From an uncultured Anaerolineales bacterium (GTDB lineage: Bacteria > Chloroflexota > Anaerolineae > Anaerolineales > UBA11858): DNA of 64,000 bases. Below, piece by piece: positions 1 through 64,000 of this stretch. Where the stretch lies: positions 23,566-87,565 of the forward strand of contig CAZVIH010000076.1 of assembly GCA_964627755.1 (NCBI GenBank). The letters are read 5' to 3'. Made by a program: the position numbers and the translations under genes. The notes beneath the pieces were generated by a model that saw only the letters and a program-made list of their open reading frames with translations, made no database searches and had not been told where the DNA came from. Positions within the stretch are counted from its first letter, which is position 1. Each line of letters opens with the position of its first letter.

Positions 1-538
1 GCTTGATCAAAACCACCGCCTGTCCTCCGTTTTTTGATAACCATCCTGCAGCCGGCACCAGGATTTTCTTCAAGGAGATAAAGGAAACGTCCGCGGTTAT
101 GAAATCAATCGTTTCGGGTAACTCTTCCAAATTCCTTGCATTGGTGCGCTCCAAAACCTCCACTTTGGGGTTGTTGCGGAGTTTCCATTCCAGGATCCCG
201 TAACCCACATCGATAGTGTACACCCTCTCAGCGCCGTGCTGCAGCAGGCAATCTGTAAAACCACCTGAAGAGGCTCCAATATCGGCGCACACCTTCCCTT
301 CCACATCAAGGGGAAACTGTTCAAATGCTGCCTGCAGCTTATCCCCACCCCTGGATACAAATCTCTGATCAGGGATAAGAGTGATCCCTTCAGGATCGCT
401 GACTCGTTGGGAAGATTGGAATACCAGCTGTCCAAGGTACTGGACCTTGCCTGCCATAACCAACCTGTTTGCTTCCTCAAGATCGTCTGCCAGACCAATG
501 CTGACCAGCGATTGATCAATTCTCTGTTTTTTTGCCAT
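1..538 (-). CDS. tlyA: TlyA-family rRNA 2'-O-ribose methyltransferase (S4 RNA-binding domain + FtsJ-like methyltransferase); the C-terminus runs off the window
   Basis: Absent from the ORF track because it has no in-window stop. Reverse complement from the ATG at 538-536 reads MAKKQRIDQSLVSIGLADDLEEANRLVMAGKV...VSRGGDKLQAAFEQFPLDVEGKVCADIGASSGGFTDCLLQHGAERVYTIDVGYGILEWKLRNNPKV, which includes the GASxGGFTD SAM-binding motif. The track ORF 97..576(-) is another frame with no family signature. Confidence 0.85.
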   Translation of the reverse strand, partial: MAKKQRIDQSLVSIGLADDLEEANRLVMAGKVQYLGQLVFQSSQRVSDPEGITLIPDQRFVSRGGDKLQAAFEQFPLDVEGKVCADIGASSGGFTDCLLQHGAERVYTIDVGYGILEWKLRNNPKVEVLERTNARNLEELPETIDFITADVSFISLKKILVPAAGWLSKNGGQAVVLIK

Positions 539-615
539 ATACCTATTTTAACATTACCTGCGCGAAGCTGAATCATTCCCTCCCCTTCCCAATTGATTCA
601 TGCTATGATTTCTTT

Positions 616-1482
616 ATGTTAATCGCCTTACTGAAAACCATGCGGCCTAAACAATGGGCTAAGAATGTTTTCGTATTTACAGCCCTGGTTTTTGATCGAA
701 AACTATTGAACCTTTCAGCCTTCCTGTCTACACTGGCAGGAGCGGCCATATTCAGTCTAATTGCCAGCGCGGTTTATATCTTCAATGATATCGCTGATAG
801 TGAATCTGACAAACAACATCCTACTAAGAAGAATCGTCCTATAGCATCGGGGAAGCTCTCCCTGGGAGCTGCCTGGGCAGCAGCAATTCTTCTTTTAATA
901 ATTGCGTTCCCTCTGGCATTTCTATTGGACCCTGGATTTCTGGCCATCTGCCTGGTTTATTTTGTCCTCAATTTGCTTTATTCCACAAAACTTAAGCACA
1001 TCCCATTGATTGATGTGCTCGTTCTGGCATCTTTTTATCTGCTGCGTGTCGTCTCCGGAACTGCCCTGATCGAGGTAAGGCGCTTTTCCCCCTGGTTATA
1101 TGTGGTCACTTCACTATTTGCCCTGTTTATTGGCCTGGGAAAACGACGGGCAGAGTTAGTATTGCAGAATGATAACGAGGGGAAAGTCCGTCCGGTTCTT
1201 GAAGGATATACGATTGAACTGCTCGACCAACTCATTATCATTGTCTCCGGGACAACAATCGTCTCATACAGCCTGTATACTTTCTCTGCACCCAATCTGC
1301 CTGAAAATCATTCCATGATGCTCACAATTCCTTTTGTTTTATATGGTATCTTTCGGTATCTCTACCTGCTCCAGGCCGGGAAAGGCGGCGCTCCTGAAGA
1401 TATCGCTCTGACCGATCGACCGCTGCAGGCGGCAATTTTGCTCTGGTCTGTGGTTGTCATGCTTGTTTTTTATTTCTTCTAA
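616..1482 (+). CDS. UbiA-family prenyltransferase, decaprenyl-phosphate phosphoribosyltransferase-like
   Basis: Polytopic membrane protein. It has the UbiA motif NDIADSESDKQHPTKKNRPIASG (NxxxDxxxD followed by the HPTK.NRPIA block typical of DPPR-synthase-like members). Start moved to the ATG at 616 (MLIALLKTMRPKQWAKN), since the upstream 28 codons overlap the tlyA start region. Confidence 0.75.
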   Translation: MLIALLKTMRPKQWAKNVFVFTALVFDRKLLNLSAFLSTLAGAAIFSLIASAVYIFNDIADSESDKQHPTKKNRPIASGKLSLGAAWAAAILLLIIAFPLAFLLDPGFLAICLVYFVLNLLYSTKLKHIPLIDVLVLASFYLLRVVSGTALIEVRRFSPWLYVVTSLFALFIGLGKRRAELVLQNDNEGKVRPVLEGYTIELLDQLIIIVSGTTIVSYSLYTFSAPNLPENHSMMLTIPFVLYGIFRYLYLLQAGKGGAPEDIALTDRPLQAAILLWSVVVMLVFYFF

Positions 1483-1485
1483 GAT

Positions 1486-2442
1486 ATGCCTGCATTTTCA
1501 GCTTCATCACCTGGAAAGATCATCCTCTTTGGCGAACACGCAGTTGTTTACGGGGAACCGGCAATTGCTATTCCGGTTTTTTCTACCCAGGCCAAAGCTA
1601 TTATCAACGCGCGCATCCAGGGTAGACCGGGGGAAATTTGGATAGAGGCGCCGGATATTTCTCTCTCTGCTCCAATAGACCAACTTGAATTGGACCACCC
1701 ATTGAGGACTGCCGTCCAGGTGGTTATCGGCGAAAATGACCTCGATCAAGTCCCCTCCTGTAATATTCTGATCACATCAGATATGCCTCCATCATCCGGG
1801 TTGGGTTCCAGCGCGGCCATATCAATATCCCTCATCCGGGCTTTTTCCGCCTTTTTGGGAAAACGCTTGAGTGAGGAACAGGTATCAGATTATGCTTATG
1901 AGGTAGAAAAGATCCATCACGGCACTCCATCAGGTATTGACAACACTGTTATCTCCCATCAGAAACCAGTCTATTATCGGAAGGGAAACCCATTCGAATT
2001 CCTCGAGATTGGGGAGGAGTTTTCGGTCCTGATCGTTTACTCCGGCATATCTGGCAATACCAAGGAAGCTGTGGAGGGAGTACGGGAAAGATGGCAAAAA
2101 GAACCTGATCTATATAACCAGATCTTTTCAAGAATTGGAGAGATTACACAGGCGGCCAGAGGGATCATTGAAACTGGAAGCCCGGATCAACTTGGAGCCT
2201 TGATGACCGAGAACCACCAGCTGCTGCAGAAAATTGGAGTCTCCTCACCTGATTTAGACCAGTTGGTTCTGGCAGCAATAGAGGCTGGCGCGCTGGGCGC
2301 CAAACTATCAGGGGGAGGCCTTGGGGGTCACATCATCGCCCTGGTTAAATCGGATGCAGATTATATTAGTGAGGAATTGCTTAAAAAGGGTGCGGTTTCT
2401 ACCTTGATCACACCAGTAAAAAACCGCGATTTAAACAAATAA
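1486..2442 (+). CDS. mvk: mevalonate kinase (GHMP kinase)
   Basis: N-terminal GKIILFGEHAVVYG and GHMP motif PPSSGLGSSAA. A C-terminal KLSGGGLGG block is present. It starts 4 nt after the upstream gene. Confidence 0.85.
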   Translation: MPAFSASSPGKIILFGEHAVVYGEPAIAIPVFSTQAKAIINARIQGRPGEIWIEAPDISLSAPIDQLELDHPLRTAVQVVIGENDLDQVPSCNILITSDMPPSSGLGSSAAISISLIRAFSAFLGKRLSEEQVSDYAYEVEKIHHGTPSGIDNTVISHQKPVYYRKGNPFEFLEIGEEFSVLIVYSGISGNTKEAVEGVRERWQKEPDLYNQIFSRIGEITQAARGIIETGSPDQLGALMTENHQLLQKIGVSSPDLDQLVLAAIEAGALGAKLSGGGLGGHIIALVKSDADYISEELLKKGAVSTLITPVKNRDLNK

Positions 2443-2549
2443 TCTGCCTTATTTGGCTAACTTTAGCGATGATCTTCTCCATTGATCAGGGGCAATAACC
2501 CTGTGGTATGATTATGGGCGAATTATTAGTTGAAGGAGATTGAGTCAGT

Positions 2550-3563
2550 ATGAACATATCAATGTGGCGTAAAGCATTGCAGATCATTCCCAAGATCACC
2601 AAGGAAGAGTGGGATGAATTGGATCTGATCTCACGCTGGCTGATTGCTACCAGGGCTGCTGTTCTGGTGACAACATTCCTTTCAGCTGCTTTTGCAGGCA
2701 TCTTTGCTATCAGAGTTGGGGCATTTGATTTCTGGCGCTGGGTTCTAGTCACCGTTGGTTTATACCTGGCGCATGGAACAAATAATTTCCTGAATGATTA
2801 CACTGATTTTGTAAGAGGGGTGGATGTTGATAATTACTACCGGGCCCAGTACGGCCCCCAACCTCTTTTGCATGGGTTAATGACTAAAAAAGAACTCCTG
2901 ATCTATGCCGCTGTGACTGGCACTATTGCTGCAGCCTGCGGAATCGCTCTGGGAATCATGCGGGGTGAAGGGACCTGGATCCTGATGGGGGTGGGAGTGC
3001 TTTTTGTGCTCTTTTATACCTACCCACTGAAATATATCGCCCTGGGTGAACTGACAGTGTTTCTCGTCTGGGGCCCACTGATGATTGCTGGCGGCTATTA
3101 CGTGATCACGGGTTTGCCCTGGGATTGGACGATCGCCCTGGCAAGTTTACCGCACGGCGTTGGGGTGACATCGATGTTATTTGGAAAACACATCGATAAA
3201 CTCAAACAGGACAAGGATCTCAAAATCCACACTTTGCCAGTTGTTCTGGGCGAAAAGCTCGCTCGCTGGTTTATGACTGCCCTGTTAATCCTGTCCTATG
3301 TGATTGTTATCTTCTTGATCTGGACCCGCTTTTTTACCCCGGTCATGCTCCTCTCCTTGCTGGCAATCCCAACCCTGGTTGAGATCTGGCCCATTCTCTC
3401 TAACCCAAAGCCAGACGAGAAACCGGAAGAGTTTCCGGATGTCTGGCCTAATTATTATGTCGCTGCTGCCTTTCATCATACCCGCCGCTTTGGGAGCCTT
3501 TTCCTGATTGCTGTCATCCTCGATACAATAGTAAAGCTGATCTGGCCTGGATTCTGGATCTAA
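2550..3563 (+). CDS. UbiA-family prenyltransferase, MenA-like (1,4-dihydroxy-2-naphthoate polyprenyltransferase-like)
   Basis: Multi-TM protein with the motif NNFLNDYTDFVRGVD, matching the ND[YF]xDxxxGxD form seen in MenA-type enzymes. Confidence 0.7.
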   Translation: MNISMWRKALQIIPKITKEEWDELDLISRWLIATRAAVLVTTFLSAAFAGIFAIRVGAFDFWRWVLVTVGLYLAHGTNNFLNDYTDFVRGVDVDNYYRAQYGPQPLLHGLMTKKELLIYAAVTGTIAAACGIALGIMRGEGTWILMGVGVLFVLFYTYPLKYIALGELTVFLVWGPLMIAGGYYVITGLPWDWTIALASLPHGVGVTSMLFGKHIDKLKQDKDLKIHTLPVVLGEKLARWFMTALLILSYVIVIFLIWTRFFTPVMLLSLLAIPTLVEIWPILSNPKPDEKPEEFPDVWPNYYVAAAFHHTRRFGSLFLIAVILDTIVKLIWPGFWI

Positions 3564-3667
3564 TCCAGGTCCATATCTGATCAGAACACACAAAATAACA
3601 GGGCCGGGAGTTCTCAGCCCTGTTTCTCTCTCTTGACCCTGAACTCAGGCCTGACTACAATAAATTC

Positions 3668-4492
3668 ATGGATGAATCCGGAAACACACCAACTGGGAAG
3701 AAGCTGACATTTCTAAAACTGGGTGGATCGCTGATCACCGATAAACTTACCCCTCGAACTGCCCGGATTGAGGTCATCCAGCGCATTGCAGCGGAAATCA
3801 AATCTGCCCTTGAGAAGGACCCCTCTCTGCAAATCCTTCTCGGACACGGTTCAGGTTCATTCGGGCATTATTCCGGTAAAAAATATAAAACCAGGGAAGG
3901 TGTTTCCAGCCAGGAGGATTGGCGGGGATTCGCAGAGGTCTGGTATGATGCAACCTCGTTAAATCAGCTGGTGATAACGGCCCTGAAGGACGCCGGTACC
4001 TCCCCCGTGGCATTTCCACCCTCAGCATCGGTACTCTCATCCAACGGGCAGATTACATCCTGGGATCTGCGACCTATCCGGTCCGCATTGGAAAAAGGCC
4101 TTTTACCGGTTGTATATGGTGACGTGGTTTTTGATTCCAAACTAAGTGGAACAATCCTGTCAACCGAAGATCTTTTTGTGCATCTGGCCAGAAAACTTGA
4201 ACCAGGCAGAATCTTGCTGGCCGGGCAAGACCCGGGCGTCTGGCGGGATTTTCCTGCGTGCACCCAGCTTTATGACAAGATCAGGCCCGCAGATCGAGAT
4301 ACACTTGGCCAGACAGTCAGCCAATCTCAAGCGCCAGATGTCACTGGCGGGATGGCAGATAAAGTTGAACAGATGTTATGTCTGATCGAGCATATCCCGG
4401 AATTAGAGTGCCTGATCTTCTCCGGTGAAGAACCTGAAAGCATTTCAAATACACTTTCAGGCCATGATATAGGTACTCTACTCACCTTGTAG
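3668..4492 (+). CDS. isopentenyl phosphate kinase (amino-acid-kinase fold)
   Basis: LTFLKLGGSLITDK, HGSGSFGH, LPVVYGDVVFD and DVTGGMADK blocks align with archaeal-type IPK. Confidence 0.8.
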   Translation: MDESGNTPTGKKLTFLKLGGSLITDKLTPRTARIEVIQRIAAEIKSALEKDPSLQILLGHGSGSFGHYSGKKYKTREGVSSQEDWRGFAEVWYDATSLNQLVITALKDAGTSPVAFPPSASVLSSNGQITSWDLRPIRSALEKGLLPVVYGDVVFDSKLSGTILSTEDLFVHLARKLEPGRILLAGQDPGVWRDFPACTQLYDKIRPADRDTLGQTVSQSQAPDVTGGMADKVEQMLCLIEHIPELECLIFSGEEPESISNTLSGHDIGTLLTL

Positions 4493-4578
4493 TAATTTTA
4501 TTAATTCCCCGTAAGTAAACAAATCCAAATATCCTATCAGTTATAATGAATAGACACATTCAGATAGAATGAGGATGC

Positions 4579-6300
4579 ATGGATATTTTAACTAAAAAAC
4601 AGAAAGAACTACTCAGCAGGGAGCGTGAACTGCTGAACAAGATCCAGATCACACTGGTGGAGTATGGTGTGGCTGAGAAAGATCAAAAAGCCTTGATGGA
4701 TTCCATCCAGCAGCTGGATGATTTCTTTTTACTGGTTGTAGTTGGCGAATTTAATGCTGGTAAAAGCGCATTTATCAATGCCCTGATGGGAGAGAGCCTC
4801 CTGGAAGAGGGAGTAACCCCCACAACAACAAAAGTGAATATCCTGCGGTATGGGAAAGAGAAAGGCAAAAAGACCCTCTCCGAAAACGTCGAGAGCCTGA
4901 TCCTGGATGCAGAATACTTAAAAGAGATCAGTATTGTTGATACTCCCGGGACCAACGCGATCGTTCGTGAACATGAGGAAATCACTTCCCTCTTTGTACC
5001 GCGATCTGATCTGATCCTGTTTGTCACATCAGCAGACCGCCCTTATACAGAAAGTGAACGGATCTTCCTGGAACAGATCCAATCCTGGGGGAAGAAGGTT
5101 GTTCTGATCATCAACAAGATCGACAACCTGCAAACCCCTGAGGCTTTGGATGAGATCCAGACTTATGTGGCAGAAAATGCCAAAAAGATCCTTAAGGTCG
5201 ATCCAGAAATATTCCCGGTCAGCGCTCGGCAGGCACTTAAGGCAAAAAGCGGTGAACCATCCCTGTGGGACGAAAGCCGGTTTGAGGCCCTGGAAAATTA
5301 CATCCTGAAAACTCTAGATCAGGAAAGCCGCTTGAAGCTCAAACTGATGAACCCTCTCGGCGTTGGCAAACGACTGGCCAATCAGTATGGGGAGTTTTTT
5401 GAAGACCGTTTGGAAATACTGAAAGATGACCTGGCTTTGATCAAAGATGTTGAAGAGCAATTAATTGTTTTCCAGAAAGAAATGCTGGAAAGTTTTAATT
5501 TGAGAATATCAGATATCATTAAAATCCTGCTGGAAATGGAACAAAGGGGAGAGGACTTTTTCTCTGAATATATCAGGCTGGCGCGGATCATTGACCTGAT
5601 GAAAAAAGAAAAGATCCAGCAAATTTACGAGGATCAGGTTATTGCGAACGTTCCCGAGATGGTAGAAGCCAAGGTAACAGCGATCATAGACTGGCTGGTC
5701 GATGCTAATTTAAGACAGTGGCAAGCGATCACAAACCATATTGCAGAAGGCCGACAAAAACACAAAGGCAGAATGGTTGGGGATATCGGCAATTTCATAT
5801 ATGACCGCGAACGTTTGATCACCAGTATTCGGGATGAAGCTACCCGGGTGATCGATGGCTACGACAAGACCCGGGAGGCTGATGAGATCGCCCGCCGCTC
5901 CCAGAATGCTGTTGCTGCCACCGCTGCAATCAGCGCAGGCGCACTAGGACTGGGAACACTGGTAACCATCCTGGCGACCACTATGGCAGCTGATGTCACC
6001 GGCATTCTACTGGCTGGCGTTATGGCAGCTCTGGGGCTATTTATCATCCCAACCCGGCGCAGAAATGCCAAAAAAGAAATGCGCCAAAAAGTTGAGTCCA
6101 TGCGGAACCAGCTTACAAAATCACTTACAGATCATTTCAGCCATGAGATCGACCGCAGTCTGCAGGAGATTAGAGATACGATCACACCCTATACCAGGTT
6201 TATCAGGTCCGAAAACGAGAAGAATCAACAGGCTCATCAGACCTTAAGAACCTATTTGACTGGGATTGTCCAGCTGATTGATGAGATCGAAAGCTTGTGA
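4579..6300 (+). CDS. bacterial dynamin-like GTPase with a C-terminal membrane hairpin
   Basis: G1 GEFNAGKSAFINAL, G3 DTPGTNA, G4 NKID. Long coiled-coil stalk. Hydrophobic AVAATAAISAGALGLGTLVTILATT...LLAGVMAALGLFIIP segment near the C-terminus. Confidence 0.8.
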   Translation: MDILTKKQKELLSRERELLNKIQITLVEYGVAEKDQKALMDSIQQLDDFFLLVVVGEFNAGKSAFINALMGESLLEEGVTPTTTKVNILRYGKEKGKKTLSENVESLILDAEYLKEISIVDTPGTNAIVREHEEITSLFVPRSDLILFVTSADRPYTESERIFLEQIQSWGKKVVLIINKIDNLQTPEALDEIQTYVAENAKKILKVDPEIFPVSARQALKAKSGEPSLWDESRFEALENYILKTLDQESRLKLKLMNPLGVGKRLANQYGEFFEDRLEILKDDLALIKDVEEQLIVFQKEMLESFNLRISDIIKILLEMEQRGEDFFSEYIRLARIIDLMKKEKIQQIYEDQVIANVPEMVEAKVTAIIDWLVDANLRQWQAITNHIAEGRQKHKGRMVGDIGNFIYDRERLITSIRDEATRVIDGYDKTREADEIARRSQNAVAATAAISAGALGLGTLVTILATTMAADVTGILLAGVMAALGLFIIPTRRRNAKKEMRQKVESMRNQLTKSLTDHFSHEIDRSLQEIRDTITPYTRFIRSENEKNQQAHQTLRTYLTGIVQLIDEIESL

Positions 6301-6374
6301 TAGGTGAAGTTGATAGTCAGATAAGCCTGAATTAGACTTGTTCTGTTGAATAACCTGGGGAAAGCGAGGAAAAT

Positions 6375-7526
6375 ATGTCGATTAAACGAGAAAAGCGTGA
6401 AAAGCTGGAAGATTATTGCCTGGCTCCCTATGGAATCCGAAGCAAAGACAGCAAAGGGCGGAAATATCCTGACGACGAACCAATTTATCGTACCGCCTTT
6501 CAACGTGATCGTGACAGGGTTTTGCATACCACAGCTTTCCGCCGCCTGGAATATAAAACCCAGGTTTTCCTCAATACTGAGGGAGACTATTACCGCACCA
6601 GATTAACCCACACACTGGAAGTGGCTCAGATTGGTCGAACGGTTGCCCTGGCTCTGGGGGCTAACGAAGATCTTGAAGAGGCGATCTGCCTGGCCCACGA
6701 TCTGGGACATTCCCCCTTCGGTCATTCTGGAGAGCGAATCCTGGATCAGCTCATGGAAGATCAGGGAGGGTTTGACCACAATAAACAATCCTTACGCATC
6801 GTAACCAAGCTGGAAAAACGGTTTGAGAATTTTCCCGGCCTCAATCTGACCTGGGAAACCCGGGAAGGTATTGTAAAACATGAGACCGAATATGACATCT
6901 CTGACGCCGAGGATTATGATCCCGAACTGCGAGGTCACCTCGAAGCCCAGATTGCCAATGCCGCGGATGAACTGGCTTACTCAGCTCACGATCTGGATGA
7001 TGGGCTCCGGTCAGGATTGATTTCAACATCTCAATTAAATGACCTGGAACTGTGGAAAATACTCATAAAGAGTGTGGGATGGAAAGGAAATCATCTTAAT
7101 GAACTGGACCGGAAACGAGTCATTCGCAGGATGATCGGCATTGAGGTCAGGGACCTGATTGAAACCACTGACAAAAAAATCGAGAAGAGCGGCATCACCT
7201 CAGTTGAAGATCTGCAAAAACTTTCCTATAATGTGATCTCTTTCAGCGATGAGGTGAAAAAGAACAACCGGGAATTGAAAGATTTCCTCTTTACGAATCT
7301 ATATAAGAATCACCGGGTAGTTCGTATGCAGGTCAAAGCGGAGGGGATCATCAGCGATCTGTTCACTGCCTATGAAAAGAATCCCCTGATGCTGCCGGAA
7401 CACATCCAGACCGGGATCGAGAAAAAAGGGCTTCAGCGATCAATCTGTGATTATATTGCAGGCATGACAGATCGGTATGCAGTTGAAGAACACCAAAAGT
7501 TATTTGACCCAACTCAAAGGCCCTAA
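6375..7526 (+). CDS. dGTPase-like triphosphohydrolase (HD domain, Dgt type 2)
   Basis: FQRDRDRVLHTTAFRRLEYKTQV, then the HD motif RLTHTLEVAQ...AHDLGHSPFGHSGE. C-terminal DYIAGMTDRYA. Confidence 0.85.
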   Translation: MSIKREKREKLEDYCLAPYGIRSKDSKGRKYPDDEPIYRTAFQRDRDRVLHTTAFRRLEYKTQVFLNTEGDYYRTRLTHTLEVAQIGRTVALALGANEDLEEAICLAHDLGHSPFGHSGERILDQLMEDQGGFDHNKQSLRIVTKLEKRFENFPGLNLTWETREGIVKHETEYDISDAEDYDPELRGHLEAQIANAADELAYSAHDLDDGLRSGLISTSQLNDLELWKILIKSVGWKGNHLNELDRKRVIRRMIGIEVRDLIETTDKKIEKSGITSVEDLQKLSYNVISFSDEVKKNNRELKDFLFTNLYKNHRVVRMQVKAEGIISDLFTAYEKNPLMLPEHIQTGIEKKGLQRSICDYIAGMTDRYAVEEHQKLFDPTQRP

Positions 7527-7549
7527 ACATCAGATTGAAGGAATGAAAA

Positions 7550-8023
7550 ATGCAGGATGGAGAAAAAATCTACTTAACAAAAGAAGGTAAAGAGAAGCTG
7601 CAGCGCGAGCTGGCAGATCTTGAAGGACCTCAGCGGCAAGATATCGCCGCCCGTTTAAAATCAGCTATTGAAATGGGTGACCTATCAGAAAATGCTGATT
7701 ATCACAAAGCTAAAGAAGATCAGGGTTTCCTGGAAGGGAAAATACTGGAGATCAAGTATACACTTGACTTAGCCATTATCGTGGAAGATAACATTAAAGG
7801 GCAGGATAAAGTCGGGGTAGGATGTAAGGTCACTGTCCAAGAAGAGGATCTTCCCCCTGAGACTTATTATCTGGTTGGCGGCAGGGAAGCGGATCCCGCA
7901 CAGAATAAGATCTCACATGTCTCACCTATTGGTAGCGCTCTGATGGATAAAGAAGTGGGTGAAATAGTTGAGATTAAAACCCCAGGGGGAAAATACTCGG
8001 TCAAGGTCCTTAATATTCAATAG
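7550..8023 (+). CDS. greA: transcription elongation factor GreA
   Basis: 157 aa. LTKEGKEKLQRELADLEG...RLKSAIEMGDLSENADYHKAKEDQ coiled-coil with the acidic tip, and a C-terminal ISHVSPIGSALMDKEVGE domain. Confidence 0.9.
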   Translation: MQDGEKIYLTKEGKEKLQRELADLEGPQRQDIAARLKSAIEMGDLSENADYHKAKEDQGFLEGKILEIKYTLDLAIIVEDNIKGQDKVGVGCKVTVQEEDLPPETYYLVGGREADPAQNKISHVSPIGSALMDKEVGEIVEIKTPGGKYSVKVLNIQ

Positions 8024-8172
8024 TTAAAATGATTTGATCAGGACGTTAAATAATAATCCCGGAGTTATTGTTGGACTGAACCCTAAAAACAGGACACAAA
8101 AATAAGACACCTCTCGTACAATCATGAAGTGCACCCAATAGACAAGACACAAAAAGAAAGCCCCTGAAGAGA

Positions 8173-9060
8173 TCACATAGACAGGCACCTGATTTGATAG
8201 GGTGTCTGTCTTGTTTTCAATTGTATCCTCTCGTAATTGTAAAAGTGGATATATTGATCAACAACCTCCTTAGTTTTCTTGAAAGATAGGATCTCAAAAC
8301 GCTGTAGTGCTTCTTCTTTGAGGTGACCAAAGAAGTTTTCCATAGGGGCATTGTCCCAACAATTTCCACGCCGAGACATTGAGGGAGTAATGTTATACTC
8401 CTTAGTAAGGACAAAATACTTTTTGGATGCGTATTGGAGTCCTTGGTCACTGTGGAGGATCAGTCCATCAGTGACCTTTTCTTTTTCTTTAGCTTTTTTC
8501 AGAGTATTAGTAACCAGGTCAATGGATAGCTGACGCCCTAACCGATAAGCGACGATGAAACCATCGAATAGATCCTTGATGGTGGAAAGGTACGCCCATC
8601 CTTCTTTGGTAGAGATGTACGTAATATCTGTGACCCACTTCTGATTGGGCTTGTCAGCCTTGAAGTCTCTGTTGAGGATGTTTTCATAGCGATGATGGAT
8701 ATCATATTGGTTCAGCTTCTTGAAGACCTTCCTTTTCCTGGCGACAGAGCGAATATTCATCTTATTCATCAGGCGTAAAACGGCCTTATGATTGATCCTG
8801 GTATTTGTGTTCTGCTGGATCCAGATAGTAACTCTGCGATAACCATATGTTCTGTGTGACTTCTCCCAGACTTCCTTGATCAGTTTCATTCGCATAGTGT
8901 CTTTATCACCCAGATCGATCCTTTTCCACCAGGCATAATATGCAGCTCGCGATATTTGTAAGAATTCACACATAGCCTTCACCTGGAATTCTTCCTGGTA
9001 GTGATGGATGGCCCGATATTGCGCTTCGCGAGCATATGTTGATGCATATCGGTATGGTAT
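8173..9060 (-). CDS. IS3 transposase OrfB (DDE integrase core), probably expressed as an OrfAB fusion by -1 frameshifting
   Basis: The OrfB frame is open from the slippery site (9060) through the track ORF 8173..8982. After a -1 slip it reads IPYRYASTYAREAQYRAIHHYQEEFQVKAMCEFLQISRAAYYAWW. DDE blocks are WVTDITYI, LHSDQGLQY and NAPMENFFGHLKEE. Confidence 0.85.
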   Translation of the reverse strand: MPYRYASTYAREAQYRAIHHYQEEFQVKAMCEFLQISRAAYYAWWKRIDLGDKDTMRMKLIKEVWEKSHRTYGYRRVTIWIQQNTNTRINHKAVLRLMNKMNIRSVARKRKVFKKLNQYDIHHRYENILNRDFKADKPNQKWVTDITYISTKEGWAYLSTIKDLFDGFIVAYRLGRQLSIDLVTNTLKKAKEKEKVTDGLILHSDQGLQYASKKYFVLTKEYNITPSMSRRGNCWDNAPMENFFGHLKEEALQRFEILSFKKTKEVVDQYIHFYNYERIQLKTRQTPYQIRCLSM

Positions 9061-9326
9061 TTTTTTAGTAAGGCGTTCTCCATGCGCAATCTTTCAATTT
9101 CAGTTTGTGCATTTTCCGGGGATTTGCGAGGGCGCCCTTTTGGCTTGTTGAAAGCTGCGATGCCTTCTCGTCGATATTGTCGAACCCAAACCTTCACCCT
9201 GTCCTTGCTTTTTAACCCAAATTCTTCTTTGATTTGATTGTATGTTTTTCCCTCCTCTAGGAACATCTCTATTGCTCTTAATTTCAATTCTTTTGGATAA
9301 TGTTTCATTCCTTTGATGCCTGCCAT
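8979..9326 (-). CDS. IS3 transposase OrfA (HTH / leucine-zipper part)
   Basis: MAGIKGMKHYPKELKLRAIEMFLEEGKTYNQIKEEFGL...RPRKSPENAQTEIERLRMENALLKK. The slippery run A AAA AAA lies at 9060-9066 (minus strand). Confidence 0.85.
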   Translation of the reverse strand: MAGIKGMKHYPKELKLRAIEMFLEEGKTYNQIKEEFGLKSKDRVKVWVRQYRREGIAAFNKPKGRPRKSPENAQTEIERLRMENALLKKYHTDMHQHMLAKRNIGPSITTRKNSR

Positions 9327-9447
9327 AAAAAAACACCTCCTGTTTTTGATTTTCTCACAGGGGGTGTTTCTTTTCGTGTCTATTTTTTGGGGTTCAGTTC
9401 AAATTGGCCAGGAGCTTTTATTTTATGGAATATTCACTGCCTTTTGA

Positions 9448-12051
9448 TCATTCTTCAGTTTGATCATCTTGATCAGCTAGATATTTTTTCTTCCAGTTGA
9501 ACAACAGATTTAATGCCTCCAGGGGACTGAGTTCATTCATATCCAGCTTCCGCAATTCACCTAACAGCGGATTGGTTTTGGGGAATAAGGCCATCTGTTG
9601 GGGACTCTCCATATCCTGGGTGACTGCTTTGCCAGAAGACTTCTCAAGCTGCTGCAAGATCTCTTCCGCGCGCTGAGTCACAGTTGACGGCATACCGGCG
9701 ATTTGGGCTACATGAATCCCGTAGGATTTATCTGCTCCTCCAGCAGCGATTTTATACAAGAAAACGACCTTGCCATCAATTTCGCTAACAGAAACCCGAT
9801 AATTCCTGATCCCGGGCAGCAGATCTGGCAATTCGGTCAATTCGTGGTAATGAGTTGCAAAAAGGGTTTTAGCTCTTTTTGCAGGATGGTTGTGAATATA
9901 TTCAATCACAGCCCAGGCGATGGAAACCCCGTCATAAGTGCTTGTACCTCGCCCTATCTCATCCAAAATCAATAAACTGCGTGAAGTTGCATGGTTAAGG
10001 ATATTGGCTGTCTCAACCATCTCAACCATGAAAGTAGATTGCCCGGCGTGGATCTCATCCTGGGCGCCGATCCGGGTAAATATGCGATCAATCAAACCGA
10101 TCTTCGCAGCCTCAGCCGGCACGTAGCTGCCCATTTGAGCCAATAATACGATTAAAGCGACCTGTCTCAGGAATGTTGATTTTCCTGACATATTAGGGCC
10201 GGTCAATATCCGAATCCGTTCTCCCATTTCGAATATTGTGTCATTGGGAACAAAACCAGTTCCACTCAGAGTTCGTTCAACAACCGGATGCCGTCCACCA
10301 GTGATCTCCAGCAAATCTTCTTCGACTACTTCCGGGCAGACATATCCCTGGCTTGCCGCAGTTTCAGCCAGTGAGGCCAGAACATCTAGATAAGCCAAGA
10401 CCCGGGCGGTTTTCAACATTCGGTCTACTTGGACAGTCAGCCGTTCACAAACCTCCAGGAATATGCTTCTTTCGATTTCTTTGATCTGGTCTTCAGCATT
10501 AAAGACTTTGATCTCATAGTCTTTTAGCTCTGGGGTGACGTATCTCTCAGCATTCACAAGGGTTTGTTTGCGAATATAATGTTCCGGGACAAGCTCTGAT
10601 TTAGCTCTGGTCACTTCGATATAATATCCAAATATTTTATTGTGGCTCACCTTCAGAGTTTCAATTCCGGTTTTTTTTCTCTCAACTGACTCCAGGTTGG
10701 CAATCCAATCCCGGGCATGTTTTGTGGAGGAAAGGGTTTGGTCCAGTTCTTCTGAATAACCTGTTTTTATAATGCCGATTTTTCCCAGCACTGCAGGCGG
10801 ATCTTCCTCAATCGCAGAATTGATCAATTCAAAAGCATCTGAGCAAAGGGAGAAATTGCCAAAGAGTTCTCCTAAATATGTACCAGCCTCAAATTCATCT
10901 GGCAATAAGGATCGCAGACCAGGAAGTTGGGCCAATGTTTCCCTAATGCCTACCAGGTCACGTGGTTGGGCAGTCCCACCGCTAACCCTGTTGGCTAATC
11001 TCTCCAGGTCCTGGAAGACCTTGAGTTTTTCTCTCAATTCCGCCCGAAGCAATCCATCATTATAAAATACGGTCACTCCTTGATGCCTTTTTCTGATATT
11101 CTTCACATCCAAGAGAGGTTTGCTGACCCATTGCCTAATCAATCGTTTTCCCATGGGTGTTACAGTTTGGTCGAGTATTCCCAAGAGGGATCCAGCCGCA
11201 GTCCCAGCCCGAATGGTCTCTGTCAACTCCAGGTTTCTGCGCGTTGCCGCATCCAGGGTCATGAACTCTTCCAAACTGTACTTAGTTAAACTGGTCAGTA
11301 ATTTCAGCGAATCTGCCCTGGTTTGGGCCAGATACTGGAGGATAGCCCCTGCTGCCCTGATAGCAGATGGAAAACCTCGCACGCCATATCCATCCAGCGT
11401 TTTTACCTTAAAATGGGTCTGCAGCACATCAATACAGCGTTGCTCTTCAAAACGCCAGGCAGGGAACGAAGTAAAATGAGTTTGTAGGCCCTCGCCATCG
11501 ATTTCCGTGTTTTCCGGTAATAAGGTTTCTGCTGGGTTTAATCGTAAGAGTTCTGACCGTATCAGATCTTCCAGATGGTTTTCCTGGATTTCTGTTACTG
11601 CGAATTCTCCAGTTGTGATATCAACATATGCGATCCCGGCTCGATTTTCATCATATACCAGGCTGACGAGATAATTATTTCCATCACCTGGAAGCAAACT
11701 TGATTCCAGGATCGTACCTGGCGTGATCACCCGGACAACTTCCCTGGGCATTAATCCATTAACTGGGACATCACCGATCTGTTCACAAATAGCAACGTGG
11801 TAACCCTTATCGATCAAACGTGATAAATAATTCTCTGCTGCATGATGGGGGATTCCAGCCAGGGGAACCCTGGTACCTTTGCCAACATTACGGGAAGTCA
11901 AAACAATATCCAGAACTCGCGACACTATTTCAGCGTCTTCATCAAAGGTTTCATAAAAATCCCCCAACCGAAAGAAAATGATTGTTCCAGGGTATTGTTT
12001 TTTAATATCCAGGTATTGCCTTCTTACTGGAGTATCTCGTTCTTTGGACAT
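9448..12051 (-). CDS. mutS: DNA mismatch repair protein MutS
   Basis: 867 aa. N-terminal TPVRRQYLDIKKQYPGTIIFFRLGDFYETF mismatch-binding block. Walker A GPNMSGKSTFLRQ. STFMVEM and DEIGRGTSTYDG motifs. Confidence 0.95.
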   Translation of the reverse strand: MSKERDTPVRRQYLDIKKQYPGTIIFFRLGDFYETFDEDAEIVSRVLDIVLTSRNVGKGTRVPLAGIPHHAAENYLSRLIDKGYHVAICEQIGDVPVNGLMPREVVRVITPGTILESSLLPGDGNNYLVSLVYDENRAGIAYVDITTGEFAVTEIQENHLEDLIRSELLRLNPAETLLPENTEIDGEGLQTHFTSFPAWRFEEQRCIDVLQTHFKVKTLDGYGVRGFPSAIRAAGAILQYLAQTRADSLKLLTSLTKYSLEEFMTLDAATRRNLELTETIRAGTAAGSLLGILDQTVTPMGKRLIRQWVSKPLLDVKNIRKRHQGVTVFYNDGLLRAELREKLKVFQDLERLANRVSGGTAQPRDLVGIRETLAQLPGLRSLLPDEFEAGTYLGELFGNFSLCSDAFELINSAIEEDPPAVLGKIGIIKTGYSEELDQTLSSTKHARDWIANLESVERKKTGIETLKVSHNKIFGYYIEVTRAKSELVPEHYIRKQTLVNAERYVTPELKDYEIKVFNAEDQIKEIERSIFLEVCERLTVQVDRMLKTARVLAYLDVLASLAETAASQGYVCPEVVEEDLLEITGGRHPVVERTLSGTGFVPNDTIFEMGERIRILTGPNMSGKSTFLRQVALIVLLAQMGSYVPAEAAKIGLIDRIFTRIGAQDEIHAGQSTFMVEMVETANILNHATSRSLLILDEIGRGTSTYDGVSIAWAVIEYIHNHPAKRAKTLFATHYHELTELPDLLPGIRNYRVSVSEIDGKVVFLYKIAAGGADKSYGIHVAQIAGMPSTVTQRAEEILQQLEKSSGKAVTQDMESPQQMALFPKTNPLLGELRKLDMNELSPLEALNLLFNWKKKYLADQDDQTEE

Positions 12052-12146
12052 GACCCAATTCTATATTGAGAGGGGGTAAATCACAAGGGATAAAGTCATC
12101 CATCGTTTGAACTCAAAATAAAAGATGAAAATTTAGATCAAAGAAC

Positions 12147-12176
12147 TTGTTTTTTTCAAGACACATGTTGTATAAT
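12147..12176 (+). promoter_or_regulatory. candidate sigma70-type promoter for the ABC ATPase gene
   Basis: TATAAT at 12171-12176, immediately preceded by TG. TTGTTT lies about 18 bp upstream. About 55 nt upstream of an AAAGGAG RBS. Confidence 0.4.
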
Positions 12177-12231
12177 AATTTCCGTATGTAAACCATCCGC
12201 CTAAATAACTTTTTAAAAGGAGAAGAGCTTC

Positions 12232-13332
12232 ATGGCTAGCGTTAAGTATGAACACGTATATAAGCGTTTTGACGATGTAGTTGCCGTCAACGACCTCACT
12301 CTTGAAGTTGAGGATAAGGAATTCCTGGTATTAGTTGGTCCTTCGGGCTGCGGGAAATCCACAGCGCTTAGGTTGCTAGCTGGCCTGGAAGAAATCTCTG
12401 AAGGAACCCTGATAATCGGTGACCGCGTTGTGAATGATGTCGCACCCAAAGACCGTGATATCGCGATGGTGTTCCAAAGTTATGCTCTCTACCCCCATAT
12501 GTCGGTTTATGACAACATGGCATTTGGATTAAAGCTGAGAGACTATCCCAAAGACCAGATCGCCGAACGAGTCAATAATGCAGCTGAGATATTGGGCATC
12601 ACAGCCCTACTGGAAAGAAAACCGCGCCAGCTCTCTGGTGGACAGCGTCAGCGTGTTGCCCTGGGTCGGGCTATTGTCCGTGATCCCCAGGTTTTCCTGC
12701 TCGACGAACCTCTTTCCAACCTGGATGCGAAACTTCGCGTTCAAACCCGAGCGGAAATTACCAAACTGCATAAACGATTGGAAACCACTTTCATTTATGT
12801 GACTCACGACCAAACGGAAGCCATGACCATGGCCAGCCGGATTGCTGTCATGAATCATGGTGTGTTAATGCAGATCGACTCCCCTCAAAACTTATACGAT
12901 AGCCCGAATAACCTCTTTGTGGCTGGATTCATCGGTTCTCCTGCCATGAACTTCTTTAATTCAGAGCTTGTCCAGGAAGGCGAGGATATTGTTGTTAAAA
13001 CTGAATCTTTTGCAGTAAAAGTACCACCAGCCCGCCGGGCTTCATTAAAGAATCATGTTGGTAAAACTGTTGTATTTGGACTGCGCCCCGAAGACATTCA
13101 CGATCCCAACTTCGCCCCTCCCGCAATTATTGCTCAAAACGTGGAGACCGTTGTTGACCTCACCGAATTGATGGGTAATGAGATCTTCCTGTTCTTAAAA
13201 AGTGGCGAGGATGAATATGTTGCCCGTGTTGACCCCCGCACAAGCTACAAGATGGGTGATAAGGTCACCATGGCCTTCAACATGAATAACATGCACATTT
13301 TTGACAAGGAAACTGAGCAGGTAGTCCGGTAA
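12232..13332 (+). CDS. sugar (CUT1-type) ABC transporter ATP-binding protein, MalK/MsiK/UgpC family; orphan, with no adjacent permease or SBP
   Basis: Walker A GPSGCGKST, signature LSGGQRQRVALGRA, Walker B FLLDEPLSNLD, plus a C-terminal TOBE-like regulatory domain. Confidence 0.9.
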   Translation: MASVKYEHVYKRFDDVVAVNDLTLEVEDKEFLVLVGPSGCGKSTALRLLAGLEEISEGTLIIGDRVVNDVAPKDRDIAMVFQSYALYPHMSVYDNMAFGLKLRDYPKDQIAERVNNAAEILGITALLERKPRQLSGGQRQRVALGRAIVRDPQVFLLDEPLSNLDAKLRVQTRAEITKLHKRLETTFIYVTHDQTEAMTMASRIAVMNHGVLMQIDSPQNLYDSPNNLFVAGFIGSPAMNFFNSELVQEGEDIVVKTESFAVKVPPARRASLKNHVGKTVVFGLRPEDIHDPNFAPPAIIAQNVETVVDLTELMGNEIFLFLKSGEDEYVARVDPRTSYKMGDKVTMAFNMNNMHIFDKETEQVVR

Positions 13333-13359
13333 GAGATATAGAAAACAAGTAAACCTAAC

Positions 13360-13394
13360 ATCTCCTCGCCGACTGCTTGCGAGGAGATGTTTTC
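13360..13394 (+). terminator. hairpin terminator after the ABC ATPase gene
   Basis: ATCTCCTCGC / GCGAGGAGAT stem (13360-13369 / 13379-13388) followed by GTTTTC. Confidence 0.55.
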
Positions 13395-13408
13395 ATGTAG
13401 GAGGAAAA

Positions 13409-14617
13409 ATGCCATATTCATATATAAAACCCTTATTGGAGGATAATGGATCCAAAATCATCTTATTGGTTTTGGACGGCCTGGGAGATATCGCCACATC
13501 ACCGGAAGGGAAAACTGCCCTCGAATTAGCCAATACACCTAATCTTGACAGATTGGCCAGAGAAGGCACCCTCGGCCAGACCATACCTATCCGCTATGGC
13601 ATCACACCTGGTTCGGGTCCAGCTCATCTGGCTTTATTTGGCTATGAACCGCTGGAATATGTGGTCGGTCGTGGTGCCTTATCCGCGTCTGGGGTCAATC
13701 TCCCTGTTAAGGTTGGTGATATCGCTGCCCGGGGAAACCTCTGCACTCTTGATAAGAATGGAAATGTCACCGATCGGCGGGCAGGCAGGATCTCACAGGA
13801 AGATGCAGCCCCAGTGATCGAAAAACTCAATCAAGTCCAAATACCGGGCGTTGATATAGAAGTCCGCCAGGTGAAGGAATACCGGTTTGTATTAGTAATG
13901 CGGGGGGAAGGTCTTGATCCCGCTCTGAATGACACAGATCCGCAAGAAGAGGGCGTTCCCCCCCTGAAAGTGGAGGCTCAAGAACCTAACGCCGAAAAAG
14001 CTGCCGGACTTGTGCAGCAATGGATAACTAAAGCTCATAAAACACTGGCAGATCAACCTATCGCCAATGGCTTTCTACTGCGGGGTTTTGCAACAGATCC
14101 CTGCCTGCCTTCCTACGAGGATGCCTATCAATTGCAGGCTGCCTGCATAGCCGAATACCCAATGTATAAGGGTGTGTCCAGATTGGTAGGAATGGATGTA
14201 ATCGAAGTAATTGGAGCAGGCGCTGAGGGAGAGTTTAAAACCGCCGAAAAACACTGGGATGAACAGGATTTCTTTTTCATCCACATTAAAAAGACAGACA
14301 GTTACGGGGAGGATGGCAATCTGGAAGGTAAAGCTAAAATCATCGAAGAGGTAGACCAGGCTCTCCCGATCCTGCTGGACCTCAAACCCGATGTCTTGAT
14401 AGTAACAGGCGATCATTCCACCCCCGCGTTGTTAAAGTCCCATTCCTGGCACCCGGTACCGTTTTTGATCTGGGCGCCGGAAACACATCGGACAGATTGG
14501 GAAACTGCCTTTAATGAGAAAAATTGCGCCCGAGGCGGGCTGGGAACATTCCCCGCTGTAGAAACCATGTCCCTGGCCCTGGCACATGCCAGGAGATTGC
14601 AGAAATTCGGCGCCTGA
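13409..14617 (+). CDS. apgM: cofactor-independent phosphoglycerate mutase, archaeal-type (ApgM)
   Basis: KIILLVLDGLGD, TPNLDRLAREGTLG, GSGPAHLALFGYEP and TGDHSTP metalloenzyme-superfamily blocks. Confidence 0.85.
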   Translation: MPYSYIKPLLEDNGSKIILLVLDGLGDIATSPEGKTALELANTPNLDRLAREGTLGQTIPIRYGITPGSGPAHLALFGYEPLEYVVGRGALSASGVNLPVKVGDIAARGNLCTLDKNGNVTDRRAGRISQEDAAPVIEKLNQVQIPGVDIEVRQVKEYRFVLVMRGEGLDPALNDTDPQEEGVPPLKVEAQEPNAEKAAGLVQQWITKAHKTLADQPIANGFLLRGFATDPCLPSYEDAYQLQAACIAEYPMYKGVSRLVGMDVIEVIGAGAEGEFKTAEKHWDEQDFFFIHIKKTDSYGEDGNLEGKAKIIEEVDQALPILLDLKPDVLIVTGDHSTPALLKSHSWHPVPFLIWAPETHRTDWETAFNEKNCARGGLGTFPAVETMSLALAHARRLQKFGA

Positions 14618-14635
14618 TTCTTGACCCTACCTCAA

Positions 14636-14670
14636 TAAAAAAGCAGCGCCATGGGGCGCTGCTTTTTTTT
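14636..14670. terminator. bidirectional intrinsic terminator between convergent genes
   Basis: AAAAAA-AGCAGCGCC-ATGG-GGCGCTGCT-TTTTTTTT. Perfect 9-bp GC-rich stem with an A-run on one side and a T-run on the other. Confidence 0.75.
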
Positions 14671-14687
14671 AGTTAACCTTAATTGTC

Positions 14688-15374
14688 TTATCCCTCTCCA
14701 TCGTTATCACGAGCCATTTTTATTCTGGACGGCAAGATCCAACCCAGCAGAACTCCCCCCGCCAAAGTCAGGATCCCAAATACCAGGAAAATATCCTGCC
14801 AGAATTGAACTGGGAAAAGCCGGATCAGAGAATCTGAATAAAAAAACAACCAGCTATCACCTTCAAAAAATAGCAAATGAAAATTGGTGAATAAAGCCTG
14901 GAAACTGATCAACGTCAAAAACAGAATCATGACCACTAACCCTGCTGTTATTTTTCCCCCCAGGTAAATCGATTTTAAATAAATCTCCTGCCAATTTTTC
15001 ACACTGGCGATCAAACCGCCAAGAACAAATACTGCTCCCGCCCCGTAAAACACCTTGAGGACTCCCTGAAGCACGATCTTCACATCCTCCAGATGAGATA
15101 ATTCACGTTCGATATAGATAGGATCTCCGTTTTCAAAAACCAACAGCTGAAGATCTTCAAGAGTGTCATTGCTGATCAAATAGCGCCGGGTCTGATTACC
15201 AAAATCCAGCCGCTCCGCTGTGGTAAAGCCGTAACTATCATCGGGAAAACCAGGGCGGCGGTATTCCAGGTTTGTGAATATCGGACTCAGCAATACCAGG
15301 ATCGATAAAACGCTGATAATTAGCGGAATTGTCAGTGTAATCAGGACACTGAAACCTTTTCTTAATATAATCAT
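14688..15374 (-). CDS. integral membrane protein, DUF1461/TIGR01906-like
   Basis: N-terminal TM, then LEYRRPGFPDDSYGFTTAERLDFGNQTRRYL, then three further TM segments. Overlaps the upstream gene by 4 nt. Confidence 0.55.
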   Translation of the reverse strand: MIILRKGFSVLITLTIPLIISVLSILVLLSPIFTNLEYRRPGFPDDSYGFTTAERLDFGNQTRRYLISNDTLEDLQLLVFENGDPIYIERELSHLEDVKIVLQGVLKVFYGAGAVFVLGGLIASVKNWQEIYLKSIYLGGKITAGLVVMILFLTLISFQALFTNFHLLFFEGDSWLFFYSDSLIRLFPVQFWQDIFLVFGILTLAGGVLLGWILPSRIKMARDNDGEG

Positions 15375-16933
15375 TGGTTATCTACTCCCAGCAAAGCCGG
15401 ATCTGCAAAAATATTGCTTAATACCATTCGATTGGTTATCTGCTCAATCGGAGCTTTATCATCAGTAAAGACCATGCCGCCAGAAGGCAGAGGTCGTTTA
15501 TTCTCCAGGGCTATTTGGATAGATTGGAGCAGAATTGGATGAGTTTCTTCTTCTGCCGCTAAAATTTTGAAATTCTGTTCCAGATTTTCCCAATTGGTGA
15601 GTTGAACGGTCGCGTAAATAATCGAATTATAGGTTCCCGGCACATCCATTACATGCACCGATCGAAAAACCGTTTGAATAGTAGCTACTAAACCGGACAA
15701 TAATTTCTCGTCCTCAGGAACCCGTCCGACATTTAATACCAGGGCTCCATTTGAATCCAGGTGATTAAAAACTTCCTCAAAGAATTCACTTGTTGTCAAA
15801 TGCCAAGGAATATAAGGTGGTCGATAAGCATCAATACTGATCAGCGAATATTTTTCCTCTGAATGGGACAATCCCCAGCGGCCATCTTGAGCGATAGCAT
15901 TCAGGTTTGGTTCTGTCAGGGCAAAAAAGGTCTCTCCTACCTTGAGAATTTCACGATCGATTTCATAACCGTCAATGGGAATGGGGCCAAATGCGGCTGT
16001 GGCCTGTCTGGCTGAGGTACCCGCTGCCAGACCGATAATGGCCATATCCTCCACATCATGCGGTGTAAATGGCGGGGCGTTGAAAAATGGAGCCGGCAGG
16101 ACTTGCATCCAGGTCCCCCAATAGGCCAGGTGTTCAGGATGGTAAATGGAATGGATACCCTGGCCTTCATTTAACCGTAAATAACGGTAACCTTCCTGTT
16201 CCAATACCTGGATGTAGTTATAGGAGGATTCTTTCTCATAGATCTGGGAAGTGTGAGTTTTCACCGGACCACGGCCCCACAATAAAGCCAAAACAAGGAT
16301 CAAAACAGGCATCCAGATCCATTTCAGTACACATCGCCAACCTTCAGCGAGGAATAATCCAACAAGCGCAATCACAAGAAGGACCAGGGAAAAGACCACA
16401 AAGGTCAATCTGGTTCCCAGCCAGGGGATTAATAACAAATCAGGTGTAAATGTTCCCAGAAATGACCCCAAAGTTGAAATGGCATAGATCCTGCCGGCTG
16501 TCTTTCCTGCATCTTTAGAATCAGTCAAAACCAGGCGAATAGCAAAAGGTGAAACGGTCCCTAGTAAAGTGATAGGGATTACCAATAACACCAAAACAGC
16601 ACTGAATGCGCCTAACAGTACTCCTACCTGAAGCTGGTCAAATGCTTCTGCTGCTGCATATAAAACAGGTCTGGCGATAAAGGGAATGATCCCGGCGCTA
16701 AATGCACCCCAGACAAGGATCGTATAGAAGGTTTTATAATTGGGATTTTTATCAGCCCATCTTCCCCCCAGGCTGTAACCGGCAGTCAGATAAATCAGGA
16801 TCAACCCGATAATTGCAGCCCAGACCAGATTGCTGGTCCCAAAAACGCTGCCCAGCAAGCGTGATGCGGCAAATTCTATGCCCAGGGTAGTCATACCAGA
16901 AATAAATACCGTCAGGTATAAATAACGTTTCAT
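15371..16933 (-). CDS. fused polytopic membrane domain / spermidine-synthase-like aminopropyltransferase
   Basis: About 230 aa of TM helices, followed by a class-I methyltransferase-like fold (IIGLAAGTSARQ...DGYEIDREILKV...ISIDAYRPPYIPWHLTTSEFF). Confidence 0.75.
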   Translation of the reverse strand: MKRYLYLTVFISGMTTLGIEFAASRLLGSVFGTSNLVWAAIIGLILIYLTAGYSLGGRWADKNPNYKTFYTILVWGAFSAGIIPFIARPVLYAAAEAFDQLQVGVLLGAFSAVLVLLVIPITLLGTVSPFAIRLVLTDSKDAGKTAGRIYAISTLGSFLGTFTPDLLLIPWLGTRLTFVVFSLVLLVIALVGLFLAEGWRCVLKWIWMPVLILVLALLWGRGPVKTHTSQIYEKESSYNYIQVLEQEGYRYLRLNEGQGIHSIYHPEHLAYWGTWMQVLPAPFFNAPPFTPHDVEDMAIIGLAAGTSARQATAAFGPIPIDGYEIDREILKVGETFFALTEPNLNAIAQDGRWGLSHSEEKYSLISIDAYRPPYIPWHLTTSEFFEEVFNHLDSNGALVLNVGRVPEDEKLLSGLVATIQTVFRSVHVMDVPGTYNSIIYATVQLTNWENLEQNFKILAAEEETHPILLQSIQIALENKRPLPSGGMVFTDDKAPIEQITNRMVLSNIFADPALLGVDNQ

Positions 16934-16953
16934 AAATTTTAACCAGATGTGTT

Positions 16954-17568
16954 TTACTCAGCGCCCAGCAGGAAGTTAATGGCAATAGCTGCCAGGCCGG
17001 CCAGCAGGGTCTTGAACCCATAACCGATTAAACCCTTCTCAGACACTTTCCCGAGGAACATACCCAGGGCAAATAAGCTTAGTAGAGCTAATCCACCAGC
17101 TAAGGCATAACTCAGGACTGGGTTTTGGATCAAGGATCCGAAGAACAGCGGAGTCAAAACGATCATCGCTGCCAGGGCTGGAGCAACTCCATCAACAATA
17201 GACACCACAATCGCCGCAAAGCGTGATGCTCTGCCGATCGATGTTTCACTCTGGTCGATCAAAGAAATCTTTTCTAAGTCCGCTAGTTCCCGTTCCCTTT
17301 CAGCTGTTTCTGTTAAATAAGCACCCCACAAACCGGAAATTCCCATAGCTATGGATGTAGCAATTCCGGTCCTAATTGGAACGGATAAATCGCGCACTCC
17401 AGCCAGATAATTTCCTGCCAGGACACCGATAGTTGTTAGAACGCCATCAAAGGCATTCATGGCGAAATAACGTCTGGCAATTTCTGCAATTCCGGCGATC
17501 TGGTTATAGTTTTGGATTTCTTCCAGAAATTCAGCTATGGATTTCCAACGTAAACGGTTGTTATTCAT
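16954..17568 (-). CDS. VIT1/CCC1-family (TIGR00267-like) membrane protein
   Basis: ARRYFAMNAFDGVLTTIGVLAGN block, an acidic ERERELADLEK loop and C-terminal TM helices. Confidence 0.6.
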   Translation of the reverse strand: MNNNRLRWKSIAEFLEEIQNYNQIAGIAEIARRYFAMNAFDGVLTTIGVLAGNYLAGVRDLSVPIRTGIATSIAMGISGLWGAYLTETAERERELADLEKISLIDQSETSIGRASRFAAIVVSIVDGVAPALAAMIVLTPLFFGSLIQNPVLSYALAGGLALLSLFALGMFLGKVSEKGLIGYGFKTLLAGLAAIAINFLLGAE

Positions 17569-17858
17569 TAACGGTCTTGATGGGTTTCAACTTCTTCAAC
17601 TGTTCTCTTTCCAGCAGCTACCTCATCAATCGAATGAACAGCTCCCCCGTTCTCGACGATCAGGTCATGCAGTTCCTGATAGGATAGCTGTTCTCCCTCA
17701 ACTGTAATTTTCGCATTCTCTACATGATGATCAATTTCGTAAATCGTGATGTTCACACCTTCCACACCACTGAGGGTGGAAATTTTCCGCACCAAATCAA
17801 CAATATTGGGTTCCAAGGGTTTCAATACATCCAGTACAATTCGCCTTAAGTTGCCCAT
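17568..17858 (-). CDS. DUF211-family small protein
   Basis: 96 aa. RRIVLDVLKPLEPNIVDLVRKISTLSGVEGVNITIYEIDHHVENAKITVEG. Its stop overlaps the VIT gene start. Confidence 0.6.
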   Translation of the reverse strand: MGNLRRIVLDVLKPLEPNIVDLVRKISTLSGVEGVNITIYEIDHHVENAKITVEGEQLSYQELHDLIVENGGAVHSIDEVAAGKRTVEEVETHQDR

Positions 17859-18242
17859 TTCTTTCTTTATCCTCCACGGTAGTGGTTAATTTCTAATCAC
17901 CGGAAAGGTTCTATGCAGTGTTATCCGGATCAGTAAACCGTACAAATTCTACCATATCCAGGGAAAATCAATCTCATTCTGATGTGAGGAGGAACCCTCA
18001 GAAACTTCCGAAAAATAACGCCTGACTTAATTCTTGGTACTAGCCCATGCTCCAACAATCCTGTATAATATCTGGAATGAACAAGATTAATTCCAGGTAT
18101 TATTATCAAAATATTTCAACACCGGCCGCTGCTTTGCAGGCGGCTGCCGTAATCGGCTGCGCAGCCGCCTCAGATACATCATCAGAGCCGGGCAGCACAA
18201 TGCTGGATTGATATGCTTGTGATAAAACGATTCAAGATCTTG

Positions 18243-18275
18243 CCCGGACAGTAACAGCGTCCGGGTTTTGATTTT
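18243..18275 (+). terminator. intrinsic-terminator-like hairpin inside the alaS 5' leader (candidate attenuator)
   Basis: CCCGGAC-AGTAACAGC-GTCCGGG followed by TTTTGATTTT. It ends about 25 nt before the alaS ATG. Confidence 0.5.
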
Positions 18276-18300
18276 ATAAAAAGTGATTGAAGGGATAAAT

Positions 18301-21003
18301 ATGGCTAATAAACCAAAAACCGGAAATGAAATCAGACAATCATATATTGATTTCTTTATTGGTAAAAAACATCATTTTGTGCGCTCCTCCTCGCTGGTTC
18401 CTGGCGGAGATGCCACTTTATTATTTACAAATGCAGGGATGGTTCAGTTCAAAGATGTCTTCCTTGGAACAGATCAGCGTAAGTATAAAAGGGCAACCAA
18501 TTCCCAAAAATGCATGCGGGTTGCCGGTAAACACAATGACCTTGAAGATGTCGGACAGGATGATACTCACCATACCTTTTTTGAGATGATGGGCAACTGG
18601 TCCTTCGGGGATTATTACAAAAAGGAAGCAATCTCCTACGCCTGGGAACTGCTGACTGAAATATGGGAACTTCCTAAAGACCGATTGTATGCGACAGTAT
18701 TTAAAGATGAATTAGGACAGATCCCAACTGATGAAGAAGCGGTCGAATACTGGGCGGAACAGCCCGGGTTTTCAATGGACCGACTCTTTTACCTGGGAAG
18801 AAAGGAAAATTTCTGGGAAATGGGTGATACAGGTCCTTGTGGCCCTTGTTCCGAGATCCATTACGATCTCCGGCCTGAAGAAGGTCCGGTAACCGATAAA
18901 GCCGTATTGGATACGGACCGGTTTACAGAAATCTGGAACCTGGTATTCATTCAATACAATCGTAAGGGACCAGATAAACTGGATCCCCTCCCCAGAAAAC
19001 ACGTCGATACTGGATTGGGACTCGATCGAGTAGTAGCAATTCTGCAGAACGTCAGCTCCAATTACAGGACTGATCTGCTATTACCGCTCGTTGAAGCCGT
19101 CCAAGAATTGACTGGCGATTCAGACCAAGAAAGAGATCAGAATTTCACACCATACAGGGTTATCGCTGACCATGCTCGAGCGGCTGCATTCCTGATTGCT
19201 GATGGCGTAGTACCCGGAAACATGGGGAGAAATTACATCTGCCGGATGATTATCCGGCGAGGGTACCGTTTTGGTGGTCACGTAGGTTTGCACTCCCCTT
19301 TTCTGGGACGCATCGCTGAATTAGCGGTCGATCTCTACCAAGACGCCTATCCGGAACTTAAACAGAACCGGAAGATCATCCTAAATACTATCACCAGGGA
19401 AGAAGAGCAGTTCCAGCAGACACTTGAAAACGCCACCCTCCATCTGGAGGATTTGCTCAACGAATTGAAGGTTGGGGAAACCCTGCCCGGTGAGGTAGCA
19501 GCCAATCTCTACACTACTTTTGGTATGCCACTCGAGATAACCAGGGATATTGCCAAGGAAAGAGGTTTGGCAGTCGATCAAGAAGGCTTCCGTAAGGCCA
19601 TGGAGCTGCACCGTGTAAACTCCGGCGCAGGACATGCGATGGGTGACATTGGGGGAGAAGAAGTAGAATTTTACAGGGAGCTGCTGAACAACCTGCAAAA
19701 AGATAATAAGTTGGATTCAGGCGGCGTACTATACAACCCCTACGAAGAGCTGACCGTTCAGGGTCCGATCCTGGCACTCATTAAGAACGGAAAAGCAGTG
19801 GAAACAGCCAAGGAAAAAGATCAAGTCCAGATCATTCTCGCTAAAACGCCTTTTTATATGGAGTCTGGCGGCCAGGTGTCTGATACCGGAACAATCGAGG
19901 GAGACAACTGGTCAATCGTGGTCCAGGACATCTATCAACCAGCTGCCGGGATGATTGTCCATAAAGGAATTGTGCAGCATGGGAACCCCAAATCCGGCGA
20001 TCAAGCTACGGCAAAAGTGGACCAGAAACGACGCCAGGATATTATTCGCAACCATACTGCTACTCATCTGCTTCATGCTGCCCTGGACAAAATTGTAGGC
20101 GAACATGCCCGTCAGGCAGGTTCCCTGGTTGCCCCGGATCACCTGCGATTCGACTTCACTCACAATCAGGCATTAACGGATGAACAGATCCTGGCTGTCG
20201 AGGAAGAGGTGAACCGCCGAATTTTGGAGGATCATCCTCTGGATATAAAACAAAAACCGCTTCAGGAAGCCATTGATGAAGGCGCCCGGGCTTTATTCGG
20301 GGAAAAATATAGTGACGTTGTCCGTACCATCAAGATGGGAGATTTTTCCTATGAGCTTTGCGGTGGTACTCACTGCAGCCGCAGCAGCGAAGTTGGTTTA
20401 TTCCTGATCACCAGCGAGGGAAGTACAGCAGCCGGAATCCGCAGGATCGAAGCAGTGACAGGCTCTGCAGCATATCAATTAGTACAAAACCGCTTCAAGG
20501 AAATGAAAACAGCCGCTAAATTGCTTTCTACAGGACCTGATCAGCTTGCATCTCAGGTGAGCTCGCTGCTCGATCTGCAGAAAAAAGCTGAGAAATCCAG
20601 AGATAAATTGCTGCGAAAACTGGCGGTAATTGAACTGAAAACTGCTCTGGAGAATTTGGAACAGGTAGATGGTATCAATTTACTTACCAGCATCCTGGAG
20701 GAATCTGACCTCGATACCATGCGCATGATTGCAGATCGTTTTCGCCAAGAGGTATCAAAACAGGGTATTGTTGTCCTGGGCACTGTGATTGATGGTTCAC
20801 CAAGGCTGATCGCAGCTGTGACAGAGGATTTGATCAAGGAAGGGATCAAAGCTGGAGATCTGATCAAACACGTCGCCCAGCAAGTAGGAGGCGGTGGTGG
20901 AGGCCGCCCCAATCTCGCTGAAGCCGGTGGTAAGGATTCGGAAAAGTTACCAGCAGCACTGGACAGCGTCGCTGGCTGGATTAAGGAAAAGAAGAATAGT
21001 TAA
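18301..21003 (+). CDS. alaS: alanine--tRNA ligase
   Basis: IRQSYIDFFIGKKHHFVRSSSLVP, FTNAGMVQFK, HHTFFEMMGNWSFGDYYK, the editing-domain HTATHLLH...CGGTHC, and a C-terminal GGGGGRPNLAEAGG. ATG at 18301 preferred over the GTG at 18283. Confidence 0.95.
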   Translation: MANKPKTGNEIRQSYIDFFIGKKHHFVRSSSLVPGGDATLLFTNAGMVQFKDVFLGTDQRKYKRATNSQKCMRVAGKHNDLEDVGQDDTHHTFFEMMGNWSFGDYYKKEAISYAWELLTEIWELPKDRLYATVFKDELGQIPTDEEAVEYWAEQPGFSMDRLFYLGRKENFWEMGDTGPCGPCSEIHYDLRPEEGPVTDKAVLDTDRFTEIWNLVFIQYNRKGPDKLDPLPRKHVDTGLGLDRVVAILQNVSSNYRTDLLLPLVEAVQELTGDSDQERDQNFTPYRVIADHARAAAFLIADGVVPGNMGRNYICRMIIRRGYRFGGHVGLHSPFLGRIAELAVDLYQDAYPELKQNRKIILNTITREEEQFQQTLENATLHLEDLLNELKVGETLPGEVAANLYTTFGMPLEITRDIAKERGLAVDQEGFRKAMELHRVNSGAGHAMGDIGGEEVEFYRELLNNLQKDNKLDSGGVLYNPYEELTVQGPILALIKNGKAVETAKEKDQVQIILAKTPFYMESGGQVSDTGTIEGDNWSIVVQDIYQPAAGMIVHKGIVQHGNPKSGDQATAKVDQKRRQDIIRNHTATHLLHAALDKIVGEHARQAGSLVAPDHLRFDFTHNQALTDEQILAVEEEVNRRILEDHPLDIKQKPLQEAIDEGARALFGEKYSDVVRTIKMGDFSYELCGGTHCSRSSEVGLFLITSEGSTAAGIRRIEAVTGSAAYQLVQNRFKEMKTAAKLLSTGPDQLASQVSSLLDLQKKAEKSRDKLLRKLAVIELKTALENLEQVDGINLLTSILEESDLDTMRMIADRFRQEVSKQGIVVLGTVIDGSPRLIAAVTEDLIKEGIKAGDLIKHVAQQVGGGGGGRPNLAEAGGKDSEKLPAALDSVAGWIKEKKNS

Positions 21004-21042
21004 CTTTCCAGAAATGGAATCCCTAAATGCAATGGGATATAT

Positions 21043-22617
21043 TTGCCTCTGGGGTTTGCAGCACAGAGGCAACCATATCCTTTTTCTGTTTTTGGTACAA
21101 TAAATTCCGTGAAAACCCAAATCATTCAGCTTGAGGCCCATGACGATACCATCTCCGTGAGAGATAAAATGGACTGGTCTCAAACTCCGCGAGTCCTGCT
21201 GGTCTGGCCAGAACGTGGGAAAGTTCTTCGCAATCGGCTGGATTTGATTTTATTGGAACGGTATTGTTCTTCCAATGGAAGCCAACTGGCCTTGTTAACC
21301 CATGATCCTGAAGTAACATTCCAAGCTCGTGAAGCAGGGATTCCAGTCTTCCAATCCCGAACAACTGCCCAACTTCAACCCTGGCGAAAGTCCTTCCGAG
21401 AATTCAAACGGAGGGATTTAGGAAATAAAACTGTCGAAGCCAAGGATATTGATTTGTTTTCTAGTGAACACAAACCTCTTCAAAAAGACTTGCCTCCCTG
21501 GACCAGGATCTCAATTTTCATCGCGGCAGTTTTAGCGGTCCTTGCCATTGCTGGGATGCTGCTGCCCAGCGCATCCATAACGATTGATAATGAGATCGAT
21601 CAAAAAAGCCTGATCATTCCAATCCGGGCTATCATTGGAGAGGATCAGGTTCAGATTTCGGGTCAGGTACCTGTCCGGGAACTGTCAATCACAGTAGAAG
21701 ATAATCAATCCCTCCCTGCCAGCGGGACAACAGCAATTCCGTTTGGATATGCCGAAGGAGAGGTAGTTTTTACAAACCTTGGTGAAGAAGCCATAACCAT
21801 TCCTGAAAATACAATTCTTAGCACAGACTCCGGAAACCCAGTTCAATTCCTCACATCTGACTTTAGAAAATTGCCAGCGGGTGTAGGTGAATCGATCACC
21901 GTCCAGGTAACAGCCATGTATCCCGGCAAATCAGGAAATATATTATCCAATCAAATCACAACGATCAGCACCTCTTTGGAAGCCGAAGTTGTTGTCAGTA
22001 ATCCGCTACCTATTACAGGTGGAACGGATATTTTTATTCCGGCACCCACCAGTTCAGATCGGCGGCACCTCAGTCGAAATCTATCTTTCAGCTTGAAAGA
22101 TTTAGCTGGAGAAGAGATTGGCAACCTACTGACTCAGAAAGACGTCTTGCTAACACCCAACCTGAGTGATTTTGAAATCATTGAAGAAATATTTACTCCC
22201 GAGGAAGGTGCACCTGGAGCTGTATTACAGGTGGAGCAGAAAGTCCAGTTTATGGTTCTTTACGCGTCTGGAGATGATCTACTTTCCCTGGCGACCAATC
22301 TGGTAATAGCCCAATATCAAGGGGATACATTCGAACCATTGCTGGAGAGTATCACCATATCCCAACTCTCATCCCCGGTTGCGGGGACCACTCAATCCTA
22401 TTCATGGAAAATGGAAGTTACCTGGAATGAACGGAAAGTCATGGATCAAAACGAGATCATACAAACGGTGTTGGGCAAAAAACCAGCCGAGGCGATGATC
22501 TATCTCCAGGAAAGCTTAAATCTCAATCATCCACCCCGGATTGAACTATATCCAAATTGGTGGTTAAGGATCCCGGCCCTGCCATTCCGTATAAATATCA
22601 ACGAGGGAGATAGTTAA
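21043..22617 (+). CDS. hypothetical single-pass membrane protein (cytoplasmic about 150 aa, one TM, about 350-aa beta-rich ectodomain); start uncertain
   Basis: Long ORF with the TM segment ISIFIAAVLAVLAIAGMLLP. I could not assign a family motif. Alternative starts are GTG 21109 and ATG 21169. Confidence 0.5.
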   Translation: MPLGFAAQRQPYPFSVFGTINSVKTQIIQLEAHDDTISVRDKMDWSQTPRVLLVWPERGKVLRNRLDLILLERYCSSNGSQLALLTHDPEVTFQAREAGIPVFQSRTTAQLQPWRKSFREFKRRDLGNKTVEAKDIDLFSSEHKPLQKDLPPWTRISIFIAAVLAVLAIAGMLLPSASITIDNEIDQKSLIIPIRAIIGEDQVQISGQVPVRELSITVEDNQSLPASGTTAIPFGYAEGEVVFTNLGEEAITIPENTILSTDSGNPVQFLTSDFRKLPAGVGESITVQVTAMYPGKSGNILSNQITTISTSLEAEVVVSNPLPITGGTDIFIPAPTSSDRRHLSRNLSFSLKDLAGEEIGNLLTQKDVLLTPNLSDFEIIEEIFTPEEGAPGAVLQVEQKVQFMVLYASGDDLLSLATNLVIAQYQGDTFEPLLESITISQLSSPVAGTTQSYSWKMEVTWNERKVMDQNEIIQTVLGKKPAEAMIYLQESLNLNHPPRIELYPNWWLRIPALPFRININEGDS

Positions 22618-22620
22618 TCC

Positions 22621-23061
22621 ATGGATAAAGATCCCGGCAGGATCCTGGCGGTTGATCCTGGAGAAAAACGACTGGGGATCGCTATCAGTGATCCGTCCCA
22701 GACAATTGCTTCACCACTATGTGTTATCGAACACCAAAACAGGAACAAAGACGCCAAAGCAATTTACACCCTGGCAGAAGAACACAAAGCTGTATTGATC
22801 TTGATCGGTCAACCACTTGATTGGAATGGTACCCTCAATCCCCAATCGGATAAATCTATTCGCCTTGGAGAAGAAATCCAGACTCTAGGAGATATTACAG
22901 TTAAATTCTGGGATGAATATGGCAGCACACAGAAAGCCCAGGATTCAAGACGGAAAATGAACCTACCCCGCAAAAAGAGATCAGGTCATCTGGATCAAGT
23001 TGCTGCCGCTGTGATACTGCAATCCTACCTTGATCACTTGATCGACCAGGAGGTTGAATAA
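22621..23061 (+). CDS. ruvX: Holliday-junction resolvase-like / pre-16S rRNA nuclease RuvX (YqgF)
   Basis: RILAVDPGEKRLGIAISD N-terminus and DQVAAAVILQSYLD C-terminus. Confidence 0.85.
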   Translation: MDKDPGRILAVDPGEKRLGIAISDPSQTIASPLCVIEHQNRNKDAKAIYTLAEEHKAVLILIGQPLDWNGTLNPQSDKSIRLGEEIQTLGDITVKFWDEYGSTQKAQDSRRKMNLPRKKRSGHLDQVAAAVILQSYLDHLIDQEVE

Positions 23062-24161
23062 TGGCAAAGAGGGACTCTCGGGGTAAAAAAATCCTGGTTC
23101 TGTTTATCGTTCTGTTGTTAGTCGTTGCCATGTGCTTAATAGCTGGCATCACAGCCACAATCCCGGCTCGAACTGCACAGTTATTTGGTCCCCCAGTCTC
23201 GGATCTCTCAACAGTAAAACTCTATCAACAATCCCTGGCGCTGCTGCTCTCGAAAAACGATCTATTTGAAATTGGTATTGAAAACAACGCTGAAATCCTG
23301 TTTCCGATAGAACAGGGGGACTCCCTGGACAAGATACTCACAGGATTAACACAACTGGGTTTGATACGCCATACAAGTGAATTCAGAGCTTACTTAATTT
23401 ATTCGGGCATTGATACAAATATCCAGCCTGGTGAATACTTATTCAGTCCAGGTTTATCCGAACTGGAAGTAGCCCAGATACTGGGCACTCCAGCTGCTCC
23501 CGTGACAACGGTATCGATCCTGGCTGGTTGGCGAGCAGAAGAAATCGCACAAACCTTCCCAGGGCTTGGATTGGAACTTGATCCAGATCAATTTCTTCAA
23601 GTCGTAAAGGAAGAAAATAAGGAAGGGTATCTCTTTCCCGGCAATTACCAGGTATCAAGAGAAATCAGCGCAATATCACTGGTAAATCTGTTATATGAGC
23701 GTTTTATCACCCAAATCACTCCGGAAATGGAAGCCAGGATCAGTGAACAGGGCTTATCACTTGATGAGGCGGTCATCCTGGCATCCATTATCGAACGGGA
23801 AGCTGTTGTTGAGGAGGAAATGCCCCAAATAGCATCAGTGTTCCTTAACCGATTGCGCGGAGATCTAAACCTGAGCGCGGATCCGACGGTACAATACGCT
23901 TTGGGATATAACGAAACACAGGGAGTTTGGTGGACTAACCCTCTCTCACTGGATGATCTTAAACTTCCATCTTCCTATAATACTTATGAAAATCCGGGAT
24001 TGCCTCCCGCTCCAATCTGCAATCCAGGTTTAAAAGCATTGCAAGCAGTTGCCAACCCAGCCGATACAAGTTTTTTATTCTTCCGGGCAGCATGTGATGG
24101 TTCAGGACTCCATGTATTCGCAGAGACTTTTGAGGAACATCTGGAAAATGCCTGTGAATAG
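23061..24161 (+). CDS. mltG: endolytic murein transglycosylase MltG (YceG-like)
   Basis: N-terminal TM, ASIIEREA catalytic block, YNTYENPGLPPAPICNPG, and LFFRAACDGSGLHVFAETFEEH. Confidence 0.85.
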   Translation: MAKRDSRGKKILVLFIVLLLVVAMCLIAGITATIPARTAQLFGPPVSDLSTVKLYQQSLALLLSKNDLFEIGIENNAEILFPIEQGDSLDKILTGLTQLGLIRHTSEFRAYLIYSGIDTNIQPGEYLFSPGLSELEVAQILGTPAAPVTTVSILAGWRAEEIAQTFPGLGLELDPDQFLQVVKEENKEGYLFPGNYQVSREISAISLVNLLYERFITQITPEMEARISEQGLSLDEAVILASIIEREAVVEEEMPQIASVFLNRLRGDLNLSADPTVQYALGYNETQGVWWTNPLSLDDLKLPSSYNTYENPGLPPAPICNPGLKALQAVANPADTSFLFFRAACDGSGLHVFAETFEEHLENACE

Positions 24162-24342
24162 CAGGCGTGATCAATCAGTTTGAGATCAATCAGGATACGT
24201 CTGTCTCCAAGGAACTCTTATCCTCTGACTTACTGCCAGTCGAACTCACCCCCGGGTCCGATTTTCAGTTAAATGGATAGGCGGTTTTTAAATCCCTCAC
24301 GCCCGGGGACGTGTGAGAAAGCAATCGAAGTTAGAAAAAATC

Positions 24343-25686
24343 TCACTGCGATTGATCATCAAATTTCTCAAACCAAGCGATCCGGGCACTGGCAGCCACA
24401 AAAATAGAGCCTGCGATCACCACAAGTTTTTCATTCCCTGCCAGACTAAGGGCTCTTGTTAATGCATTCCCCACAATCGGGATAGCTTCCTTCAAACAAT
24501 CATAAGATTCAGCTCTATTTAACAATGCAAACGGATCCATCGCCCTTGGATGATCAGCCTGAGTACAGATCAAGTAAGAGGTCCTTGGTAATATCTCCTG
24601 GTACATCCCATCCAGCTGTTTATCTTCCGATATTCCAAAGACAAGGATCAAAGGTAGATCAGGAAAATACTCAGCAATGGTATCTCTGAGTTTACCCATT
24701 GAAGCCGGATTATGGGCTGAGTCAACGATCAGCGGAGGCTGACGACGCAGGATCTCGAATCTGGCCGGCCAGTTCACTTCTTTAAAACCTTTTTTGATGG
24801 CAGAATTTTCTATCGGAAATCCCTTGGTCCTCAAAGCATCCAGAGCTGCATAAGCTGTTACTGCATTAATAACCTGAAAATCACCCAGGAGTGGAATCTG
24901 GAACACTTCTTCAGTTTGTTCGGATACTTTCAGGTTAAATTTTTGGCCGTCCAGGGTTTTTGAAAGGATCTCATATGGATAATCAAGCTCAACCTGGATC
25001 AGATCGGCTTTATTCCTTGCCGCAATTTCCTTGAGCACAGAAAGCGCGATCTTCTCCTGGGGAGCGCAGATAACAGGAACCCCGGGTTTGATGATTCCCC
25101 CTTTTTCCGCCGCAATTTTATCCAGCGTATCACCCAGAATCGATACATGATCCAGGTACAGCGAAGTGATAACCGCCACCTCAGGTTTGATGATATTGGT
25201 CGCGTCCAATCTGCCGCCAAGGCCTACTTCGATCACCGCAAGATCGACCTTCTCTCGAGCAAAAAAGAGAAAAGCCAAACCGGTCATGATTTCGAAAGTA
25301 GTTAATCCGGTAATGGAAGCTACAGCTGGTTTGATTTCCTCAACAATATCGACCAGGATATCACGTGGGATGGGTACTTGATTGACCTGAATCCGTTCCT
25401 CAAAATCCTTTAGATGGGGAGAAGTGTACAGAGCGACTTTGTATCCAGCAGCCTGCAGAACAGAGGCGCAAAACGCACTGACTGATCCTTTACCTTTGCT
25501 CCCGGCTATATGAATTGAAGGGAAATCATCCTGGGGAGAGCCCAGGATCTCCATCAAACGTACCATCCGTGTTAAATCAAAATTTTCCGGGCTGAGATTA
25601 TCCTGGTGGGTCCGACTGAAGTCCACAAAACTATAGATATAATCAAGAGCCTGTTGGTAATCAGAAGAATTAATCATACGGGGCAT
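24343..25686 (-). CDS. folC: bifunctional folylpolyglutamate synthase / dihydrofolate synthase
   Basis: YQQALDYIYSF, P-loop HIAGSKGKGS, EVGLGGRLDATN, and a Mur-ligase C-terminal domain. ATG at 25686 with an AAGGA RBS is preferred over the GTG at 25725. Confidence 0.85.
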   Translation of the reverse strand: MPRMINSSDYQQALDYIYSFVDFSRTHQDNLSPENFDLTRMVRLMEILGSPQDDFPSIHIAGSKGKGSVSAFCASVLQAAGYKVALYTSPHLKDFEERIQVNQVPIPRDILVDIVEEIKPAVASITGLTTFEIMTGLAFLFFAREKVDLAVIEVGLGGRLDATNIIKPEVAVITSLYLDHVSILGDTLDKIAAEKGGIIKPGVPVICAPQEKIALSVLKEIAARNKADLIQVELDYPYEILSKTLDGQKFNLKVSEQTEEVFQIPLLGDFQVINAVTAYAALDALRTKGFPIENSAIKKGFKEVNWPARFEILRRQPPLIVDSAHNPASMGKLRDTIAEYFPDLPLILVFGISEDKQLDGMYQEILPRTSYLICTQADHPRAMDPFALLNRAESYDCLKEAIPIVGNALTRALSLAGNEKLVVIAGSIFVAASARIAWFEKFDDQSQ

Positions 25687-26045
25687 TTTATCCTTTTGAA
25701 AACTGCTGGACAAGGTACTAATCACCCAATTTGAAAAATGCCTATCCGAAATCTAGCAGGTGATATAATAGAAATCATCCTTGATAGATTCAAAAATAGT
25801 GAGTATGATAATTATTATTGTTCTTCAATCTCGAGGATTGGACATATCCAAAGTTAATAGACCATCACTCACGTATTGAATTTTGCTGCCAACCTATCAA
25901 ATTAGGCACTAATCTCTTGATATGCTGTTTATTACTCTAATTTCTACATTTTTCAGGATTACTTGTAAAGGAGGTGGTAAGACTCAACTATATAGTACAT
26001 CCCCGTATTCCTATTTTATCCAATTAAGATGTAAGGAGTAGAAGA

Positions 26046-28388
26046 ATGAAAACAAAACGTTTCTTTTGGGCGCTGATTGCCCTCTTGATCGTCGGTTCTC
26101 TCGTTCTCAGCGCTTGCGGCGGAGCAAAAGAAACTGCCGCTGTTGAAGAACCTGCTGCTGTCGGACCGATGGATGGTACTTACTACGAACGCGCCATGGC
26201 TGGCGAATTTGCTGGCACTGTTGTTACAATGACTGGCCCCTTCACTGATGAAGATGCTGTTAAATTTGATTCCTCTGTGGCTGCCTTCGAAGAAGCCACA
26301 GGCATTGACATTCAGTATGAAGGTTCCAAGGAATTCGAAGCCACCATCACCCTGCGTGTTGACGCTGGTGATGCCCCCGATATCGTGGACTTCCCTCAGC
26401 CCGGCTTGCTCGCCACTATGGTAGCTCGCGGCGCAGTTGTTGATGTATCCACCTTCCTGCCCCAATCCTCCTTTGATAATTACAATCAAAGCTGGTGGGA
26501 CATGGCCACCATGGCTGGACCCGATGGCGATATCATTGCTGGTGTCTGGCACCGCTTCAACGCCAAGAGCCAGGTCTGGTACCCCCAAGCCCAGTTTGAG
26601 GCTGCTGGTTATACCATTCCAGAGACCTGGGATGAAATGATCGCACTCTCTGACCAGATCGTCGCTGATGGCGACACACCCTGGTGTGTTGGCATCGAGT
26701 CAGGCGCAGCCACCGGTTGGCCTGCCACCGACTGGATGGAAGAAATAATGCTCCGCACAACCTCCCTCGAGAACTATGACGCCTGGGTGAGAGGCGACCT
26801 GCCCTTCAGCTCTCCCGAAGTCAAACACGCTCTCGAAGTTCTGGCCGACCTATGGAAGGATGAGTACGTCTATGGCGGTTCTGAAGCCATTGTCACCACC
26901 TTCTTTGGTGATGCCCCCACCCCCATGTTTGAAGATCCGCCCAAATGCTGGCTCCACAAGCAGGGCAACTTCATCACCAGCTTCTTCCCCGAAGGTGTTC
27001 AGTATGGAACCGATTATGGTTTCTTCTACCTTCCCGGTATTGATGAAGCATACGGTAGCCCATACCTGGTTGCAGGCGACATCATGGCCATGTTCAGTGA
27101 CCGCGATGAAGTCCGCGCTGTCATGGAATTCTTCACCCATGGTGAAGCTTTGAAAGAATGGCTAGCTGCCGGCGGCGCTCTTGCAATGCAGCTGGACACC
27201 GATCTGAACTGGTACAGCGACGAAGTCGAGAGAGGTATTGCCGAACTCGTTAACAATGCCACCTCCGTACGCTTTGATGGTTCCGACCTGATGCCCGGTG
27301 AAGTTGGTTCAGGCTCCTTCTGGACCGGTATGACCGACTTCTTCTCCGGTGTTGCTGATGAGGACACAGTGTTGGCTGAAATTGACGCCTCCTGGCCTCT
27401 GAAGGTTGCCGAAGGTGATCTCGGAAGCGAGACCAATCCAATCCAGGTTCTCTTTGTTCCGTCCGTCGATGCCAACATCATCGTTACCGGTGGTGAGATC
27501 ATGGCCGATGCCCTGTCTGCTGCCACTGGATTGAGCTTTGAGGTTTCAGTACCAACCTCCTACGCAGCGACCATCGAAGAGATGTGCGCTTCCCCGGATA
27601 AATCCATGGGCTTTATCCCAGGCTTGGGCTATGCCCTGGCCAGCCAGCTCTGCGGCGTGGACGTATCCTTTAAAGCTATTCGCTACGGATATCCTGTATA
27701 TTGGGCGGAATACATTGTTGCCCGCGATAGCGATTTCCAGACCCTGGAAGACCTGGAAGGCGCGAGCTGGGGCTACCCCTACCGAGCCTCAACCTCTGGT
27801 TACATGGTTCCCTATGTTGAATTGACCGAGTTGGGTGTTAAATGGGGTGATGAGATTGAGACTGGTGGTCACAACCAGACCGTTACTGCCGTCTACAACA
27901 ATGAAGTGGACTTCGGCACCGTCTTTTACAGTGTGCCGCTGACTCCTGATGGTCCTCCCCTTTTCACCTGGGATGAGTACCTCGCTGGCGACATTACTAC
28001 ACTGGACCAGTATCTACCTCCTGCTGATGTCGTTCCGAACTGTGCCCTCAATGAAGACGGAAGTAAACTCCTCTGCGATGGATACCGCATTCTGGATGCC
28101 CGTGCCAACATTCGCACCGAGGCTCCTGATGTGATACAGAAAGTACGCGTTCTGGCGATCTCCCAGATCGTCCCGAACGACACCCTGGCCTTTGGTCCTG
28201 ATTTCCCCGCGGATGTCCGCGCCAAGGTCGAGTCAGCCCTTCTTTCCTTCGCTGATACTGAAGAATGGAGTGCATCAATCGGCAACAACGACTTCTACGG
28301 CTGGACAGGTATTGAGCCTGCTACCGATGCCGAATACGATGTCGTTCGTCAGATGGTTATTCAAACTGGCTACGAGCTGGAAGAGTAG
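26046..28388 (+). CDS. lipoprotein fusing two substrate-binding domains: an N-terminal CUT1 sugar-type SBP and a C-terminal PhnD-type (phosphonate/phosphite family) SBP
   Basis: Lipobox LVLSAC|GG. Residues about 30-455 look like a family-1 extracellular solute-binding protein (PWCVGIESGAATGWPATDWMEEIMLR). Residues about 462-780 carry PhnD-like blocks (IQVLFVPS...YAATIEEM...GFIPGLGYALA...YWAEYIVARDSDFQTLEDLEGASWGYPYRASTSGYMVP...FGTVFYS). Confidence 0.8.
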   Translation: MKTKRFFWALIALLIVGSLVLSACGGAKETAAVEEPAAVGPMDGTYYERAMAGEFAGTVVTMTGPFTDEDAVKFDSSVAAFEEATGIDIQYEGSKEFEATITLRVDAGDAPDIVDFPQPGLLATMVARGAVVDVSTFLPQSSFDNYNQSWWDMATMAGPDGDIIAGVWHRFNAKSQVWYPQAQFEAAGYTIPETWDEMIALSDQIVADGDTPWCVGIESGAATGWPATDWMEEIMLRTTSLENYDAWVRGDLPFSSPEVKHALEVLADLWKDEYVYGGSEAIVTTFFGDAPTPMFEDPPKCWLHKQGNFITSFFPEGVQYGTDYGFFYLPGIDEAYGSPYLVAGDIMAMFSDRDEVRAVMEFFTHGEALKEWLAAGGALAMQLDTDLNWYSDEVERGIAELVNNATSVRFDGSDLMPGEVGSGSFWTGMTDFFSGVADEDTVLAEIDASWPLKVAEGDLGSETNPIQVLFVPSVDANIIVTGGEIMADALSAATGLSFEVSVPTSYAATIEEMCASPDKSMGFIPGLGYALASQLCGVDVSFKAIRYGYPVYWAEYIVARDSDFQTLEDLEGASWGYPYRASTSGYMVPYVELTELGVKWGDEIETGGHNQTVTAVYNNEVDFGTVFYSVPLTPDGPPLFTWDEYLAGDITTLDQYLPPADVVPNCALNEDGSKLLCDGYRILDARANIRTEAPDVIQKVRVLAISQIVPNDTLAFGPDFPADVRAKVESALLSFADTEEWSASIGNNDFYGWTGIEPATDAEYDVVRQMVIQTGYELEE

Positions 28389-28407
28389 TCCCATCTTGTT
28401 TAAACTA

Positions 28408-28439
28408 AATTGGGGCAGGGAAAATTCCCTGCCCCAATT
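28408..28439 (+). terminator. strong hairpin (14-bp stem) between the SBP gene and phnC; a partial terminator or mRNA stabiliser
   Basis: AATTGGGGCAGGGA-AAAT-TCCCTGCCCCAATT, with only a weak T tract afterwards. Confidence 0.5.
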
Positions 28440-28552
28440 GTGATAAATTTATCCGAGTGAAAAATTTCGACGTATCAGAAAAATCAATCCCATATGCTTT
28501 TTTTAGGCGTGAATTGCGCCCAGAACTTATTTATGAATAAGGATAGTTGCTA

Positions 28553-29305
28553 ATGTTACAAATTCGTAACCTAACCAAGATCTACGAAGGGGGTGTCAAA
28601 GCCCTGGATAATGTCAGTTTTGACGTACCGAATGGTCAATTCCTGACGGTGATCGGGTTGAGTGGATCCGGCAAATCTACATTACTGCGCTGCATCAACC
28701 GCTTGATCGAACCCACAGAGGGACAGATCATCTGGAACGGTGAAGATATTACTAAAGCCTCGCCGGAAGAAATGCGCCGTATCCGCCGCAAGATCGGTAT
28801 GGTTTTCCAACATTTCAACCTTGTACACCGCTCCAAAGTACTTACAAATGTTCTGGCAGGTCGATTGGGTTATGTGAACCCTACCTGGAGTTTGTTGAAT
28901 CGTTTTCCAAAGAAGGATAGTGAAAAAGCCATTAAAAAGATGGAGCGTGTGGGGATCGCTGACAAAGCCCAGAGCCGGGCGGATGAGCTGAGCGGTGGGC
29001 AGCAGCAGCGCGTAGGTATTGCTCGCGCCTTAATGCAGGATCCCGAAATGATCCTGGCAGATGAACCGGTCGCCAGCCTTGATCCAGTTTTAGCCCACAG
29101 TATCATGAAGCACCTTGAAGATATAAATAAAAATGACGGAGTTACAGTATTATGTAGTCTGCACTTTCTTGATCTCGTCCACCGTTATGCCGATTATGTG
29201 ATTGCCTTGAATGAAGGTAAGCTGGTCTTCGAAGGTACACCCGAGCAGATCGATGATAATAAATTTAAGGATATCTACGGCCGCGATGCCGAGCGAGTAG
29301 GATAA
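28553..29305 (+). CDS. phnC: phosphonate-type ABC transporter ATP-binding protein PhnC
   Basis: LQIRNLTKIYEGGVKALDNVSFDV, Walker A GLSGSGKSTLLRCINRL, LSGGQQQRVGIARAL, ILADEPVASLD. Confidence 0.85.
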   Translation: MLQIRNLTKIYEGGVKALDNVSFDVPNGQFLTVIGLSGSGKSTLLRCINRLIEPTEGQIIWNGEDITKASPEEMRRIRRKIGMVFQHFNLVHRSKVLTNVLAGRLGYVNPTWSLLNRFPKKDSEKAIKKMERVGIADKAQSRADELSGGQQQRVGIARALMQDPEMILADEPVASLDPVLAHSIMKHLEDINKNDGVTVLCSLHFLDLVHRYADYVIALNEGKLVFEGTPEQIDDNKFKDIYGRDAERVG

Positions 29306-29311
29306 AGAGTT

Positions 29312-31156
29312 ATGAAGAATAAAAAAGAGAACAAAACCTCCTTATGGAAATCCTTGAAAATCGGGGTGATTACTTTGCTTATTATGATCATCCTGGCCTA
29401 CGGGTTCCAGATCACTCGAGTAGATTTGGAAGAGCTGAGCAGCGAACAACGTCAGGATAGTCTGATCCGAGTAACCCGAGCACTGGCTAAACCCGATTTT
29501 TTTGAATACAACAAGACAGAAGAGATCGTCAATACCCCGTTTTACCTCCCATGTCCTGAAGGTGGTTCAATACCTGAGGTTCCATCACAAGATCAATCCA
29601 ATCCTTATCTGGTTATCACCCCCGCCTGTGCCAGCAGCGGTGATACCATCACGGTCGAGGGATTTAATTTCGCTCCTAGTGCATCTGGGCCCCTGCGCTT
29701 TGTGCCTGGAAGCGACCAAGAGAATCTTGTTACCCTGGGACGTGTATCTGTAAAAACCGATCTTTCGGGCCATTTCATATCCAGTATGGATCTTCCTGAC
29801 CGCGAAAGTGATGAGGTGCAATATATACGCGTCTCACTCTCGCGCAACACGGGAGCACCTCATTTTAGCCAGTCTGCTCGGGACACATTGGAAAAGATCA
29901 TTGAGACGGTCTTCCTCGCTTTGTTGGCAACAATCTTCGGTACGATAATCGCCATCCCGATGAGTTTCTTTGCTGCCCGCAACTTGATGAAACCGGTAAA
30001 AAGCCCATTGTTGAGCATTTCTCTATCTGTCCTGGGCTGGCCTATCGGCATAGCAGTGGGTTTCATGATTATCCAAGCCCTGGGCAATTTCAGCGATTCG
30101 ATCGGTGTGAATGTATGGGTCAACCTGGCAAGTATTGTGATAGCCCTGACCATTATCTGGTTTGCCTTTCGCTGGGCTGTACCACCAGAGGAACTTGTCC
30201 CCCCATCTCTCATCATTCGCGTGGTCCGCATCGCGGTGTTATTCATAGGAGTGGTTTTTAGCTTCTATGGCTTATTCCAACTGATCAGCGTGTTGAGAAC
30301 CCTTGGAGCGAATCTTACTGATAGCCTGGGTTCGTTCGGTTTTTTGGGAAATTTCCTCTTCCAACTCAGTGATATTAGCAAACTTCTGATCCCCGTTCTC
30401 GGAGGTTTGGCAGCCGGGGGCTTTCTGGGCAGCTTCATGGGCCGCATCGGGCAACGAGGCTCAGAGAAAATTGCTGAAAGGGGATTGAAAATCATCAATT
30501 TGATTACTGCGTCCACCGCCGGAGCCACCCTGCTGGTCTTGCTTGGGCAGTTGCTTGAGTGGTTATATCAGATCGAAAATCCTTTATATACTCTTTGGGG
30601 TCCATTAGCTGTTGGCGGATTGATGGGACTCCTACTGGCAATCTTCACTAAAGCCAAGGAGCCTCTGCCCACAGGTCTGGCGATTTATTACATTACCCGC
30701 ACCTTCCTAAATGCCTTGCGTTCGGTAGAAGCTTTAATCATGGCGATTGTTTTTGTCATTGCAGTCGGCATCGGTCCCTTTGCCGGTGTGTTAGCCCTCG
30801 GCTTACATACCATTGTCAGCCTCGCTAAACTCTACTCCGAACAGGTCGAGAGCATCATGTCCGGCCCGTTGGAAGCCATCCAGGCAACAGGAGCCAACCG
30901 CCTGCAAACTATCATCTATGCTGTTGTCCCTCAGATTGTTCCGCCCTATATTTCCTATACCATGTACCGTTGGGATATCAACGTTCGCATGTCCACCATC
31001 ATCGGTTTTGTAGGCGGGGGCGGGATTGGCTTCTTGCTCCAGCAGAATATCAACCTGCTTAACTACCGCGGTGCTAGCGCTCAGATGGTGGCGATTGCCG
31101 TGGTTGTGGCGTCGATGGATTACGTCAGCTCTGTAGTCCGGGAACGTATGGTCTAA
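29312..31156 (+). CDS. phnE: PhnE-type ABC permease, expanded (614 aa) with an N-terminal extracytoplasmic domain and extra TM helices
   Basis: C-terminal EAA-loop block PLEAIQATGANRLQTIIYAVVPQIVP and MSTIIGFVGGGGIGF, typical of PhnE. The N-terminus has one TM, then about 160 aa including ITPACASSGDTITVEGFNFAPSASGPLRF. Confidence 0.8.
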   Translation: MKNKKENKTSLWKSLKIGVITLLIMIILAYGFQITRVDLEELSSEQRQDSLIRVTRALAKPDFFEYNKTEEIVNTPFYLPCPEGGSIPEVPSQDQSNPYLVITPACASSGDTITVEGFNFAPSASGPLRFVPGSDQENLVTLGRVSVKTDLSGHFISSMDLPDRESDEVQYIRVSLSRNTGAPHFSQSARDTLEKIIETVFLALLATIFGTIIAIPMSFFAARNLMKPVKSPLLSISLSVLGWPIGIAVGFMIIQALGNFSDSIGVNVWVNLASIVIALTIIWFAFRWAVPPEELVPPSLIIRVVRIAVLFIGVVFSFYGLFQLISVLRTLGANLTDSLGSFGFLGNFLFQLSDISKLLIPVLGGLAAGGFLGSFMGRIGQRGSEKIAERGLKIINLITASTAGATLLVLLGQLLEWLYQIENPLYTLWGPLAVGGLMGLLLAIFTKAKEPLPTGLAIYYITRTFLNALRSVEALIMAIVFVIAVGIGPFAGVLALGLHTIVSLAKLYSEQVESIMSGPLEAIQATGANRLQTIIYAVVPQIVPPYISYTMYRWDINVRMSTIIGFVGGGGIGFLLQQNINLLNYRGASAQMVAIAVVVASMDYVSSVVRERMV

Positions 31157-31180
31157 AGATCTTTTTACTACCCTTGAACA

Positions 31181-31215
31181 AAACATCCCGGAGGTTTGAA
31201 AACTCCGGGATGTTT
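31181..31215 (+). terminator. 13-bp hairpin between phnE and larE
   Basis: AAACATCCCGGAG...CTCCGGGATGTTT, with no strong T tract. Confidence 0.4.
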
Positions 31216-31237
31216 ACTTAATGGTAGACTAGGTGAC

Positions 31238-32047
31238 ATGAAAAAGAAGCTGGAATCTCTGCGAAAATATTTATCCAAGATGGACCACACCCTGGTGGCT
31301 TATTCAGGCGGAGTGGACAGTACCCTCTTGACCAAAATTGCCCGGGAAGTTCTGGGTGAGAAAGTTACAGCTGTTATCGTTTCTTCTCCCACACTACCAG
31401 CCCGGGAACTTGAGGAAGCCCGCGAAATAGCTGCTTTGATAGGAGTAAACCTGGTTGAGATGGCAAGTGATGAAATTGACCTCCCGGATTATGCCGCCAA
31501 TTCTGAACAACGCTGTTATGTCTGCAAAAACCACCGCTATCAAATGCTGCGGAAATACGCTGCTGAAAACGGTTTTCAAACCATCCTGGATGGCAGCAAT
31601 GCGGATGATCTGGGCGATTTTCGACCCGGCCACCGGGCAGCACTTGAACATGATATATATAGTCCTCTTCAGGAAGTGGGTTTAACAAAATCAGATATCC
31701 GCAGCCTGGCAGAAGAAATGGACCTACCCAACTGGGATAAACCATCCTCCGCCTGCCTGGCATCCCGGATCCCTTATGGCACAAAAATCACACCCGAAGA
31801 CTTATTAAAAATTGAAAAAGCTGAGGATTTCCTTCTTCAGCTTGGTTTCCGACAACTGCGCGTCCGCCACCACGGTGATATAGCGCGCATAGAAATACAA
31901 CCAGAGATGTTTGATATACTGCTAAATAACAGGAAACTGATCACACAGAAACTGAAAGAGATGGGTTATTCTTATATTGCCCTTGATATTCTAGGGTTTA
32001 GGTCTGGCAGCTTAAATGAAGGAATAAGGAATAATGGATCAAATTAA
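31238..32047 (+). CDS. larE: LarE, ATP-dependent sacrificial sulfur transferase (PP-loop) for the nickel-pincer nucleotide cofactor
   Basis: PP-loop VAYSGGVDSTLL and the conserved cysteine block PSSACLASRIPYG. ATG at 31238 preferred over the TTG at 31196. Confidence 0.85.
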   Translation: MKKKLESLRKYLSKMDHTLVAYSGGVDSTLLTKIAREVLGEKVTAVIVSSPTLPARELEEAREIAALIGVNLVEMASDEIDLPDYAANSEQRCYVCKNHRYQMLRKYAAENGFQTILDGSNADDLGDFRPGHRAALEHDIYSPLQEVGLTKSDIRSLAEEMDLPNWDKPSSACLASRIPYGTKITPEDLLKIEKAEDFLLQLGFRQLRVRHHGDIARIEIQPEMFDILLNNRKLITQKLKEMGYSYIALDILGFRSGSLNEGIRNNGSN

Positions 32048-32798
32048 ACTGGAAGAAGTATTATCCTCTGTCAAAAAAGGGGAATTATCTGTTAACGAAG
32101 CTCTGAAACGTCTCAAATCATTACCTTTTGAAAACCTTGGGTTCGCCCGGCTGGATCTTCATCGTGATCTCCGGCAGGGTCTTCCCGAGGTGGTCTTCTG
32201 CCAGAATAAAACCCCGGAGCAGATCATTACGATCATGGAAAGACTCTGGGAACACCATGACCATGTCCTGGGGACCAGGCTTTCTCCCGAGGCCGCCAGT
32301 AATGTTCAAAAAGGATTGCCTCAAGCCCTCTATGATCCTATTTCTAGATTACTGCGTCTCTCGCGAGGAGAACGCCCACTTCCCGAGGATGATGCCCCTT
32401 TTGGAATGGTAATCTCTGGAGGCACCTCTGACCAGCCAGTGGCCGAAGAAGCTGCAATGACCCTGGAATTCCTGGGCAGCCGGGTGATCCGGGCCTACGA
32501 TATTGGTGTATCAGGAGTGCACCGCCTTCTTGACCAGCACGCGCTGCTTACCGAAGCAGACGTGATCATCAGTGTTGCCGGAATGGAAGGAGCTCTCACC
32601 AGTGTTGTGGGCGGCCTGGTCTCCTGCCCGGTTGTTGGTGTACCGACATCAGTCGGGTATGGCGCTAATTTCCAGGGGGTCGCTGCCCTGCTGGCCATGT
32701 TAAACGCCTGCGCTCCGGGTATCGCTGTCGTGAATATTGATAATGGGTTTGGTGCGGCAGTATACGCACATTCGATTTTGAGGAGAATTAACAAATGA
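32034..32798 (+). CDS. larB: LarB, pyridinium-3,5-biscarboxylic acid mononucleotide synthase (AIR-carboxylase-like)
   Basis: ARLDLHRDLRQGLPEVVFCQNK, GGTSDQPVAEEA, VAGMEGALTSVVGGL. Overlaps larE by 14 nt. Confidence 0.85.
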   Translation: MDQIKLEEVLSSVKKGELSVNEALKRLKSLPFENLGFARLDLHRDLRQGLPEVVFCQNKTPEQIITIMERLWEHHDHVLGTRLSPEAASNVQKGLPQALYDPISRLLRLSRGERPLPEDDAPFGMVISGGTSDQPVAEEAAMTLEFLGSRVIRAYDIGVSGVHRLLDQHALLTEADVIISVAGMEGALTSVVGGLVSCPVVGVPTSVGYGANFQGVAALLAMLNACAPGIAVVNIDNGFGAAVYAHSILRRINK

Positions 32799-33970
32799 AA
32801 GTCCTTTACTTTGACCTGATCGGCGGAGCGAGCGGTGATATGATCCTGGCTGCACTGATTGACGCTGGTGTTCCAGCTGATAAATTGGCTGAGATGCTGA
32901 CTGGTTTGAAGTTAGACGAATTCGAACTTAAGTCTGCCTCAATAAATAAAAATGGTTTTCAAGCTACTAAAGTAGATATCCAGGTAGGCAAACAACCCCC
33001 AGAAAGACATTTGAAAGAAATCCTTGATGTGATCCAAAATAGTTCTCTTCCTGGACCGATCCGCGACAGGGCAACCAAGATCTTTCAAAAGATCGCGGCT
33101 GTAGAAGCGGGCATTCATAACAAACCGGTTGATCAAATCCACCTCCATGAACTGGGCAGCACTGACACCATAGTTGATGTGACCGGAGCGCTGCTGGCCC
33201 TCGACTATCTAGGTGTGTCTCACATATATGCTTCTCCCATTCCCCTGGGCAGCGGTTTTATCGATGGTGCACATGGTCAGATCCCCCTGCCGGCCCCAGC
33301 TACTATTGCATTATTAAAGGGTTTGCCGGTAAGGAAAACTGAAATTAAAGCTGAACTCATTACACCAACTGGAGCTGCCTTGCTGGCTGAGCTTGTGGAT
33401 GATTTTTCCCCACCCCCGGAGATGACGATTGACAAAATAGGATATGGGGCTGGAACCCGTGATTTGCCAATACCAAACCTGCTCCGGGTGATGATTGGAG
33501 AAATAGCGGAAAAAAGAAATCAGACCCTAGAAAAATTAATCCTGTTGGAAAGTAATCTGGACGATATGAACCCGGAGATTTATCCTTATGTTATGAATTT
33601 ATTATTTAATGCAGGAGCACTGGATGTCTGCCTGCTTCCAGTTCAGATGAAAAAGAACCGTCCTGGTACTCAGATCCAGGTCCTGGTAAATATTCAAAAC
33701 GTACAAGATATGAAGGATATTCTTTTTCAGGAGACTAGCACGCTGGGTATCAGGCAAACGTTAGTTGACAGATATTCACTTCCCAGGATTATCCAAGAAG
33801 TATCAACTACTTATGGAGTGGTCAGAATTAAGGTTGCTGGGGAAGGGACCAATTATCAAAAAGTATCTCCCGAGTTTGAAGATTGTCAAAAATTAGCCCG
33901 GGAGAATCATATACCCATCCAAAAGGTCTATCAGGAAGCGATCAAAGCCTATTACGAAGGGAATAACTGA
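32795..33970 (+). CDS. larC: LarC, nickel insertion protein (single unfused ORF)
   Basis: MKVLYFDLIGGASGDM, HLHELGSTDTIVDVTG, MKKNRPGTQIQVL. Overlaps larB by 4 nt. Confidence 0.85.
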   Translation: MKVLYFDLIGGASGDMILAALIDAGVPADKLAEMLTGLKLDEFELKSASINKNGFQATKVDIQVGKQPPERHLKEILDVIQNSSLPGPIRDRATKIFQKIAAVEAGIHNKPVDQIHLHELGSTDTIVDVTGALLALDYLGVSHIYASPIPLGSGFIDGAHGQIPLPAPATIALLKGLPVRKTEIKAELITPTGAALLAELVDDFSPPPEMTIDKIGYGAGTRDLPIPNLLRVMIGEIAEKRNQTLEKLILLESNLDDMNPEIYPYVMNLLFNAGALDVCLLPVQMKKNRPGTQIQVLVNIQNVQDMKDILFQETSTLGIRQTLVDRYSLPRIIQEVSTTYGVVRIKVAGEGTNYQKVSPEFEDCQKLARENHIPIQKVYQEAIKAYYEGNN

Positions 33971-34081
33971 TCCCTTTTTACTCAATTTTTGCTGATCTCA
34001 CGCCAGAAATTCCCAATTCCCTGCATGTTAAGATTGGATTAGATAGCCTGTTGAAAAAACTTCTCATGGTACAATTCGCAC

Positions 34082-34723
34082 GTGTTTAAGAAAAGAAGAA
34101 AAATGATCCTCTATCTGCTGCTGTTGATAATTATCGTACTGATCGGCGCCCCGCGCGTCATTATGGTGCAGCAAGCAGGAAAACAAATCTATTCAGCAGA
34201 AGATGTACCCCCTGCCCGGGCAGCTGTTGTGTTTGGCGCAGGTTTAACTTCTTCTGGCGGACCTACAACAGTATTAAAGGACCGGGTGGAAACAGCAGTT
34301 ATCCTATACCAATCCGGGAAGGTCGAAAAAGTCCTTATGAGCGGAGATAACCGCTTCATTAATTACAATGAACCGGGCGCAATGAAAGCCTATGCCCTGG
34401 AACTTGGTATGCCGGAAGAAGATATCGTGCTGGATTACGCCGGCCGCAGGACCTATGATACCTGCTATCGGGCCAGGGATATCTTCCAGCTGGATAATAT
34501 TATCCTGGTCACCCAGAATTTCCATTTATCCCGGGCTTTATATACCTGCAAAACCCTCGGGGTGAAATCTGTAGGAGTCTCAGCGGATCTGCGGCCTTAC
34601 CGCGAAGAAGGGTATTGGAATGTTCGTGAGATTCCTGCTTGTATGATGGCCTTTATCCAGGTCCATATCACAAAACCCGAACCTGTTTTGGGCGATCAGG
34701 AACCTATCTTCCCTTTGGAATGA
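34082..34723 (+). CDS. SanA/YdcF (DUF218) family envelope protein
   Basis: N-terminal TM, AAVVFGAGL, VLMSGDNRFINYNEP, DYAGRRTYDTCYRA, QNFHLSRALYTC. Confidence 0.7.
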   Translation: MFKKRRKMILYLLLLIIIVLIGAPRVIMVQQAGKQIYSAEDVPPARAAVVFGAGLTSSGGPTTVLKDRVETAVILYQSGKVEKVLMSGDNRFINYNEPGAMKAYALELGMPEEDIVLDYAGRRTYDTCYRARDIFQLDNIILVTQNFHLSRALYTCKTLGVKSVGVSADLRPYREEGYWNVREIPACMMAFIQVHITKPEPVLGDQEPIFPLE

Positions 34724-34783
34724 ATCCTGCACTGTTAAATCAAATAGAAAACCTATATCAGCTAAAAAGCTGAGGAGTTTGTT

Positions 34784-35656
34784 ATGAAAGTGTCCCTACG
34801 AAGTATTTTTGTGCTTGTTCTGCTGGCGATTCCTCTCACTGGATGTGGAATCAACATTGAACTACCTTTTAAAACAGAACAAAAAACCGGTCCCTCGGTA
34901 ACCGATAATATCCAGGTACCTATCCCAGACGCGCCAATACCATTGGACGTCAATTTGTCATTCGGCGCCGGAAAAATGACCTTGCTTCCCAATCCCGGAG
35001 AGAATCTGCTCTCAGGCACTGCAACCTATAATGTGTCTGATTTTAAACCGGAAGTGACAGTCGATGAAAATGGAGTGACATTAAAACAGGGTAACCTGAA
35101 GTTCAATGCCGTGCCCACAATCAATGAGACCATCAAAAATGAATGGAGCATCGCCATAAAGAACCACCCTATCGAATTAAGTATCAAAGCAGGTGGTTAC
35201 AGCGGTGATTTTGAATTCGGTGGTCTGGCTATTAGCGATTTGCACATCGCAGATGGGGCAGCAAATGTAAAGCTAAAGTTTTCTACACCCAACACCACCC
35301 CTATGAACGCGTTCCGATATGAGACAGGAGCCTCTAACATCACTATGGATAAATTGGCCAACGCCAATTTCCAGACCATGATCTTTCAAAGCGGTGCCGG
35401 GAATTACAACCTGGACTTTTCAGGTTTATTGCAGCGGGACGCATCCATCTTTATTGAAACTGGACTAAGCCGACTGGTGATCGGTGTTCCAGATGGTGTA
35501 CCCGCCCGGGTGAATTTTGAAGGTCCTTTTTCCAAAGTGAACATTTCAGGTAATTGGGAGCAAGTAGGGAATGAATACTACCTGGAAGGCCAGGGTCCCC
35601 AGCTTTCCTTTACCATTGATACCAAAGCCGGAACAGTCACACTGCAAAATCCATAA
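34784..35656 (+). CDS. lipoprotein with a repetitive beta-strand (toast-rack / LiaF-C-like) domain
   Basis: Lipobox LLAIPLTGC|G. Repeated short beta-strand units (GGYSGDFEFGG..ISDLHIADGAANVKLKF..NITMDK..AGNYNLDFSG). Confidence 0.5.
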   Translation: MKVSLRSIFVLVLLAIPLTGCGINIELPFKTEQKTGPSVTDNIQVPIPDAPIPLDVNLSFGAGKMTLLPNPGENLLSGTATYNVSDFKPEVTVDENGVTLKQGNLKFNAVPTINETIKNEWSIAIKNHPIELSIKAGGYSGDFEFGGLAISDLHIADGAANVKLKFSTPNTTPMNAFRYETGASNITMDKLANANFQTMIFQSGAGNYNLDFSGLLQRDASIFIETGLSRLVIGVPDGVPARVNFEGPFSKVNISGNWEQVGNEYYLEGQGPQLSFTIDTKAGTVTLQNP

Positions 35657-35699
35657 ACTCCAGGGAGTTTTCTGGCTGAAGCAGGACTCACCCTCTCTA

Positions 35700-35728
35700 T
35701 TGACAGGGTGAAAGCCCTCGTGTAAACT
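35700..35728 (+). promoter_or_regulatory. candidate sigma70 promoter for the recombinase-like gene
   Basis: TTGACA (35700-35705), a 17-bp spacer, then TAAACT (35723-35728). Confidence 0.4.
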
Positions 35729-35760
35729 TATGGTATTGGCTATACGAAAGGATTACGGAG

Positions 35761-36693
35761 ATGATCAACGAAGGCGTTTTCCAAATCAATCCCAGGATCA
35801 CTCTCGCTCCCGCCCTCCAGGCCTGGGAGATCTATCTGAATGATCAGGGCAGTTCACCCCATACTATCACTGCCTTCCTGGGTGATTTACGGCTCTTTGC
35901 CTCCTACCTGCCCCCTGATCGCCAGGTCGGTGAGATCAGTCTGGCAGATCTGAATAACTTTCTGCGCTGGATGGAACACGAGCGTGATGTACCCTGCAGT
36001 CCAAAAACACTCGCACGAAGGATCACTTCCCTTAAATCCTTCTTTCGCTGGCTGCATGAAGGTGGAGTGATTCCCTCCAACCCGGCAGAACAAGTAGTTC
36101 AAAAATCTGTCCGCAGTCCCATTCCAGAGATTTTATCCCCTGAAGAGACGGAAAACATCCTCAATACCGCCCTGGCGTACCGTCAAAAACCAGATCCGGA
36201 TCTGCGTTCCTACTTGTTATTTAAACTCATTCTGGAAACCGGTATTAAAAAAGGTGAATGTCTATCATTAAGTCCCAATCACATCCAGCTTGACCCTCCG
36301 GAAGATCCTTTGGTTTTCATCCGTTACGCAAGCCCCCAGAATCGATATAAAGAAAGAAAATTAAAACTCAGCCAGGATTGGATTGCAGCTTATCAGGAAT
36401 ATCGTCTCCACCACAACCTGGATGATCGTCTTTTTCCCTGGTCTGCCCGCATGCTGGAATATATTCTGGAAGATCTCGGTAAGGATGCAGGCATCACAAA
36501 ACGGGTCTCGTTCTCCATGTGCCGCTGGACCTGTGCAGTTCAGGACTGGCGATCAGGAATGGATCCAAATAAGATCAGACAGAAACTGGGAATATCTGAA
36601 GTGCAATGGCGCGAGATCAGCCGCAAACTTCAGATCCTGAGCAAAAATGAGTCCTCAGAAGAGAATCTTGAGGAAATAGAAACTGTAATCTGA
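35761..36693 (+). CDS. XerC/XerD-like tyrosine-recombinase-fold protein with a degenerate catalytic set
   Basis: SAM-like N-domain (AWEIYLNDQGSSPHTITAFLGDLRLFASYL...TLARRITSLKSFFRWL). The C-domain aligns to Xer proteins, but TGIKKGE replaces TGLRxSE, SFSMCRWTCA replaces HxLRHxFA, and LGISEVQWREIS replaces LGHxxxxxTxxYxH. Confidence 0.7.
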   Translation: MINEGVFQINPRITLAPALQAWEIYLNDQGSSPHTITAFLGDLRLFASYLPPDRQVGEISLADLNNFLRWMEHERDVPCSPKTLARRITSLKSFFRWLHEGGVIPSNPAEQVVQKSVRSPIPEILSPEETENILNTALAYRQKPDPDLRSYLLFKLILETGIKKGECLSLSPNHIQLDPPEDPLVFIRYASPQNRYKERKLKLSQDWIAAYQEYRLHHNLDDRLFPWSARMLEYILEDLGKDAGITKRVSFSMCRWTCAVQDWRSGMDPNKIRQKLGISEVQWREISRKLQILSKNESSEENLEEIETVI

Positions 36694-36708
36694 TATTTTT
36701 TCGTTTTA

Positions 36709-38124
36709 TTATTTCCGGCGGATGAACTTCAGTTCCAACAAAGAATCACTTTCCCTGGTGATACTCGCTTCTTGACTTAACCTTCCCCCTGGAACCCAAA
36801 GAACCATGTCATTTCTACTGATCAAGGGCCAGTCTTCCCGATAGGAGGCCGGGATCTTCTCATTGATCATCATATCCGACACTTTCATTGAACTGCCCCC
36901 CATACCAAGGGGCTTGATCATGTCTCCATCCTTGCGGGTTCTAAGTACAGCTTTCCCTGTTATTGCGGATCGATCCATCCAGACCAGGAAATCTTCACCC
37001 GGGATTTCAGTTCGATCGAACTGATCCGGGGAATATTCTACGGGAGATATGATCAGGAACCAATCATTTCCCAGGGAGATCTCTCCCTGATCCGGAATCT
37101 GGTAATGATCATGACCCAAGAGCTGGGGAAACTGATTTTTAACCACATCTGTTTCCCAGGTTGATAACACCACCATTTTGGGGGATTGAGAAAGATTAAC
37201 CTTGGCTACCCAATTAGTGGATTTACGGGTTGGATTCCTAACAAAATCCAGGGCAGCCTCAACCTGTAAGAAACTCAATTCGAGGTAATCCGGACGGAGG
37301 GTTCTTAAAGCCTTGCGGATCAAACGTCTTTGAACAGCCACCGGATAATCCAGCAGCCCATTACGGGAAAGCTGTATATAACTGGCACCCTGACTGTGTC
37401 GACAATTTTTCCAGGCGATATCACAAAAATACTCTAACGCCTGATCTTCTGCAGACAGTATCTGGGCCGTCTGCAGCAGACGTTGATGGAATCCAGGAGT
37501 AAGTTTCTCCAGGAGTGGGACCAACGTATGGCGGATCTTATTGCGAAAATAGATCTCGTCCTTATTAGACAGGTCTTCGATTACTGGGAGTTGATTTTCA
37601 AGCTGATAGGCAACCAGTTCACTTTTTGAAACCTCCAGAAGAGGTCGAACAAGCGGAATAGTATCATGCCAGGGATTAGGGATGGATACAACCTGCATCC
37701 CGGATAAACCCTTGGTGCCTGCGCCTCTGAGCAGGTTCATCAGTATTGTTTCTACCTGATCATCCGCGTGATGGGCAACTGCCACAGCTCCAGCCATTTC
37801 AATAATTGCCACTTCGAATAAAAATTGGTAGCGCAGAATACGAGCTGCTTCCTCGATGGAATATCCTCCTTCACCTGCGAATTGGCGCACATTCCCAGAC
37901 CCAGACCGAAATGGAAGGCCAACTTCCAAACAATAAGTTTGGATTAATTGTGCTTCCTGGTCAGCTTCATCTCGAAGTTTATGATTGAAGTGAGCAGCTA
38001 TGGGTGTATAACCTTTTGTCTGCATGGCATGCAGAAGGACCATACTATCTAATCCACCGGAGATTCCAACAACAATTGGCGGTTCGATAAGTGGAAGCAC
38101 TTGCTCGAGGGATTTGAATACCAT
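36709..38124 (-). CDS. tilS: tRNA(Ile)-lysidine synthetase TilS
   Basis: PP-loop VVGISGGLDSMVLLH, AAHFNHKLR, AHHADDQVETILMNLLRG, and a C-terminal TilS substrate-binding domain. Start set at the ATG 38124, because the upstream 81 codons of the track ORF overlap the divergent gene. Confidence 0.85.
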   Translation of the reverse strand: MVFKSLEQVLPLIEPPIVVGISGGLDSMVLLHAMQTKGYTPIAAHFNHKLRDEADQEAQLIQTYCLEVGLPFRSGSGNVRQFAGEGGYSIEEAARILRYQFLFEVAIIEMAGAVAVAHHADDQVETILMNLLRGAGTKGLSGMQVVSIPNPWHDTIPLVRPLLEVSKSELVAYQLENQLPVIEDLSNKDEIYFRNKIRHTLVPLLEKLTPGFHQRLLQTAQILSAEDQALEYFCDIAWKNCRHSQGASYIQLSRNGLLDYPVAVQRRLIRKALRTLRPDYLELSFLQVEAALDFVRNPTRKSTNWVAKVNLSQSPKMVVLSTWETDVVKNQFPQLLGHDHYQIPDQGEISLGNDWFLIISPVEYSPDQFDRTEIPGEDFLVWMDRSAITGKAVLRTRKDGDMIKPLGMGGSSMKVSDMMINEKIPASYREDWPLISRNDMVLWVPGGRLSQEASITRESDSLLELKFIRRK

Positions 38125-38188
38125 TTTCACATTATAATCTATGGTATAAATTATTAACAGGTTTTGATCGTTAACCCTGAGGTGCATC

Positions 38189-39331
38189 ATGGCACAAACG
38201 ATACTAATCATTGATGATGATATTGATACCTTAAAGCTTGTTGGCATCATGCTTGAGAGGAAAGGTTTTCGTATCCTGGCTTCCACAACCGGGGAGAAAG
38301 GCCTTAAATTGGCTAACAAGGAATATCCTGACCTGATCCTTCTGGACGTTATGATTCCGGATATCAATGGTTATGAGATCGCCAAGTCCATCCGTGCCAA
38401 TCCAGCCACTGAAAACACTCCCATTATCATGTTCACTGCCCGCAGTCAAGTGGATGACAAAGTAGAGGGCCTGGAGGCCGGAGCGGATGCCTACATCACC
38501 AAACCTGCCCGCCCCAGAGAATTATTTGCCCAGGTTAATTCCGTCTTAAAACGTGCTCCACAACGTTCCTCAGCTTCCGCAACATCAGTTGTTGAGAAAG
38601 GCACTCTGATCGGCATCATATCTGCCAAAGGTGGTCTTGGCAACTCTACTCTGGCAACAAACCTGGCGATTGAAATTCACAATCAATCAGATCAAGAGGT
38701 CATTCTATCTGATTTCAGGCCCGGCCAGGGAACGATCGGTATGGATCTTGACATGCAGAACACCAGCGGCTTGATCAAATTACTGGATGAAGAACCTGGA
38801 AGCGATATATCTGATTTCTTCCCGAACATTTTTATGGAACATAAATCCGGTATTAAGACCCTTTTATCATCCCATCATCCTTCGGATTCAAAATACATCA
38901 CTCATGTGGAGCAATTTCACCAGATCGCACAAGAGCTCCCCAAGTGGGCTGCTTATACCATACTAGACCTTGGTCCTTCGTTAACACCGATCAACTCAGA
39001 AATCCTTCCAGTGTGTGACAAGATCCTGATCTGCCTGGAACCAGCACCTGCAAATATTATCCAGACCAGAATCCTGATCCAAGACTTGATCAACAGCGGG
39101 ATAGGAGAGAGCCGTTTCGTGACAATTTTAATCAACCGGCAGATTTCTGGCGTGCAGCTCAGTTGGGAACAAGCTGAAAACCAGCTGGAGAGAAAGATTG
39201 ACCAGATGTTTACACCAGTACCAGAACTGGCTTATCAAGCAGCTCTGAAAAATATACCCATCATTCAGCGTCCTGAAGAGAGCATGACGGCAGATCAATT
39301 CCGTAGCCTTGCGAAACTGGTCCTGGATTAA
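38189..39331 (+). CDS. response-regulator receiver fused to a CpaE/TadZ-like ParA/MinD-fold domain with a deviant Walker A
   Basis: REC domain with the IIDDDID, LLDVMIPD, MFTAR and YITKP residues. It is followed by ISAKGGLGNSTLATNLA, where N replaces the usual GK[ST] lysine. Confidence 0.75.
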   Translation: MAQTILIIDDDIDTLKLVGIMLERKGFRILASTTGEKGLKLANKEYPDLILLDVMIPDINGYEIAKSIRANPATENTPIIMFTARSQVDDKVEGLEAGADAYITKPARPRELFAQVNSVLKRAPQRSSASATSVVEKGTLIGIISAKGGLGNSTLATNLAIEIHNQSDQEVILSDFRPGQGTIGMDLDMQNTSGLIKLLDEEPGSDISDFFPNIFMEHKSGIKTLLSSHHPSDSKYITHVEQFHQIAQELPKWAAYTILDLGPSLTPINSEILPVCDKILICLEPAPANIIQTRILIQDLINSGIGESRFVTILINRQISGVQLSWEQAENQLERKIDQMFTPVPELAYQAALKNIPIIQRPEESMTADQFRSLAKLVLD

Positions 39332-39338
39332 CTGGATT

Positions 39339-40121
39339 ATGCTTCCCATTACAGAAAATAATACCCTGATCCAAAAAGCCTCAAACCTGATCTGTGAGGC
39401 GAATTATTGTGTTGCATTATCTGGTGCTGGAATCTCCACACCTTCTGGGATTCCCGATTTTCGTTCACCGGGCAGTGGTATCTGGACTAAATATTCACCT
39501 ATGGAAGTTGCTTCCCTGAGTGCTTTTCGCTATCATCCTGACCGTTTTTATGATTGGTTGCGACCATTTGTAGGCAGGTTATTCGCGGCGGACCCAAATC
39601 CGGCCCATCATGCTCTCGCCAGATTGGAAGAGAATAACTTTCTGAAAGCCATTATCACCCAGAATATTGATGCTTTGCACCAAAAAGCTGGCTCAAAGAA
39701 TGTCATTGAAGTGCATGGCACATATCAAACGCTCACCTGTCTGGGCTGTTATAAGCAGGTAAATACCAGTCAGGAAATTCTTACTGCCCTATTAAACGAT
39801 GCCAAAAAACCATACTGCCCCTACTGCGGAGAACTGCTGAAACCGGATATCATTCTTTATGAAGAGCAGCTTCCAGCAGAGAAATGGAGGTCTGCCAGAA
39901 AAGAGATTATGGCCTGCGACCTGTTATTAATCCTGGGCTCCTCTCTGACTGTGACACCGGCATGTGATCTGCCGTTAACAGCTCTCGGGAATGGAGCAAA
40001 GATCATCATCCTGAATTATTCCCATACTCATCTTGATGAACAGGCTGACGTCAGCCTGCAGGGAGATCTGGCTGAAGTTTTACCCCTCCTCACCGCGAAG
40101 GTACTCAATGAAAAAGAATAA
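39339..40121 (+). CDS. cobB: NAD-dependent protein deacylase, Sir2/CobB family
   Basis: GAGISTPSGIPDFRS, QNIDALH, EVHGT, and a Zn ribbon CLGC...CPYCG. Starts 8 nt after the REC-CpaE stop. Confidence 0.85.
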   Translation: MLPITENNTLIQKASNLICEANYCVALSGAGISTPSGIPDFRSPGSGIWTKYSPMEVASLSAFRYHPDRFYDWLRPFVGRLFAADPNPAHHALARLEENNFLKAIITQNIDALHQKAGSKNVIEVHGTYQTLTCLGCYKQVNTSQEILTALLNDAKKPYCPYCGELLKPDIILYEEQLPAEKWRSARKEIMACDLLLILGSSLTVTPACDLPLTALGNGAKIIILNYSHTHLDEQADVSLQGDLAEVLPLLTAKVLNEKE

Positions 40122-41301
40122 AACCAAACCGACCCTGATAAATAGCTATCAAAAACTCATCAATATATCTTGTGACCTGGCATCGGAATTGGATCTCAAT
40201 ATCCTGCTATCCAAGATTGTGAATGCAGCCAGTGAGGTTTCAGATTCAGAAGAGGCTTCCATCTTGATGTTCGATCCCGCAAAGAACACACTTTACTTCC
40301 AGGCTGCGACCAATTTGGACACAGGGCTCAAACGGGGATTGGTCGTTCCTCTCGAGGAAAGTATAGCTGGTTGGATTGTTAAAAACCAAAAACCAATTAT
40401 CGTTGATGACCCCCAGAAGGATGTACGACATTTCAACGATATTGACACTATGACAAATATCAAAACCGATTCACTCATGGGTATACCTCTCTTGTCAAAG
40501 GGAAAAGTGATCGGTGTGCTTGAAGTGATTAATAAAAGGGGAGGAAAATTCACCCGAGAAGATCAGGACATTATGCTGGCATTGGGAGCCCAGGCCACAG
40601 TGGCTATCGATAACTCGCGTTTATTCCTGCAGTCTGATCTGATCGGTGAATTTGTCCACCAGATCCGCACACCCCTTTCTGCTTTGAATGCGGCTACTCA
40701 TTTGTTAAAAAGTAACCGAGTAGATGATCAACAAAAGAAGAAGATGATCGATATTATGGAAGCGGAAATAGATGCGCTGTCCGATATGTCAACATCATTC
40801 CTGGACCTGGCTCGTTTGCAATCCGGAAGAAAACAATATTCTGTTTCTGAGTTTAGCATCCGCGAACTGCTTACTGAATGTTACGATATCTTCTTCTCAG
40901 ACACTCAACATCAAGCCATCAAGTTCAACCTTGATCTGCCAGAGACACTCCCCCGTGTCACAGGTGATCGGAAGCAGCTAAAACAAGCCCTTACAAATTT
41001 ACTTAATAATGCCGTCAAATACAATCATGAAGGTGGCGAGATATCCCTCAAGGCCCTGGCAAAGAAGAAACAGGTTATCATCTCGATTTCCGATTCAGGA
41101 TTGGGCATCCCTGAAGATGAACAATCTCTGATCTTCGAAAAATTCTACAGGGTAAGAAGCCACCGGGATCAGGTTCCCGGTACAGGGCTGGGGCTGTCCG
41201 TTGTAAAACAGATCATCACAGACCATGGTGGTGAGATAACACTTACCAGTGAAGTGAATGTAGGAACTACCTTCACTGTTATCCTGCCAACCGATAAATA
41301 A
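40108..41301 (+). CDS. cytoplasmic GAF-domain sensor histidine kinase
   Basis: GAF domain (SILMFD...GIPLLSKGKVIGVLEVINK), H-box FVHQIRTPLSAL, N-box NLLNNAVKYN, G-boxes DSGLGI and GTGLGLS. No TM segment. Overlaps cobB by 14 nt. Confidence 0.85.
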   Translation: MKKNKTKPTLINSYQKLINISCDLASELDLNILLSKIVNAASEVSDSEEASILMFDPAKNTLYFQAATNLDTGLKRGLVVPLEESIAGWIVKNQKPIIVDDPQKDVRHFNDIDTMTNIKTDSLMGIPLLSKGKVIGVLEVINKRGGKFTREDQDIMLALGAQATVAIDNSRLFLQSDLIGEFVHQIRTPLSALNAATHLLKSNRVDDQQKKKMIDIMEAEIDALSDMSTSFLDLARLQSGRKQYSVSEFSIRELLTECYDIFFSDTQHQAIKFNLDLPETLPRVTGDRKQLKQALTNLLNNAVKYNHEGGEISLKALAKKKQVIISISDSGLGIPEDEQSLIFEKFYRVRSHRDQVPGTGLGLSVVKQIITDHGGEITLTSEVNVGTTFTVILPTDK

Positions 41302-41307
41302 TCACCT

Positions 41308-41850
41308 ATGCGATCCTTCCTGAAAAAAAACTGGATATCCTCCCTGCTTCTTGTTGTGATCTTGATTCTGGCATTGATTGCTTATTCACGAGGGGGATGG
41401 CATTTAATATATGAGGGAATCAAAAACGGAATCACTATCTTCGTCACGGAGATCCCCCTGCTGGTGGCCGCCTTTTTAACAGCAGGCCTGATTCAATCCT
41501 TGGTAAAAAAAGAATTTATTACTCGTTGGCTTGGACAGGAAGCCGGCATTAAAGGGATACTGCTGGCTTGCCTGGGAGGTGGACTCATTCCTGGTGGACC
41601 TTATGTCTACTACCCCATCGCTGGTGCTCTTTTATCCTCTGGCGCAGGATTGGGAGTCCTGGTTGCTTTTATATCCGCTAAGAATCTCTGGTCAGTATCC
41701 AGGCTCCCTTATGAATTTGCTCTCCTCGGATCAAGTATCACCATTCGACGATATTTGATTACTTTTTTAATCCCACCGCTGCTTGGTATTCTGGTCGAAT
41801 GGCTTTTCGGTGGATATATTCAAAAGATCCGGGAGAATGTTAAAGAATGA
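41308..41850 (+). CDS. half-size permease subunit (COG0701/UPF0718-like), first of a paralogous pair
   Basis: About 5 TM helices. Conserved block GGGLIPGGPYVYYPIAGALLSSGAGLGVLVAFISA. Confidence 0.55.
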   Translation: MRSFLKKNWISSLLLVVILILALIAYSRGGWHLIYEGIKNGITIFVTEIPLLVAAFLTAGLIQSLVKKEFITRWLGQEAGIKGILLACLGGGLIPGGPYVYYPIAGALLSSGAGLGVLVAFISAKNLWSVSRLPYEFALLGSSITIRRYLITFLIPPLLGILVEWLFGGYIQKIRENVKE

Positions 41851-42332
41851 GTACCTCTACAATCATTCTCTGGATTATCACTCTGATCTTGTTGATTTTC
41901 AGTTGGAAAAAGGGAGCAGATTCGATCAAACGGGGAACTCAGTTAGCCTGGTCAACTACAAAAAAGAACGGTCTGTTAATTATTCTGGCCTTTATTATCG
42001 CAGGATTTGTAAATATACTCTCCCCCAAAGACCTGGTGACCGCCTGGATCGGGCCTGATTCAGGCTGGCGGGGTATCATAGCAGCCGAATTCTTTGGTAC
42101 TCTTCTTCCAGGTGGACCTTATGTTGTTTTCCCAATTATCGCCGTTCTGGTCCAGGCCGGGGCCGGTCTCGGCCCGGCAATCTCTCTCATCACAAGCTGG
42201 TCAACCCAATCGCTTCTGACAATCAGCTTTGAACTTCCCTTTATGGGGTGGCGTTTTACAGCCATTCGCTGGACGATCGGACTATTAGTCCCCCTGCTGG
42301 CAGGATTCACAGCTGTCTTGTTATGGGGATAA
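41847..42332 (+). CDS. half-size permease subunit, second of the pair
   Basis: Block FGTLLPGGPYVVFPIIAVLVQAGAGLGPAISLITS is homologous to the upstream gene. There is a 4-nt ATGA overlap. Confidence 0.55.
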   Translation: MSTSTIILWIITLILLIFSWKKGADSIKRGTQLAWSTTKKNGLLIILAFIIAGFVNILSPKDLVTAWIGPDSGWRGIIAAEFFGTLLPGGPYVVFPIIAVLVQAGAGLGPAISLITSWSTQSLLTISFELPFMGWRFTAIRWTIGLLVPLLAGFTAVLLWG

Positions 42333-42352
42333 TAACCTTAATTTCATCATCC

Positions 42353-43129
42353 CTATAATTTTCCTGGATCCAAATCTGTCCAATCCGATAAACGTTCCCG
42401 GATCTCTTTTTCAAGATCCTCCAGCAAAGCCTCTGCCACTTCCTCGTTTTCAGCTTTGGCTGTGATTCGCACCAGAACATAACCTTTTCCGGCTGCCAAT
42501 CCTACAGTTGGGTTCGCTAATTCTTCCAGATCACTGATCAATTCATCGATCCGGGATTCACCAATCTTCTCCACCCTGATATTGCGGATCAAGATCACAC
42601 CAGTCAAGTCAAAGTGTTTGGTGATCCTGGGAATTACCTGTTCATCAACCATTCCCACCATCTCTCCTGGCACACCGGGCATTGCATAGATCAGGGTATC
42701 TTGAATATCCAGGGCAATGCCGGGAGCTGTTCCCCTGGGGTTTGGAAGGCTATCGGCTCCAGATGGTAAATAAGCCTGCTGCCTGTTATTCTCTGGTGGT
42801 TGGATGCCATATTTTTCGAACCGGCGGACAATCTCATCCCACAGATCCGGATGAAAAACCAGATCAAGGTCAAAAGCCTGGGCAATAGCGTGACGGGTTG
42901 GATCATCAACTGTCGGGCCAAGCCCCCCGGTCAGAATCACGATATCTGCTCTCTGAACGCTTTCCAACAACATTCCAGCAATTCGATCAGGATTATCCCC
43001 AATCATGCCTGTTCGATAAACGTCCACACCAATCTTCCGCAAAGCAAGAGCGATTACTTGTGTGTTAGTATCGACAATTTCCCCCAATAATAATTCAGTT
43101 CCAATGGTTATAATTTCTGCTCGTGGCAT
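42353..43129 (-). CDS. cinA: CinA-like molybdopterin-binding (MoCF_biosynth) domain protein lacking the PncC deamidase domain
   Basis: MPRAEIITIGTELLLGEIVDTNTQVIA, ILTGGLGPTVDDPT, MPGVPGEM. Only 258 aa. Confidence 0.8.
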   Translation of the reverse strand: MPRAEIITIGTELLLGEIVDTNTQVIALALRKIGVDVYRTGMIGDNPDRIAGMLLESVQRADIVILTGGLGPTVDDPTRHAIAQAFDLDLVFHPDLWDEIVRRFEKYGIQPPENNRQQAYLPSGADSLPNPRGTAPGIALDIQDTLIYAMPGVPGEMVGMVDEQVIPRITKHFDLTGVILIRNIRVEKIGESRIDELISDLEELANPTVGLAAGKGYVLVRITAKAENEEVAEALLEDLEKEIRERLSDWTDLDPGKL

Positions 43130-43146
43130 ATCATTAAGTCTCCAGA

Positions 43147-43184
43147 AATAAAAAATCCTGTGGTGTATTTTAACACCACAGGAC
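43147..43184 (-). terminator. intrinsic terminator of the liv operon
   Basis: The minus strand reads TCCTGTGGTGT-TAAAAT-ACACCACAGGA followed by TTTTTTATTT. Confidence 0.7.
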
Positions 43185-43207
43185 TGTTAAGTAACCGGTT
43201 TCCCGGC

Positions 43208-43921
43208 CTATTCCATCCCTAGATAGGCCTTCTGAACCATTTCGTCCTGGCGTAAATTCTCAGCGCTGTCCTTAAGAACGATTTCTCCTGTCTGGAGCAC
43301 ATATCCGCGGTCAGCGACCGCCAAGGCCACTGTAGCATTCTGTTCTACCAATAAAATTGTTGTCCCGGTTTTGTTAATGGCCTGGATAGTCTCAAAAACG
43401 CTTTCCACCAGGATAGGAGCCAAACCCATGGACGGCTCGTCCATTAACAGCAATCTGGGGTTTGCCATTAAGGCCCGAGCTGTAGCAAGCATTTGCTGTT
43501 CCCCACCAGACAGTGTGCCTGAAACCTGTTTTGCCCGTTCCTTCAGTCGGGGGAATAACTGATACACCCTGTCCAGATCATCATCAAATCTGGACCGGTC
43601 AGGTTGGGAATAAGCCCCCATATCCAGATTTTCAAAAACAGTAAGCCTGGCAAATATCCCCCGCCCTTCCGGAACCATCGTAATTCCTTTGTACACAAGT
43701 TCATGCGCTGGTGTACCTGAAATCTTTTCACCTTCAAAATAGATATCTCCAGATCGAGGACTAAGCAACCCGCTGATCGTCCGCAGGGTGGACGTTTTAC
43801 CCGCCCCGTTCCCTCCAATCAAAGTCACGATTTCCTTTTCTTCAACGGTAATCGAGACACCTTTCAGGGCGTGGATATTACCATAATAAGTATGTATGTT
43901 ATTTACTTCTAGCATCGCCAT
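43208..43921 (-). CDS. livF: branched-chain amino acid ABC transporter ATP-binding protein LivF
   Basis: GGNGAGKTSTLRTISGL, LSGGEQQMLATARAL, LLMDEPSMGLAP. Confidence 0.9.
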   Translation of the reverse strand: MAMLEVNNIHTYYGNIHALKGVSITVEEKEIVTLIGGNGAGKTSTLRTISGLLSPRSGDIYFEGEKISGTPAHELVYKGITMVPEGRGIFARLTVFENLDMGAYSQPDRSRFDDDLDRVYQLFPRLKERAKQVSGTLSGGEQQMLATARALMANPRLLLMDEPSMGLAPILVESVFETIQAINKTGTTILLVEQNATVALAVADRGYVLQTGEIVLKDSAENLRQDEMVQKAYLGME

Positions 43922-43956
43922 AATATCATTCCACTTTGGAGTGCATTGCCTTGATA

Positions 43957-44724
43957 TCAGGCAGCTCCCCGTCCTAAATATGATTCAATTACCTGGGGAT
44001 TCTTCTGAATTTCTCCCGGGGTTCCTTTAGCAATTAACTGGCCAAAATCCAATACATAGATAAACTCACTGATGCCCATAACTACTTTCATATCATGTTC
44101 GATCAACAGGATTGTGATCTTCAATTCGTCCCGCAAACTTTCAATAAAGCGCATCATGGTTACTGATTCATTGGGATTCATTCCAGCAGTGGGTTCATCC
44201 AGCAATATGATCTTAGGGTTATTCGCCAGCGCCCGGGCCATTTCCAAACGGCGTTGTTCACCATAGGGTAAACCGCTAGCTAATAAATCGCCTTTGCCTT
44301 TTAATCCCACAAAATTCAGTAAATCCTGGGCTTTTTCGAGAGCCTTTTTCTCTTCCGCTCTTTGCCTGGGAGTACGAAGGATCGCATCAACCCAATTAGA
44401 TTTTAATTGAGGGTGAGCACCTACCAGGATATTTTCCAGGGCTGTCATAGCCGGGAAGAGGCGGATATTCTGGTATGTTCGTGATATACCCAGCTTGGTA
44501 ATTCTATCAGGAGATAAACCCAATAGGGATTGACCATTAAACAGCATATCACCCTCATCAGCAGGGTAAAATCCAGTAATACAGTTATATAAGGTGGTTT
44601 TTCCAGCTCCGTTAGGACCAATAATGGCATAAATCGACCCTTCGGGAATCTGAAGAGTAACATTATCGACAGCAGATAAACCACCAAAACGTTTGGTTAC
44701 ATTACGGGTTTCTAGAATACTCAT
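43957..44724 (-). CDS. livG: branched-chain amino acid ABC transporter ATP-binding protein LivG
   Basis: GPNGAGKTTLYNCITGFY, LPYGEQRRLEMARAL, ILLDEPTAGMNP. Confidence 0.9.
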   Translation of the reverse strand: MSILETRNVTKRFGGLSAVDNVTLQIPEGSIYAIIGPNGAGKTTLYNCITGFYPADEGDMLFNGQSLLGLSPDRITKLGISRTYQNIRLFPAMTALENILVGAHPQLKSNWVDAILRTPRQRAEEKKALEKAQDLLNFVGLKGKGDLLASGLPYGEQRRLEMARALANNPKIILLDEPTAGMNPNESVTMMRFIESLRDELKITILLIEHDMKVVMGISEFIYVLDFGQLIAKGTPGEIQKNPQVIESYLGRGAA

Positions 44725-44727
44725 CTG

Positions 44728-46293
44728 CTAACCCTCTTTCCCTACTAAACTATCATCAGTTGGGAGAATTTCCAACTCCTTTTCATGAAGTTCCATCCTC
44801 CTGCGCGGTGCGGGCCAAATCCCTTCTGGACGAATAATCATCATAATGACCAACAGAGCGCCAAATACAAGCAGACGGTAGAGTTCCAGCTCACGAAGGA
44901 TCTCCGGTAGGCCTTTGAGAACAAAAGCGCCGATGATCACTCCAGGTATACTGCCCATCCCGCCAACGATCAACAGACAGAGCACATTAATTGAAACCAT
45001 CAGAGTATGGTCCGCAGGGCCGGTGTATTGGTTCCTAGCCGCAAATAAGGCTCCTCCTAATCCTGCGAAGGCAGCGCCTGTCGCAAATGCCATCAGTTTG
45101 TAATAAAACGTATTAATGCCCATCGCTTGAGCAACTGTTTCATCTTCTCTCATTGCCATCCAGGCCCGTCCTACCCGGGAATTCTGCAGGGAATTGGTAA
45201 AGACAATTGTCAATAAGATAGCCAGGATGATCAAATAAAGGTAAGCTTTTTCAGTGTTAATAGATAATCCAAAAAAACTTGGTCCCGCAATATCCCGGAT
45301 GCCTTGAGGGCCGCCCAAATAGGGCGACATCATATCACTTCTGATCAGGACGCGGATAATCTCGCCAAACCCAAGAGTAACAATTGCCAGGTAATCCCCT
45401 CTCATTCGGAGAACTGGTATCCCAAGGATGATTCCAGCAAAGGCAGCAAACACCACACTCAGAATCAACACAGGCCAGAAGCCGATTTGCAGGGCGATCG
45501 GCGCGGGTGCAGTAAGCAAACCCGCAGTATATGCGCCAATGGCAAAGAATGCCACATAACCGAGGTCAAGCAATCCGGCTAATCCAACTACTATGTTCAA
45601 ACCCAATCCCATTAACACATAAATACCAACTGTTCCCATGGCATAGTTCCAATATTTACCCAAAAACTGGGGCATCAGAAATACCACAATACCTAAAATC
45701 CCATATCCAATCCATTTGGATATGGGATTTTCTTTATACTGAGTTACAAGTTTGGAATCCAGTACCTTTTCCTTCAAAATAAAGACTTGCTTCTGGATGA
45801 CCTCGCCCGCATTCTTGGCTTCAAACCAATAGGCTAACAAAGCTCCCAGGATTCCAAAAAAGAAGAAAATCCCAAAGGTCATTAAAACACCTGGAATGAG
45901 ACTTCTTCCGAAAAGTAAAAATTGGATGGAAAGGTGATCCAGTTGGGCGAGATAATCCCGCATGGCAATCTCTTTGCTGTCCAGGAATCCTACCAGGAGT
46001 ATAAAAGCAGCAACGAATAAACCGATGACCAAACTTGCTGCTGCTCCAGAGACCAGGGCGGATTTCCATTTTGATCTATCCGCCGCTGAAGCCCTGGATC
46101 CTGCCCACAAGCTCAATATGGCAAAAATGATCATTAAGCCGCTTGAGTTACCAGTGCGGGTATTGGAGTCAAGATTAACAAAATCACCCAAAATATCAGA
46201 TAAGGTTGTTGTTAGACCAAACAAGATCAAGAAGATGATCACAACTCCAAATACCAAGCCTAACCGCAAACCCTGTTTAATTAGATCCTTCAT
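44728..46293 (-). CDS. livM: branched-chain amino acid ABC permease LivM with an about 170-aa N-terminal membrane extension
   Basis: Core GLNIVVGLAGLLDLGYVAFFAIGAY...AMREDETVAQAMGINT. Extra TM helices precede it. Confidence 0.85.
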   Translation of the reverse strand: MKDLIKQGLRLGLVFGVVIIFLILFGLTTTLSDILGDFVNLDSNTRTGNSSGLMIIFAILSLWAGSRASAADRSKWKSALVSGAAASLVIGLFVAAFILLVGFLDSKEIAMRDYLAQLDHLSIQFLLFGRSLIPGVLMTFGIFFFFGILGALLAYWFEAKNAGEVIQKQVFILKEKVLDSKLVTQYKENPISKWIGYGILGIVVFLMPQFLGKYWNYAMGTVGIYVLMGLGLNIVVGLAGLLDLGYVAFFAIGAYTAGLLTAPAPIALQIGFWPVLILSVVFAAFAGIILGIPVLRMRGDYLAIVTLGFGEIIRVLIRSDMMSPYLGGPQGIRDIAGPSFFGLSINTEKAYLYLIILAILLTIVFTNSLQNSRVGRAWMAMREDETVAQAMGINTFYYKLMAFATGAAFAGLGGALFAARNQYTGPADHTLMVSINVLCLLIVGGMGSIPGVIIGAFVLKGLPEILRELELYRLLVFGALLVIMMIIRPEGIWPAPRRRMELHEKELEILPTDDSLVGKEG

Positions 46294-47387
46294 CAGACTT
46301 TCTCCTCCGATAAGACTTCACCCATAATGCCCGATGGACGGAAGATCAATACCAGAACCAAGATTGAAAATGCAATCACGTCTTTAAGCTGGAAGTCTAT
46401 TCCCAGGACAGCAGGCCCAAGTGATTCAACAATTCCCAGGAATATCCCGCCAACCATGGCTCCCGGGATATTACCAATACCCCCCAGAACCGCAGCTGTA
46501 AAAGCTTTCAGTCCAGGGATGAAGCCCACATAGTGATAAATGATCCCGTTGTGAATTCCCCACATCACTCCTGCTGCTCCCCCCAGAGCACCACTGATAA
46601 TAAATGTATTGCTGATAATCCGGTCTACATCGATTCCCATCAATGCAGCGGTTTGTTTATTCTCAGCCACGGCGCGCATAGATCTGCCATAGCGGGTTCT
46701 CATAACCAGGGTATAGAGGGCAATCAGGAGAAAGATAGACAATACAAAGGTCAATACACCTGTATAGGTAAGAATAACCTCTTCTCCACCTATCGGGATC
46801 CGCCAACCCTGACTACGGGACAAGGACATGGGATTGTAATAAGTTCTGCGTTTTGGCCCAAACATAACCTGGGCGGCGTTTTGCAGAAAGATAGAAGCAC
46901 CGATGGCGCTGATCAGTGGAATAAGTCTGGGTGCTCCGCGAAGAGGGCGGTAAGCAATCCGCTCCAAAAAATAACCAGACAGGGCAGCCATGAACATGCC
47001 TACAATAAATGCCAGTACTACAGAGATAATTTGATAAGAATCCAAAAAGCTCAATCCGGTGGCGGCTACAGGTACTGATTTCAGGGCTTCAAAAACAAAA
47101 TATCCTGAAAAAGCGCCAATCATCATGATTTCGCCGTGGGCGAAGTTAATCATAAAAAGGATTCCATATACAAGTGTGTACCCGATGGCGATCAAGGCAT
47201 AGACACTGCCAATGATCAGCCCACTCAAGGCAAATCTCACCCAGGTATCCGGCCCGTATACACCAGAATTTATCACGTTATACAACCGCCAGGATAGAAA
47301 CGCAAGAAATAACACAGAAATAATTGCTTGGATAATCGTAAACGAGTTAATGCGTCCGGTTGATTTTTTGGGTTTTGTCTCACTCAT
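46293..47387 (-). CDS. livH: branched-chain amino acid ABC permease LivH
   Basis: YALIAIGYTLVYGILFMINFAHGE, MRAVAENKQTAALMGIDVD, GGIGNIPGAMVGG. Confidence 0.85.
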   Translation of the reverse strand: MSETKPKKSTGRINSFTIIQAIISVLFLAFLSWRLYNVINSGVYGPDTWVRFALSGLIIGSVYALIAIGYTLVYGILFMINFAHGEIMMIGAFSGYFVFEALKSVPVAATGLSFLDSYQIISVVLAFIVGMFMAALSGYFLERIAYRPLRGAPRLIPLISAIGASIFLQNAAQVMFGPKRRTYYNPMSLSRSQGWRIPIGGEEVILTYTGVLTFVLSIFLLIALYTLVMRTRYGRSMRAVAENKQTAALMGIDVDRIISNTFIISGALGGAAGVMWGIHNGIIYHYVGFIPGLKAFTAAVLGGIGNIPGAMVGGIFLGIVESLGPAVLGIDFQLKDVIAFSILVLVLIFRPSGIMGEVLSEEKV

Positions 47388-47434
47388 AAAAACCTTCTTT
47401 AGTCTTTGATATATCCATTACTATAAAGGGATTA

Positions 47435-47463
47435 GCGAGGCAAGCATGAAAAGCTTGCCTCGC
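47435..47463 (-). terminator. hairpin between livJ and livH (intra-operon attenuator or stabiliser)
   Basis: GCGAGGCAAGC-7 nt-GCTTGCCTCGC, a perfect 11-bp stem. Confidence 0.45.
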
Positions 47464-47498
47464 AGTGTTGTATCATGGTTCTGAAACAGACTTAGTGG

Positions 47499-48707
47499 CT
47501 AGGGAATAACCCAGACGCCATCTCGCACTACCTGGAAGGATGGGCCAGAAGCATTGCACTCACCACCATTGCAGGTCAGTACACCAGTCAGACCTTGATA
47601 GCCTTCAAGTCCATTGACTGCATCTACCAGAGCTTCACGAGGAATATAAAGATTTCCATCGTCGCCGAGGATAGCAACAGATTTGATAGCCTGGATTAGA
47701 GCGTCTACGACGTCATAACCATGCCAGGTGAAGGTTGAGACTGCGCCAGGAGCATCACCATAAACGCTCTCGAAGTAAGCATCAAACTCTGCCTTGCGGG
47801 CACTCTCTAGCGGTGCGCCAGTAGCAGCGTAGACACCTTCTGATAGGTCACCAGCTAGTTCGATGAAGGCTTCACCATAACTACCGTCATCGCTGAACAG
47901 GATCACATCCTCCATACCGGCAACGGGCATACCTTGGGCGATCACAGCACATTCTGGATAGTATCCACCAAAGTAAATGGCTTCGGGATCAGCGGAACCA
48001 ATATCTGTCAAAACAGCGCTGTAGTCAGTCTCACCGGGAGTGATGGCTTCTACGGCAACAACTTCACCACCAAGGCTCATAAATACTTGCTGAACTCTCT
48101 CAGCAACACCCTTACCATACGCATCACCATCATGCATGACAGCAAGTTTGGTCACACCTAAAACATTATAGAGGTACTCTGCAGCAAACTGACCCTGCAG
48201 GTCATCGGTGAAGGGGATGCGGTTGAAAACATCCTGGTCACCTTCGGTGAGGTCAGCACGGGTTGCAGATGGGGAAAGCATCGGAAGTCGGGCTGCATTG
48301 TAGATGGGGATTGCAGCTGCTGCGGAACCAGAGAAAGTGTGGCCGGCAATTGCAACCACATCAGGATCAGAAACGTAAAGGTTCGCAACAGAGGCGCCAC
48401 CTTCACCACTTCCCTGGGTATCCTCTACCAGCAATTCGAACTCAAAGCCATCCACTCCACCATCGGCATTAGCGTCATCTACTGCCAGCAAACCAGCATT
48501 GGAGATGTCGGTTCCAAAGGCAGAGTAGTCGCCAGCCATAGGTCCTGCGTAACCAATTTTAACGGTGCTGCCTTCATCAATAACAGCACAAACTGATTCA
48601 TCAGGGTTTTCGGCACAGACATCGGGAGCTTTCGCTCCACCACCACATGCAGCCAGGATCAAGCTGAGGGCGATTACGATACTAAATAGATAATATCTCT
48701 TAGACAT
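47499..48707 (-). CDS. branched-chain amino acid ABC substrate-binding lipoprotein (LivJ/K family)
   Basis: Lipobox LILAAC|GG and type-I periplasmic binding fold blocks (VKIGYAGPMAGDYSAFG, VVAIAGHTFSGS, LGVTKLAVMHDGDAYGKG). AAGGAGG RBS. Confidence 0.85.
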   Translation of the reverse strand: MSKRYYLFSIVIALSLILAACGGGAKAPDVCAENPDESVCAVIDEGSTVKIGYAGPMAGDYSAFGTDISNAGLLAVDDANADGGVDGFEFELLVEDTQGSGEGGASVANLYVSDPDVVAIAGHTFSGSAAAAIPIYNAARLPMLSPSATRADLTEGDQDVFNRIPFTDDLQGQFAAEYLYNVLGVTKLAVMHDGDAYGKGVAERVQQVFMSLGGEVVAVEAITPGETDYSAVLTDIGSADPEAIYFGGYYPECAVIAQGMPVAGMEDVILFSDDGSYGEAFIELAGDLSEGVYAATGAPLESARKAEFDAYFESVYGDAPGAVSTFTWHGYDVVDALIQAIKSVAILGDDGNLYIPREALVDAVNGLEGYQGLTGVLTCNGGECNASGPSFQVVRDGVWVIP

Positions 48708-49190
48708 ACTGTTTTCCTCCTTAGGGAAATTTCTTAAAAACTAAATTGTAAATAAAGGATATTCGTACAATCTCCAATTCACCTCCTTCCTTTTTTATCG
48801 AAGAAAAATTCCTGTACAAGTCATGATTATAGATAATTCTGGTCATCAACTGCAGTTATTAACATCTAACCGAAAAAGATCTACTTGTTTACTGCTCGTA
48901 CAATCGGGATTTCCCTTCCAACTCTTAGGGGGTTTACCCGGTTATTTTATATACGATTCAAAGGTACCAATAGCCAATTTATAAGAGGAAAAAGATATTA
49001 AATTATATTCTGGGAATTATGATAAAAGAATATTATCACTTGGAAGTGGAGTATAACATAATTCGAATATATATCAAGGACGTGATTATTCTCTCAATCG
49101 AAAAGATTTCCTTATCACTTTCATGCCTAATTCTCTTGAAAAGATTTTTCCGAATTCCTATCCACTATGATCAATACGGATAATTTTTAC

Positions 49191-49982
49191 TCAGCTCGGC
49201 CGTTGTAATCCGCTGGCCGGTAGAGTAAAACCACCATCTGCAATGATGATTTGCCCTCTGATCATGAATGCGCCCGGAGAACAAAGGAATGCTACAATCG
49301 ATGCCACATCTTCCGGCACAACGATCCGCCCAGCAGGTGTTTGGTCCGCGATCTCTACCAATAAATCCTCATCCTGCATCGTATTAAAGTGCTGCAGGGC
49401 TTCCGTGGCAACTATACCGGGAGAGACTGCGTTCACAGAAATATTCTTTGGGCCAAATTCCACCGCCATGTAGCGGGTCAGGGCCTCAATTGCCGCTTTG
49501 CTGGCACCCACAACAGCATATTCCGGCAGGACACGGAAGGACCCCGGGGAGGAAATGCTGACAATCGAGCCGCCACCGCGTTTTTCCATTAATGGAACAG
49601 ATTTTTGGGCCAGGAACAGATATGCCCTGGCATTGATATCCATGGTCCAATCCCAGCCTTTGGGACGCTGCTCAAGAATGGACCGATTATATCCAGATCC
49701 CGCATTGCTGATCAGAATATCCAGGCCGCCAAAAATCCGGTCTGTTTCAGCAATCAGCTTCTCCAGATCGTCTATGTCACCTACATTTGCTTTGATGATT
49801 TCAGATCGTACTCCGAGTTCAGAAATTTGCTCGGCGGTTTCCTCAGCGGATCCCCTGTTCCGAAAATAATTCACCACGATATCAGCCCCCAGGGAAGCAA
49901 AATGCAGCGCAATCGCGCGGCCTATCCCCCTGCCGGATCCAGTGATCAGGACTGTTTTCCCGTGAAAGAATTCCTCACTCAT
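49191..49982 (-). CDS. short-chain dehydrogenase/reductase (FabG/FabL-like)
   Basis: TGSGRGIGRAIA Rossmann motif, NAG, and the catalytic S...YxxxK (YAVVGASKAA). Confidence 0.85.
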   Translation of the reverse strand: MSEEFFHGKTVLITGSGRGIGRAIALHFASLGADIVVNYFRNRGSAEETAEQISELGVRSEIIKANVGDIDDLEKLIAETDRIFGGLDILISNAGSGYNRSILEQRPKGWDWTMDINARAYLFLAQKSVPLMEKRGGGSIVSISSPGSFRVLPEYAVVGASKAAIEALTRYMAVEFGPKNISVNAVSPGIVATEALQHFNTMQDEDLLVEIADQTPAGRIVVPEDVASIVAFLCSPGAFMIRGQIIIADGGFTLPASGLQRPS

Positions 49983-50257
49983 TAATTTCTCCTCCAGCTA
50001 TTTCCTTGTATTCTAACAAGGTGTAAACCAAATTACCAGCAGGCAGTATTTAGTATTCAAAATCCTTGACCCCCTAAAGATCCAATCAACTAACAGGGTA
50101 TTTAAAACGATTAACTGGGAATCTTTGTCGGTGGAAAATCCAATCAAGGAGGGTTATAGGTTTCTTCTATAACTACTCATTCACAGTCCCGATAGCATTT
50201 GTGATTAATTGCACTTATTCAAAACAGACCTCAATCCTATACTATCAATTGTCCTGT

Positions 50258-50277
50258 AATTAAATAATCATTTAATT
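50258..50277. promoter_or_regulatory. perfect 8-4-8 inverted repeat, a candidate ArsR-family operator
   Basis: AATTAAAT-AATC-ATTTAATT. It ends 15 bp upstream of the arsR-like ATG at 50293. Confidence 0.5.
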
Positions 50278-50292
50278 GATTGAGAGTTAATT

Positions 50293-50577
50293 ATGAAGCC
50301 TAATGAGATTGTAGAAGCCCAGGAACTGGCGGAATATTGCGGTATCTTGGGAAACGCCCACAGGATTCTTATTGTCTGGGCGCTTGGGAAACGTGAGTTA
50401 ACTGTGAGTGAAATAGCAGAGGAGATTACTGCCTCAATGCAAAACACTTCTCAGCATCTTCGGCTGATGAAAAATAAAGGTGTTTTGCTCTCACGCAGGG
50501 ATGGAAGAGAAATCTACTACAGGATTGCAGATACAAAATTCAACCGGAGCTGTCCAATCCTATCAAAAAACTGTTAA
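50293..50577 (+). CDS. ArsR/SmtB-family winged-helix repressor (no alpha3 ELCVCDL metal site; cysteines at N- and C-terminal positions)
   Basis: LGNAHRILIVWALGKRELTVSEIAEEITASMQNTSQHLRLMKNKGVLLSRRDGREIYYRI. Cysteines lie in EYCGIL and in the C-terminal NRSCPILSKNC. Confidence 0.8.
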   Translation: MKPNEIVEAQELAEYCGILGNAHRILIVWALGKRELTVSEIAEEITASMQNTSQHLRLMKNKGVLLSRRDGREIYYRIADTKFNRSCPILSKNC

Positions 50578-50610
50578 TCCATTTGTTTTATTATAGACAA
50601 GGAGAAAGAA

Positions 50611-50865
50611 ATGTCCCCAGAAGAATTAGAAAAATTAGAAGCTGCAGAAGTTGTTGACGCCCGGGCGATGGCCTGCCCTGGCCCGCTGCTGGAAGCCAAA
50701 AAAAGCATCGGCAAAGTCAAAGTAGATGAAATACTTGAGCTTTGGGCCGGCGATCCCAATACTAAAAATGATATGCCCCGCTGGTGTGCCAAGGTTGGTC
50801 ACGAGTATCTGGGTGAAGTAGTAGCCGACGGATACGAAAGACTTTTCATTCGCCGCAAGAAATAA
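50611..50865 (+). CDS. TusA/SirA-family sulfur carrier protein
   Basis: 84 aa with DARAMACPGPLLEAKKSIGKV (the CPxP active-site motif). AAGGAG RBS. Confidence 0.8.
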   Translation: MSPEELEKLEAAEVVDARAMACPGPLLEAKKSIGKVKVDEILELWAGDPNTKNDMPRWCAKVGHEYLGEVVADGYERLFIRRKK

Positions 50866-50937
50866 ACCGAAACGTTCTAAGTATCCCGCAAGCAAGGATC
50901 TGCGGGATACTTCTATGTCCGCATAGAGGAAGTTAAC

Positions 50938-51390
50938 ATGGAAAATATGTCAGATTGCAATACCCCTAAAATTCTCATCCTGGCAACCACTTCGGGTGGA
51001 TATGCTGGAGCGGATGCAGTGGGACAGCTGCACACAGACTATCCCAACAACACCTATATTCTGCCAGTGCTTTGCCCCAGTATGTTTAACGAGGATTTTT
51101 ATCTCAGGATATTTAAACGCGGTATTGATGGTGTGATCGTCATGTACAGCGGAACAGACAGTCCTTATAAAGGTGGACCCGAACGGGCTGCCGAGTTAAT
51201 TAACAAAACCTACCCGAAAATGAAAGAAAACGGTATAGATACTCGCCGGTTGAAGCTAACCGCGATATGTACAGTATGTACCAAACCTTTCCTGAAAGAA
51301 GTCAATCAAATGAACACGCTGCTCCGGGAAATTGGATTTGTCAAGGATGAAATGGCGTCCTTTTCTGGAGAGGAAGCGGTTGCAGCCTGA
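50938..51390 (+). CDS. MvhD/FlpD-like (hydrogenase iron-sulfur subunit family) protein with the usual cysteine ligands substituted
   Basis: KILILATTSGGYAGADAVG...VLCPSMFNEDFYLRIFKRGIDGVIVMYSGTDSPYKGG aligns with the MvhD pattern K-I-V-x-F-C-C-N-W-C-S-Y-x-G-A-D...G-A-D-G-V-x-V-x-G-C-x-x-G-D-C-H. The Cys positions read A/T/S/G/S/S here. Confidence 0.6.
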   Translation: MENMSDCNTPKILILATTSGGYAGADAVGQLHTDYPNNTYILPVLCPSMFNEDFYLRIFKRGIDGVIVMYSGTDSPYKGGPERAAELINKTYPKMKENGIDTRRLKLTAICTVCTKPFLKEVNQMNTLLREIGFVKDEMASFSGEEAVAA

Positions 51391-51456
51391 TGGCTCGGAA
51401 AAAATGATTAGAAGAATAGGTTTAATAAAGTCGCAAACAAAAGAGGAGATACTGCC

Positions 51457-52779
51457 TTGAGAAAAATTCAAGTTGATGCTCTTGTCGTTGGCGGCGGCAT
51501 CGCCGGGATGCAAACTGCTCTTGATCTCGCGGACCAGGGCTACCAGGTCGCACTGGTAGAAAAGGAAGCCAGTATTGGCGGCAAAATGATTGCCCTCAGT
51601 AAAGTTTTCCCAACCCTGGACTGCTGCAGCTGCATCACAACTCCCAAGATGTCTGCCGTAGCGCATCATTCCAATATTCAATTACTTACCTATCACGAGG
51701 TTCAAACTCTCAATAAGACAGATGCCGGATTCAGTGCTGAGGTGTTGAAAAAACCCCGCTATGTCAATGAAGATGACTGCACCGGCTGCCGGCAGTGTGA
51801 ATACGCCTGCCCTATCAACCTGCCAAGCGCCTTTGATCTTGACTATGGCGCAACCAAAGCTGTCCGGGTCCCATTTTCCACCGCCGTACCACAGTATGCA
51901 GTCCTGGACATCGAAAATTGCATCCTGTGCGGAAAATGTGAAAAAGCCTGTCCGGTGAATTGCATTGATTTCACCCAGCAGCCGGAAACGATTGAGATCC
52001 AGGCCAAGGCAGTCATCCTGGCAACCGGCTTTGAGACTACATCAACACAGGCCAAGAAGGAATACGGCGCAGATAAAAATCGGAATGTCATCAATGCCAT
52101 GTTCATGGAACGCCTGCTGGCGCCCACCGGGCCCTATGGTCGAGTGATTCGCCCCGGTGATGGTAAAGAGCCGGATTCGATTGCTTATGTTCAGTGCGCG
52201 GGATCAAGGGACGCCACCTTAGGTGTGGAGTACTGCTCCCGGGTTTGCTGTATGTACGCAATCAAACAGGCCATGCTCCTGGCGGGTTCTCTCCCTATGG
52301 CAGATATCACCATTTATTACATGGATATCCGCACCTTCGGCAAAGGATATGAACAATTCTTCCAAAATGCCAAGGCAATGGGCATTGAATTTGTGAAAGG
52401 CAAAGTCGCTTCAATAAAGCAGGACGAAAATCAGAACCCGGTGCTCCGGGTAGAACTGATCGATGATGGTTCACGGGTCGAAGAAATTACCCATGATTTA
52501 GTTGTGCTCTCAGTTGGATTGCTGCCCCAGTATGATCCGGAAGCGATTTTCAATGTATCCCCGGGAGATGATGGTTTTATTGATATTCCCAAGATTAATA
52601 CCTCTCCCTGCCTGACAAAACGCCAGGGTATATTTGTCGCTGGCACATCTGGCGGCCCAATGGATATCGTAGACAGTATCATCATGTCTGGATCAGCGGC
52701 AGCAGAAGCAGCGGCTTATATCGAGTCTCAAAAAGAATCCCTGACACTGAGTAAAGAAAGTGAGGATGTCTATGCCTAA
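51457..52779 (+). CDS. HdrA-family FAD/FeS flavoprotein, QmoA-like (440 aa)
   Basis: TTG start after an AGGAG RBS. FAD motif VVGGGIAGMQTALDLADQG. HdrA cysteines LDCCSCITTPKM and CAGSRD...YCSRVCCMYAIK. Inserted ferredoxin CTGCRQCEYACP / CILCGKCEKACP. Confidence 0.8.
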   Translation: MRKIQVDALVVGGGIAGMQTALDLADQGYQVALVEKEASIGGKMIALSKVFPTLDCCSCITTPKMSAVAHHSNIQLLTYHEVQTLNKTDAGFSAEVLKKPRYVNEDDCTGCRQCEYACPINLPSAFDLDYGATKAVRVPFSTAVPQYAVLDIENCILCGKCEKACPVNCIDFTQQPETIEIQAKAVILATGFETTSTQAKKEYGADKNRNVINAMFMERLLAPTGPYGRVIRPGDGKEPDSIAYVQCAGSRDATLGVEYCSRVCCMYAIKQAMLLAGSLPMADITIYYMDIRTFGKGYEQFFQNAKAMGIEFVKGKVASIKQDENQNPVLRVELIDDGSRVEEITHDLVVLSVGLLPQYDPEAIFNVSPGDDGFIDIPKINTSPCLTKRQGIFVAGTSGGPMDIVDSIIMSGSAAAEAAAYIESQKESLTLSKESEDVYA

Positions 52780-54796
52780 CAAAGATAATGAAGAAATCAG
52801 GATTGGCGTATACACCTGTTATTGCGGGGGAAATATCAGCGATGTCGTCAATTGTGAGCTGGTTTCAAAGAAATTAGCCGAATTGCCCAACGTGGTTGTC
52901 TCAAGAACCAATATGGCTATGTGTTCTGATGTAGGCCAGTCACTGATCGAAGAGGATATCAAAGAAAATGGAGTCAATCGAGTGGTGATTGGCGCCTGCG
53001 CTCCCTCCCTTCACGAACAGACCTTCCGCGGCACTGTTGCCAGGGCTGGATTGAACCCATACTTGTATTATCATGTTGGAATTCGGGAACAGGACAGCTG
53101 GGTGCATAGAAGTGACTGTGAAGGTGCAACAGCAAAGGCAATCCGCTTGATGGCCTCCGGTTTGGCTAAAGCCAGATTGCTTGATCCCCTGGCCCCAATT
53201 CAGCTGACCGCAGAAAAACACGCCCTGGTTATTGGTGGCGGAATCGCGGGTTTAAAGGCAGCCTATGATATCGCCCGTAGAGGACTGCGGGTTACATTAA
53301 TCGAAAAAACCCCTTTCCTGGGAGGCAGGGTTGCCCAACTGGACACTCTCTTCCCTACCAATGAAAATGCAAAAGACACTTTACATGACCTGATCAACAA
53401 GGTTGCATCCCATCCCAATATCGTTATCTACACTCAAGCCCAGGTCAAAGGTGTAACAGGATATGTAGGCGACTACCAGATCCAGATCCAACAAGAATCC
53501 CGGGGAGTGGATGATACGAATGCTGAAAAGATCATGGCAGCCTGCGAGCAGACAGTCCCAGACGAGTTCAATTACGGATTAACCAGCCGTAAAGTAGTTT
53601 ACCAGGCCTATCCGGGTTGTTTTCCCCATACTCCAGCAGTGGACTGGGAGAATTATGATGGAAAACCAATCAAGGTAAATGGGGAGGATATCATCCTCAA
53701 GAATGATCCAGTATCCATTCCCCTTCATGTTGGAGCGATTGTTGTCGCAACCGGGTTTGATCCCTATCAACCCCGGCAGGGAGAATTCGGATTTGGTGAA
53801 ATCCCTGAAGTTGTCACCCTCCCGACTCTTATTCGCCATTTATACTTGATGGAAGATGGTCAAGAGTTTGTCTGGAACGGTCACCCCGTGCGTGATATTG
53901 CCATGGTGCATTGTGTGGGAAGCCGGGAAATTGATGGTGTTCATGAACCCCAGGAAGATGGAAAAGTGAACAATTACTGCTCCCGGGTTTGCTGTACTGC
54001 CAATTTACATATGGCGAATACCCTCAATGAACGTTTTCCCGGACTGAATATTTATAATCTTTACGAAGATATTCGGACTTACGGACGCGGCCATGAACAA
54101 TATTATATGGACGCACTGGATCAAATGGTCCGTTTCCTCCGTTTCCATGGAGATGACCGACCGACAGTTAAAAAAGCCCAGGCAGGCGACACTCACCCGG
54201 TGCTGGTCGAGATTCGCGATCATCTGACCAAAGGTCAGGAGCTGGAAATCGCTGTGGATCTGGTTGTTCTGGCAGTTGGCTTTATGCCCAGGGATATTGA
54301 TGACCTTGTAAAGATGCTCAAAATCTCCCGCGGAAACGACCGCTTCCTGGCAGAAATTCACCCCAAACTCCGGCCAGTCGAAACAGCTGTACCGGGAGTG
54401 ATCCTGGCAGGATCTTCTCAGAGCCCCATGAACGTGCAGGAAAGCTGTTCCGCGGCATCAGCAGCGGCAGCAAAAGTATCTGCGCTGCTAAGTTCGGGCC
54501 AGGTGGAACTGGAACCTTTTGTTGCCCAGGTCGATCTGGAAAAATGCACTGGGACGGGAGAATGTGTGACGGTCTGCCTCTATGAAGGTGCCGTCACTCT
54601 CAAGGATGTAGAAGTGAACGGACAAATCCTCAAACGTGCAGTGGTATCCCCTGCAAACTGTACCGGTTGTGGATGCTGTGTCAGCGCCTGTCCCAACCAG
54701 GCCATCGAAGTCCAGGGTTGGACCATCCCGCAGTACGACGCTATGCTGGACGCACTTGCCATGGATCTAGATGAAATGATGGAGGTAGCAAAATGA
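52766..54796 (+). CDS. HdrA-family FAD/FeS flavoprotein, QmoB-like (about 676 aa) with a C-terminal 2x[4Fe-4S] ferredoxin domain
   Basis: N-terminal VYTCYCGGNISD...IGACAPSLHE. FAD motif VIGGGIAGLKAAYDIARRG. HCVGSRE...YCSRVCCTANLH. C-terminal CTGTGECVTVC and CTGCGCCVSACP. Start ambiguous (GTG 52760, ATG 52766 or ATG 52772); it overlaps the upstream stop. Confidence 0.8.
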   Translation: MSMPNKDNEEIRIGVYTCYCGGNISDVVNCELVSKKLAELPNVVVSRTNMAMCSDVGQSLIEEDIKENGVNRVVIGACAPSLHEQTFRGTVARAGLNPYLYYHVGIREQDSWVHRSDCEGATAKAIRLMASGLAKARLLDPLAPIQLTAEKHALVIGGGIAGLKAAYDIARRGLRVTLIEKTPFLGGRVAQLDTLFPTNENAKDTLHDLINKVASHPNIVIYTQAQVKGVTGYVGDYQIQIQQESRGVDDTNAEKIMAACEQTVPDEFNYGLTSRKVVYQAYPGCFPHTPAVDWENYDGKPIKVNGEDIILKNDPVSIPLHVGAIVVATGFDPYQPRQGEFGFGEIPEVVTLPTLIRHLYLMEDGQEFVWNGHPVRDIAMVHCVGSREIDGVHEPQEDGKVNNYCSRVCCTANLHMANTLNERFPGLNIYNLYEDIRTYGRGHEQYYMDALDQMVRFLRFHGDDRPTVKKAQAGDTHPVLVEIRDHLTKGQELEIAVDLVVLAVGFMPRDIDDLVKMLKISRGNDRFLAEIHPKLRPVETAVPGVILAGSSQSPMNVQESCSAASAAAAKVSALLSSGQVELEPFVAQVDLEKCTGTGECVTVCLYEGAVTLKDVEVNGQILKRAVVSPANCTGCGCCVSACPNQAIEVQGWTIPQYDAMLDALAMDLDEMMEVAK

Positions 54797-55083
54797 GCGG
54801 TAAAGAAGATCTAAAAAACAAGGCTCAAATATTGAAAGATCTGCGCGTCGTACACCAAGAATCTGTAGATCGGACACAAGCGCTCTTAAAAGAACAGGGC
54901 AAAATTGAGCGAGAGATCCTTAAAATCATCAAGGATGAATCAATGACCATTCCCGCCATTGCCTCTCAGATCGAGCTGCCAACCCATCGTGTATTATGGT
55001 TCGTTACAGCTTTGAAGAAATACGACCTGATCCGGGAAGACGGCATGGATGGTGAATATGTCCTGTACAGGAAAGAGGAGTAA
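54793..55083 (+). CDS. small (96 aa) winged-helix-like protein embedded in the qmo-like operon
   Basis: ATGA overlap with the upstream gene. The segment EREILKIIKDESMTIPAIASQIELPTHRVLWFVTALKKYDLIRED looks like a MarR/ArsR-type wHTH. Confidence 0.5.
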   Translation: MSGKEDLKNKAQILKDLRVVHQESVDRTQALLKEQGKIEREILKIIKDESMTIPAIASQIELPTHRVLWFVTALKKYDLIREDGMDGEYVLYRKEE

Positions 55084-55087
55084 CAAT

Positions 55088-56263
55088 ATGGCCACTAGAG
55101 TGGATCCAAGTTTAATGTATGAATTGAAAGATTTCGGCGCTGCCGAAATTGAAAAATGTTACAACTGCGGGAACTGCACCGCAATCTGCCCCTTAACAAG
55201 TACAGACCATCCCTTCCCAAGAGATATGATCCGTATGGTCCAGCTCGGATTGGAAGATAATCTTTTGGAGAGCCTTGATCCTTGGCTGTGTTATTACTGT
55301 GGAGACTGCTCCTTGACCTGTCCAAAAGAAGCCGAACCCGGTGAAACTATGATGGCTGTCCGCCGCTGGTTAACCGCACAATATGACTGGACCGGACTGG
55401 CTGGTAAGTTCTATACCTCAAAACTCTGGGAGTTCGGCGCAATGATCCTGACAGCCTTATTTATCATCTTCCTGGCTGTAATCCTGCATGGCCCGATCGT
55501 GACCAGTTCAGTGGAGCTGAATACTTTTGCTCCTGTAAAACTTATGCACACTGCAGACTGGATCATGGCTGCAGGGTTGGTTTTCTTCATTGGAACCAAT
55601 ATCCTACGTATGCATCATTTTGTGATCACAAAAGGGACTCCTGTAAAAGTGCCCCTGACTGTTTACATCACTGAAGCCTGGTATTTCATCCTGCATTTGT
55701 TTACTCAGAAGAAATGGAGCGAATGCGCCCAGGACGAAGAGGATCAGAAAGAAAAAAACTTCAAACGACTGCCATGGATCAATCATCTGCTGATGGCCAG
55801 CGGATACGGTTTGATGCTGGTTCTGGTGATATTTTTCCTACCCTGGTTACAGACTGACGAGATCTATCCGATAACAAATCCCCAGCGCTGGTTGGGATAT
55901 TACGCAACCGCAGTTCTGCTGTATGGCGCGGGTTCTGTGATCTACAGCCGGATCAAACAAGGGAGACCTATTCATAAATTCTCCCACGCCAGCGACTGGA
56001 TTTTCCCTGTATTACTGTTTTTTGTGAGTCTGACAGGTATCCTCCAGCACACCTTCCGGTATCTGGGTTTACCTCTGGCGACCTACTATACCTATGTCAT
56101 TCACCTGGCCGCCGCCTTCCCGATGTTGGTCCTGGAGGTGCCATTTGGAAAGTGGGCTCACCTCTATTACCGCCCTCTGGCAATATATTTCCAGCAAGTA
56201 AGATTAAAAGCTGTTGAAATCAGCAAACGGCCCAAAGAGGAAATGGTCCCGGCGGGTCAATAA
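55088..56263 (+). CDS. QmoC-like fusion: HdrC-like 2x[4Fe-4S] domain + NarI/HdrE-like multi-His membrane (heme b) domain
   Basis: CYNCGNCTAICP and CYYCGDCSLTCP, followed by about 6 TM helices rich in conserved-looking His (MHTADW, RMHHFV, ILHLF, INHLL, LQHTF, VIHLA, KWAHLYYRP). AGGAG RBS before the ATG at 55088. Confidence 0.75.
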   Translation: MATRVDPSLMYELKDFGAAEIEKCYNCGNCTAICPLTSTDHPFPRDMIRMVQLGLEDNLLESLDPWLCYYCGDCSLTCPKEAEPGETMMAVRRWLTAQYDWTGLAGKFYTSKLWEFGAMILTALFIIFLAVILHGPIVTSSVELNTFAPVKLMHTADWIMAAGLVFFIGTNILRMHHFVITKGTPVKVPLTVYITEAWYFILHLFTQKKWSECAQDEEDQKEKNFKRLPWINHLLMASGYGLMLVLVIFFLPWLQTDEIYPITNPQRWLGYYATAVLLYGAGSVIYSRIKQGRPIHKFSHASDWIFPVLLFFVSLTGILQHTFRYLGLPLATYYTYVIHLAAAFPMLVLEVPFGKWAHLYYRPLAIYFQQVRLKAVEISKRPKEEMVPAGQ

Positions 56264-56380
56264 AGCAGCACAGTCGTGAGCAATGCAGAAAAAAGGAGTG
56301 TAACGAGTTAAAAATTCAAATAAAAAATATGCCAAGTTTTAAAATATCTATCAATCAAACATTCAATAAGGAGAAAGAAA

Positions 56381-56740
56381 ATGGCTAAAATGGCAATTAC
56401 CTGTAATGGAGACGGTCCAGTCAATATCATGCCCACCCTGATCATGGCTTCTTCCGGTTTGGCGCTTGACAATGAAGTAGTGATTTTCGTCTGTCCTGCC
56501 GGCGCCCGCTGGATGTTAAAAGGCGAACTGGAAACCCTGGGAACCCCCAAGGGCCTTCCCAATCCTGTTGAGCTCTTCAACACCATTATGGACCTCGGCG
56601 GCGAAGTGATCCTGTGCGAGCTGGCACTGGAAAACAAGGGCGTAGACCCCAAGGATCTGCGTGATGACAGGATCAAGATCACCAAAGCCCCACCCTTCCT
56701 GATGCAGATCGAGGATGCTACCATCACCTTCAGTTTCTAA
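56381..56740 (+). CDS. DsrE/DsrF/DrsH-like family sulfur-relay protein (COG2210-type)
   Basis: 119 aa. MAITCNGDGPVNIMPTLIMASSGLALDNEVVIFVCPAGARWM...GGEVILCELALENKG. AAGGAG RBS. Confidence 0.7.
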   Translation: MAKMAITCNGDGPVNIMPTLIMASSGLALDNEVVIFVCPAGARWMLKGELETLGTPKGLPNPVELFNTIMDLGGEVILCELALENKGVDPKDLRDDRIKITKAPPFLMQIEDATITFSF

Positions 56741-56767
56741 GTAAGTGTGAAGAAATCTTAAAAATAA

Positions 56768-56807
56768 AGGGACGAAATCCTTAAAACCGATCTCGTCCCT
56801 TTTTTTA
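56768..56807. terminator. intrinsic terminator closing the qmo-like operon (also faces the convergent LysR gene)
   Basis: AGGGACGA...TCGTCCCT stem followed by TTTTTTT. Confidence 0.7.
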
Positions 56808-56825
56808 TCTATTAACACAGCTCCA

Positions 56826-57779
56826 TTACAAATCTCGGATGGTATAGTTCAAATCTCCCCTGCTGGCCATTTCAATCAGATCTCGATTTGTTGGATCATG
56901 GATGAATCCCCAGAATGCATCCGCCGGCCGGTGGGATACTTTTAACCTTTTCCGGACCATATATATTGTCCGTATCAGGTTTATACCCTCTACAGGAATT
57001 GCAACTACATCGCCGCGTTCTAGTGCGCAGGCAGCAGCCAACTTCGAGACAAATGAGATCCCATAACCAGCTGCCACTGTGCGGACAATAGCTTCAGCGT
57101 TACCAACCTCCATAAAGTTTTTCAGGTCATCCAGACTGATATCATGGCTGGCCAATTCAGACAGGACAATTTTCCTTGTACCCGAAGTTTCCTCCCGCAT
57201 GATGATCGATTCTCCCAGCAAATCTTCCGGTTGGATCTTTTCCTGTGACACAAAAGGATGGTCTCTGGGCACGATCACTGTGATCAAATCATCGAAGAAT
57301 TCCTGCAGTTCAATTTCCTTTCCCGGGATTTCATAACTGACCACCCCCAGATTAGCATCTCCCTCCAATAAATTCAAAGCTACAGAGGTCGGAGTGCAAC
57401 GCAGCAATTTGGTTCGGACATTGGGGTGCCTGATCGAAAATCGGGCTGCCAAGTGGGGAAGTACGTATTTTCCAGCTGTTGTGCTGCAGGCTATCTGGAG
57501 ATTTCCAGCCATTCCTTCCTTGAGGGATTCCATCATTTCCTGCATCTCAATGGAGTCCTTTAATACCCGCCTGGCCCAGGGAACCAGCAATCTGCCAGCA
57601 TCAGTAAGTTTAATAGTGCCAGCCTGGCGATTAAATAAGGTCACACCCAGCTCTTTTTCCAGGGTTTTTATATGATGGCTGACTGTGGGCTGAGATAAAT
57701 GAAGGATTCTGGCTGCTTCTGAAAAATTGAGGTTCTGAGCGGCGTGTAAAAAAGTTTCGATCCGAAGAAGATCTACCAT
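56826..57779 (-). CDS. LysR-family transcriptional regulator
   Basis: MVDLLRIETFLHAAQNLNFSEAARILHLSQPTVSHHIKTLEKELGVTLFNR, plus a periplasmic-binding-like effector domain. ATG at 57779 chosen. Confidence 0.85.
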   Translation of the reverse strand: MVDLLRIETFLHAAQNLNFSEAARILHLSQPTVSHHIKTLEKELGVTLFNRQAGTIKLTDAGRLLVPWARRVLKDSIEMQEMMESLKEGMAGNLQIACSTTAGKYVLPHLAARFSIRHPNVRTKLLRCTPTSVALNLLEGDANLGVVSYEIPGKEIELQEFFDDLITVIVPRDHPFVSQEKIQPEDLLGESIIMREETSGTRKIVLSELASHDISLDDLKNFMEVGNAEAIVRTVAAGYGISFVSKLAAACALERGDVVAIPVEGINLIRTIYMVRKRLKVSHRPADAFWGFIHDPTNRDLIEMASRGDLNYTIRDL

Positions 57780-58097
57780 TTTTATCCTTGTAAAGTTACA
57801 GTCTAAAATAATCTTACCATACCTCATTTTAATCTTATCCAGACTACTTCTTATAAACAAACAGGCTCCCAGGAATCTGGAAACCTGTTTTTGATTTTTC
57901 AGTCTTAATATAACTTAACCATAAGACGATTCAGCACTTCTATACACTTTTGATTACGTTTTCTTATTGTTCTTTCTTATCTATCTTATAACTAAAAGCT
58001 ATTTAACGGGTGGGTTATTTATAACAAATGCTGATGAATTTGTGCTAACATTCACAAGTAAGAAGAGGATATTACCTTTTAAGAGAGGTTTTTTGAT

Positions 58098-59120
58098 ATG
58101 AAAATAAAAAGAATCGCCCCCGCCCTATTAACCGGTCTGATTGTTGGTTTATTGGCTATGACCTTGTTTACTGGCATGGTTTCAGCAGCCCCAAATACTC
58201 AAGGAGAAGATCCGCCTGAGAAGATATTGACTGACAATGATTGCGTTAAATGTCACCGGAATGTCGCTGATGATTGGTCCCATAGTCCGCATGCTCACGC
58301 TTATGATGATCCGGCTTTCCAGGAACAATGGATCGGTCTGGGCACTCCGGATACATGTCTTGCTTGCCATACCACCAATTTCATGTCAACCACTGGTGAA
58401 TATGAAACCGAGGGTGTTTCCTGCCAGTCCTGCCATGGTGCTGTCACAGAAAATCATCCCGACCAGGTGGTTCCCACAATTGTCGATTCTTATTACTGCG
58501 GCTCCTGCCATACTACAACTTTGAGCGAATGGCGCAGCACAGGACATGCCTCAAGTGACGTAGACTGCATGGACTGCCATAATCCTCACAGCCAACAACC
58601 GCTCTTTAATGATCATGATGATCTCTGCATTAATTGTCACAAAGACAGCATGGGAGATTATCTAAACGATCTCCATGTTCAAGAAGATATTGGCTGCGTG
58701 GATTGCCATGCGCTGGTACTCCCCCCTGATGTCGTCCCAGAAGACGGTATCGTCCCAACTGGACATGGGTTCACTATCTCAGCTGAGACCTGCGTTGCCT
58801 GTCATACAGATTCCCTGCACGCTGGGTTTACATTGCCCGGTTACGAAAACGGCGCAGCTAATAATGAACCTTTCCACACCAGCACTGAAGAACACGGGAG
58901 TACTGAAGGTGCTCAGCCGTTGACAGATACCACTCAGTCAAACGATCTAACAGATACTCAACGCATCCAAACCCTTGAGACTGCTCTTGCCAGCAGTCGG
59001 GTGAGCAATTTGTTCCAAGGCGCTGTGATCGGCCTGGTCCTGGGTGGAAGCACTGCCTGGTTCGTGGGTCAGAATCTTCGCGGCCGGTCAGATGAGGAGG
59101 AAGAGGAAAATGATCTCTAA
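58098..59120 (+). CDS. octaheme c-type cytochrome with an N-terminal signal/anchor and a C-terminal TM helix
   Basis: Eight CxxCH motifs: CVKCH, CLACH, CQSCH, CGSCH, CMDCH, CINCH, CVDCH, CVACH. C-terminal FQGAVIGLVLGGSTAWFVG and an acidic tail. Confidence 0.85.
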   Translation: MKIKRIAPALLTGLIVGLLAMTLFTGMVSAAPNTQGEDPPEKILTDNDCVKCHRNVADDWSHSPHAHAYDDPAFQEQWIGLGTPDTCLACHTTNFMSTTGEYETEGVSCQSCHGAVTENHPDQVVPTIVDSYYCGSCHTTTLSEWRSTGHASSDVDCMDCHNPHSQQPLFNDHDDLCINCHKDSMGDYLNDLHVQEDIGCVDCHALVLPPDVVPEDGIVPTGHGFTISAETCVACHTDSLHAGFTLPGYENGAANNEPFHTSTEEHGSTEGAQPLTDTTQSNDLTDTQRIQTLETALASSRVSNLFQGAVIGLVLGGSTAWFVGQNLRGRSDEEEEENDL

Positions 59121-59952
59121 AAAGGGATCCGCCAAAAAAACTAATAAAAAGAAAGCCCTGGTAACCCGGAAGGAATTTCTACAGATCGCTGGGTCAACAG
59201 GAGCAGCTGCTCTAGTCACCCAGCTGATCACGACGGGACCACTGTCCCCTGACGCAATCCAGGGGATTGGCGAAAGAACCCATGGGGAAGAAGGGAATTC
59301 CGAACATAACTGGTGTATGGCAATTGACCTCAGCAAATGTATTGGGTGCCAATATTGTATTTGGGCCTGCCAGGCAACTAACGATGTTCCAGATGACAAT
59401 ATGCGCTGGAACGTGGGCTACCCCGAACAGACCGAGAACGGAACAGAGTTCTTTATGACCAGGCCCTGCCTGCATTGTGAAGAAGCTCCTTGTGTAAAAG
59501 TCTGTCCGGTAGGTGCAACCTGGAAGCGAAAAGACGGCATAGTCACCATGGATTACAAAAGGTGTATCGGCTGCCGCTACTGCGAGGTTGCATGTCCTTA
59601 TGATGTCAGGCGATTTAACTGGGATGTTTCCGAAAAGGAAAATCCTTATCATCCTACCTGGGGATCGCCTGAAGTTGAGCGCCGTTCCCGGGGAGTTGTT
59701 GAAAAATGCACTTTCTGCAGCCACCGAATTGATCGCGGATTGGCTCAAGGGCTAACACCGGGAATCGATCGTGAAGCCACACCAGCCTGCGTGAATATTT
59801 GCCCAGTGAATGCCCGAATCTTTGGTGATCATAATGATCCCGAAAGCCCAGTATCCATTTTCGTAAAGAATAATGAGACCTTCCGCCTGAGGGAGGATTT
59901 TGGCACTAAACCCAAAATTCATTATGTGCGCCCTGAAAAGGAGGAAGTTTAG
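59110..59952 (+). CDS. periplasmic 4x[4Fe-4S] ferredoxin subunit of the NrfC/PsrB/DsrO/HmcB family
   Basis: Tat-like leader ...LVTRKEFLQIAGSTGAAALV. Cluster motifs CIGCQYCIWAC, CLHCEEAPCVKVCP, CIGCRYCEVACP and CTFCSHR...CVNICP. The ATG at 59110 overlaps the cytochrome gene end. Confidence 0.85.
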   Translation: MISKKGSAKKTNKKKALVTRKEFLQIAGSTGAAALVTQLITTGPLSPDAIQGIGERTHGEEGNSEHNWCMAIDLSKCIGCQYCIWACQATNDVPDDNMRWNVGYPEQTENGTEFFMTRPCLHCEEAPCVKVCPVGATWKRKDGIVTMDYKRCIGCRYCEVACPYDVRRFNWDVSEKENPYHPTWGSPEVERRSRGVVEKCTFCSHRIDRGLAQGLTPGIDREATPACVNICPVNARIFGDHNDPESPVSIFVKNNETFRLREDFGTKPKIHYVRPEKEEV

Positions 59953-61182
59953 ATGTTTAAATTTGATCTTTCCATTCCTAAAGAAGGCCGGGAGCGAGCC
60001 TGGTGGATCTGGATCGGTGTCCTGGGGCTGATGCTGGCTGTTGGATTATTTGGTGCCATCCGGGTCTTGGTTAAGGGTCTGCACGTGACTGGTTTATCTG
60101 ACCAGGTCCCCTGGGGGCTGTGGATTACCCAGGACCTGAGTTCAATCGCAACAGGTGCTGGTGCTTTTACTTTCTCGGCAATTGTCTACCTGTTCAGAAT
60201 CAAAAAATACCAGCCCATCGCCCGGGCCGCTGTTTTTGTGGGTTTCCTTGGTTATTCATCCGCGATGCTTGCCCTGGCCATGGATATCGGTCGACCAGAC
60301 CGGTTCTGGCATCCCCTGGTTTATTGGAATGTTCACTCAGTTTTATGGGAGATCACCTGGTGTGTAATCCTTTATTCCATTGTGCTTGTGCTGGAATTTA
60401 TACCGATCTTACTTGAAGGCAAATATTTTGACCGCTGGCCAAAACTTCGCAAGTATGGAGATTTAATCCACAAGGCATCACCCGTATTTGCCGCTATCGG
60501 GTTGGCATTATCCCTGCTCCACCAATCATCCCTGGGTGCTACTTACGGTGTGTTATCGGGACGGGCTATCTGGTATAAACCTTCCTTGCCGGTTATGTTC
60601 ATTCTCTCTGCTGTTGCAGGGGGGATATCCATGACACTGTTATTGACCATTCTGGTTGGCAAGCTGAATCGCCGGCAAATTATCAAACGTGAACTGCAAT
60701 ATGATATCTCCCGCATCGCCGGTTATGCCCTGCTCGCTTACCTGTATTTAAAGATCTGGGATTGGGCTGCAACATCATATTACAGCTCATCTCCCGGTAC
60801 AACCGAAGCTCTGGCTTTATTACAGTCAACCACGCCCTATACAAAAACCTTCTGGTGGATTGAGATCGTGCTGGGAGGTATAGTCCCGGCCATGATACTT
60901 TTGAATGCCAACTTCAGGAAAAATGACCGCTATACAATACTGGCGTTGGGAGCAATCATCGCAGGCGTGACTGTGAATCGCTGGAATGTTACCCTCTCTG
61001 GTCTGGTCGCTCCGCCTCGCTGGTCCCCGGGAGTTCTTGGTAATTTGATCTCTGCCTCTTATGTGCCCACTTGGAATGAAATTATCGTTTCAATCGGAAT
61101 CATTGCCTATGCCCTGCTGGCTTTCAGTTTTGGCATACGATATCTGCCAATCTACCCCAAAGACAAAGGTTCTGCCCATTAA
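59953..61182 (+). CDS. NrfD/PsrC-family polytopic quinone-interacting membrane subunit (409 aa, long form)
   Basis: Starts 1 nt after the FeS gene stop. About 10 predicted TM helices. DIGRPDRFWHPL loop is typical of NrfD-like proteins. Confidence 0.8.
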   Translation: MFKFDLSIPKEGRERAWWIWIGVLGLMLAVGLFGAIRVLVKGLHVTGLSDQVPWGLWITQDLSSIATGAGAFTFSAIVYLFRIKKYQPIARAAVFVGFLGYSSAMLALAMDIGRPDRFWHPLVYWNVHSVLWEITWCVILYSIVLVLEFIPILLEGKYFDRWPKLRKYGDLIHKASPVFAAIGLALSLLHQSSLGATYGVLSGRAIWYKPSLPVMFILSAVAGGISMTLLLTILVGKLNRRQIIKRELQYDISRIAGYALLAYLYLKIWDWAATSYYSSSPGTTEALALLQSTTPYTKTFWWIEIVLGGIVPAMILLNANFRKNDRYTILALGAIIAGVTVNRWNVTLSGLVAPPRWSPGVLGNLISASYVPTWNEIIVSIGIIAYALLAFSFGIRYLPIYPKDKGSAH

Positions 61183-61208
61183 CCTGGCCCCAGATGGGAT
61201 TTTAGAAT

Positions 61209-61247
61209 ATAAACAAACGCTTCAAAAGTATTGAAGCGTTTGTTTAT
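61209..61247 (+). terminator. intrinsic terminator after the NrfD-like gene
   Basis: ATAAACAAACGCTTCAA-AAGTA-TTGAAGCGTTTGTTTAT, a 17-bp perfect stem. Confidence 0.65.
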
Positions 61248-61339
61248 ATCAGCCAGGATATAGCTTTCACCTAGACGTAATTTATTGATTTCTGATTAGA
61301 AAAATCAGGCCAGGAATCGGCAACCCATAATATTTTCTT

Positions 61340-62290
61340 TTGGATATAATAATGATTACTAATAAATTATCAGATATGATCCTAGAGAATCCAATGTTAG
61401 ATGCTCACCAACTTAACATATTTCTTGTTGCCGCTGAAACTCTGAATTTCACCCAGGCTGCAGAAAGACTCCATATGAGTCAACCAAGCGTCAGCCAGCA
61501 TATACGGTCCCTCGAAAAACACTTTGACGAAATGCTATTTATCAGACAGGGAAGATCCCTGATTCTTTCAGATGCAGGCCGGATATTGATACCAATGGCC
61601 CAGCAGTTTGTTAAGCAGAGCACCAGGATTAACGAAGCCATGTCCTCCCTGAAAGGGCACATCAAAGGCCTGATCAGTATCAGTTGCAACGCCCTCACAG
61701 GTAGATATACATTACCGGAATTCTTTTCCCAGTTCCATCAGAATTATCCAGAAGTGACCATCTCCTGCCGGACAGATGGATGCGGCTACCCGTTAGAATC
61801 TCTCCGAAATGGGGATATACATTTTTTATTCACAAATCTGGAATCCATGATTGAGCCCTGCTACCAAACCCAGCTGCTCCTGACAGATGAGATCATGTTA
61901 ATCACCCCCAAGAATCATCCCTGGGCAAAACGTGAATATATCGAGGTTGAAGAGTTGCTTGAAGAAAAGTTTATCCTGCCCGCCGGAAATACTACAACCT
62001 ACTTAAAAGTGAATGAGGCCCTGGCTGTCAAGAATCTGTCGCTGTTACAGCTGGATTCGTTCCTGACACTGGATAATGCCGAAGCCATCGTTCTTTCTGT
62101 AAATAAAGGCCTGGGACTAAGTTTCAGCTCCACCACTATTTCATCAACGATCAGCGAAACTGTCCCCGTTCCGATCAAAGATATCAAAATCAAACAGGGG
62201 TTGTACATCGTAAGGGATAAAACTCAATTGACTACTGCAGCAAGAGATTCTTTCTGGGATTTCATAATAACAGCCAGCGCAGCCATCTAG
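61340..62290 (+). CDS. LysR-family transcriptional regulator (start uncertain; possibly ATG 61394)
   Basis: LDAHQLNIFLVAAETLNFTQAAERLHMSQPSVSQHIRSLEKHFDEMLFIR HTH, plus an effector domain. Confidence 0.8.
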   Translation: MDIIMITNKLSDMILENPMLDAHQLNIFLVAAETLNFTQAAERLHMSQPSVSQHIRSLEKHFDEMLFIRQGRSLILSDAGRILIPMAQQFVKQSTRINEAMSSLKGHIKGLISISCNALTGRYTLPEFFSQFHQNYPEVTISCRTDGCGYPLESLRNGDIHFLFTNLESMIEPCYQTQLLLTDEIMLITPKNHPWAKREYIEVEELLEEKFILPAGNTTTYLKVNEALAVKNLSLLQLDSFLTLDNAEAIVLSVNKGLGLSFSSTTISSTISETVPVPIKDIKIKQGLYIVRDKTQLTTAARDSFWDFIITASAAI

Positions 62291-62432
62291 GAAAAAGCGG
62301 AAACCGGTTTATATATTAAACCCAGGGCAATTTGCATCTAGCTCAGCTCTGTAATTCATCATCCCCCCACCGATCACTTAAGGTCTCATCGATATTTTCC
62401 ATCTCGCATACTGTAACATGGCTTCTGTTAGT

Positions 62433-62448
62433 GTGTGACATTTGTCAC
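62433..62448. promoter_or_regulatory. CRP/FNR-family-like site TGTGA-N6-TCACT upstream of a TATAAT box
   Basis: TGTGACATTTGTCACT (9/10 match to TGTGA-N6-TCACA). TATAAT lies at 62471-62476, which puts the site centre roughly 40 bp upstream of a likely TSS. Confidence 0.35.
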
Positions 62449-62496
62449 TATCTCGATCTAACCCAGCTGTTATAATCTTCACAAACTTATATACCC

Positions 62497-62508
62497 ATAT
62501 GTACATAT
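62497..62508. promoter_or_regulatory. 12-bp perfect palindrome abutting the second arsR-like start codon (candidate operator)
   Basis: ATATGTACATAT, immediately 5' of the ATG at 62509 and downstream of the TATAAT box. Confidence 0.35.
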
Positions 62509-62862
62509 ATGTCTATAAACAATAATTCCCTTGCGCAGGAAATCAATCAATTACATGCCAGGATCTGTTCAGCAATTTCAGAACCTAATCGTATATTATT
62601 AATATATGCTGTTGCTGAAAAACCCCAAAATGTAAATAATTTGGCGGAAATCGTAGGTATCAGTCAATCTGCGGCTTCACGCCATCTCAAAGTCCTCCGT
62701 GAGCGAGGATTGATCCAGGCCCAGCGTGATGGCGCCCAGGTGATCTATTCCCTGACAGATGAACGTTTTATTCTAGCCCTGGATTTACTTCGCGAGGTTA
62801 TGCTGGACCAGTTATCACAACAAGCCAATCTGATTAAACAAAATCAATCCAATGAGAGGTAG
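62509..62862 (+). CDS. ArsR/SmtB-family winged-helix regulator
   Basis: SEPNRILLIYAVAEKPQNVNNLAEIVGISQSAASRHLKVLRERGLIQAQRDGAQVIYSL. Confidence 0.8.
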   Translation: MSINNNSLAQEINQLHARICSAISEPNRILLIYAVAEKPQNVNNLAEIVGISQSAASRHLKVLRERGLIQAQRDGAQVIYSLTDERFILALDLLREVMLDQLSQQANLIKQNQSNER

Positions 62863-62865
62863 TCT

Positions 62866-64000
62866 ATGAAACAATCCAAATTCAGCTGGATATTTGGTGC
62901 CGTTTTTGTCCTTTTTATCATTGTGATCCCAATTGTGATCTTTTTCCCCCGGGGAGAAAAATCGATCAGTTCCGATCCATGGGAGAACGTGCCCCTGAAA
63001 GTCCCTCACACCGATCACTCTGCAATTGTGACAGGACCATTTGAAAACGGCCCAGATGTTACCAGAGCATGTCTGGAATGCCATGAAGATGCAGCCCAAC
63101 AGGTCATGGCGACAGTCCATTGGACCTGGGAAAGTAAACCATACCAGATCGAAGGCAGAAATAGCACAGTCACTGTTGGAAAAAAGAATTCCATCAATAA
63201 CTTCTGCATCGGTATTCAGGGCAACTGGCCCAGCTGTACTTCCTGTCATGCAGGTTATGGTTGGGAAGACGCCAATTTTGATTTCAACGATGAAGAGCTA
63301 GTGGACTGCCTTGCTTGTCACGATAATACCGGCACTTATGTGAAAGGACTAGCCGGTATTCCAGTTGAGGGAGTGAACTTATTGGAAGTCGCCCAGAGTG
63401 TCGCCGCTCCAACCCGGGAAAACTGCGGCAGCTGTCATTTTAATGGCGGCGGTGGCAACGCTGTAAAACATGGTGATCTAGATGAAACCCTCTATTTCCC
63501 GCCATCCAACGTGGATATTCATATGGGTGAACATGATTTTTTGTGCACAGACTGCCACCAGACAGAAAATCACAATATCATGGGCCGGTCTATCTCAGTC
63601 AGTCTGGATGATGAGAACCAAACCTACTGCACAGATTGCCATACCGAAGATCTTCATGATGATGACCGCATCAATACCCATATTGACTCGGTTGCTTGCC
63701 AAACCTGCCATATTCCAAACGCGGCCACCCGCGATGCAACCAAGATGTACTGGGATTGGTCCACAGCTGGCAGTGACGAGATCGAAGAAAGTGTTCACAC
63801 TTATCTTAAGATCAAGGGCAGTTTTGTATATGAAGGCAATTTCACACCAACTTATATGTGGTACAACGGTGGTGTAGCCGAACGCTATATCCTAGGAGAT
63901 AGGATCAATCCGGATGAACTCGTTCATATCAACTTGCCCGCAGGTGATATCACAGACAATTCTGCCAAAGTTTTTCCTTTCAAAGTGCACGTCGCAAAAC
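62866..64000 (+). CDS. membrane-anchored octaheme cytochrome c of the tetrathionate-reductase (Otr) family; the C-terminus runs off the window
   Basis: Absent from the ORF track because it has no in-window stop. The ATG at 62866, 4 nt after the arsR stop, reads MKQSKFSWIFGAVFVLFIIVIPIVIFF...CLECH...WTWES...NNFCIGIQGNWPSCTSCH...CLACH...CGSCHFNGGGGNAVKHGDL...CTDCH...CTDCH...CQTCH. Seven CxxCH motifs are visible. Confidence 0.8.
   Translation, partial: MKQSKFSWIFGAVFVLFIIVIPIVIFFPRGEKSISSDPWENVPLKVPHTDHSAIVTGPFENGPDVTRACLECHEDAAQQVMATVHWTWESKPYQIEGRNSTVTVGKKNSINNFCIGIQGNWPSCTSCHAGYGWEDANFDFNDEELVDCLACHDNTGTYVKGLAGIPVEGVNLLEVAQSVAAPTRENCGSCHFNGGGGNAVKHGDLDETLYFPPSNVDIHMGEHDFLCTDCHQTENHNIMGRSISVSLDDENQTYCTDCHTEDLHDDDRINTHIDSVACQTCHIPNAATRDATKMYWDWSTAGSDEIEESVHTYLKIKGSFVYEGNFTPTYMWYNGGVAERYILGDRINPDELVHINLPAGDITDNSAKVFPFKVHVAK

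Follow-up and report, generated by a model that had tools for sequence, protein, structure and literature searches.

Textbook ABC importers have one class of receptor per transporter, and receptor and transporter are encoded in the same operon. To our knowledge, GlnPQ-type importers provide the only well-studied multi-receptor chains, and their receptor domains are homologous and joined to their own permease. In these importers, such as that of Lactococcus lactis with SBD1-SBD2, several substrate-binding domains (SBDs) lie on one polypeptide, are connected by short linkers and are tethered to the membrane; they can differ in specificity, and competition between them for docking to the translocator is assumed (PMC8025302). 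The DNA analysed here, a stretch of 64,000 nucleotides from an uncultured Anaerolineales bacterium that we call the window, encodes a lipoprotein of 780 aa with five parts: a signal peptide with lipobox, a tether, a CUT1-type substrate-binding protein (SBP; N-domain), a linker and a PhnD/PtxB-type SBP (C-domain). The gene and its neighbours are laid out as follows.

12232..13332, + strand: orphan MalK/MsiK-type ATPase (ABC_tran, OB_MalK and TOBE_2 domains)
25781..25818, + strand: candidate sigma-70-like promoters (TTGATA-17-TATGAT and an overlapping site), from a consensus scan alone
26034..26038, + strand: Shine-Dalgarno AGGAG, 7 nt 5' of the ATG, read from the sequence
26046..28388, + strand: fusion ORF, uninterrupted, product 780 aa
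26046..26117, + strand: signal peptide with lipobox (MKTKRFFWALIALLIVGSLVLSAC; lipidated Cys24), from the translation
26118..26174, + strand: flexible tether of 19 aa, aa 25-43 (GGAKETAAVEEPAAVGPMD), low pLDDT
26175..27401, + strand: N-domain, complete CUT1/family-1 SBP, aa 44-452, from BLAST mapping, Pfam and AF2
27402..27419, + strand: inter-domain linker KVAEGD, 6 aa, aa 453-458, from BLAST mapping
27420..28388, + strand: C-domain, complete PhnD/PtxB-type SBP of the 'type A' lineage, aa 459-780 and stop
28547..29305, + strand: PhnC-type ABC ATPase, TIGR02315 at 336 bits against a cut-off of 266
29312..31156, + strand: PhnE-type permease of 614 aa with a long N-terminal extension, TIGR01097 at 234.6 bits against 216.7

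The single-chain fusion of two SBPs is real. It is confirmed by three independent JGI samples (metagenomes), each of which contains the identical 780-aa protein in the same gene neighbourhood. Orthologues with this architecture are spread over at least 14 protein clusters and several MAGs, and some lie on long-read contigs of 0.36-1.5 Mb; the data for the family come from MAGs and metagenomes throughout. The DNA of the N/PhnD junction is clean and in frame. Neither the junction DNA nor its translation contains a Cys, lipobox, stop or frameshift in the linker KVAEGD, and the PhnD half has no signal peptide or start codon of its own. A preliminary description of the locus had read it as one lipoprotein in which a complete family-1 SBP precedes a complete SBP of the PhnD type, with the boundary near nt 27410-27420, and had pointed to a missed stop or frameshift near nt 27400 as a possible source of error. 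Domain-wise HMM searches place PF01547 and PF13416 on the N-terminal part and PF12974 on the C-terminal part, all above cut-off; the NCBIfam, AF2 and Foldseek results agree with this layout, the mapped linker falls at the boundary given, and the junction was free of such an error. A natural two-gene form was considered from N-only proteins of about 500 aa (P0106, which belongs to L011, and P0111) and from L029, and was rejected. Nearly all genes in L011 and L029 are fragmented; these are therefore noisy long-read assemblies and give no evidence for a split state.

The N-domain has the fold of a sugar-type receptor. PF01547 (SBP_bac_1) scores 58.6 bits against a cut-off of 26 over aa 74-364 (profile positions 10-298 of 307), and PF13416 scores 53.4 bits against 27 over aa 78-379. 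AF2 with a 60-sequence alignment gave a mean pLDDT of 94 and a pTM of 0.90. The top match of a Foldseek search against the PDB was AcbH (3OOA; TM 0.79/0.83), and further neighbours were chitooligosaccharide-, glucose/galactose- and xylo-oligosaccharide-binding proteins, although sequence identity to any solved SBP was just 14-18%. One of the CUT1-fold sequence matches bears the name of an sn-glycerol-3-phosphate binder. All 85 columns that are conserved at 97% or more in 205 N-domains from other contexts are retained.

The C-domain matches PF12974 (Phosphonate-bd) with 121.2 bits against a cut-off of 27 over aa 470-764 (profile positions 3-242 of 242) and TIGR01098 (NCBIfam) with 117.3 against 112.05. 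It does not reach the equivalog TIGR03431 for the alkylphosphonate-specific PhnD of the E. coli type (81.4 bits against 261.1), and therefore should not be called an alkylphosphonate PhnD orthologue; its ligand would belong to the P/As-oxyanion family. The AF2 pLDDT exceeds 90 for aa 465-780. Foldseek found PtxB (5O2J and 5JVB), PhnD (3P7I), HtxB, ArrX and AioX with target TM values of 0.64-0.81; GpxB in complex with G1P was also among the PhnD-fold neighbours. The motifs 'rASTSGymvP' and 'GGH' align to 'rASTSshliP' and 'GtH' of PtxB. We take the Ser-Thr-Ser loop and the His of the PhnD family to be the oxyanion-binding residues, as in E. coli PhnD. The domain is 72-83% identical to stand-alone type-A PhnD lipoproteins. 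Its closest relatives (P0121-P0123, on contigs of about 1.2 kb) were considered as fusion fragments and rejected because each comes with a signal peptide, lipobox and tether of its own.

Comparison of the protein halves detected no similarity between the N-domain and the PhnD domain. A full-length AF2 model (40-sequence alignment) reached a pTM of 0.49, with a good C-domain and an N-domain pLDDT of about 40, and it did not fix the orientation of the domains. At dS values of 0.6-1.5, dN/dS was 0.07-0.10 for the N-domain and 0.12-0.18 for the C-domain. From such purifying selection it follows that both domains have a function, though not that they work in transport.

The genes around the fusion fit the preliminary description as well, which had noted only PhnC and PhnE downstream, no CUT1 permease in cis and an orphan MalK-like ATPase. 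PhnC and PhnE both pass their equivalog cut-offs and are cognate to the C-domain; the TIGR01097 match of PhnE is in two stretches, the best of which covers aa 434-613. No CUT1 permease, and no adjoining MalF/MalG-type pair that could belong to the N-domain, was found in the 64-kb window. The ORF at 12232-13332 is flanked by MutS and phosphoglycerate mutase (iPGM) genes. The presence of this orphan MalK-type ATPase argues for CUT1 permeases elsewhere in the genome, and it is a candidate for energising, in trans, those that would serve the N-domain. No second copy of either domain was found in the 64-kb window. Two further candidates for fusions were rejected: a Liv-type SBP at 47499-48707 is an ordinary single-domain SBP, and a lipoprotein-like match at 58098 is a multihaem cytochrome. 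Pfam searches of the neighbours found no genes of phosphonate or phosphite catabolism (C-P lyase, phnWX, ptxD) in the window. A consensus scan of the region gave 9 sigma-70-like sites near the fusion gene against 3.1 expected.

In other genomes, orthologous N genes adjoin a LacI gene and two CUT1 permease genes without an ATPase gene, and N-N tandems likewise sit with LacI and permeases. The N family as a whole is therefore transporter-associated. A sample of loci selected by their permease contained 37 complete single N genes, 2 N-N genes and 1 Peripla_BP_4-N gene. A metagenome scan with a clade-specific CUT1 permease found 80 loci, none of which came from the three samples that hold the protein of the window.

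Both modules occur in many combinations. The N module is found alone, as N-N, or fused to Bmp, a LivJ-like domain, SBP_bac_3 or Peripla_BP_4, and the PhnD module alone or fused to SBP_bac_3, Bmp, Ser/Thr kinases, TIR or NosD; a kinase-Bmp-PhnD protein (P0271) is among the relatives. Stand-alone type-A PhnD genes sit with genes for PhnC and a PhnE of about 610 aa. The N-PhnD architecture itself adjoins PhnCE in some genomes, a Bmp-type double ATPase in locus L012, and is the sole SBP gene of a LacI/CUT1-permease/GH1/GH13 operon in locus L005. Given the content of the L005 operon, N must be the working receptor there, and PhnD must act in trans. Wherever a multi-SBP gene was seen, its transporter in cis fits one of the fused domains, or occasionally none, so that receptors must as a rule serve transporters in trans. 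N modules from different fusion proteins are unusually similar (85-90% identity), and the copies in N-N tandems are 99-100% identical. A fixed order, with N first and PhnD last, was true for the first 45 loci and then failed for N, which is the C-terminal module of Peripla_BP_4-N in L077. The order of middle modules also varies (Bmp-SBP3-PhnD in P0376 and N-SBP3-Bmp-PhnD in P0066). PhnD is C-terminal in every SBP-SBP lipoprotein seen, which is the sole order rule still standing.

The joints between modules are also shared. A cassette of about 90-120 nt with the RBS and signal peptide is 80-88% identical at the nucleotide level to that of unrelated SBP genes in related genomes (blastn of about 26033-26122 of the window against L048, L050, L051, L053-L056, L020 and L022). 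The same signal peptide occurs on N, N-Bmp, PhnD-alone, Bmp-PhnD, SBP3-PhnD, Bmp and SBP3-Bmp proteins. The tether of the window's protein is similar in composition to those of related lipoprotein SBPs, and linkers across the family resemble such tethers in being short, acidic and low in complexity. The preliminary description had called a heterologous fusion of this kind unusual. This still stands, but the protein is not a one-off: it is one case of a recurrent, lineage-wide joining and swapping of unrelated ABC-importer receptors. Full-text searches, which left out most subscription journals so that absence is no proof, found no published description of heterologous SBP-SBP lipoproteins, and the habit of this lineage of joining unrelated receptors as modules is apparently undescribed so far.

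The protein of the window is a mosaic, with the N-domain inherited with the locus and PhnD-phnC-phnE derived from another lineage that is normally stand-alone. Genes flanking the locus are 68-93% identical to those of the syntenic locus L013, and the N-domain is 89% identical to its syntenic relatives (L013). The PhnD domain and PhnE are only about 52% and 50% identical to those of syntenic type-B loci. PhnC is 78% identical to that of the type-B loci; compared with stand-alone type-A loci, identity is 72-76% for the PhnD domain, 84-90% for PhnC and 62-73% for PhnE. The switch of identity between lineages occurs at aa 450-465, which is the domain boundary with the linker. The gene arose by shuffling of modules: in the lineage of the window, a type-A PhnD-phnC-phnE cassette has taken the place of everything behind the N-domain in an N-PhnD(type B)-phnCE locus, starting with the linker and including all of phnE. 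SBP genes of this Anaerolineales clade have a conserved cassette of RBS and signal peptide in common, and the short acidic tether or linker is the site at which whole SBP domains are inserted, duplicated or exchanged.

We consider it probable, with a rough probability of 0.6, that one lipid-anchored chain carries two independent, functional ABC-importer receptors in series. The distal PhnD/PtxB-type domain would bind a small oxyanion of phosphorus such as phosphonate or phosphite, or a compound related to these, and dock on the PhnE encoded directly downstream, energised by PhnC. The proximal CUT1-type domain would bind a mono- or oligosaccharide. It would dock on a pair of CUT1 permeases whose genes lie elsewhere in the genome and which a shared MsiK/MalK-type ATPase energises; the ORF at 12232-13332 is the obvious candidate for this ATPase. 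Each cleft would act independently of the other, and the fusion would provide a common signal peptide, lipid anchor, promoter and stoichiometry without a joint binding site. The preliminary description had offered two functional ideas, and the comparative data favour the one in which the protein feeds two transporters.

The N-domain might instead be a passenger or scaffold, with PhnD as the sole transport receptor and no CUT1 partner in the genome. Roles named for such a passenger are a spacer or stalk, a carrier for folding or export, a surface binder of sugar or cell-wall glycan, and an aid to expression or anchoring. The lack of a CUT1 permease in the window and the very short linker are consistent with this, as is the position of N, which usually adjoins the lipid anchor in the fusions seen. 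The close similarity of N modules across fusions is also what would be expected of a generic module. However, N is under very strong purifying selection over its whole length, and it keeps every residue that is conserved in N-domains from bona fide CUT1 operons. The CUT1 operon of L005 has no SBP gene other than this fusion, N can be C-terminal as in L077, and the orphan MalK-type ATPase points to CUT1 permeases elsewhere in the genome. We regard a passenger role as unlikely.

A linkage of carbon and phosphorus receptors by which the uptake of one nutrient becomes conditional on the other is less probable still. Possible routes would be steric competition for docking, ligand-dependent contacts between the domains, or use of the tandem as the ectodomain of a sensor. 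The 6-aa linker holds the domains close together. PhnD-type modules, and even a Bmp-PhnD tandem, form the extracytoplasmic part of Ser/Thr kinases and TIR proteins, so a signalling use of such modules exists. The protein of the window, however, has no signalling domain, and its PhnD part is closest to stand-alone transport SBPs. The promiscuity of the modules and the exchange of the PhnD half behind an unchanged N argue against a co-adapted interface.

The other functional idea of the preliminary description was a composite ligand, in which both clefts capture one molecule bearing a glycan and a phosphonate or phosphate, such as a phosphonylated or phosphorylated glycan. A single chain contains both domain types, separated by a very short linker, and the sn-glycerol-3-phosphate-binder match on the CUT1 side and the GpxB/G1P neighbour on the PhnD side make organophosphate ligands conceivable. 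The comparative data speak against a shared ligand. The modules are not specifically coupled, since each also occurs alone or fused to several other SBP classes, and the transporter in cis fits one domain only. The same architecture adjoins three different transporter types, PhnD of lineage A replaced lineage B behind an unchanged N, and neither domain has lost any of the residues that are conserved among its single-domain relatives. A composite ligand is therefore very improbable. There is equally little to be said for a polyprotein that is exported as one chain and then cut in the linker into two SBPs. Linkers of the family do look like lipoprotein tethers, but that of the window's protein is just 6 residues long and has no lipobox or Cys, no cleavage motif is conserved across linkers, and a cell that has no outer membrane would lose a freed PhnD domain. 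An error of sequencing or assembly that joined two adjacent genes has practically no chance of being the explanation, because the gene is split only in two related assemblies (P0106 = L011, and L029) in which nearly all genes are broken, while the identical ORF is intact in three independent samples, intact orthologues occur in many MAGs and the second domain has neither its own signal peptide nor its own start.

Two independent receptors on one anchor might be part of a wider pattern. It is conceivable, though on balance doubtful, that Anaerolineales, and perhaps Chloroflexota more widely, have a modular 'receptor-string' system in which the RBS/signal-peptide cassette and acidic linkers serve as recombination joints for shuffling SBPs. 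Our suggestion that CUT1, CUT2, PAAT, Bmp, LivJ-like and PhnD domains are duplicated, homogenised and shuffled among lipoprotein genes is equally tentative. If true, receptor genes would be uncoupled from transporter operons, one lipid anchor would serve two to four importers, and functional cross-talk might link the uptake of carbon, nitrogen and phosphorus. The ABC-importer receptors of monoderm bacteria would then follow an organising principle that has gone unrecognised so far.

A free lipoprotein with receptors of unrelated classes departs from the textbook scheme in three respects. No more than one of its domains is encoded beside its own transporter, so that docking on transporters in trans must be routine for such receptors. 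SBP specificity is not assignable from operon context in such genomes. One anchor and one promoter can set the stoichiometry of uptake systems for different nutrients. Sources name this very protein 'alpha-glucoside transport system substrate-binding protein', and some relatives are annotated 'phosphate/phosphite/phosphonate ABC transporter substrate-binding protein'. Since automatic annotation names one domain only, reconstructions from Anaerolineales MAGs miss or mis-assign uptake capacities. The natural chains of two, three and four domains and the homogenised N-N tandems are good material for work on the competition of tethered receptors for translocators.

Like GlnPQ, the protein of the window has two SBDs in one polypeptide, separated by a linker of 6 aa. 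In GlnPQ the SBDs are fused to the permease, whereas this protein is a separate lipoprotein anchored at Cys24 and PhnE has its own ORF. The SBDs of GlnPQ are homologous and serve one transporter, but those described here belong to unrelated classes (PF01547/PF13416 and PF12974) and would have to serve different transporters, of which the locus encodes just one. The C-domain resembles the receptors of PhnCDE, PtxABC and HtxBCDE importers in its PtxB/PhnD fold, its ASTS and GxH motifs and the equivalog-level PhnC and PhnE next to it. It differs from them in being fused behind a foreign SBP of 45 kDa, and in the 614-aa PhnE with its long N-terminal extension. Unlike E. coli PhnD, it stays under the equivalog score and has no C-P lyase, phnX/W or ptxD genes nearby. 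The N-domain shares the CUT1 SBP fold with monoderm CUT1 importers (AglEFG, and MalEFG with a shared ATPase of the MsiK/MsmK type), and the window contains an orphan MalK-type ATPase; unlike the receptors of these importers, it lacks permeases in cis and shares its chain with a PhnD-type domain. Streptococcal AdcA is a free lipoprotein SBP in which a ZnuA-type domain is followed by a non-homologous ZinT domain at the C-terminus. Its second domain is not an SBP fold, and both domains bind zinc for one transporter, unlike the two receptors of the window's protein. Ionotropic glutamate receptors and class-C GPCRs combine a LIVBP-like amino-terminal domain with a GlnH-like ligand-binding domain. 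They too join different periplasmic-binding-protein classes in one chain, and the kinase-Bmp-PhnD protein P0271 is a bacterial parallel. These eukaryotic receptors signal through their channel or 7TM parts, whereas the protein described here has no signalling module and is encoded in a transporter operon.

The open reading frame at 26046..28388 (+) is unbroken and encodes a lipoprotein of 780 aa, in which a CUT1 sugar-type substrate-binding protein (SBP) domain, N, is joined to a PhnD/PtxB-type SBP domain, PhnD.

Features of the fusion gene, its product and its surroundings
25781-25818: sigma-70-like hexamers ahead of the fusion gene, a putative promoter
7 nt before the ATG: Shine-Dalgarno AGGAG, read in the sequence
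N-terminus of the protein: signal peptide and lipobox with Cys24, MKTKRFFWALIALLIVGSLVLSAC
directly after the signal peptide: tether of 19 residues, rich in Ala, Glu and Pro
aa 44-452: N-domain, from BLAST mapping against homologues
aa 453-458 (nt 27402-27419): linker KVAEGD, 6 residues, from the same mapping
aa 459-780: PhnD domain, from the same mapping
28547-29305: PhnC, equivalog-level, downstream
29312-31156 (+): PhnE, equivalog-level, 614 aa, downstream
12232-13332: orphan MalK/MsiK-type ATPase (ABC_tran, OB_MalK and TOBE_2), between MutS and phosphoglycerate mutase

In Pfam the first half of the protein matched SBP_bac_1 (58.6 bits, aa 74-364) and SBP_bac_8 (53.4 bits) and the second half Phosphonate-bd (121.2 bits, aa 470-764), all far over the gathering scores. 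In NCBIfam the second half scored 117.3 bits for TIGR01098 (cut-off 112.05) and did not reach the E. coli-type PhnD equivalog TIGR03431 (81 versus 261). The predicted N structure, obtained with a deeper alignment, had a mean pLDDT of 94 and a pTM of 0.90, and its closest solved structures were CUT1 sugar receptors, with AcbH first (TM ~0.8), followed by chitooligosaccharide-, glucose/galactose- and xylo-oligosaccharide-binding proteins. The predicted structure of the C-terminal domain (pLDDT >90) matched PtxB, PhnD, HtxB, ArrX and AioX, and its motifs ASTSG and GGH lined up with their PtxB counterparts. N is a member of CUT1/PF01547. The C-terminal domain falls in PF12974/TIGR01098 and has its cognate PhnC and PhnE, but does not qualify as an equivalog of the E. 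coli-type PhnD.

The preliminary description had reported a lipoprotein with two substrate-binding domains at 26046-28388, a domain boundary at nt 27410-27420, only PhnC and PhnE downstream, and an orphan MalK-like ATPase. The BLAST-mapped domains and linker show that its coordinates and boundary are correct, and the other points were confirmed. No CUT1 permease was found within the 64-kb window, and no second copy of either domain elsewhere in it. The PhnE of the window has two stretches matching the PhnE model, strongly only at aa 434-613; its first ~430 residues are a long extension including a predicted extracytoplasmic stretch (aa ~60-190), and this long form (603-630 aa) is kept in those relatives whose phnE is complete, next to stand-alone and fused SBPs alike. 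The overall GC of the window is 0.466. GC and GC3 of the fusion gene are clearly above those of the flanking genes (GC3: N 0.587, PhnD 0.573, flanking genes 0.41-0.50), perhaps through codon bias linked to high expression, or because the gene is foreign or recombinant. At 8173-8982 (-), ~17 kb before the fusion gene, there is an IS-type transposase (rve integrase core and HTH_21), and no link between it and the SBP locus was seen.

There is next to no chance that the fusion is an assembly artefact. Assemblies of three independent JGI metagenomes (samples 3300077105, 3300031276 and 3300031341) each yielded the very same 780-aa protein among the same neighbouring genes, and a search for a missed stop or frameshift near the junction found the DNA clean and in frame. 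The PhnD domain has neither a start codon nor a signal peptide of its own. The same fusion was found in other genomes, as full-length homologues of 54-73 % identity in at least 14 protein clusters and in several MAGs of Anaerolineales, some of them on contigs of 0.36-1.5 Mb. Two N-only relatives (P0106 and P0111) and a split gene (L029) were considered as natural split forms and rejected; nearly all genes in these syntenic loci are fragmented, and the loci are indel-ridden long-read assemblies.

Both modules also occur alone. Single N genes (~450-510 aa) have a LacI-type regulator before them and two CUT1 permeases after them, an order found in Anaerolineae, Chloroploca, one Alkalispirochaeta and one Bauldia. 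When loci were picked by their permease instead of their SBP, 37 had a complete single N upstream, two had N-N and one had Peripla_BP_4-N. Because single N predominates in this sample, its gene contexts mark N as an ordinary sugar receptor of the CUT1 type, which is fused in a minority of cases. The Peripla_BP_4-N architecture is seen in an 816-aa lipoprotein (L077:634-3084) with CUT1 permeases downstream, which joins two different sugar-SBP classes (CUT2, then CUT1) and has N as the C-terminal module. Stand-alone lipoproteins of ~378 aa share 72-83 % identity with the PhnD domain of the window; they bear a signal peptide and a tether of their own and always precede PhnC and a ~610-aa PhnE.

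Domain mapping of 56 loci, with Pfam checks, gave the following architectures.

SBP architectures and adjacent genes
N-N: CUT1 permeases (L006:8187-10679, L027:10157-12649, L028:10181-12664)
N-Bmp: LacI and CUT1 permeases (L019, L020, L022, L025)
N-PhnD: PhnCE (window, L013, L029; L014, whose contig stops inside phnC)
N-PhnD: CUT1 permeases, GH1 and two GH13 (L005)
N-PhnD: 504-aa double ATPase (L012)
SBP_bac_3-PhnD: PhnCE (L040, L043, L053)
Bmp-PhnD: double ATPase (L050)
SBP_bac_3-Bmp: double ATPase (L056)
N-Peripla_BP_6-PhnD: LivGFHM-type genes (L008; L023 is the same gene, its contig stopping inside)
N-SBP_bac_3-Bmp-PhnD, 1351 aa: BPD_transp_1 permease and ATPase (L007)
Bmp alone: BPD_transp_1 permease of the L007 kind (L055)

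The transporter in cis fits a single member of the fused set, which may be the first, a middle or the last domain, and in some cases it fits none, so the other domains must act in trans. Mismatches in cis were seen at L055:5579-8352, where a permease and ATPase like those paired in L007 with an SBP_bac_3-containing fusion are directly preceded by a lone Bmp-type SBP, and at L012:1616-5660, where N-PhnD directly precedes a double ATPase of the kind paired with Bmp-containing fusions. When representatives were searched exhaustively with the PhnD domain, 139 clusters reached E <= 1e-30, and ~21 of the best 150 representatives carried N-terminal extensions. Twenty extended representatives were scanned and included further SBP_3-PhnD and Bmp-PhnD proteins, Bmp-SBP_3-PhnD, PhnD-PhnD, Ser/Thr-kinase-PhnD, kinase-Bmp-PhnD, TIR-PhnD and NosD-PhnD; four more yielded another PhnD-PhnD case (P0302) and a 3481-aa surface protein with LamG, PhnD, SBP_bac_5, Peripla_BP_6 and PKD domains. 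PhnD of the same subfamily also forms the C-terminal part of Ser/Thr protein kinases (one with Bmp-PhnD), TIR proteins and a NosD/beta-helix protein (kinase, TIR, NosD and surface-protein types: P0252, P0288, P0355, P0271, P0247, P0249, P0278, P0305 and P0258). N-N lipoproteins (~900 aa; P0002-P0120) are widespread in Anaerolineae, Caldilineales and Thermoflexales. The two copies within each protein have a median aa identity of 99 % (at least 99 % in 50 of 91, and 100 % across 1221 nt in L027), also on Mb-scale contigs, while orthologues across genomes are merely 50-80 % identical. This pattern indicates probable concerted evolution or repeated re-duplication within one gene.

In one Anaerolineales clade a near-identical signal peptide, MKTKRFFW[AV].[IL]ALLI..SL.L.ACGG, is carried by N-PhnD, N, N-Bmp, PhnD alone, Bmp-PhnD, SBP3-PhnD, Bmp and SBP3-Bmp (SBP3, SBP_bac_3). 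The cassette of RBS and signal peptide (~90-120 nt), compared between window positions 26033-26122 and the gene starts of L048, L050, L051, L053-L056, L020 and L022, has 80-88 % nt identity among otherwise unrelated SBP genes, and the mature parts behind it (N, PhnD, Bmp and SBP_bac_3) are unrelated. Signal peptides ordinarily diverge quickly, and conservation of the cassette therefore suggests that it may have been recombined or exchanged among lipoprotein genes. The window also has a complete Liv-type (HAAT) ABC system at 43208-48707 (-), whose SBP is an ordinary single-domain protein of 402 aa with a different signal peptide, MSKRYYLFSIVIALSLILAACGGG; not every SBP of the organism is therefore fused or equipped with the MKTKRFFW cassette. 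An ORF at 14688-15374 (-) matches PF07314 (Lit, lipoprotein intramolecular transacylase; 74 bits). In some Firmicutes this enzyme gives rise to lyso-form lipoproteins, and the match could point to lipoproteins with an unusual N-terminus in the window's organism, with a bearing on the anchoring of its many SBP lipoproteins.

The syntenic locus YceG / FolC / SBP / PhnC / PhnE / LarE / LarB differs by genome in its SBP gene, which is PhnD of the type-B lineage alone (L048, L051), SBP3-PhnD(B) (L053), N-PhnD(B) (L013, L014, L029) or, in the window, N-PhnD of type A. Identity between the window and L013 is 68-93 % for flanking genes, 89 % for N, 78 % for PhnC, 52 % for PhnD and 50 % for PhnE; against stand-alone type-A loci it is 72-76 % for PhnD, 84-90 % for PhnC and 62-73 % for PhnE. 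A sliding-window comparison placed the switch in identity at aa 450-465, exactly the domain boundary. In the PhnD tree the window domain is nested in the stand-alone type-A clade and every other N-PhnD fusion falls in type B, whereas in the N tree the window N clusters with that of the syntenic type-B fusions. These comparisons show the window protein to be a mosaic. SBP3-PhnD fusions fall separately in the type-A and type-B clades, and the PhnD tree gives a count of at least four independent fusion events. In one MAG the PhnD modules of Bmp-PhnD (L050) and SBP3-PhnD (L053) are 99.5 % identical over 962 nt, probably a recent duplication.

The simplest model fitting all the data, to which we assign a probability of about 0.6, is that of a single lipid anchor bearing two receptors that act independently. 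The PhnD-type domain would hand a phosphorus oxyanion to the neighbouring PhnCE, and the CUT1 domain would hand a sugar to permeases encoded elsewhere and powered by a shared MalK/MsiK-type ATPase. Such a shared ATPase is usual for monoderm CUT1 systems, and the orphan ATPase at 12232-13332 fits the role of energiser of CUT1 permeases in trans. No CUT1 permease from this organism turned up, either in the window or among the loci picked by their permease. The fusion would provide a common promoter, signal peptide, anchor and stoichiometry, without forming a binding site shared by both domains. The 6-residue linker may sterically limit docking of the two receptors. The earlier suggestion that the protein feeds two transporters is thus favoured, since N and PhnD each have their own canonical transporter context and L005 is a mirror case, in which N-PhnD is the sole SBP gene of a sugar operon and PhnD must act in trans.

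It is unlikely that N, with no permease in cis, is a non-transport scaffold or passenger. Its dN/dS against orthologues is 0.07-0.10 and that of PhnD 0.12-0.18 (dS 0.6-1.5), and the 85 columns with 97 % or more conservation across 205 N-domains from other contexts are all kept in N; on these measures neither half looks like a decaying passenger. Functional coupling or sensing between the two domains is improbable. Capture of a composite ligand by both domains together, also proposed in the preliminary description, is very improbable. What weighs most against it is that the modules combine with many different partners and that the PhnD half was replaced while N stayed as it was. Cleavage of a polyprotein after export is just as hard to credit. 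Inter-domain linkers (6-52 residues, mostly 6-25) are mostly acidic, like the N-terminal tethers, and none contains a lipobox.

The observation of a two-class fusion is confirmed, and its original interpretation is partly supported. Shuffling of modules across the lineage is of more interest than the single fusion protein, and it affects the annotation of SBP specificity and uptake capacity in Chloroflexota MAGs. A full-text literature search of incomplete coverage found no description of heterologous SBP-SBP lipoproteins, nor of N-N tandems or the shared signal-peptide cassette, and novelty is not proven by it. The closest mechanistic precedent for two receptors on one anchor is the tandem SBD1-SBD2 of the ABC importer GlnPQ, whose homologous domains are covalently attached to the permease and supply a single translocator (PMC8025302). 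The window protein differs from GlnPQ in all three features, but it belongs with a known kind, that of tethered multi-receptor chains.

Follow-up and report, generated by a model that had tools for sequence, protein, structure and literature searches.

A sirtuin gene retained between the genes of a TadZ/MinD-like response regulator and a histidine kinase in Anaerolineae

The window (the whole 64-kb stretch of DNA that was analysed) contains five genes on the forward strand that together span positions 38189 to 42332 according to its ORF calls. They encode a response regulator (38189-39331; 380 amino acids), a sirtuin with a Pfam SIR2 domain (39339-40121 with the ATG at 39339; 260 amino acids), a sensor histidine kinase recognised by Pfam (40108-41301 with the ATG at 40108; 397 amino acids), and 2 half-size permeases of the Pfam ArsP_1 family, permease A (41308-41850; 180 amino acids) and permease B (41847-42332; 161 amino acids). 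ORF calls and Pfam searches confirm the five co-directional genes and their domains as described in the original prediction, which had been made from the sequence alone. Its values for the junctions are also correct for the 14 nt that the sirtuin gene shares with the start of the kinase gene, the 6-nt gap between the kinase gene and permease A, and the 4-nt overlap (ATGA) of the two permease genes, but the gap between the regulator and sirtuin genes is 7 nt and not 8 nt. Close junctions by themselves are normal for operons, and what goes beyond chance is their conservation in distant relatives.

The regulator is composed of a canonical receiver (amino acids 5-116), a disordered linker (128-133), and a MinD/TadZ-like atypical P-loop domain (139-380), and its AlphaFold2 model has a mean pLDDT of 93.3. 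The N-terminal part matches Response_reg of Pfam with 98 bits and displays the acidic pocket, phospho-acceptor aspartate, threonine/serine, and lysine of a classical two-component receiver in the form of D9, D10, D53, T83, and K105. Each of these residues is conserved in 97-100% of 75 family representatives, which extends the earlier statement that the receiver has all phospho-acceptor residues from this one protein to its whole family. The predicted phospho-acceptor Asp53 (codon at 38345-38347, forward strand) is an aspartate in 74 of the 75 representatives, position 83 is threonine or serine, and Lys105 (codon at 38501-38503, forward strand) is invariant (75/75). This lysine is the counterpart of CheY K109 and PhoP K102, and by analogy it is a candidate acetylation site that may be modified in the window's regulator as well.

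The C-terminal output domain matches Pfam AAA_31 with 29.2 bits (cut-off of 27). It had been described as ParA-like, which is appropriate insofar as it is an atypical MinD/TadZ-like domain, but it is no canonical ParA ATPase because the Walker-A lysine is missing family-wide. As judged from the family alignment, its Walker-A-like motif KGGLGNST (38627-38650, forward strand) has Asn152 in place of the canonical lysine, and the same position is occupied by V, T, A, N, L, or I across the family and by lysine in none of the 75 representatives. The deviant Walker A motif of canonical ParA/MinD proteins, KGGxxK[ST] with both lysines, is therefore not found in this domain. The signature residue at position 147 (K or R in the 75 representatives) and the Walker-B Asp260 are kept in the family, and the family-wide pattern (K/R)GGxGx(S/T) is that of TadZ/CpaE, for which a Walker-A-like consensus of K/RGGXGXS/T has been described (bioRxiv 10.64898/2026.07.08.737194). 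In Foldseek searches, the sole structural match that covers both domains of the regulator is TadZ of E. rectale (3FKQ). The best structural match of the C-terminal domain is 3EA0 (target-normalised TM-score of 0.86, rmsd of 2.8 Å), a ParA-family ATPase of Chlorobium tepidum that also lacks the Walker-A lysine (SAKGGDGGS) but, unlike the regulator, comprises one domain only and no receiver; we know of no characterised function of this protein. When the output domain of the window's regulator is searched by itself, 3EA0 is again the best sequence match (E 6.5e-06), and the C-terminal family profile finds the archaeal MinD 1HYQ first and 3EA0 as a close second (E 2.4e-25), with TadZ absent from its top 60 sequence matches.

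These similarities could mean that the regulator is the TadZ/CpaE protein of a Tad (Flp) pilus and that the locus governs pilus placement. TadZ/CpaE, a ParA/MinD-superfamily localisation factor of Tad pili, indeed has the same layout as the regulator, with a receiver fold at the N-terminus and then an atypical MinD-like P-loop domain that shows the K/RGGxGxS/T motif and no canonical lysine, the only two-domain structural match is a TadZ, and many homologues are labelled "pilus assembly protein CpaE" by JGI. Yet the receiver of TadZ is atypical and non-phosphorylatable, whereas the one studied here is canonical, predicted to be phosphorylatable, and paired with a kinase, and in sequence the C-terminal domain resembles archaeal MinD and 3EA0 more than TadZ. 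The gene also lies outside any recognisable tad/cpa pilus locus, given that no tad/cpa or pilus genes are found among the annotated ORFs of the window (which reach to approximately 58 kb and leave aside a few small ORFs) or in the gene tables of any 15-kb relative locus. We consider a role in Tad pilus placement improbable.

The sirtuin matches SIR2 of Pfam with 170.5 bits (cut-off of 24) and has both the catalytic core and the Cys4 zinc module of the Sir2 family. Its NAD-binding GAGIS and TQNID motifs, the catalytic His126 (codon at 39714-39716, forward strand), and all four cysteines of the zinc-binding CxxC pairs (CLGC at amino acids 134-137 and CPYC at 160-163) are invariant among 15 operon sirtuins. 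These intact deacylase motifs agree with the original prediction of a canonical CobB-type deacylase. The protein passes the cut-off of NCBIfam subfamily NF001753 (266.9 versus 243 bits) and fails that of the CobB equivalog NF040867 (269.1 versus 320 bits), so that it is best described as a Sir2-family deacylase like Sir2Tm and Sir2-Af2 rather than as a demonstrable E. coli CobB orthologue. Sir2-Af2 (1MA3) and Sir2Tm (1YC5) are the nearest solved structures and align over the full length, and no extra domain or obvious feature separates the operon sirtuin from general deacetylases of this type. Sir2 domains are frequent effectors of bacterial defence, and the locus might accordingly be read as an anti-phage system with a Sir2 NADase effector. 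However, PADLOC models give no meaningful match (17.5 bits at best for the sirtuin, with no matched stretch), and the zinc module with complete deacylase motifs, the housekeeping context, and the vertical inheritance of the locus all speak against this reading, which we regard as effectively refuted.

The kinase comprises a GAF domain (amino acids 28-168), HisKA, and HATPase_c (286-396), the latter two above their Pfam cut-offs, and no membrane segment is visible in its sequence, in agreement with the expected cytoplasmic enzyme with a GAF sensor. It has the hallmarks of a classical two-component kinase, namely the H-box histidine of HisKA (His184 in VHQIRTPL; codon at 40657-40659, forward strand) and the N, G1, and G2 ATP-binding motifs (NNAVKYN, DSGLGI, and GTGLGL), and these motifs are invariant in 17 orthologues.

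We compared 20 loci of the regulator family that have differing flanks and regulators with identities down to 31%. The kinase gene adjoins the regulator or sirtuin gene downstream in all 19 assessable loci, and this adjacency suggests a cognate pairing of kinase and regulator. In 17 of the 20 loci the sirtuin gene is placed between them (the window, L005-L010, L012, L013, L088-L092, L094, and L095, plus L014 where regulator and sirtuin genes are followed by the end of the contig), with regulators that are 31-83% identical to that of the window, showing that the gene order is not unique to one genome; as anticipated, the literature that we searched contains no account of it. The other three lineages (L011, L015, and L093) have the regulator-kinase pair without a sirtuin, which indicates that the latter is dispensable and thus accessory rather than obligatory, and the nesting of L011 among sirtuin-bearing clades points to secondary loss rather than late gain. 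Among 15 scored triad loci, 11 have a regulator/sirtuin junction that is either an overlap of 4 nt, which is the usual form, or a 1-16 nt gap, and the distance is 47-171 nt in L006, L092, L094, and L095. Sirtuin and kinase genes typically overlap, by 8 nt in L008, L010, and L088-L092 and by 14-17 nt in the window's clade, and they lie apart in L094 (28 nt) and L095 (2 nt). Acetyltransferase genes are absent from all loci that we analysed. The 17 occurrences do not count as independent and fit a single ancestral insertion with subsequent retention. We regard the triad as a vertically inherited signalling cassette of the class Anaerolineae of the Chloroflexota.

The same comparison bears on the possibility that the sirtuin is a general housekeeping deacylase that is merely co-expressed in a two-component operon and has no specific action on kinase or regulator. 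It is a plain single-domain protein, it is the only Sir2 within the 64-kb window, the operon does without it in three lineages, and neighbours like TilS, XerC, MutL, and zinc alcohol dehydrogenase recur too, which reveals strong long-range synteny in the group. However, the sirtuin gene keeps its place exactly between the regulator and kinase genes, where stop and start codons overlap at either junction, even in loci in which regulator identity has fallen to 31-40% and other neighbours have been exchanged. A control set of 71 loci (855 kb) that carry generic receiver genes contains no Sir2 homologue. In addition, the divergence of the sirtuin follows that of both partners, with correlations of pairwise identities over 66 pairs of 0.86 for regulator and sirtuin, 0.86 for regulator and kinase, and 0.88 for sirtuin and kinase. 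A housekeeping role therefore seems unlikely to us, albeit not far-fetched.

The sirtuin might instead act upstream as a part of the sensor, either in a complex with the kinase or because the GAF domain reads O-acetyl-ADP-ribose, nicotinamide, or NAD+, so that the cassette would report NAD+/acylation flux. The overlap of sirtuin and kinase genes is the most constant junction and fits stoichiometric co-translation, the correlation between these two proteins is the highest of the three, and GAF residues are invariant in the 17 orthologues. But this scenario is wholly inferential, no GAF domain known to us binds any of the three compounds, the kinases of L011, L015, and L093 retain their GAF domain though the sirtuin is missing, and the two genes are separated in L094 and L095. 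We view a sensory role of the sirtuin as quite doubtful.

On balance, we find it somewhat probable that the locus represents a three-gene cassette of Anaerolineae with a sirtuin that acts on the regulator or the kinase, and with the permeases not belonging to its core. The lineages that lack the sirtuin, its likeness to general deacetylases, the absence of acetyltransferase genes, and the non-independence of the loci weigh against this view. The cytoplasmic kinase with its GAF sensor would phosphorylate Asp53 of the adjoining regulator, and we infer from the lack of both the Walker-A lysine and a DNA-binding domain that the regulator's output is probably protein-protein interaction or positioning and not transcription. 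Between both partners, and translationally coupled to each, a Sir2-type deacylase with intact catalytic motifs would be made that most likely deacylates a lysine of its presumed substrate, the regulator or the kinase. For the regulator, the evident candidate is the invariant Lys105 of the receiver. NAD+ and acetyl-donor status would thereby feed into signalling besides the GAF ligand. The conserved triad makes such dual phospho/acetyl control plausible, if unproven, and suggests lysine deacylation as an integral third input of the phosphorelay. A more detailed version that we propose only tentatively is that the sirtuin, as a dedicated third component, may keep Lys105 or a kinase lysine free of acylation derived from acetyl-phosphate or acyl-CoA, and that the relay may fire only with both GAF ligand and enough NAD+, its output being the assembly state or positioning of a TadZ-like scaffold in these filamentous bacteria, again not transcription.

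An interplay of lysine acetylation with aspartate phosphorylation is documented in CobB systems (PMC2883070, PMC3013089, PMC4778762, PMC6032018, PMC6455138), and the precedents cited in the original prediction are real, with deacetylation of CheY by CobB (PMC2883070) and acetylation of RcsB (PMC3013089). The cassette resembles the CobB-dependent deacetylation of CheY, RcsB, PhoP (at K201), and RprY in that a Sir2-type deacylase comes together with a receiver-containing regulator, but CobB is global and encoded elsewhere, whereas the sirtuin gene of the cassette has a fixed place between those of its candidate substrates, the regulator and the kinase. The response regulator gene rprY of Porphyromonas gingivalis shares a transcript with the acetyltransferase gene pat (PMC6032018), and the cassette similarly joins a response regulator to an enzyme of the acetylation cycle. 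Unlike the rprY-pat operon with its acetyltransferase, lost kinase, and DNA-binding regulator, it contains an eraser, retains the kinase, and has a MinD/TadZ-like output. Acetylation of PhoP K102, the counterpart of Lys105, abolishes phosphorylation and blocks phosphotransfer, which is a precedent in favour of control through this lysine, and no deacetylase is known for K102 (PMC6455138). That CobB did not act on PhoP K102 in Salmonella (PMC6455138) counts against a sirtuin acting on the regulator. Similarly, the description of E. coli CobB as promiscuous (PMC4335977) counts against a specific role of the sirtuin.

Acetylation/phosphorylation cross-talk on response regulators has so far been seen only via global trans-acting enzymes, and its physiological relevance is debated. 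A sirtuin retained between kinase and regulator across a bacterial class thus provides a natural three-protein system for direct tests of such cross-talk. A further outcome of our analysis is a large family of TadZ/MinD-like regulators, phosphorylatable and so far uncharacterised, with thousands of sequences, many of them automatically annotated as CpaE, that may have a role in cell organisation of the filamentous Anaerolineae.

The permeases each match ArsP_1 (PF03773) above its gathering cut-off of 32.3 bits, permease A with 42.7 bits over profile positions 12-136 of 294 and permease B with 42.8 bits over positions 11-130 of 294, and the two are approximately 31-36% identical. A complete ArsP_1 protein has two repeats, and both proteins cover the same half of the profile, so they are paralogous half-transporters rather than a single gene broken into an N- and a C-terminal part, which the term "split permease" in the original prediction had implied. 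The pair occurs only in the window, in L001-L004 where the contig extends far enough, and in L005-L007. Within the window's clade (regulator identity of at least 73%) the entire neighbourhood is syntenic, and in other loci the place of the permeases is taken by MutL, zinc alcohol dehydrogenase, a methyltransferase, or GreA. Given this confinement to one clade, the earlier idea of a link between the regulator's output and the transporter finds no support, and the permease pair is a lineage-specific, recent addition outside the conserved core.

Five genes in the same direction span positions 38189-42332 of the window, and the domain content of all five was confirmed by Pfam and NCBIfam. The first encodes the regulator (38189-39331, + strand, by ORF call; domains Response_reg and AAA_31) and is followed after a 7-nt gap by the sirtuin gene (39339-40121, +; SIR2 domain), which the kinase gene (40108-41301, +; GAF, HisKA, and HATPase_c domains) overlaps by 14 nt. 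Another 6 nt downstream lie two small genes with a single ArsP_1 match each, permease half A (41308-41850, +) and permease half B (41847-42332, +), which overlap by 4 nt (ATGA). These ORF coordinates agree with the original prediction for the junctions of -14, 6, and -4 nt but place the first gap at 7 and not 8 nt, and the proposed soluble GAF histidine kinase is borne out by the three matched domains and a sequence free of membrane segments. Only about 58 nt (38131-38188) separate the regulator start from the likely start of the divergent tilS gene (38130, minus strand), so that two divergent promoters would have to fit into the same short stretch; the regulator start is even overlapped by the longest tilS ORF and by one of the gene calls. 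Neither a promoter scan (15 promoter-like sites versus 8.4 +/- 3.5 expected) nor a terminator scan (4 terminator-like sites versus 4.0 expected) returned any informative site.

The closest relatives, loci L005-L007 of other genomes, encode regulators 73-83% identical to that of the window in an entirely syntenic neighborhood, and because full synteny at this identity is uninformative on functional linkage, we gathered deeper relatives. These comprised nine full-length matches from species-representative genomes, five loci from a clade at 44-50% identity, and three loci from clades still further away, among them Thermoflexia and relatives of Aggregatilineaceae. One of the nine (L016, 27% identity) was later removed from the family since it lacks the AAA_31 match and is partnered by a MASE3/HisKA_3 kinase; the final set contains 20 loci with the window counted in. 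A GAF-HisKA kinase gene follows the regulator or sirtuin gene in 19 of 19 assessable loci, with the contig of L014 being too short to read at this point. The sirtuin gene lies directly between its two partners in 17/20 family loci, so that the gene order is not unique to the window genome, and loci L011, L015, and L093 proceed from regulator to kinase without it. At the regulator/sirtuin junction, 11 of the 15 triad loci scored have a 4-nt overlap or a gap of 1-16 nt (47-171 nt in L006, L092, L094, and L095), and the sirtuin/kinase junction is typically an 8-nt overlap that measures 14-17 nt within the window's clade. Pairwise identities across 12 complete triads (66 pairs) correlate at 0.86 for regulator and sirtuin, 0.86 for regulator and kinase, and 0.88 for sirtuin and kinase, a co-variation that fits inheritance of the triad as a unit.

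As a background control we reused 71 loci (855 kb) from a contig scan whose full-length alignment had keyed on the receiver-domain motif and thereby yielded generic receivers at 71/80 loci. Not one of these control loci with ordinary receiver genes contained a Sir2 homolog, compared to 14/16 family loci in the set before the last loci were added (Fisher p ~2e-14, a value that overstates the case because the family loci are phylogenetically non-independent). The triad is a genuine, conserved core. In a neighbor-joining tree of the regulators, the sirtuin-less locus L011 sits among sirtuin-bearing clades, which indicates secondary loss of the gene in this lineage, and the deepest branch is L014, where the sirtuin is present.

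The two permease genes had been taken for a split permease that might be linked to the output of the system. However, they align to one and the same half of the ArsP_1 profile and share ~31-36% identity, which identifies them at the sequence level as two paralogous half-transporters, and within the 20 family loci the pair is confined to the window's own clade, so that the transporter link finds no support.

The sirtuin has the Sir2 core and exceeds the cut-off of the NCBIfam subfamily NF001753, but it falls below the CobB equivalog cut-off; its nearest relatives are Sir2-Af2 and Sir2Tm. The catalytic histidine, the four zinc cysteines, and the NAD motifs are invariant across orthologs, as are the H, N, G1, and G2 boxes of the kinase, so both enzymes are under purifying selection. 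It is well supported that the kinase and its regulator are a conserved pair and that the sirtuin accompanies them as an accessory that has been retained for long, is translationally coupled, and is catalytically intact. A housekeeping sirtuin hitch-hiking in a two-component operon would be compatible with the plain domain structure of the protein and its three losses, but the fixed position between two partners and the coupled junctions on its gene make this rather unlikely. Alternatively, the sirtuin might be part of the sensor—with the GAF domain reading NAD+ or a sirtuin product, or via a sirtuin-kinase complex—but a single observation, the very constant overlap of the two genes, points in this direction, and we regard the idea as improbable. 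Divergent genes for a second GAF-containing histidine kinase adjoin the regulator gene in two distant loci (L093:3505-6810, -, HAMP-GAF; L095:5240-6808, -, GAF-PAS), so that a further kinase may also signal to the regulator.

All phospho-acceptor residues predicted for the receiver are present, with D9, D10, D53, T/S83, and K105 kept in 97-100% of family members. Dual control of signaling by acetylation and phosphorylation is a reasonable and plausible hypothesis by analogy to known systems. The precedent cited for it, deacetylation of CheY by CobB, is confirmed in the literature (PMC2883070). Acetylation of PhoP at K102—the universally conserved receiver lysine and counterpart of Lys105 in our regulator—depends on acetyl-phosphate and abolishes phosphotransfer; CobB is not involved in this case, and the deacetylase was not identified (PMC6455138). 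In Porphyromonas gingivalis, rprY shares a transcript with an acetyltransferase gene (PMC6032018). Judging from such precedents, the sirtuin would deacylate the regulator or the kinase, and a dedicated enzyme of this kind could keep Lys105 or another lysine free of acylation, which would make signaling dependent on NAD+ and acyl-donor status. It counts against this model that three lineages (L011, L015, and L093) manage without the sirtuin. No acetyltransferase linked to the triad was found in any locus examined, K91 and K105 occur in every locus regardless of the sirtuin, and no lysines separate the sirtuin-bearing loci from the small sample of three sirtuin-less ones.

The output domain had been described as ParA-like, which agrees with its AAA_31 match but not with its motif KGGLGNST, in which Asn152 replaces the canonical Walker-A lysine. 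Among 75 aligned representatives, most of them at 31-46% identity to the window regulator and three close relatives at 74-83%, position 152 is occupied by V, T, A, N, L, or I and in no case by K, and K/R147, S/T153, and the Walker-B Asp260 are retained. The domain fits the Walker-A-like consensus of TadZ, K/RGGXGXS/T (bioRxiv 10.64898/2026.07.08.737194), but the receiver is atypical in TadZ and canonical in the window regulator. AlphaFold2 modeled the regulator with confidence (mean pLDDT 93.3), and in structure comparison Eubacterium rectale TadZ (3FKQ) was the sole PDB match spanning both domains. The C-terminal domain finds its best PDB match in 3EA0, a "ParA family" protein of Chlorobium (target-normalised TM-score 0.86) that lacks the Walker-A lysine as well, and the profile of this domain family scores highest with archaeal MinD (1HYQ) and 3EA0, not with TadZ. 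The regulator family is large, with at least 7,930 sequences at E <= 1e-20 among the 8,000 candidates scored, and many homologs are automatically annotated as "CpaE" or "CheY-like". Identity as a plain TadZ/CpaE of a Tad pilus, which would be compatible with our main model, suits the architecture of the regulator but neither its locus context nor its canonical receiver nor its sequence affinities, and seems improbable. The regulator lacks a DNA-binding domain, and its output therefore probably works through altered interaction, oligomerization, or positioning of the TadZ/MinD-like domain. A longer paralog of 440 aa with receiver and CbiA/ParA-type domain is encoded directly upstream of the family regulator in one locus (L094:5455-6777, +), which suggests that receiver-MinD-like proteins can work in pairs.

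Each component of this system belongs to a known type (two-component system, Sir2 deacylase, TadZ-like atypical MinD domain, ArsP_1 permease). As anticipated, a keyword search across 8 million full texts and one review of bacterial sirtuins gave no relevant match, neither for a two-component operon with a sirtuin gene fixed within it nor for a phosphorylatable TadZ-like regulator family of Anaerolineae. A reading as an anti-phage defense system was rejected, since PADLOC models gave nothing meaningful.

Housekeeping genes flank the window operon, with larE/B/C, DUF218, a toast-rack protein, xerC, and divergent tilS upstream and, convergently, cinA and a liv-type ABC transporter downstream; the annotated parts of the window yielded no pilus, chemotaxis, or acetyltransferase gene. 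Homologous proteins carry source names that put the window within Anaerolineales. Flanks vary widely among family loci (MutL, zinc alcohol dehydrogenase, methyltransferase, GreA, FtsK, and others). Divergent tilS upstream recurs in the window, L008, L015, and L088-L092, convergent mutL downstream in L011, L013, L015, L088, L090-L092, and L095, and zinc alcohol dehydrogenase in L009, L090, L092, L094, and L095, with xerC or ftsK occasionally close to the triad. These recurring neighbors may be plain housekeeping synteny or hint at a link to functions of the chromosome or cell cycle.

Elsewhere in the window, an IS-type transposase ORF (8173-8982, -; rve integrase core and HTH_21) lies beside mutS (9448-12051), and a 524-aa ORF (21043-22617, +) between alaS and ruvX/yceG has a weak Baseplate_J-like match (E 2.6e-08), an odd location for a phage-baseplate-like domain. 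A 780-aa ORF (26046-28388, +) combines the solute-binding domains SBP_bac_1 and Phosphonate-bd in one fusion protein and lies in the sole clearly G+C-richer stretch of the window (0.536 vs ~0.46). The larE, larB, and larC genes (31196-33970, +) encode nickel-pincer cofactor synthesis, but the annotated ORFs around them showed no larA-type racemase. Finally, two HdrA-like flavin/iron-sulfur oxidoreductases encoded in a cluster behind an MvhD/FlpD-like protein (50938-54796, +) suggest that this Anaerolineales genome has an electron-bifurcating module.

Follow-up and report, generated by a model that had tools for sequence, protein, structure and literature searches.

A three-module redox supercluster possibly serving sulfur-intermediate metabolism in an Anaerolineales bacterium

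The window analyzed here, a 64-kb stretch of a metagenome-assembled Anaerolineales genome (Chloroflexota, uncultured), stops inside a chromosomal supercluster of roughly 19 kb. The supercluster comprises three vertically inherited modules, each able to stand alone: M1 (ArsR-TusA-MvhD-QmoABC-like-DsrE plus LysR1), M2 (LysR plus octaheme-NrfCD) and M3 (ArsR-Otr-CbcL-like-YeeE-YeeE/RHOD). Together they may carry out respiration and trafficking of sulfur-cycle intermediates (tetrathionate, thiosulfate, polysulfide), a reading to which we give about even odds (0.5). The initial annotation had proposed one integrated pathway for these compounds and is partly supported: its sulfur theme is real and strengthened by genes past the window, but the modules are not obligatorily linked.

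Results

Extent of the locus

Gene identities, topology signals, active-site residues, synteny patterns and cis-elements were analyzed directly. Profile searches and ORF inspection confirmed every gene named initially, at the same or nearly the same coordinates. The locus does not stop at position 64000: a contig 99.9% identical to the window (L001) shows it running about 5 kb further. There Otr is full-length and is followed by a heptaheme-c/cytochrome-b fusion and by the genes of a split YeeE-type transporter, which includes a rhodanese-homology domain; after these come NrdR-FtsZ-FtsA. Apr, Sat and Dsr are absent from the 64 kb and the 5-kb extension. Genes, hairpins and CRP/FNR-type sites lie on the forward strand unless stated otherwise.

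Module 1 encodes a Qmo-like complex with sulfur carriers

Module 1 opens with the ArsR/SmtB-family regulator ArsR1 (50293..50577; 94 aa; Cys16, Cys87 and Cys94), which scored 72.5 bits on NF033788 (cut-off 55) and 46.8 bits on the BigR model, under its cut-off, and matched SmtB, NolR, BigR and SqrR in the PDB (E 1e-9 to 1e-6). The Qmo-like operon (50611-56740) follows. Its first gene encodes a TusA-family sulfur carrier (50611..50865; 84 aa; PF01206, 66 bits) with an invariant A-C22-PGP motif, the CPGP cysteine being retained across the homolog alignment. Next comes an MvhD/FlpD-like iron-sulfur protein (50938..51390; 150 aa; PF02662, 67 bits) that aligns to the last 130 residues of HdrA2 in its model; a candidate assignment of this gene as a DsrE-type carrier was rejected because PF02662 is MvhD/FlpD. 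Two flavoproteins also match the HdrA2 model. The HdrA/QmoA-like one (51457..52779; 440 aa; 474 bits over positions 137-561) has two 4Fe-4S motifs and FAD and Fer4 domains in Pfam. The HdrA/QmoB-like one (52772..54796; 674 aa; 545 bits over positions 1-646; start as in the JGI call on L001) is without a fused MvhD domain.

Between QmoB and QmoC lies a conserved ORF of 96 aa without cysteine (54793..55083), whose start overlaps the QmoB stop and whose end is 4 nt before the QmoC start. All M1 loci have a homolog, 47-81% identical. A single-sequence AF2 model (pLDDT 82) predicts one long helix followed by a winged-helix-like domain, and Foldseek matched it best to MarR/ArsR folds, yet only at E 5.6e-3. 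The initial count of two ArsR/SmtB-type and two LysR-type regulators holds, and this predicted protein is a possible fifth.

The QmoC-like subunit (55088..56263) combines an HdrC-like 2x[4Fe-4S] part with a cytochrome-b-type membrane domain, scored 200.7 bits on NF038018 qmoC, below the cut-off of 300, and has more than 5000 homologs, mostly in Anaerolineales. The last gene encodes a DsrE-like sulfur-transferase candidate (56381..56740; 119 aa; PF02635, 25.2 bits, cut-off 22.7). Its Cys79 is invariant within L-C-E-L in the alignment, and its family profile matches PDB 3MC3 'DsrE/DsrF-like' (E 1e-4). It is the sole DsrE-like gene. A terminator-like hairpin followed by a T-run (56768..56806; -17 kcal/mol; z -4.6; 0/200 shuffles equally stable) lies between this gene and the convergent LysR1 gene and probably closes the module 1 operon. 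An HdrB/CCG or DsrK-type catalytic subunit for persulfide or trisulfide reduction is absent from module 1. 'Type II' Qmo complexes have been found without Dsr/Apr, with a role not known (Neukirchen et al., PMC10504309).

LysR1 (56826..57779, reverse strand; PF03466 and PF00126), convergent with module 1, had been noted as divergent from the octaheme operon. We assign it to M1 and not to that operon, since copies 58-61% identical adjoin M1 at loci where the octaheme operon is absent.

Module 2 encodes an octaheme cytochrome with NrfCD

The module 2 operon (58098-61182) starts with the octaheme cytochrome c gene ohc (58098..59120). The 340-aa product has an N-terminal signal and 8 CXXCH motifs; 8 more His are conserved, as is a C-terminal membrane helix. 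It is followed by an NrfC/DsrO/QrcC-type periplasmic 4x[4Fe-4S] subunit (59110..59952) with a Tat-like leader (TRKEFL), a PF13247 match and scores of 206.9 bits on NF045797 DsrO (cut-off 200) and 171 bits on QrcC. The third product is an NrfD/QrcD-type quinone-interacting membrane subunit (59953..61182; PF03916, 106 bits) that reached 302 bits on the QrcD model, short of the cut-off of 570. A perfect 19-nt inverted repeat with a 5-nt loop directly 3' of NrfD (61207..61249; -23.9 kcal/mol; z -7.9) ends the operon. Among known complexes module 2 is closest to QrcCD/DsrOP; Qrc itself acts upstream of Qmo as an electrogenic quinone reductase (PMC6303296).

LysR2 (61352..62290; PF03466 and PF00126) sits where modules 2 and 3 meet. 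Elsewhere the octaheme operon has its own co-directional LysR gene upstream, and LysR2 is the nearest relative in the window of the LysR preceding the Ohc operon in distant species (40-46% identity). A LysR gene also occupies the equivalent position in L092 and adjoins M3 in the P0289 context.

Module 3 encodes Otr and a YeeE-type transporter

The module 3 cassette opens with the ArsR/SmtB-family regulator ArsR2 (62509..62862; 117 aa; single Cys20; PF01022, 52.7 bits), whose top PDB match is E. coli YgaV (3CUO, E 4.6e-11). Its neighbor is an octaheme tetrathionate reductase (Otr) family cytochrome cut at the window end (62866..64000); even the cut sequence scored 447 bits on TIGR04315 (cut-off 375), bearing out the initial identification. 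Full-length Otr (483 aa; L001:12914-14365) has 8 CXXCH motifs, matches PDB 1SP3 (E 1.6e-145) and retains the GKKNSINNFC motif, the Lys56/Cys64 active site of S. oneidensis Otr. In sediment microcosms otr was induced by tetrathionate (PMC8528874).

Past the window follow a CbcL-like gene (heptaheme-c plus a PhsC-like cytochrome b domain) and YeeEa and YeeEb/RHOD, a split YeeE/TsuA-type transporter. Both YeeE halves have invariant cysteines, with a C-terminal tail KRAPxGGGCG; the catalytic cysteine of the YeeEb rhodanese-homology domain is missing in 16/16 homologs. In Hyphomicrobium, the YeeE-like SoxT occurs together with ArsR-type repressors and TusA/DsrE/sHdr (PMC11582611, PMC12423496).

Promoters of all three modules share a CRP/FNR-type site

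A CRP/FNR-type TGTGA-N6-TCAC site is common to all three module promoters and persists across species, even with the modules apart. In module 1, TGTGATTAATTGCAC (50200..50214) lies 92 nt upstream of the ArsR1 start. L007 and L011 share it unchanged, and a counterpart, TGTGACAGATTTCAC, stands at -89 in L009, a distant locus with M1 only. In module 2, TGTGCTAACATTCACA (58041..58056) lies 57 nt upstream of the octaheme gene. This sole TGTG-N8-CACA within the 64 kb is identical in 11/13 related species loci at -55 to -65, with one mismatch in L007 and L013. Its GTGA-N6-TCAC relatives occur in 58/62 distant Ohc promoters, at 5.8 per kb versus 0.57 per kb elsewhere. In module 3, the palindrome TGTGACATTTGTCAC (62434..62448) lies 74 nt upstream of ArsR2 and is kept at -74 to -77 in 11/13 related species loci with ArsR2-Otr; sites of this type stand at -77 to -119 in the distant L090, L091 and L092. 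This shared site suggests a single higher-level regulator common to the three modules. It could be a global anaerobiosis or catabolite regulator, not a sulfur-specific one. Each module also has its own ArsR- and/or LysR-type regulator.

The GTTAT-tt-ATAAC palindrome noted initially, GTTATTTATAAC (58014..58025), is present, as are TTATAAC at 57986-57992 and again at 58019-58025. Such short palindromes by themselves are statistically unremarkable. In an alignment of 15 species the 12-mer was kept only in the closest relative; L010 has part of it, and in 12 more species it is degenerate. By contrast TGTGCTAACATTCACA, 16 bp downstream, is invariant, and a role of the palindrome as operator is not supported. 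The TTATAAC at 57986-57992 forms part of a conserved LTTR-box-like element (T-N11-A), CTTAT(C/T)-N7-CTTATC-N-ATAA(G/C) (57963..57992, forward strand; same alignment). The sequence also has an inverted repeat GTTATAG-N7-CTATAAC upstream of ArsR1 (50152..50174), with the same GTTAT/ATAAC half-sites as GTTATTTATAAC, and an AT-rich palindrome, ATATGTACATAT, overlapping the ArsR2 start (62509).

The modules are vertically inherited and separable

The locus had been called an island, and horizontal acquisition was considered. Its GC content (0.468 versus 0.465 in the remaining window) and tetranucleotide usage (z -1.6 to +0.7) are ordinary and its flanks are syntenic in relatives, so we do not regard it as horizontally acquired. 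In a comparison covering more than 90 related loci, each of the three modules was commonly found by itself, and adjacency of all three was confined to a clade of about 14 species. None therefore strictly needs the others, and an obligatory linkage of the three is not supported.

What does recur is M3 beside M2 or beside cytoplasmic sulfur-carrier modules. M3 is an invariant 5-gene cassette with 6 further distant contexts. In the window's clade it adjoins the Qmo-like module, which includes TusA and DsrE; in L090 and L091 it adjoins an ArsR, Pyr_redox_2 flavoprotein, DsrC-like and DsrE set. M2 and M3 are direct neighbors in L024 and L092 and at most 4 kb apart in L049 and L061. In L059, the place of Otr-CbcL behind ArsR2-like and YeeE-like genes, downstream of Ohc, is taken by a PhsA-like molybdoenzyme accompanied by FeS and cytochrome b subunits; ArsR2-like, YeeE-like and second NrfC-like matches are arranged likewise in L026, L073 and L083 (by tblastn pattern alone). 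Close relatives carry an extra TsuA-like YeeE (331 bits), TusA and DsrE and, alongside module 2, a 4x-rhodanese/multiheme cytochrome pair; the window's copy has lost both. The lineage had been described as not known for sulfur metabolism, which is only partly true given that otr genes were already reported from Anaerolineae bins (PMC7887784).

Discussion

From these data we infer substrates, which way electrons flow and how one module hands over to another. In module 3, menaquinol electrons would enter via the CbcL-like fusion with its PhsC-like b domain and pass to periplasmic Otr, which would reduce tetrathionate to thiosulfate. Thiosulfate or sulfane sulfur might then reach the cytoplasmic side through the split YeeE/TsuA-type channel, where it could be carried by the invariant GGCG cysteine arm at the YeeEb C terminus and next by TusA and DsrE. 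DsrE3A and TusA bear thiosulfonates after reacting with tetrathionate (PMC4175335). Module 1, with membrane QmoC, two HdrA-like flavoproteins and MvhD, would connect the menaquinone pool to sulfur on these carriers, in the way that canonical QmoABC connects it to APS reductase. Module 2, an all-bis-His octaheme wire plus NrfCD, would act as another quinone:periplasmic-cytochrome oxidoreductase, supplying electrons to the same pool or withdrawing them.

The locus might instead be a generic anaerobic-respiration neighborhood of independent electron-transport units, side by side in one clade. Otr would then be a nitrite/hydroxylamine reductase or detoxifier, octaheme-NrfCD would function in metal or extracellular electron transfer, an unrelated cytoplasmic acceptor would be served by the Qmo-like complex, and the CRP/FNR-type site would reflect a global anaerobic or catabolite regulator. 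Single-module loci are indeed common, the octaheme protein resembles a pure bis-His electron wire, global regulators typically use such sites, and work cited in PMC7509429 and PMC7887784 has Otr reducing nitrite and hydroxylamine in vitro too. We nevertheless consider this unlikely, though worth keeping in mind: the YeeE-type pair is a constant of M3, along with an ArsR akin to sulfide-responsive YgaV/BigR, TusA and DsrE are always in M1, a PhsA-like enzyme takes Otr's place within the ArsR/YeeE frame, several lineages pair M2 and M3 with rhodanese genes, and markers of nitrogen-oxide or metal reduction are absent from the locus. Less likely still is reactive-sulfur homeostasis or assimilation, with ArsR-type persulfide/sulfide sensors turning on YeeE import, TusA/DsrE carriers and Qmo-like reductive detoxification. 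In sulfidic sediments these would handle sulfide, polysulfide or thiosulfate, and they would also provide biosynthetic sulfur. It would suit the similarity of ArsR1 and ArsR2 to BigR, SqrR and YgaV, controllers of sulfide-stress genes, the assimilatory thiosulfate uptake by E. coli YeeE/YeeD (PMC11073785) and the role of TusA as a general hub of sulfur relay. Yet two large quinone-linked multiheme complexes and a dedicated Otr seem too costly for detoxification alone, Otr expression in sediment resembles that of a respiratory reductase (PMC8528874), and the ArsR scores fall far under the BigR/TsoR equivalog cut-offs.

Respiration of sulfur intermediates also accounts better for the locus than selenium, which we regard as very improbable. 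Module 1 could then either traffic selenium or represent a selenoprotein complex in its Cys-version. LysR1 just misses membership of LysR_Se/HrsM (NF040786 'selenium-metabolism-associated LysR', 248.3 bits, cut-off 250; LysR2 184.6); in Methanococcus that family regulates Cys-isoforms of Sec-containing Vhu/Hdr-type enzymes (PMC5322559). TusA, DsrE and YeeE resemble YedF and YedE; the relatives' TusA scored 72 bits on the YedF model (cut-off 79) and their 4x-rhodanese 137 bits on the rhodanese_LYCAU (seleno)protein model (cut-off 115). Against this, in-frame TGA was not found, selD, selA and selB are absent from the window, Otr and the Phs-like enzyme are reductases of sulfur compounds, and the YeeE homologs score higher on the TsuA (thiosulfate) than on the YedE (selenium) model. 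Sec codons were also considered for the split QmoA/B genes of L009, which proved to result from frameshifts.

Gene content of the locus

The ORF listing together with Pfam and NCBIfam scans bore out the gene map that the initial annotation had drawn at 50-64 kb, except that the protein encoded at 50938-51390, taken there for a DsrE-type carrier, is an MvhD/FlpD protein. Genes lie on the + strand unless stated otherwise. Module 1 runs from ArsR1 (50293-50577) and TusA (50611-50865) through the MvhD/FlpD gene, the HdrA-like flavoproteins QmoA-like (51457-52779) and QmoB-like (52772-54796), a conserved 96-aa ORF (54793-55083) and a QmoC-like membrane subunit (55088-56263) to a DsrE-like protein (56381-56740; Pfam DsrE), followed on the - strand by LysR1 (56826-57779). 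Module 2 comprises an octaheme cytochrome c (58098-59120), which has eight CXXCH motifs, a signal at the N-terminus and a conserved membrane helix at the C-terminus, together with an NrfC-type (59110-59952) and an NrfD-type subunit (59953-61182). LysR2 (61352-62290) lies between modules 2 and 3. Module 3 starts with ArsR2 (62509-62862) and the NCBIfam-assigned Otr, which begins at 62866 and continues past the window end. Its remainder could be read from L001, a JGI contig that is 99.9% identical to window positions 49953-64000 and extends beyond them. L001 supplies the complete Otr (483 aa), then a protein of 910 aa that has seven CXXCH motifs and, at its C-terminus, a PhsC-like cytochrome b (CbcL-like), and two Sulf_transp (YeeE/YedE) half-transporters, YeeEa and YeeEb. 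The second is fused to a rhodanese-homology domain (RHOD; L001:17771-19006, just past the window end) and has homologs in L012-L024, L049, L061 and L090-L092, these numbers denoting related loci in other genomes. NrdR, FtsZ and FtsA come after the module 3 genes. Judged by its sequence, each component of the locus is a member of a known family, and the named homologs of every marker protein belong to Anaerolineales/Chloroflexota MAGs. An Rfam scan of the window gave no match.

The three modules occur together and apart

The proposed co-occurrence of the three modules holds in part: about 14 species have all three adjacent, and comparative loci show each module without the others as well. We collected 80 octaheme-anchored loci with flanks of 10 kb, one per match, from GTDB species-representative genomes and scored 19 locus proteins in them by tblastn. 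The roughly 14 species, with an octaheme identity of at least 61%, share the order Qmo-like...DsrE, LysR1(-), octaheme-NrfC-NrfD, LysR2, ArsR2-Otr-CbcL-YeeEa-YeeEb. L024 has modules 2 and 3 only, and in about 65 species at greater distance nothing but LysR(+)-octaheme-NrfC-NrfD is present. With QmoC as anchor, the entire locus was found in a relative at 88% identity, and relatives at 67% and 59% (L008 and L009) have ArsR-TusA-MvhD-QmoA-QmoB-~97aa-QmoC-DsrE with a convergent LysR and nothing more. Since this LysR is 58-61% identical to LysR1, LysR1 belongs to the Qmo-like module and is not, as had been assumed, the regulator of the octaheme operon. With the CbcL-like protein as anchor, ArsR-Otr-CbcL-YeeEa-YeeEb/RHOD proved to be a cassette of five genes that stays the same in six more contexts: beside a set of ArsR, Pyr_redox_2 flavoprotein, DsrC-like and DsrE genes (two contexts), adjoining module 2 (one), by a LysR with a divergent pair of multiheme cytochrome and 4x-rhodanese genes (one), and alone (two). 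In database searches the QmoC-like protein had more than 5000 homologs, the CbcL-like protein about 2000 and the octaheme cytochrome about 550, and all three modules are widespread in Anaerolineales.

Several loci vary this theme. Another kind of cytoplasmic sulfur-carrier module, consisting of ArsR, a Pyr_redox_2 flavoprotein, a ~220-aa ORF, a DsrC/TusE-like protein and DsrE, adjoins the Otr cassette in two distant Anaerolineales (L090:3982-7099 and L091:14831-18016). In L059 (13267-19453) the octaheme-NrfCD operon is directly followed by an ArsR2-like gene, which precedes a 304-aa ORF without assignment and a YeeE half-transporter; after these comes a PhsA-like molybdoenzyme (604 bits) along with its FeS and cytochrome b subunits. 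From its gene content this set looks like a substitution for Otr-CbcL; L026, L073 and L083 show the same pattern by tblastn alone. L015 (CAXMRF010000055.1), labelled as a Nitrosomonadaceae MAG, carries Anaerolineales module 2 and 3 genes at 70-87% identity in unchanged order and is therefore probably a binning contaminant.

Properties of the module proteins

The window copy of Otr, cut by the window end, scores 447 bits on TIGR04315 against a curated cut-off of 375 and matches S. oneidensis Otr (PDB 1SP3) across 422 residues (E 1.6e-145). It has eight CXXCH haem sites, and its GKKNSINNFC segment aligns with 1SP3 residues 55-64, keeping Lys56 and Cys64. Mowat and colleagues are said to have described, in 2004, the roles of these two residues, the former a remote lysine, in the 1SP3 active-site motif. 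By these features the protein is a member of the tetrathionate reductase family of octaheme cytochromes c, and tetrathionate reductase activity is predicted for it. Both YeeE halves match PF04143 and score 27-33 bits with TsuA models, far under the cut-off; the unsplit YeeE of relatives reaches 331 bits against a cut-off of 400. A GGFC110PGTS motif is invariant among 16 YeeEb homologs, and the Cys150 motif of YeeEa, read only in the protein of the window organism, is RGCTSG. In all 16 YeeEb homologs the rhodanese-homology domain is devoid of the rhodanese catalytic Cys and the C-terminus ends in an invariant KRAPxGGGCG, a tail resembling the GGCGG swinging or carrier arm of SoxY.

Module 1 combines, as QmoABC does, two HdrA-like flavoproteins with an HdrC/HdrE-like membrane subunit. 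The flavoproteins are cytoplasmic without predicted membrane helices, and such helices are predicted for the QmoC-like subunit, for which the qmoC model (NF038018) gives 200.7 bits, below its cut-off of 300. No apr or sat gene was found among the annotated ORFs, which cover the whole of 50-64 kb, the extension on L001 and, in the remaining window, most of those of at least 150 aa, and Pfam/NCBIfam scans of the locus proteins gave no match to CCG, HdrB or lipoyl-carrier models. TusA keeps Cys22 in CPGP. The DsrE-like protein scores 25.2 bits on Pfam DsrE (cut-off 22.7) and has an invariant Cys79 (LCEL). Its single-sequence AF2 model reached a pLDDT of only 34, and a PDB profile search was used instead. 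In it the family profile matched DsrE-like structures, among them 3MC3 (E 1e-4), and the cysteine fell in an aligned column. For the 96-aa protein, AF2 and Foldseek gave a weak winged-helix call (best E 5.6e-3). QmoA-like and QmoB-like are each split in the MAG contig L009 (6286-9705); we considered selenocysteine and rejected it, as the breaks are frameshifts and not selenocysteine codons, likely sequencing or assembly indels. In the distant module 1 locus L008, a 152-aa protein with a cNMP-binding domain (11224-11682) lies between the QmoC-like and DsrE-like genes, which is of interest because of the CRP/FNR-type sites at the module promoters.

In modules 2 and 3 the haem and FeS proteins face the periplasm and carry signal or Tat-like leaders, and the quinone subunits are of the NrfD or cytochrome b type. 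The best model for the NrfC-type subunit of module 2 is DsrO (206.9 bits). The QrcC and QrcD models give 171 and 302 bits, under their cut-offs of 400 and 570, and the locus contains no QrcB gene. A link to the MccSep pentaheme polysulfide reductases, a family of Desulfobacterota/Nitrospirota (PMC13510729), was considered and set aside. Most clade relatives have a multiheme cytochrome and 4x-rhodanese gene pair between LysR1 and the octaheme gene, where the window has only a 318-bp spacer. A hairpin with a T-run in this spacer (57850-57905; fold z only -2.0) may thus be the remnant of a deletion.

Promoter elements and regulators

Both motifs that had been pointed out in the spacer, GTTATTTATAAC (58014-58025) and TTATAAC (57986-57992), are present. 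In an alignment of the 180 bp 5' of the octaheme gene from 15 species, the GTTATTTATAAC palindrome, proposed as a LysR operator, is not conserved and other elements are: TGTGCTAACATTCACA (58041-58056) is invariant apart from one mismatch in each of L007 and L013, and a CTTATC-N7-CTTATC-N-ATAAG element (57963-57992) is well conserved. TGTG-N8-CACA occurs once in the 64-kb window. In the module 1 promoter, a conserved TGTGATTAATTGCAC lies at 50200, at -92 from ArsR1, and the module 1-only locus L009 has TGTGACAGATTTCAC at -89. In the module 3 promoter, TGTGACATTTGTCAC lies at 62434, at -74 from ArsR2, and is kept in 11 of 13 related species loci as well as in the distant L090-L092. The window holds six distinct TGTG-N8-CAC sites, approximately the number expected by chance, and three of these fall in the 846 bp that the three promoter regions make up. 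A GTGA-N6-TCAC-like site is found in the promoter region of 58 of 62 distant octaheme loci, at a density of 5.8 per kb compared with 0.57 per kb elsewhere. The CRP/FNR-type consensus at all three promoters argues for a common higher-level regulator, whether or not it would be specific for sulfur.

Hairpins 3' of the DsrE-like gene (fold z -4.6) and of NrfD (perfect 19-bp stem, z -7.9) delimit transcription units, with termination at these sites being a prediction. Generic sigma-70 promoter and terminator scans gave counts at the level of shuffled sequence and did not pick up the real hairpins. As for the regulators themselves, LysR1 scores 248.3 bits on NF040786 (LysR_Se/HrsM), marginally under the cut-off of 250, and LysR2 184.6. 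ArsR1 and ArsR2 reach 46.8 and 47 bits on the BigR model, below the cut-off of 155 for the BigR/SqrR type, and ArsR2 has a single Cys. A perfect AT-rich palindrome, ATATGTACATAT (62497-62508), abuts the ArsR2 start codon and is a candidate ArsR autoregulatory operator.

Relation to known systems and a proposed pathway

Otr of the window locus adjoins a cytochrome b quinol-oxidising partner, as does Otr in an Ignavibacteria cluster (PMC7509429), and otr genes in Anaerolineae bins were reported previously (PMC7887784). In contrast to Otr of Shewanella oneidensis and of Ignavibacteria/Acidobacteriota MAGs, the partner here is a single 910-aa fusion of heptaheme c and PhsC-like cytochrome b. A further difference is that ArsR and a split YeeE are always part of the cassette, the YeeE having an inactive rhodanese-homology domain as well as a GGCG arm at its C-terminus. 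Module 1 resembles the (type I) QmoABC of sulfate reducers and Chlorobi in its flavoproteins and HdrC/HdrE-type membrane subunit, whose best NCBIfam match is qmoC. It differs in that MvhD has a gene of its own, lying upstream, and is not a domain of QmoB, a putative winged-helix protein of 96 aa is encoded between QmoB and QmoC, aprAB/sat are not nearby, and TusA and DsrE are co-encoded. Module 1 is probably one of the type II Qmo complexes, whose function is uncharacterised; these are found without Apr/Dsr and have no assigned role (Neukirchen et al., 2023; PMC10504309).

Module 2 shares with Qrc, DsrMKJOP and Ohc-type complexes a multiheme c, a periplasmic NrfC-type FeS and an NrfD-type quinone subunit. 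It may also resemble the 'Ohc' complex of Desulfovibrio, on which a literature search brought up nothing. It differs from Qrc and DsrMKJOP in lacking QrcB, DsrM and DsrK, in scoring under the Qrc cut-offs, in an octaheme cytochrome with its own C-terminal membrane helix, and in the LysR gene that is almost always attached. Next to a Qmo-like complex it recalls the Qrc-menaquinone-Qmo chain of sulfate reducers, in which Qrc is upstream of Qmo (PMC6303296).

Judged by arrangement, the closest system-level analogue is the ArsR/SoxT/TusA/DsrE/sHdr locus of Hyphomicrobium denitrificans, which has the ArsR-type repressors sHdrR and SoxR, the YeeE-like SoxT1A/B, TusA, DsrE3 and an Hdr-like complex (PMC11582611, PMC12423496, PMC11094781). 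The two agree in their logic, with periplasmic sulfur chemistry, import and signalling by YeeE-like proteins, a relay of TusA and DsrE, a cytoplasmic complex related to Hdr, and a pair of ArsR-type regulators. However, the locus described here is without the HdrB/HdrC catalytic pair, LbpA and Sox proteins, its cytoplasmic complex is quinone-linked via QmoC, and its periplasmic enzyme is the reductase-type cytochrome Otr; its direction is likely reductive. The YTD cluster of sulfur disproportionators consists in outline of YedE-like, TusA and DsrE-like proteins and two hypothetical proteins (PMC8528874). Similarly, most clade relatives have an additional DsrE-TusA-YeeE block within module 1, forming a contiguous DsrE-TusA-YeeE-DsrE; the window copy is without this YeeE/TusA/DsrE insert and no Dsr genes were seen nearby. 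In the literature we found no description of the invariant ArsR-Otr-heptaheme/cytochrome-b-split-YeeE cassette, of the TusA-MvhD-QmoABC-like-DsrE-LysR module, or of a CRP/FNR-type site common to these modules.

We propose a pathway in which electrons would pass from menaquinol via the CbcL-like protein to Otr, which would reduce tetrathionate to thiosulfate. The product would be imported by YeeE and relayed by the GGCG arm, TusA and DsrE, and the Qmo-like complex would couple the quinone pool to carrier-bound sulfur. By analogy to Qrc upstream of Qmo, octaheme-NrfCD might serve as a second quinone:cytochrome module. At a probability of roughly one in five, Anaerolineales would perform a Dsr- and Apr-independent, quinone-coupled cytoplasmic sulfur reduction or disproportionation, with a menaquinone redox loop of Qrc-like (octaheme-NrfCD) and Qmo-like complexes that ends at TusA/DsrE-bound sulfur instead of APS, reached via a YeeE channel with a SoxY-like GGCG arm, and with the three modules forming one regulon under a single CRP/FNR-family factor. 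The weak point of the proposed pathway is that the locus encodes no catalytic subunit for S-S reduction (CCG/HdrB, DsrK), a lack that agrees with the missing role of type II Qmo complexes (PMC10504309). Anaerolineales, usually regarded as fermenters, rank among the most abundant bacteria in anoxic sediments, sludge and marshes. If the modules process tetrathionate, thiosulfate or polysulfide, these bacteria participate in the cryptic sulfur cycle, and the type II Qmo complexes, unexplained where Apr/Dsr are absent, would gain a concrete function. Both the conserved cassette and the common CRP/FNR-type site provide handles for metatranscriptomic and biochemical tests.

Composition and surroundings of the locus

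The initial annotation had regarded 50258-64000 as a 14-kb island, possibly of atypical composition. Its GC content is ordinary (0.468 for 50-64 kb, 0.465 in the remaining window), as are its tetranucleotides (z -1.6 to +0.7 in 5-kb windows), and no integrase gene is among the genes called at its borders. The flanks are shared with relatives: SDR on the left in L007 and L024, and NrdR-FtsZ-FtsA on the right in L092, whose CbcL-like protein has just 61% identity. Given ordinary composition and flank synteny, we reject a horizontally acquired island.

The remaining window is housekeeping in character, with genes for a tRNA synthetase, a Mur ligase, ABC transporters, LarC, TilS, a two-component system and a Liv-type transporter. 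Its only compositional outlier is 26-31 kb (tetranucleotide z 4.1, GC up to 0.54), which coincides with a 780-aa protein (26046-28388) containing two solute-binding domains, SBP_bac_1 and a phosphonate-binding type; ABC transporter genes come after it. The window also encodes, in both cases far from the sulfur locus, an IS3-type transposase (rve, HTH_21; 8173-8982, - strand) and a XerC/D-like tyrosine recombinase (35761-36693, + strand). Finally, a 524-aa ORF at 21043-22617, with AlaRS upstream and RuvX-like and YceG genes downstream, has a weak Baseplate_J-like domain.
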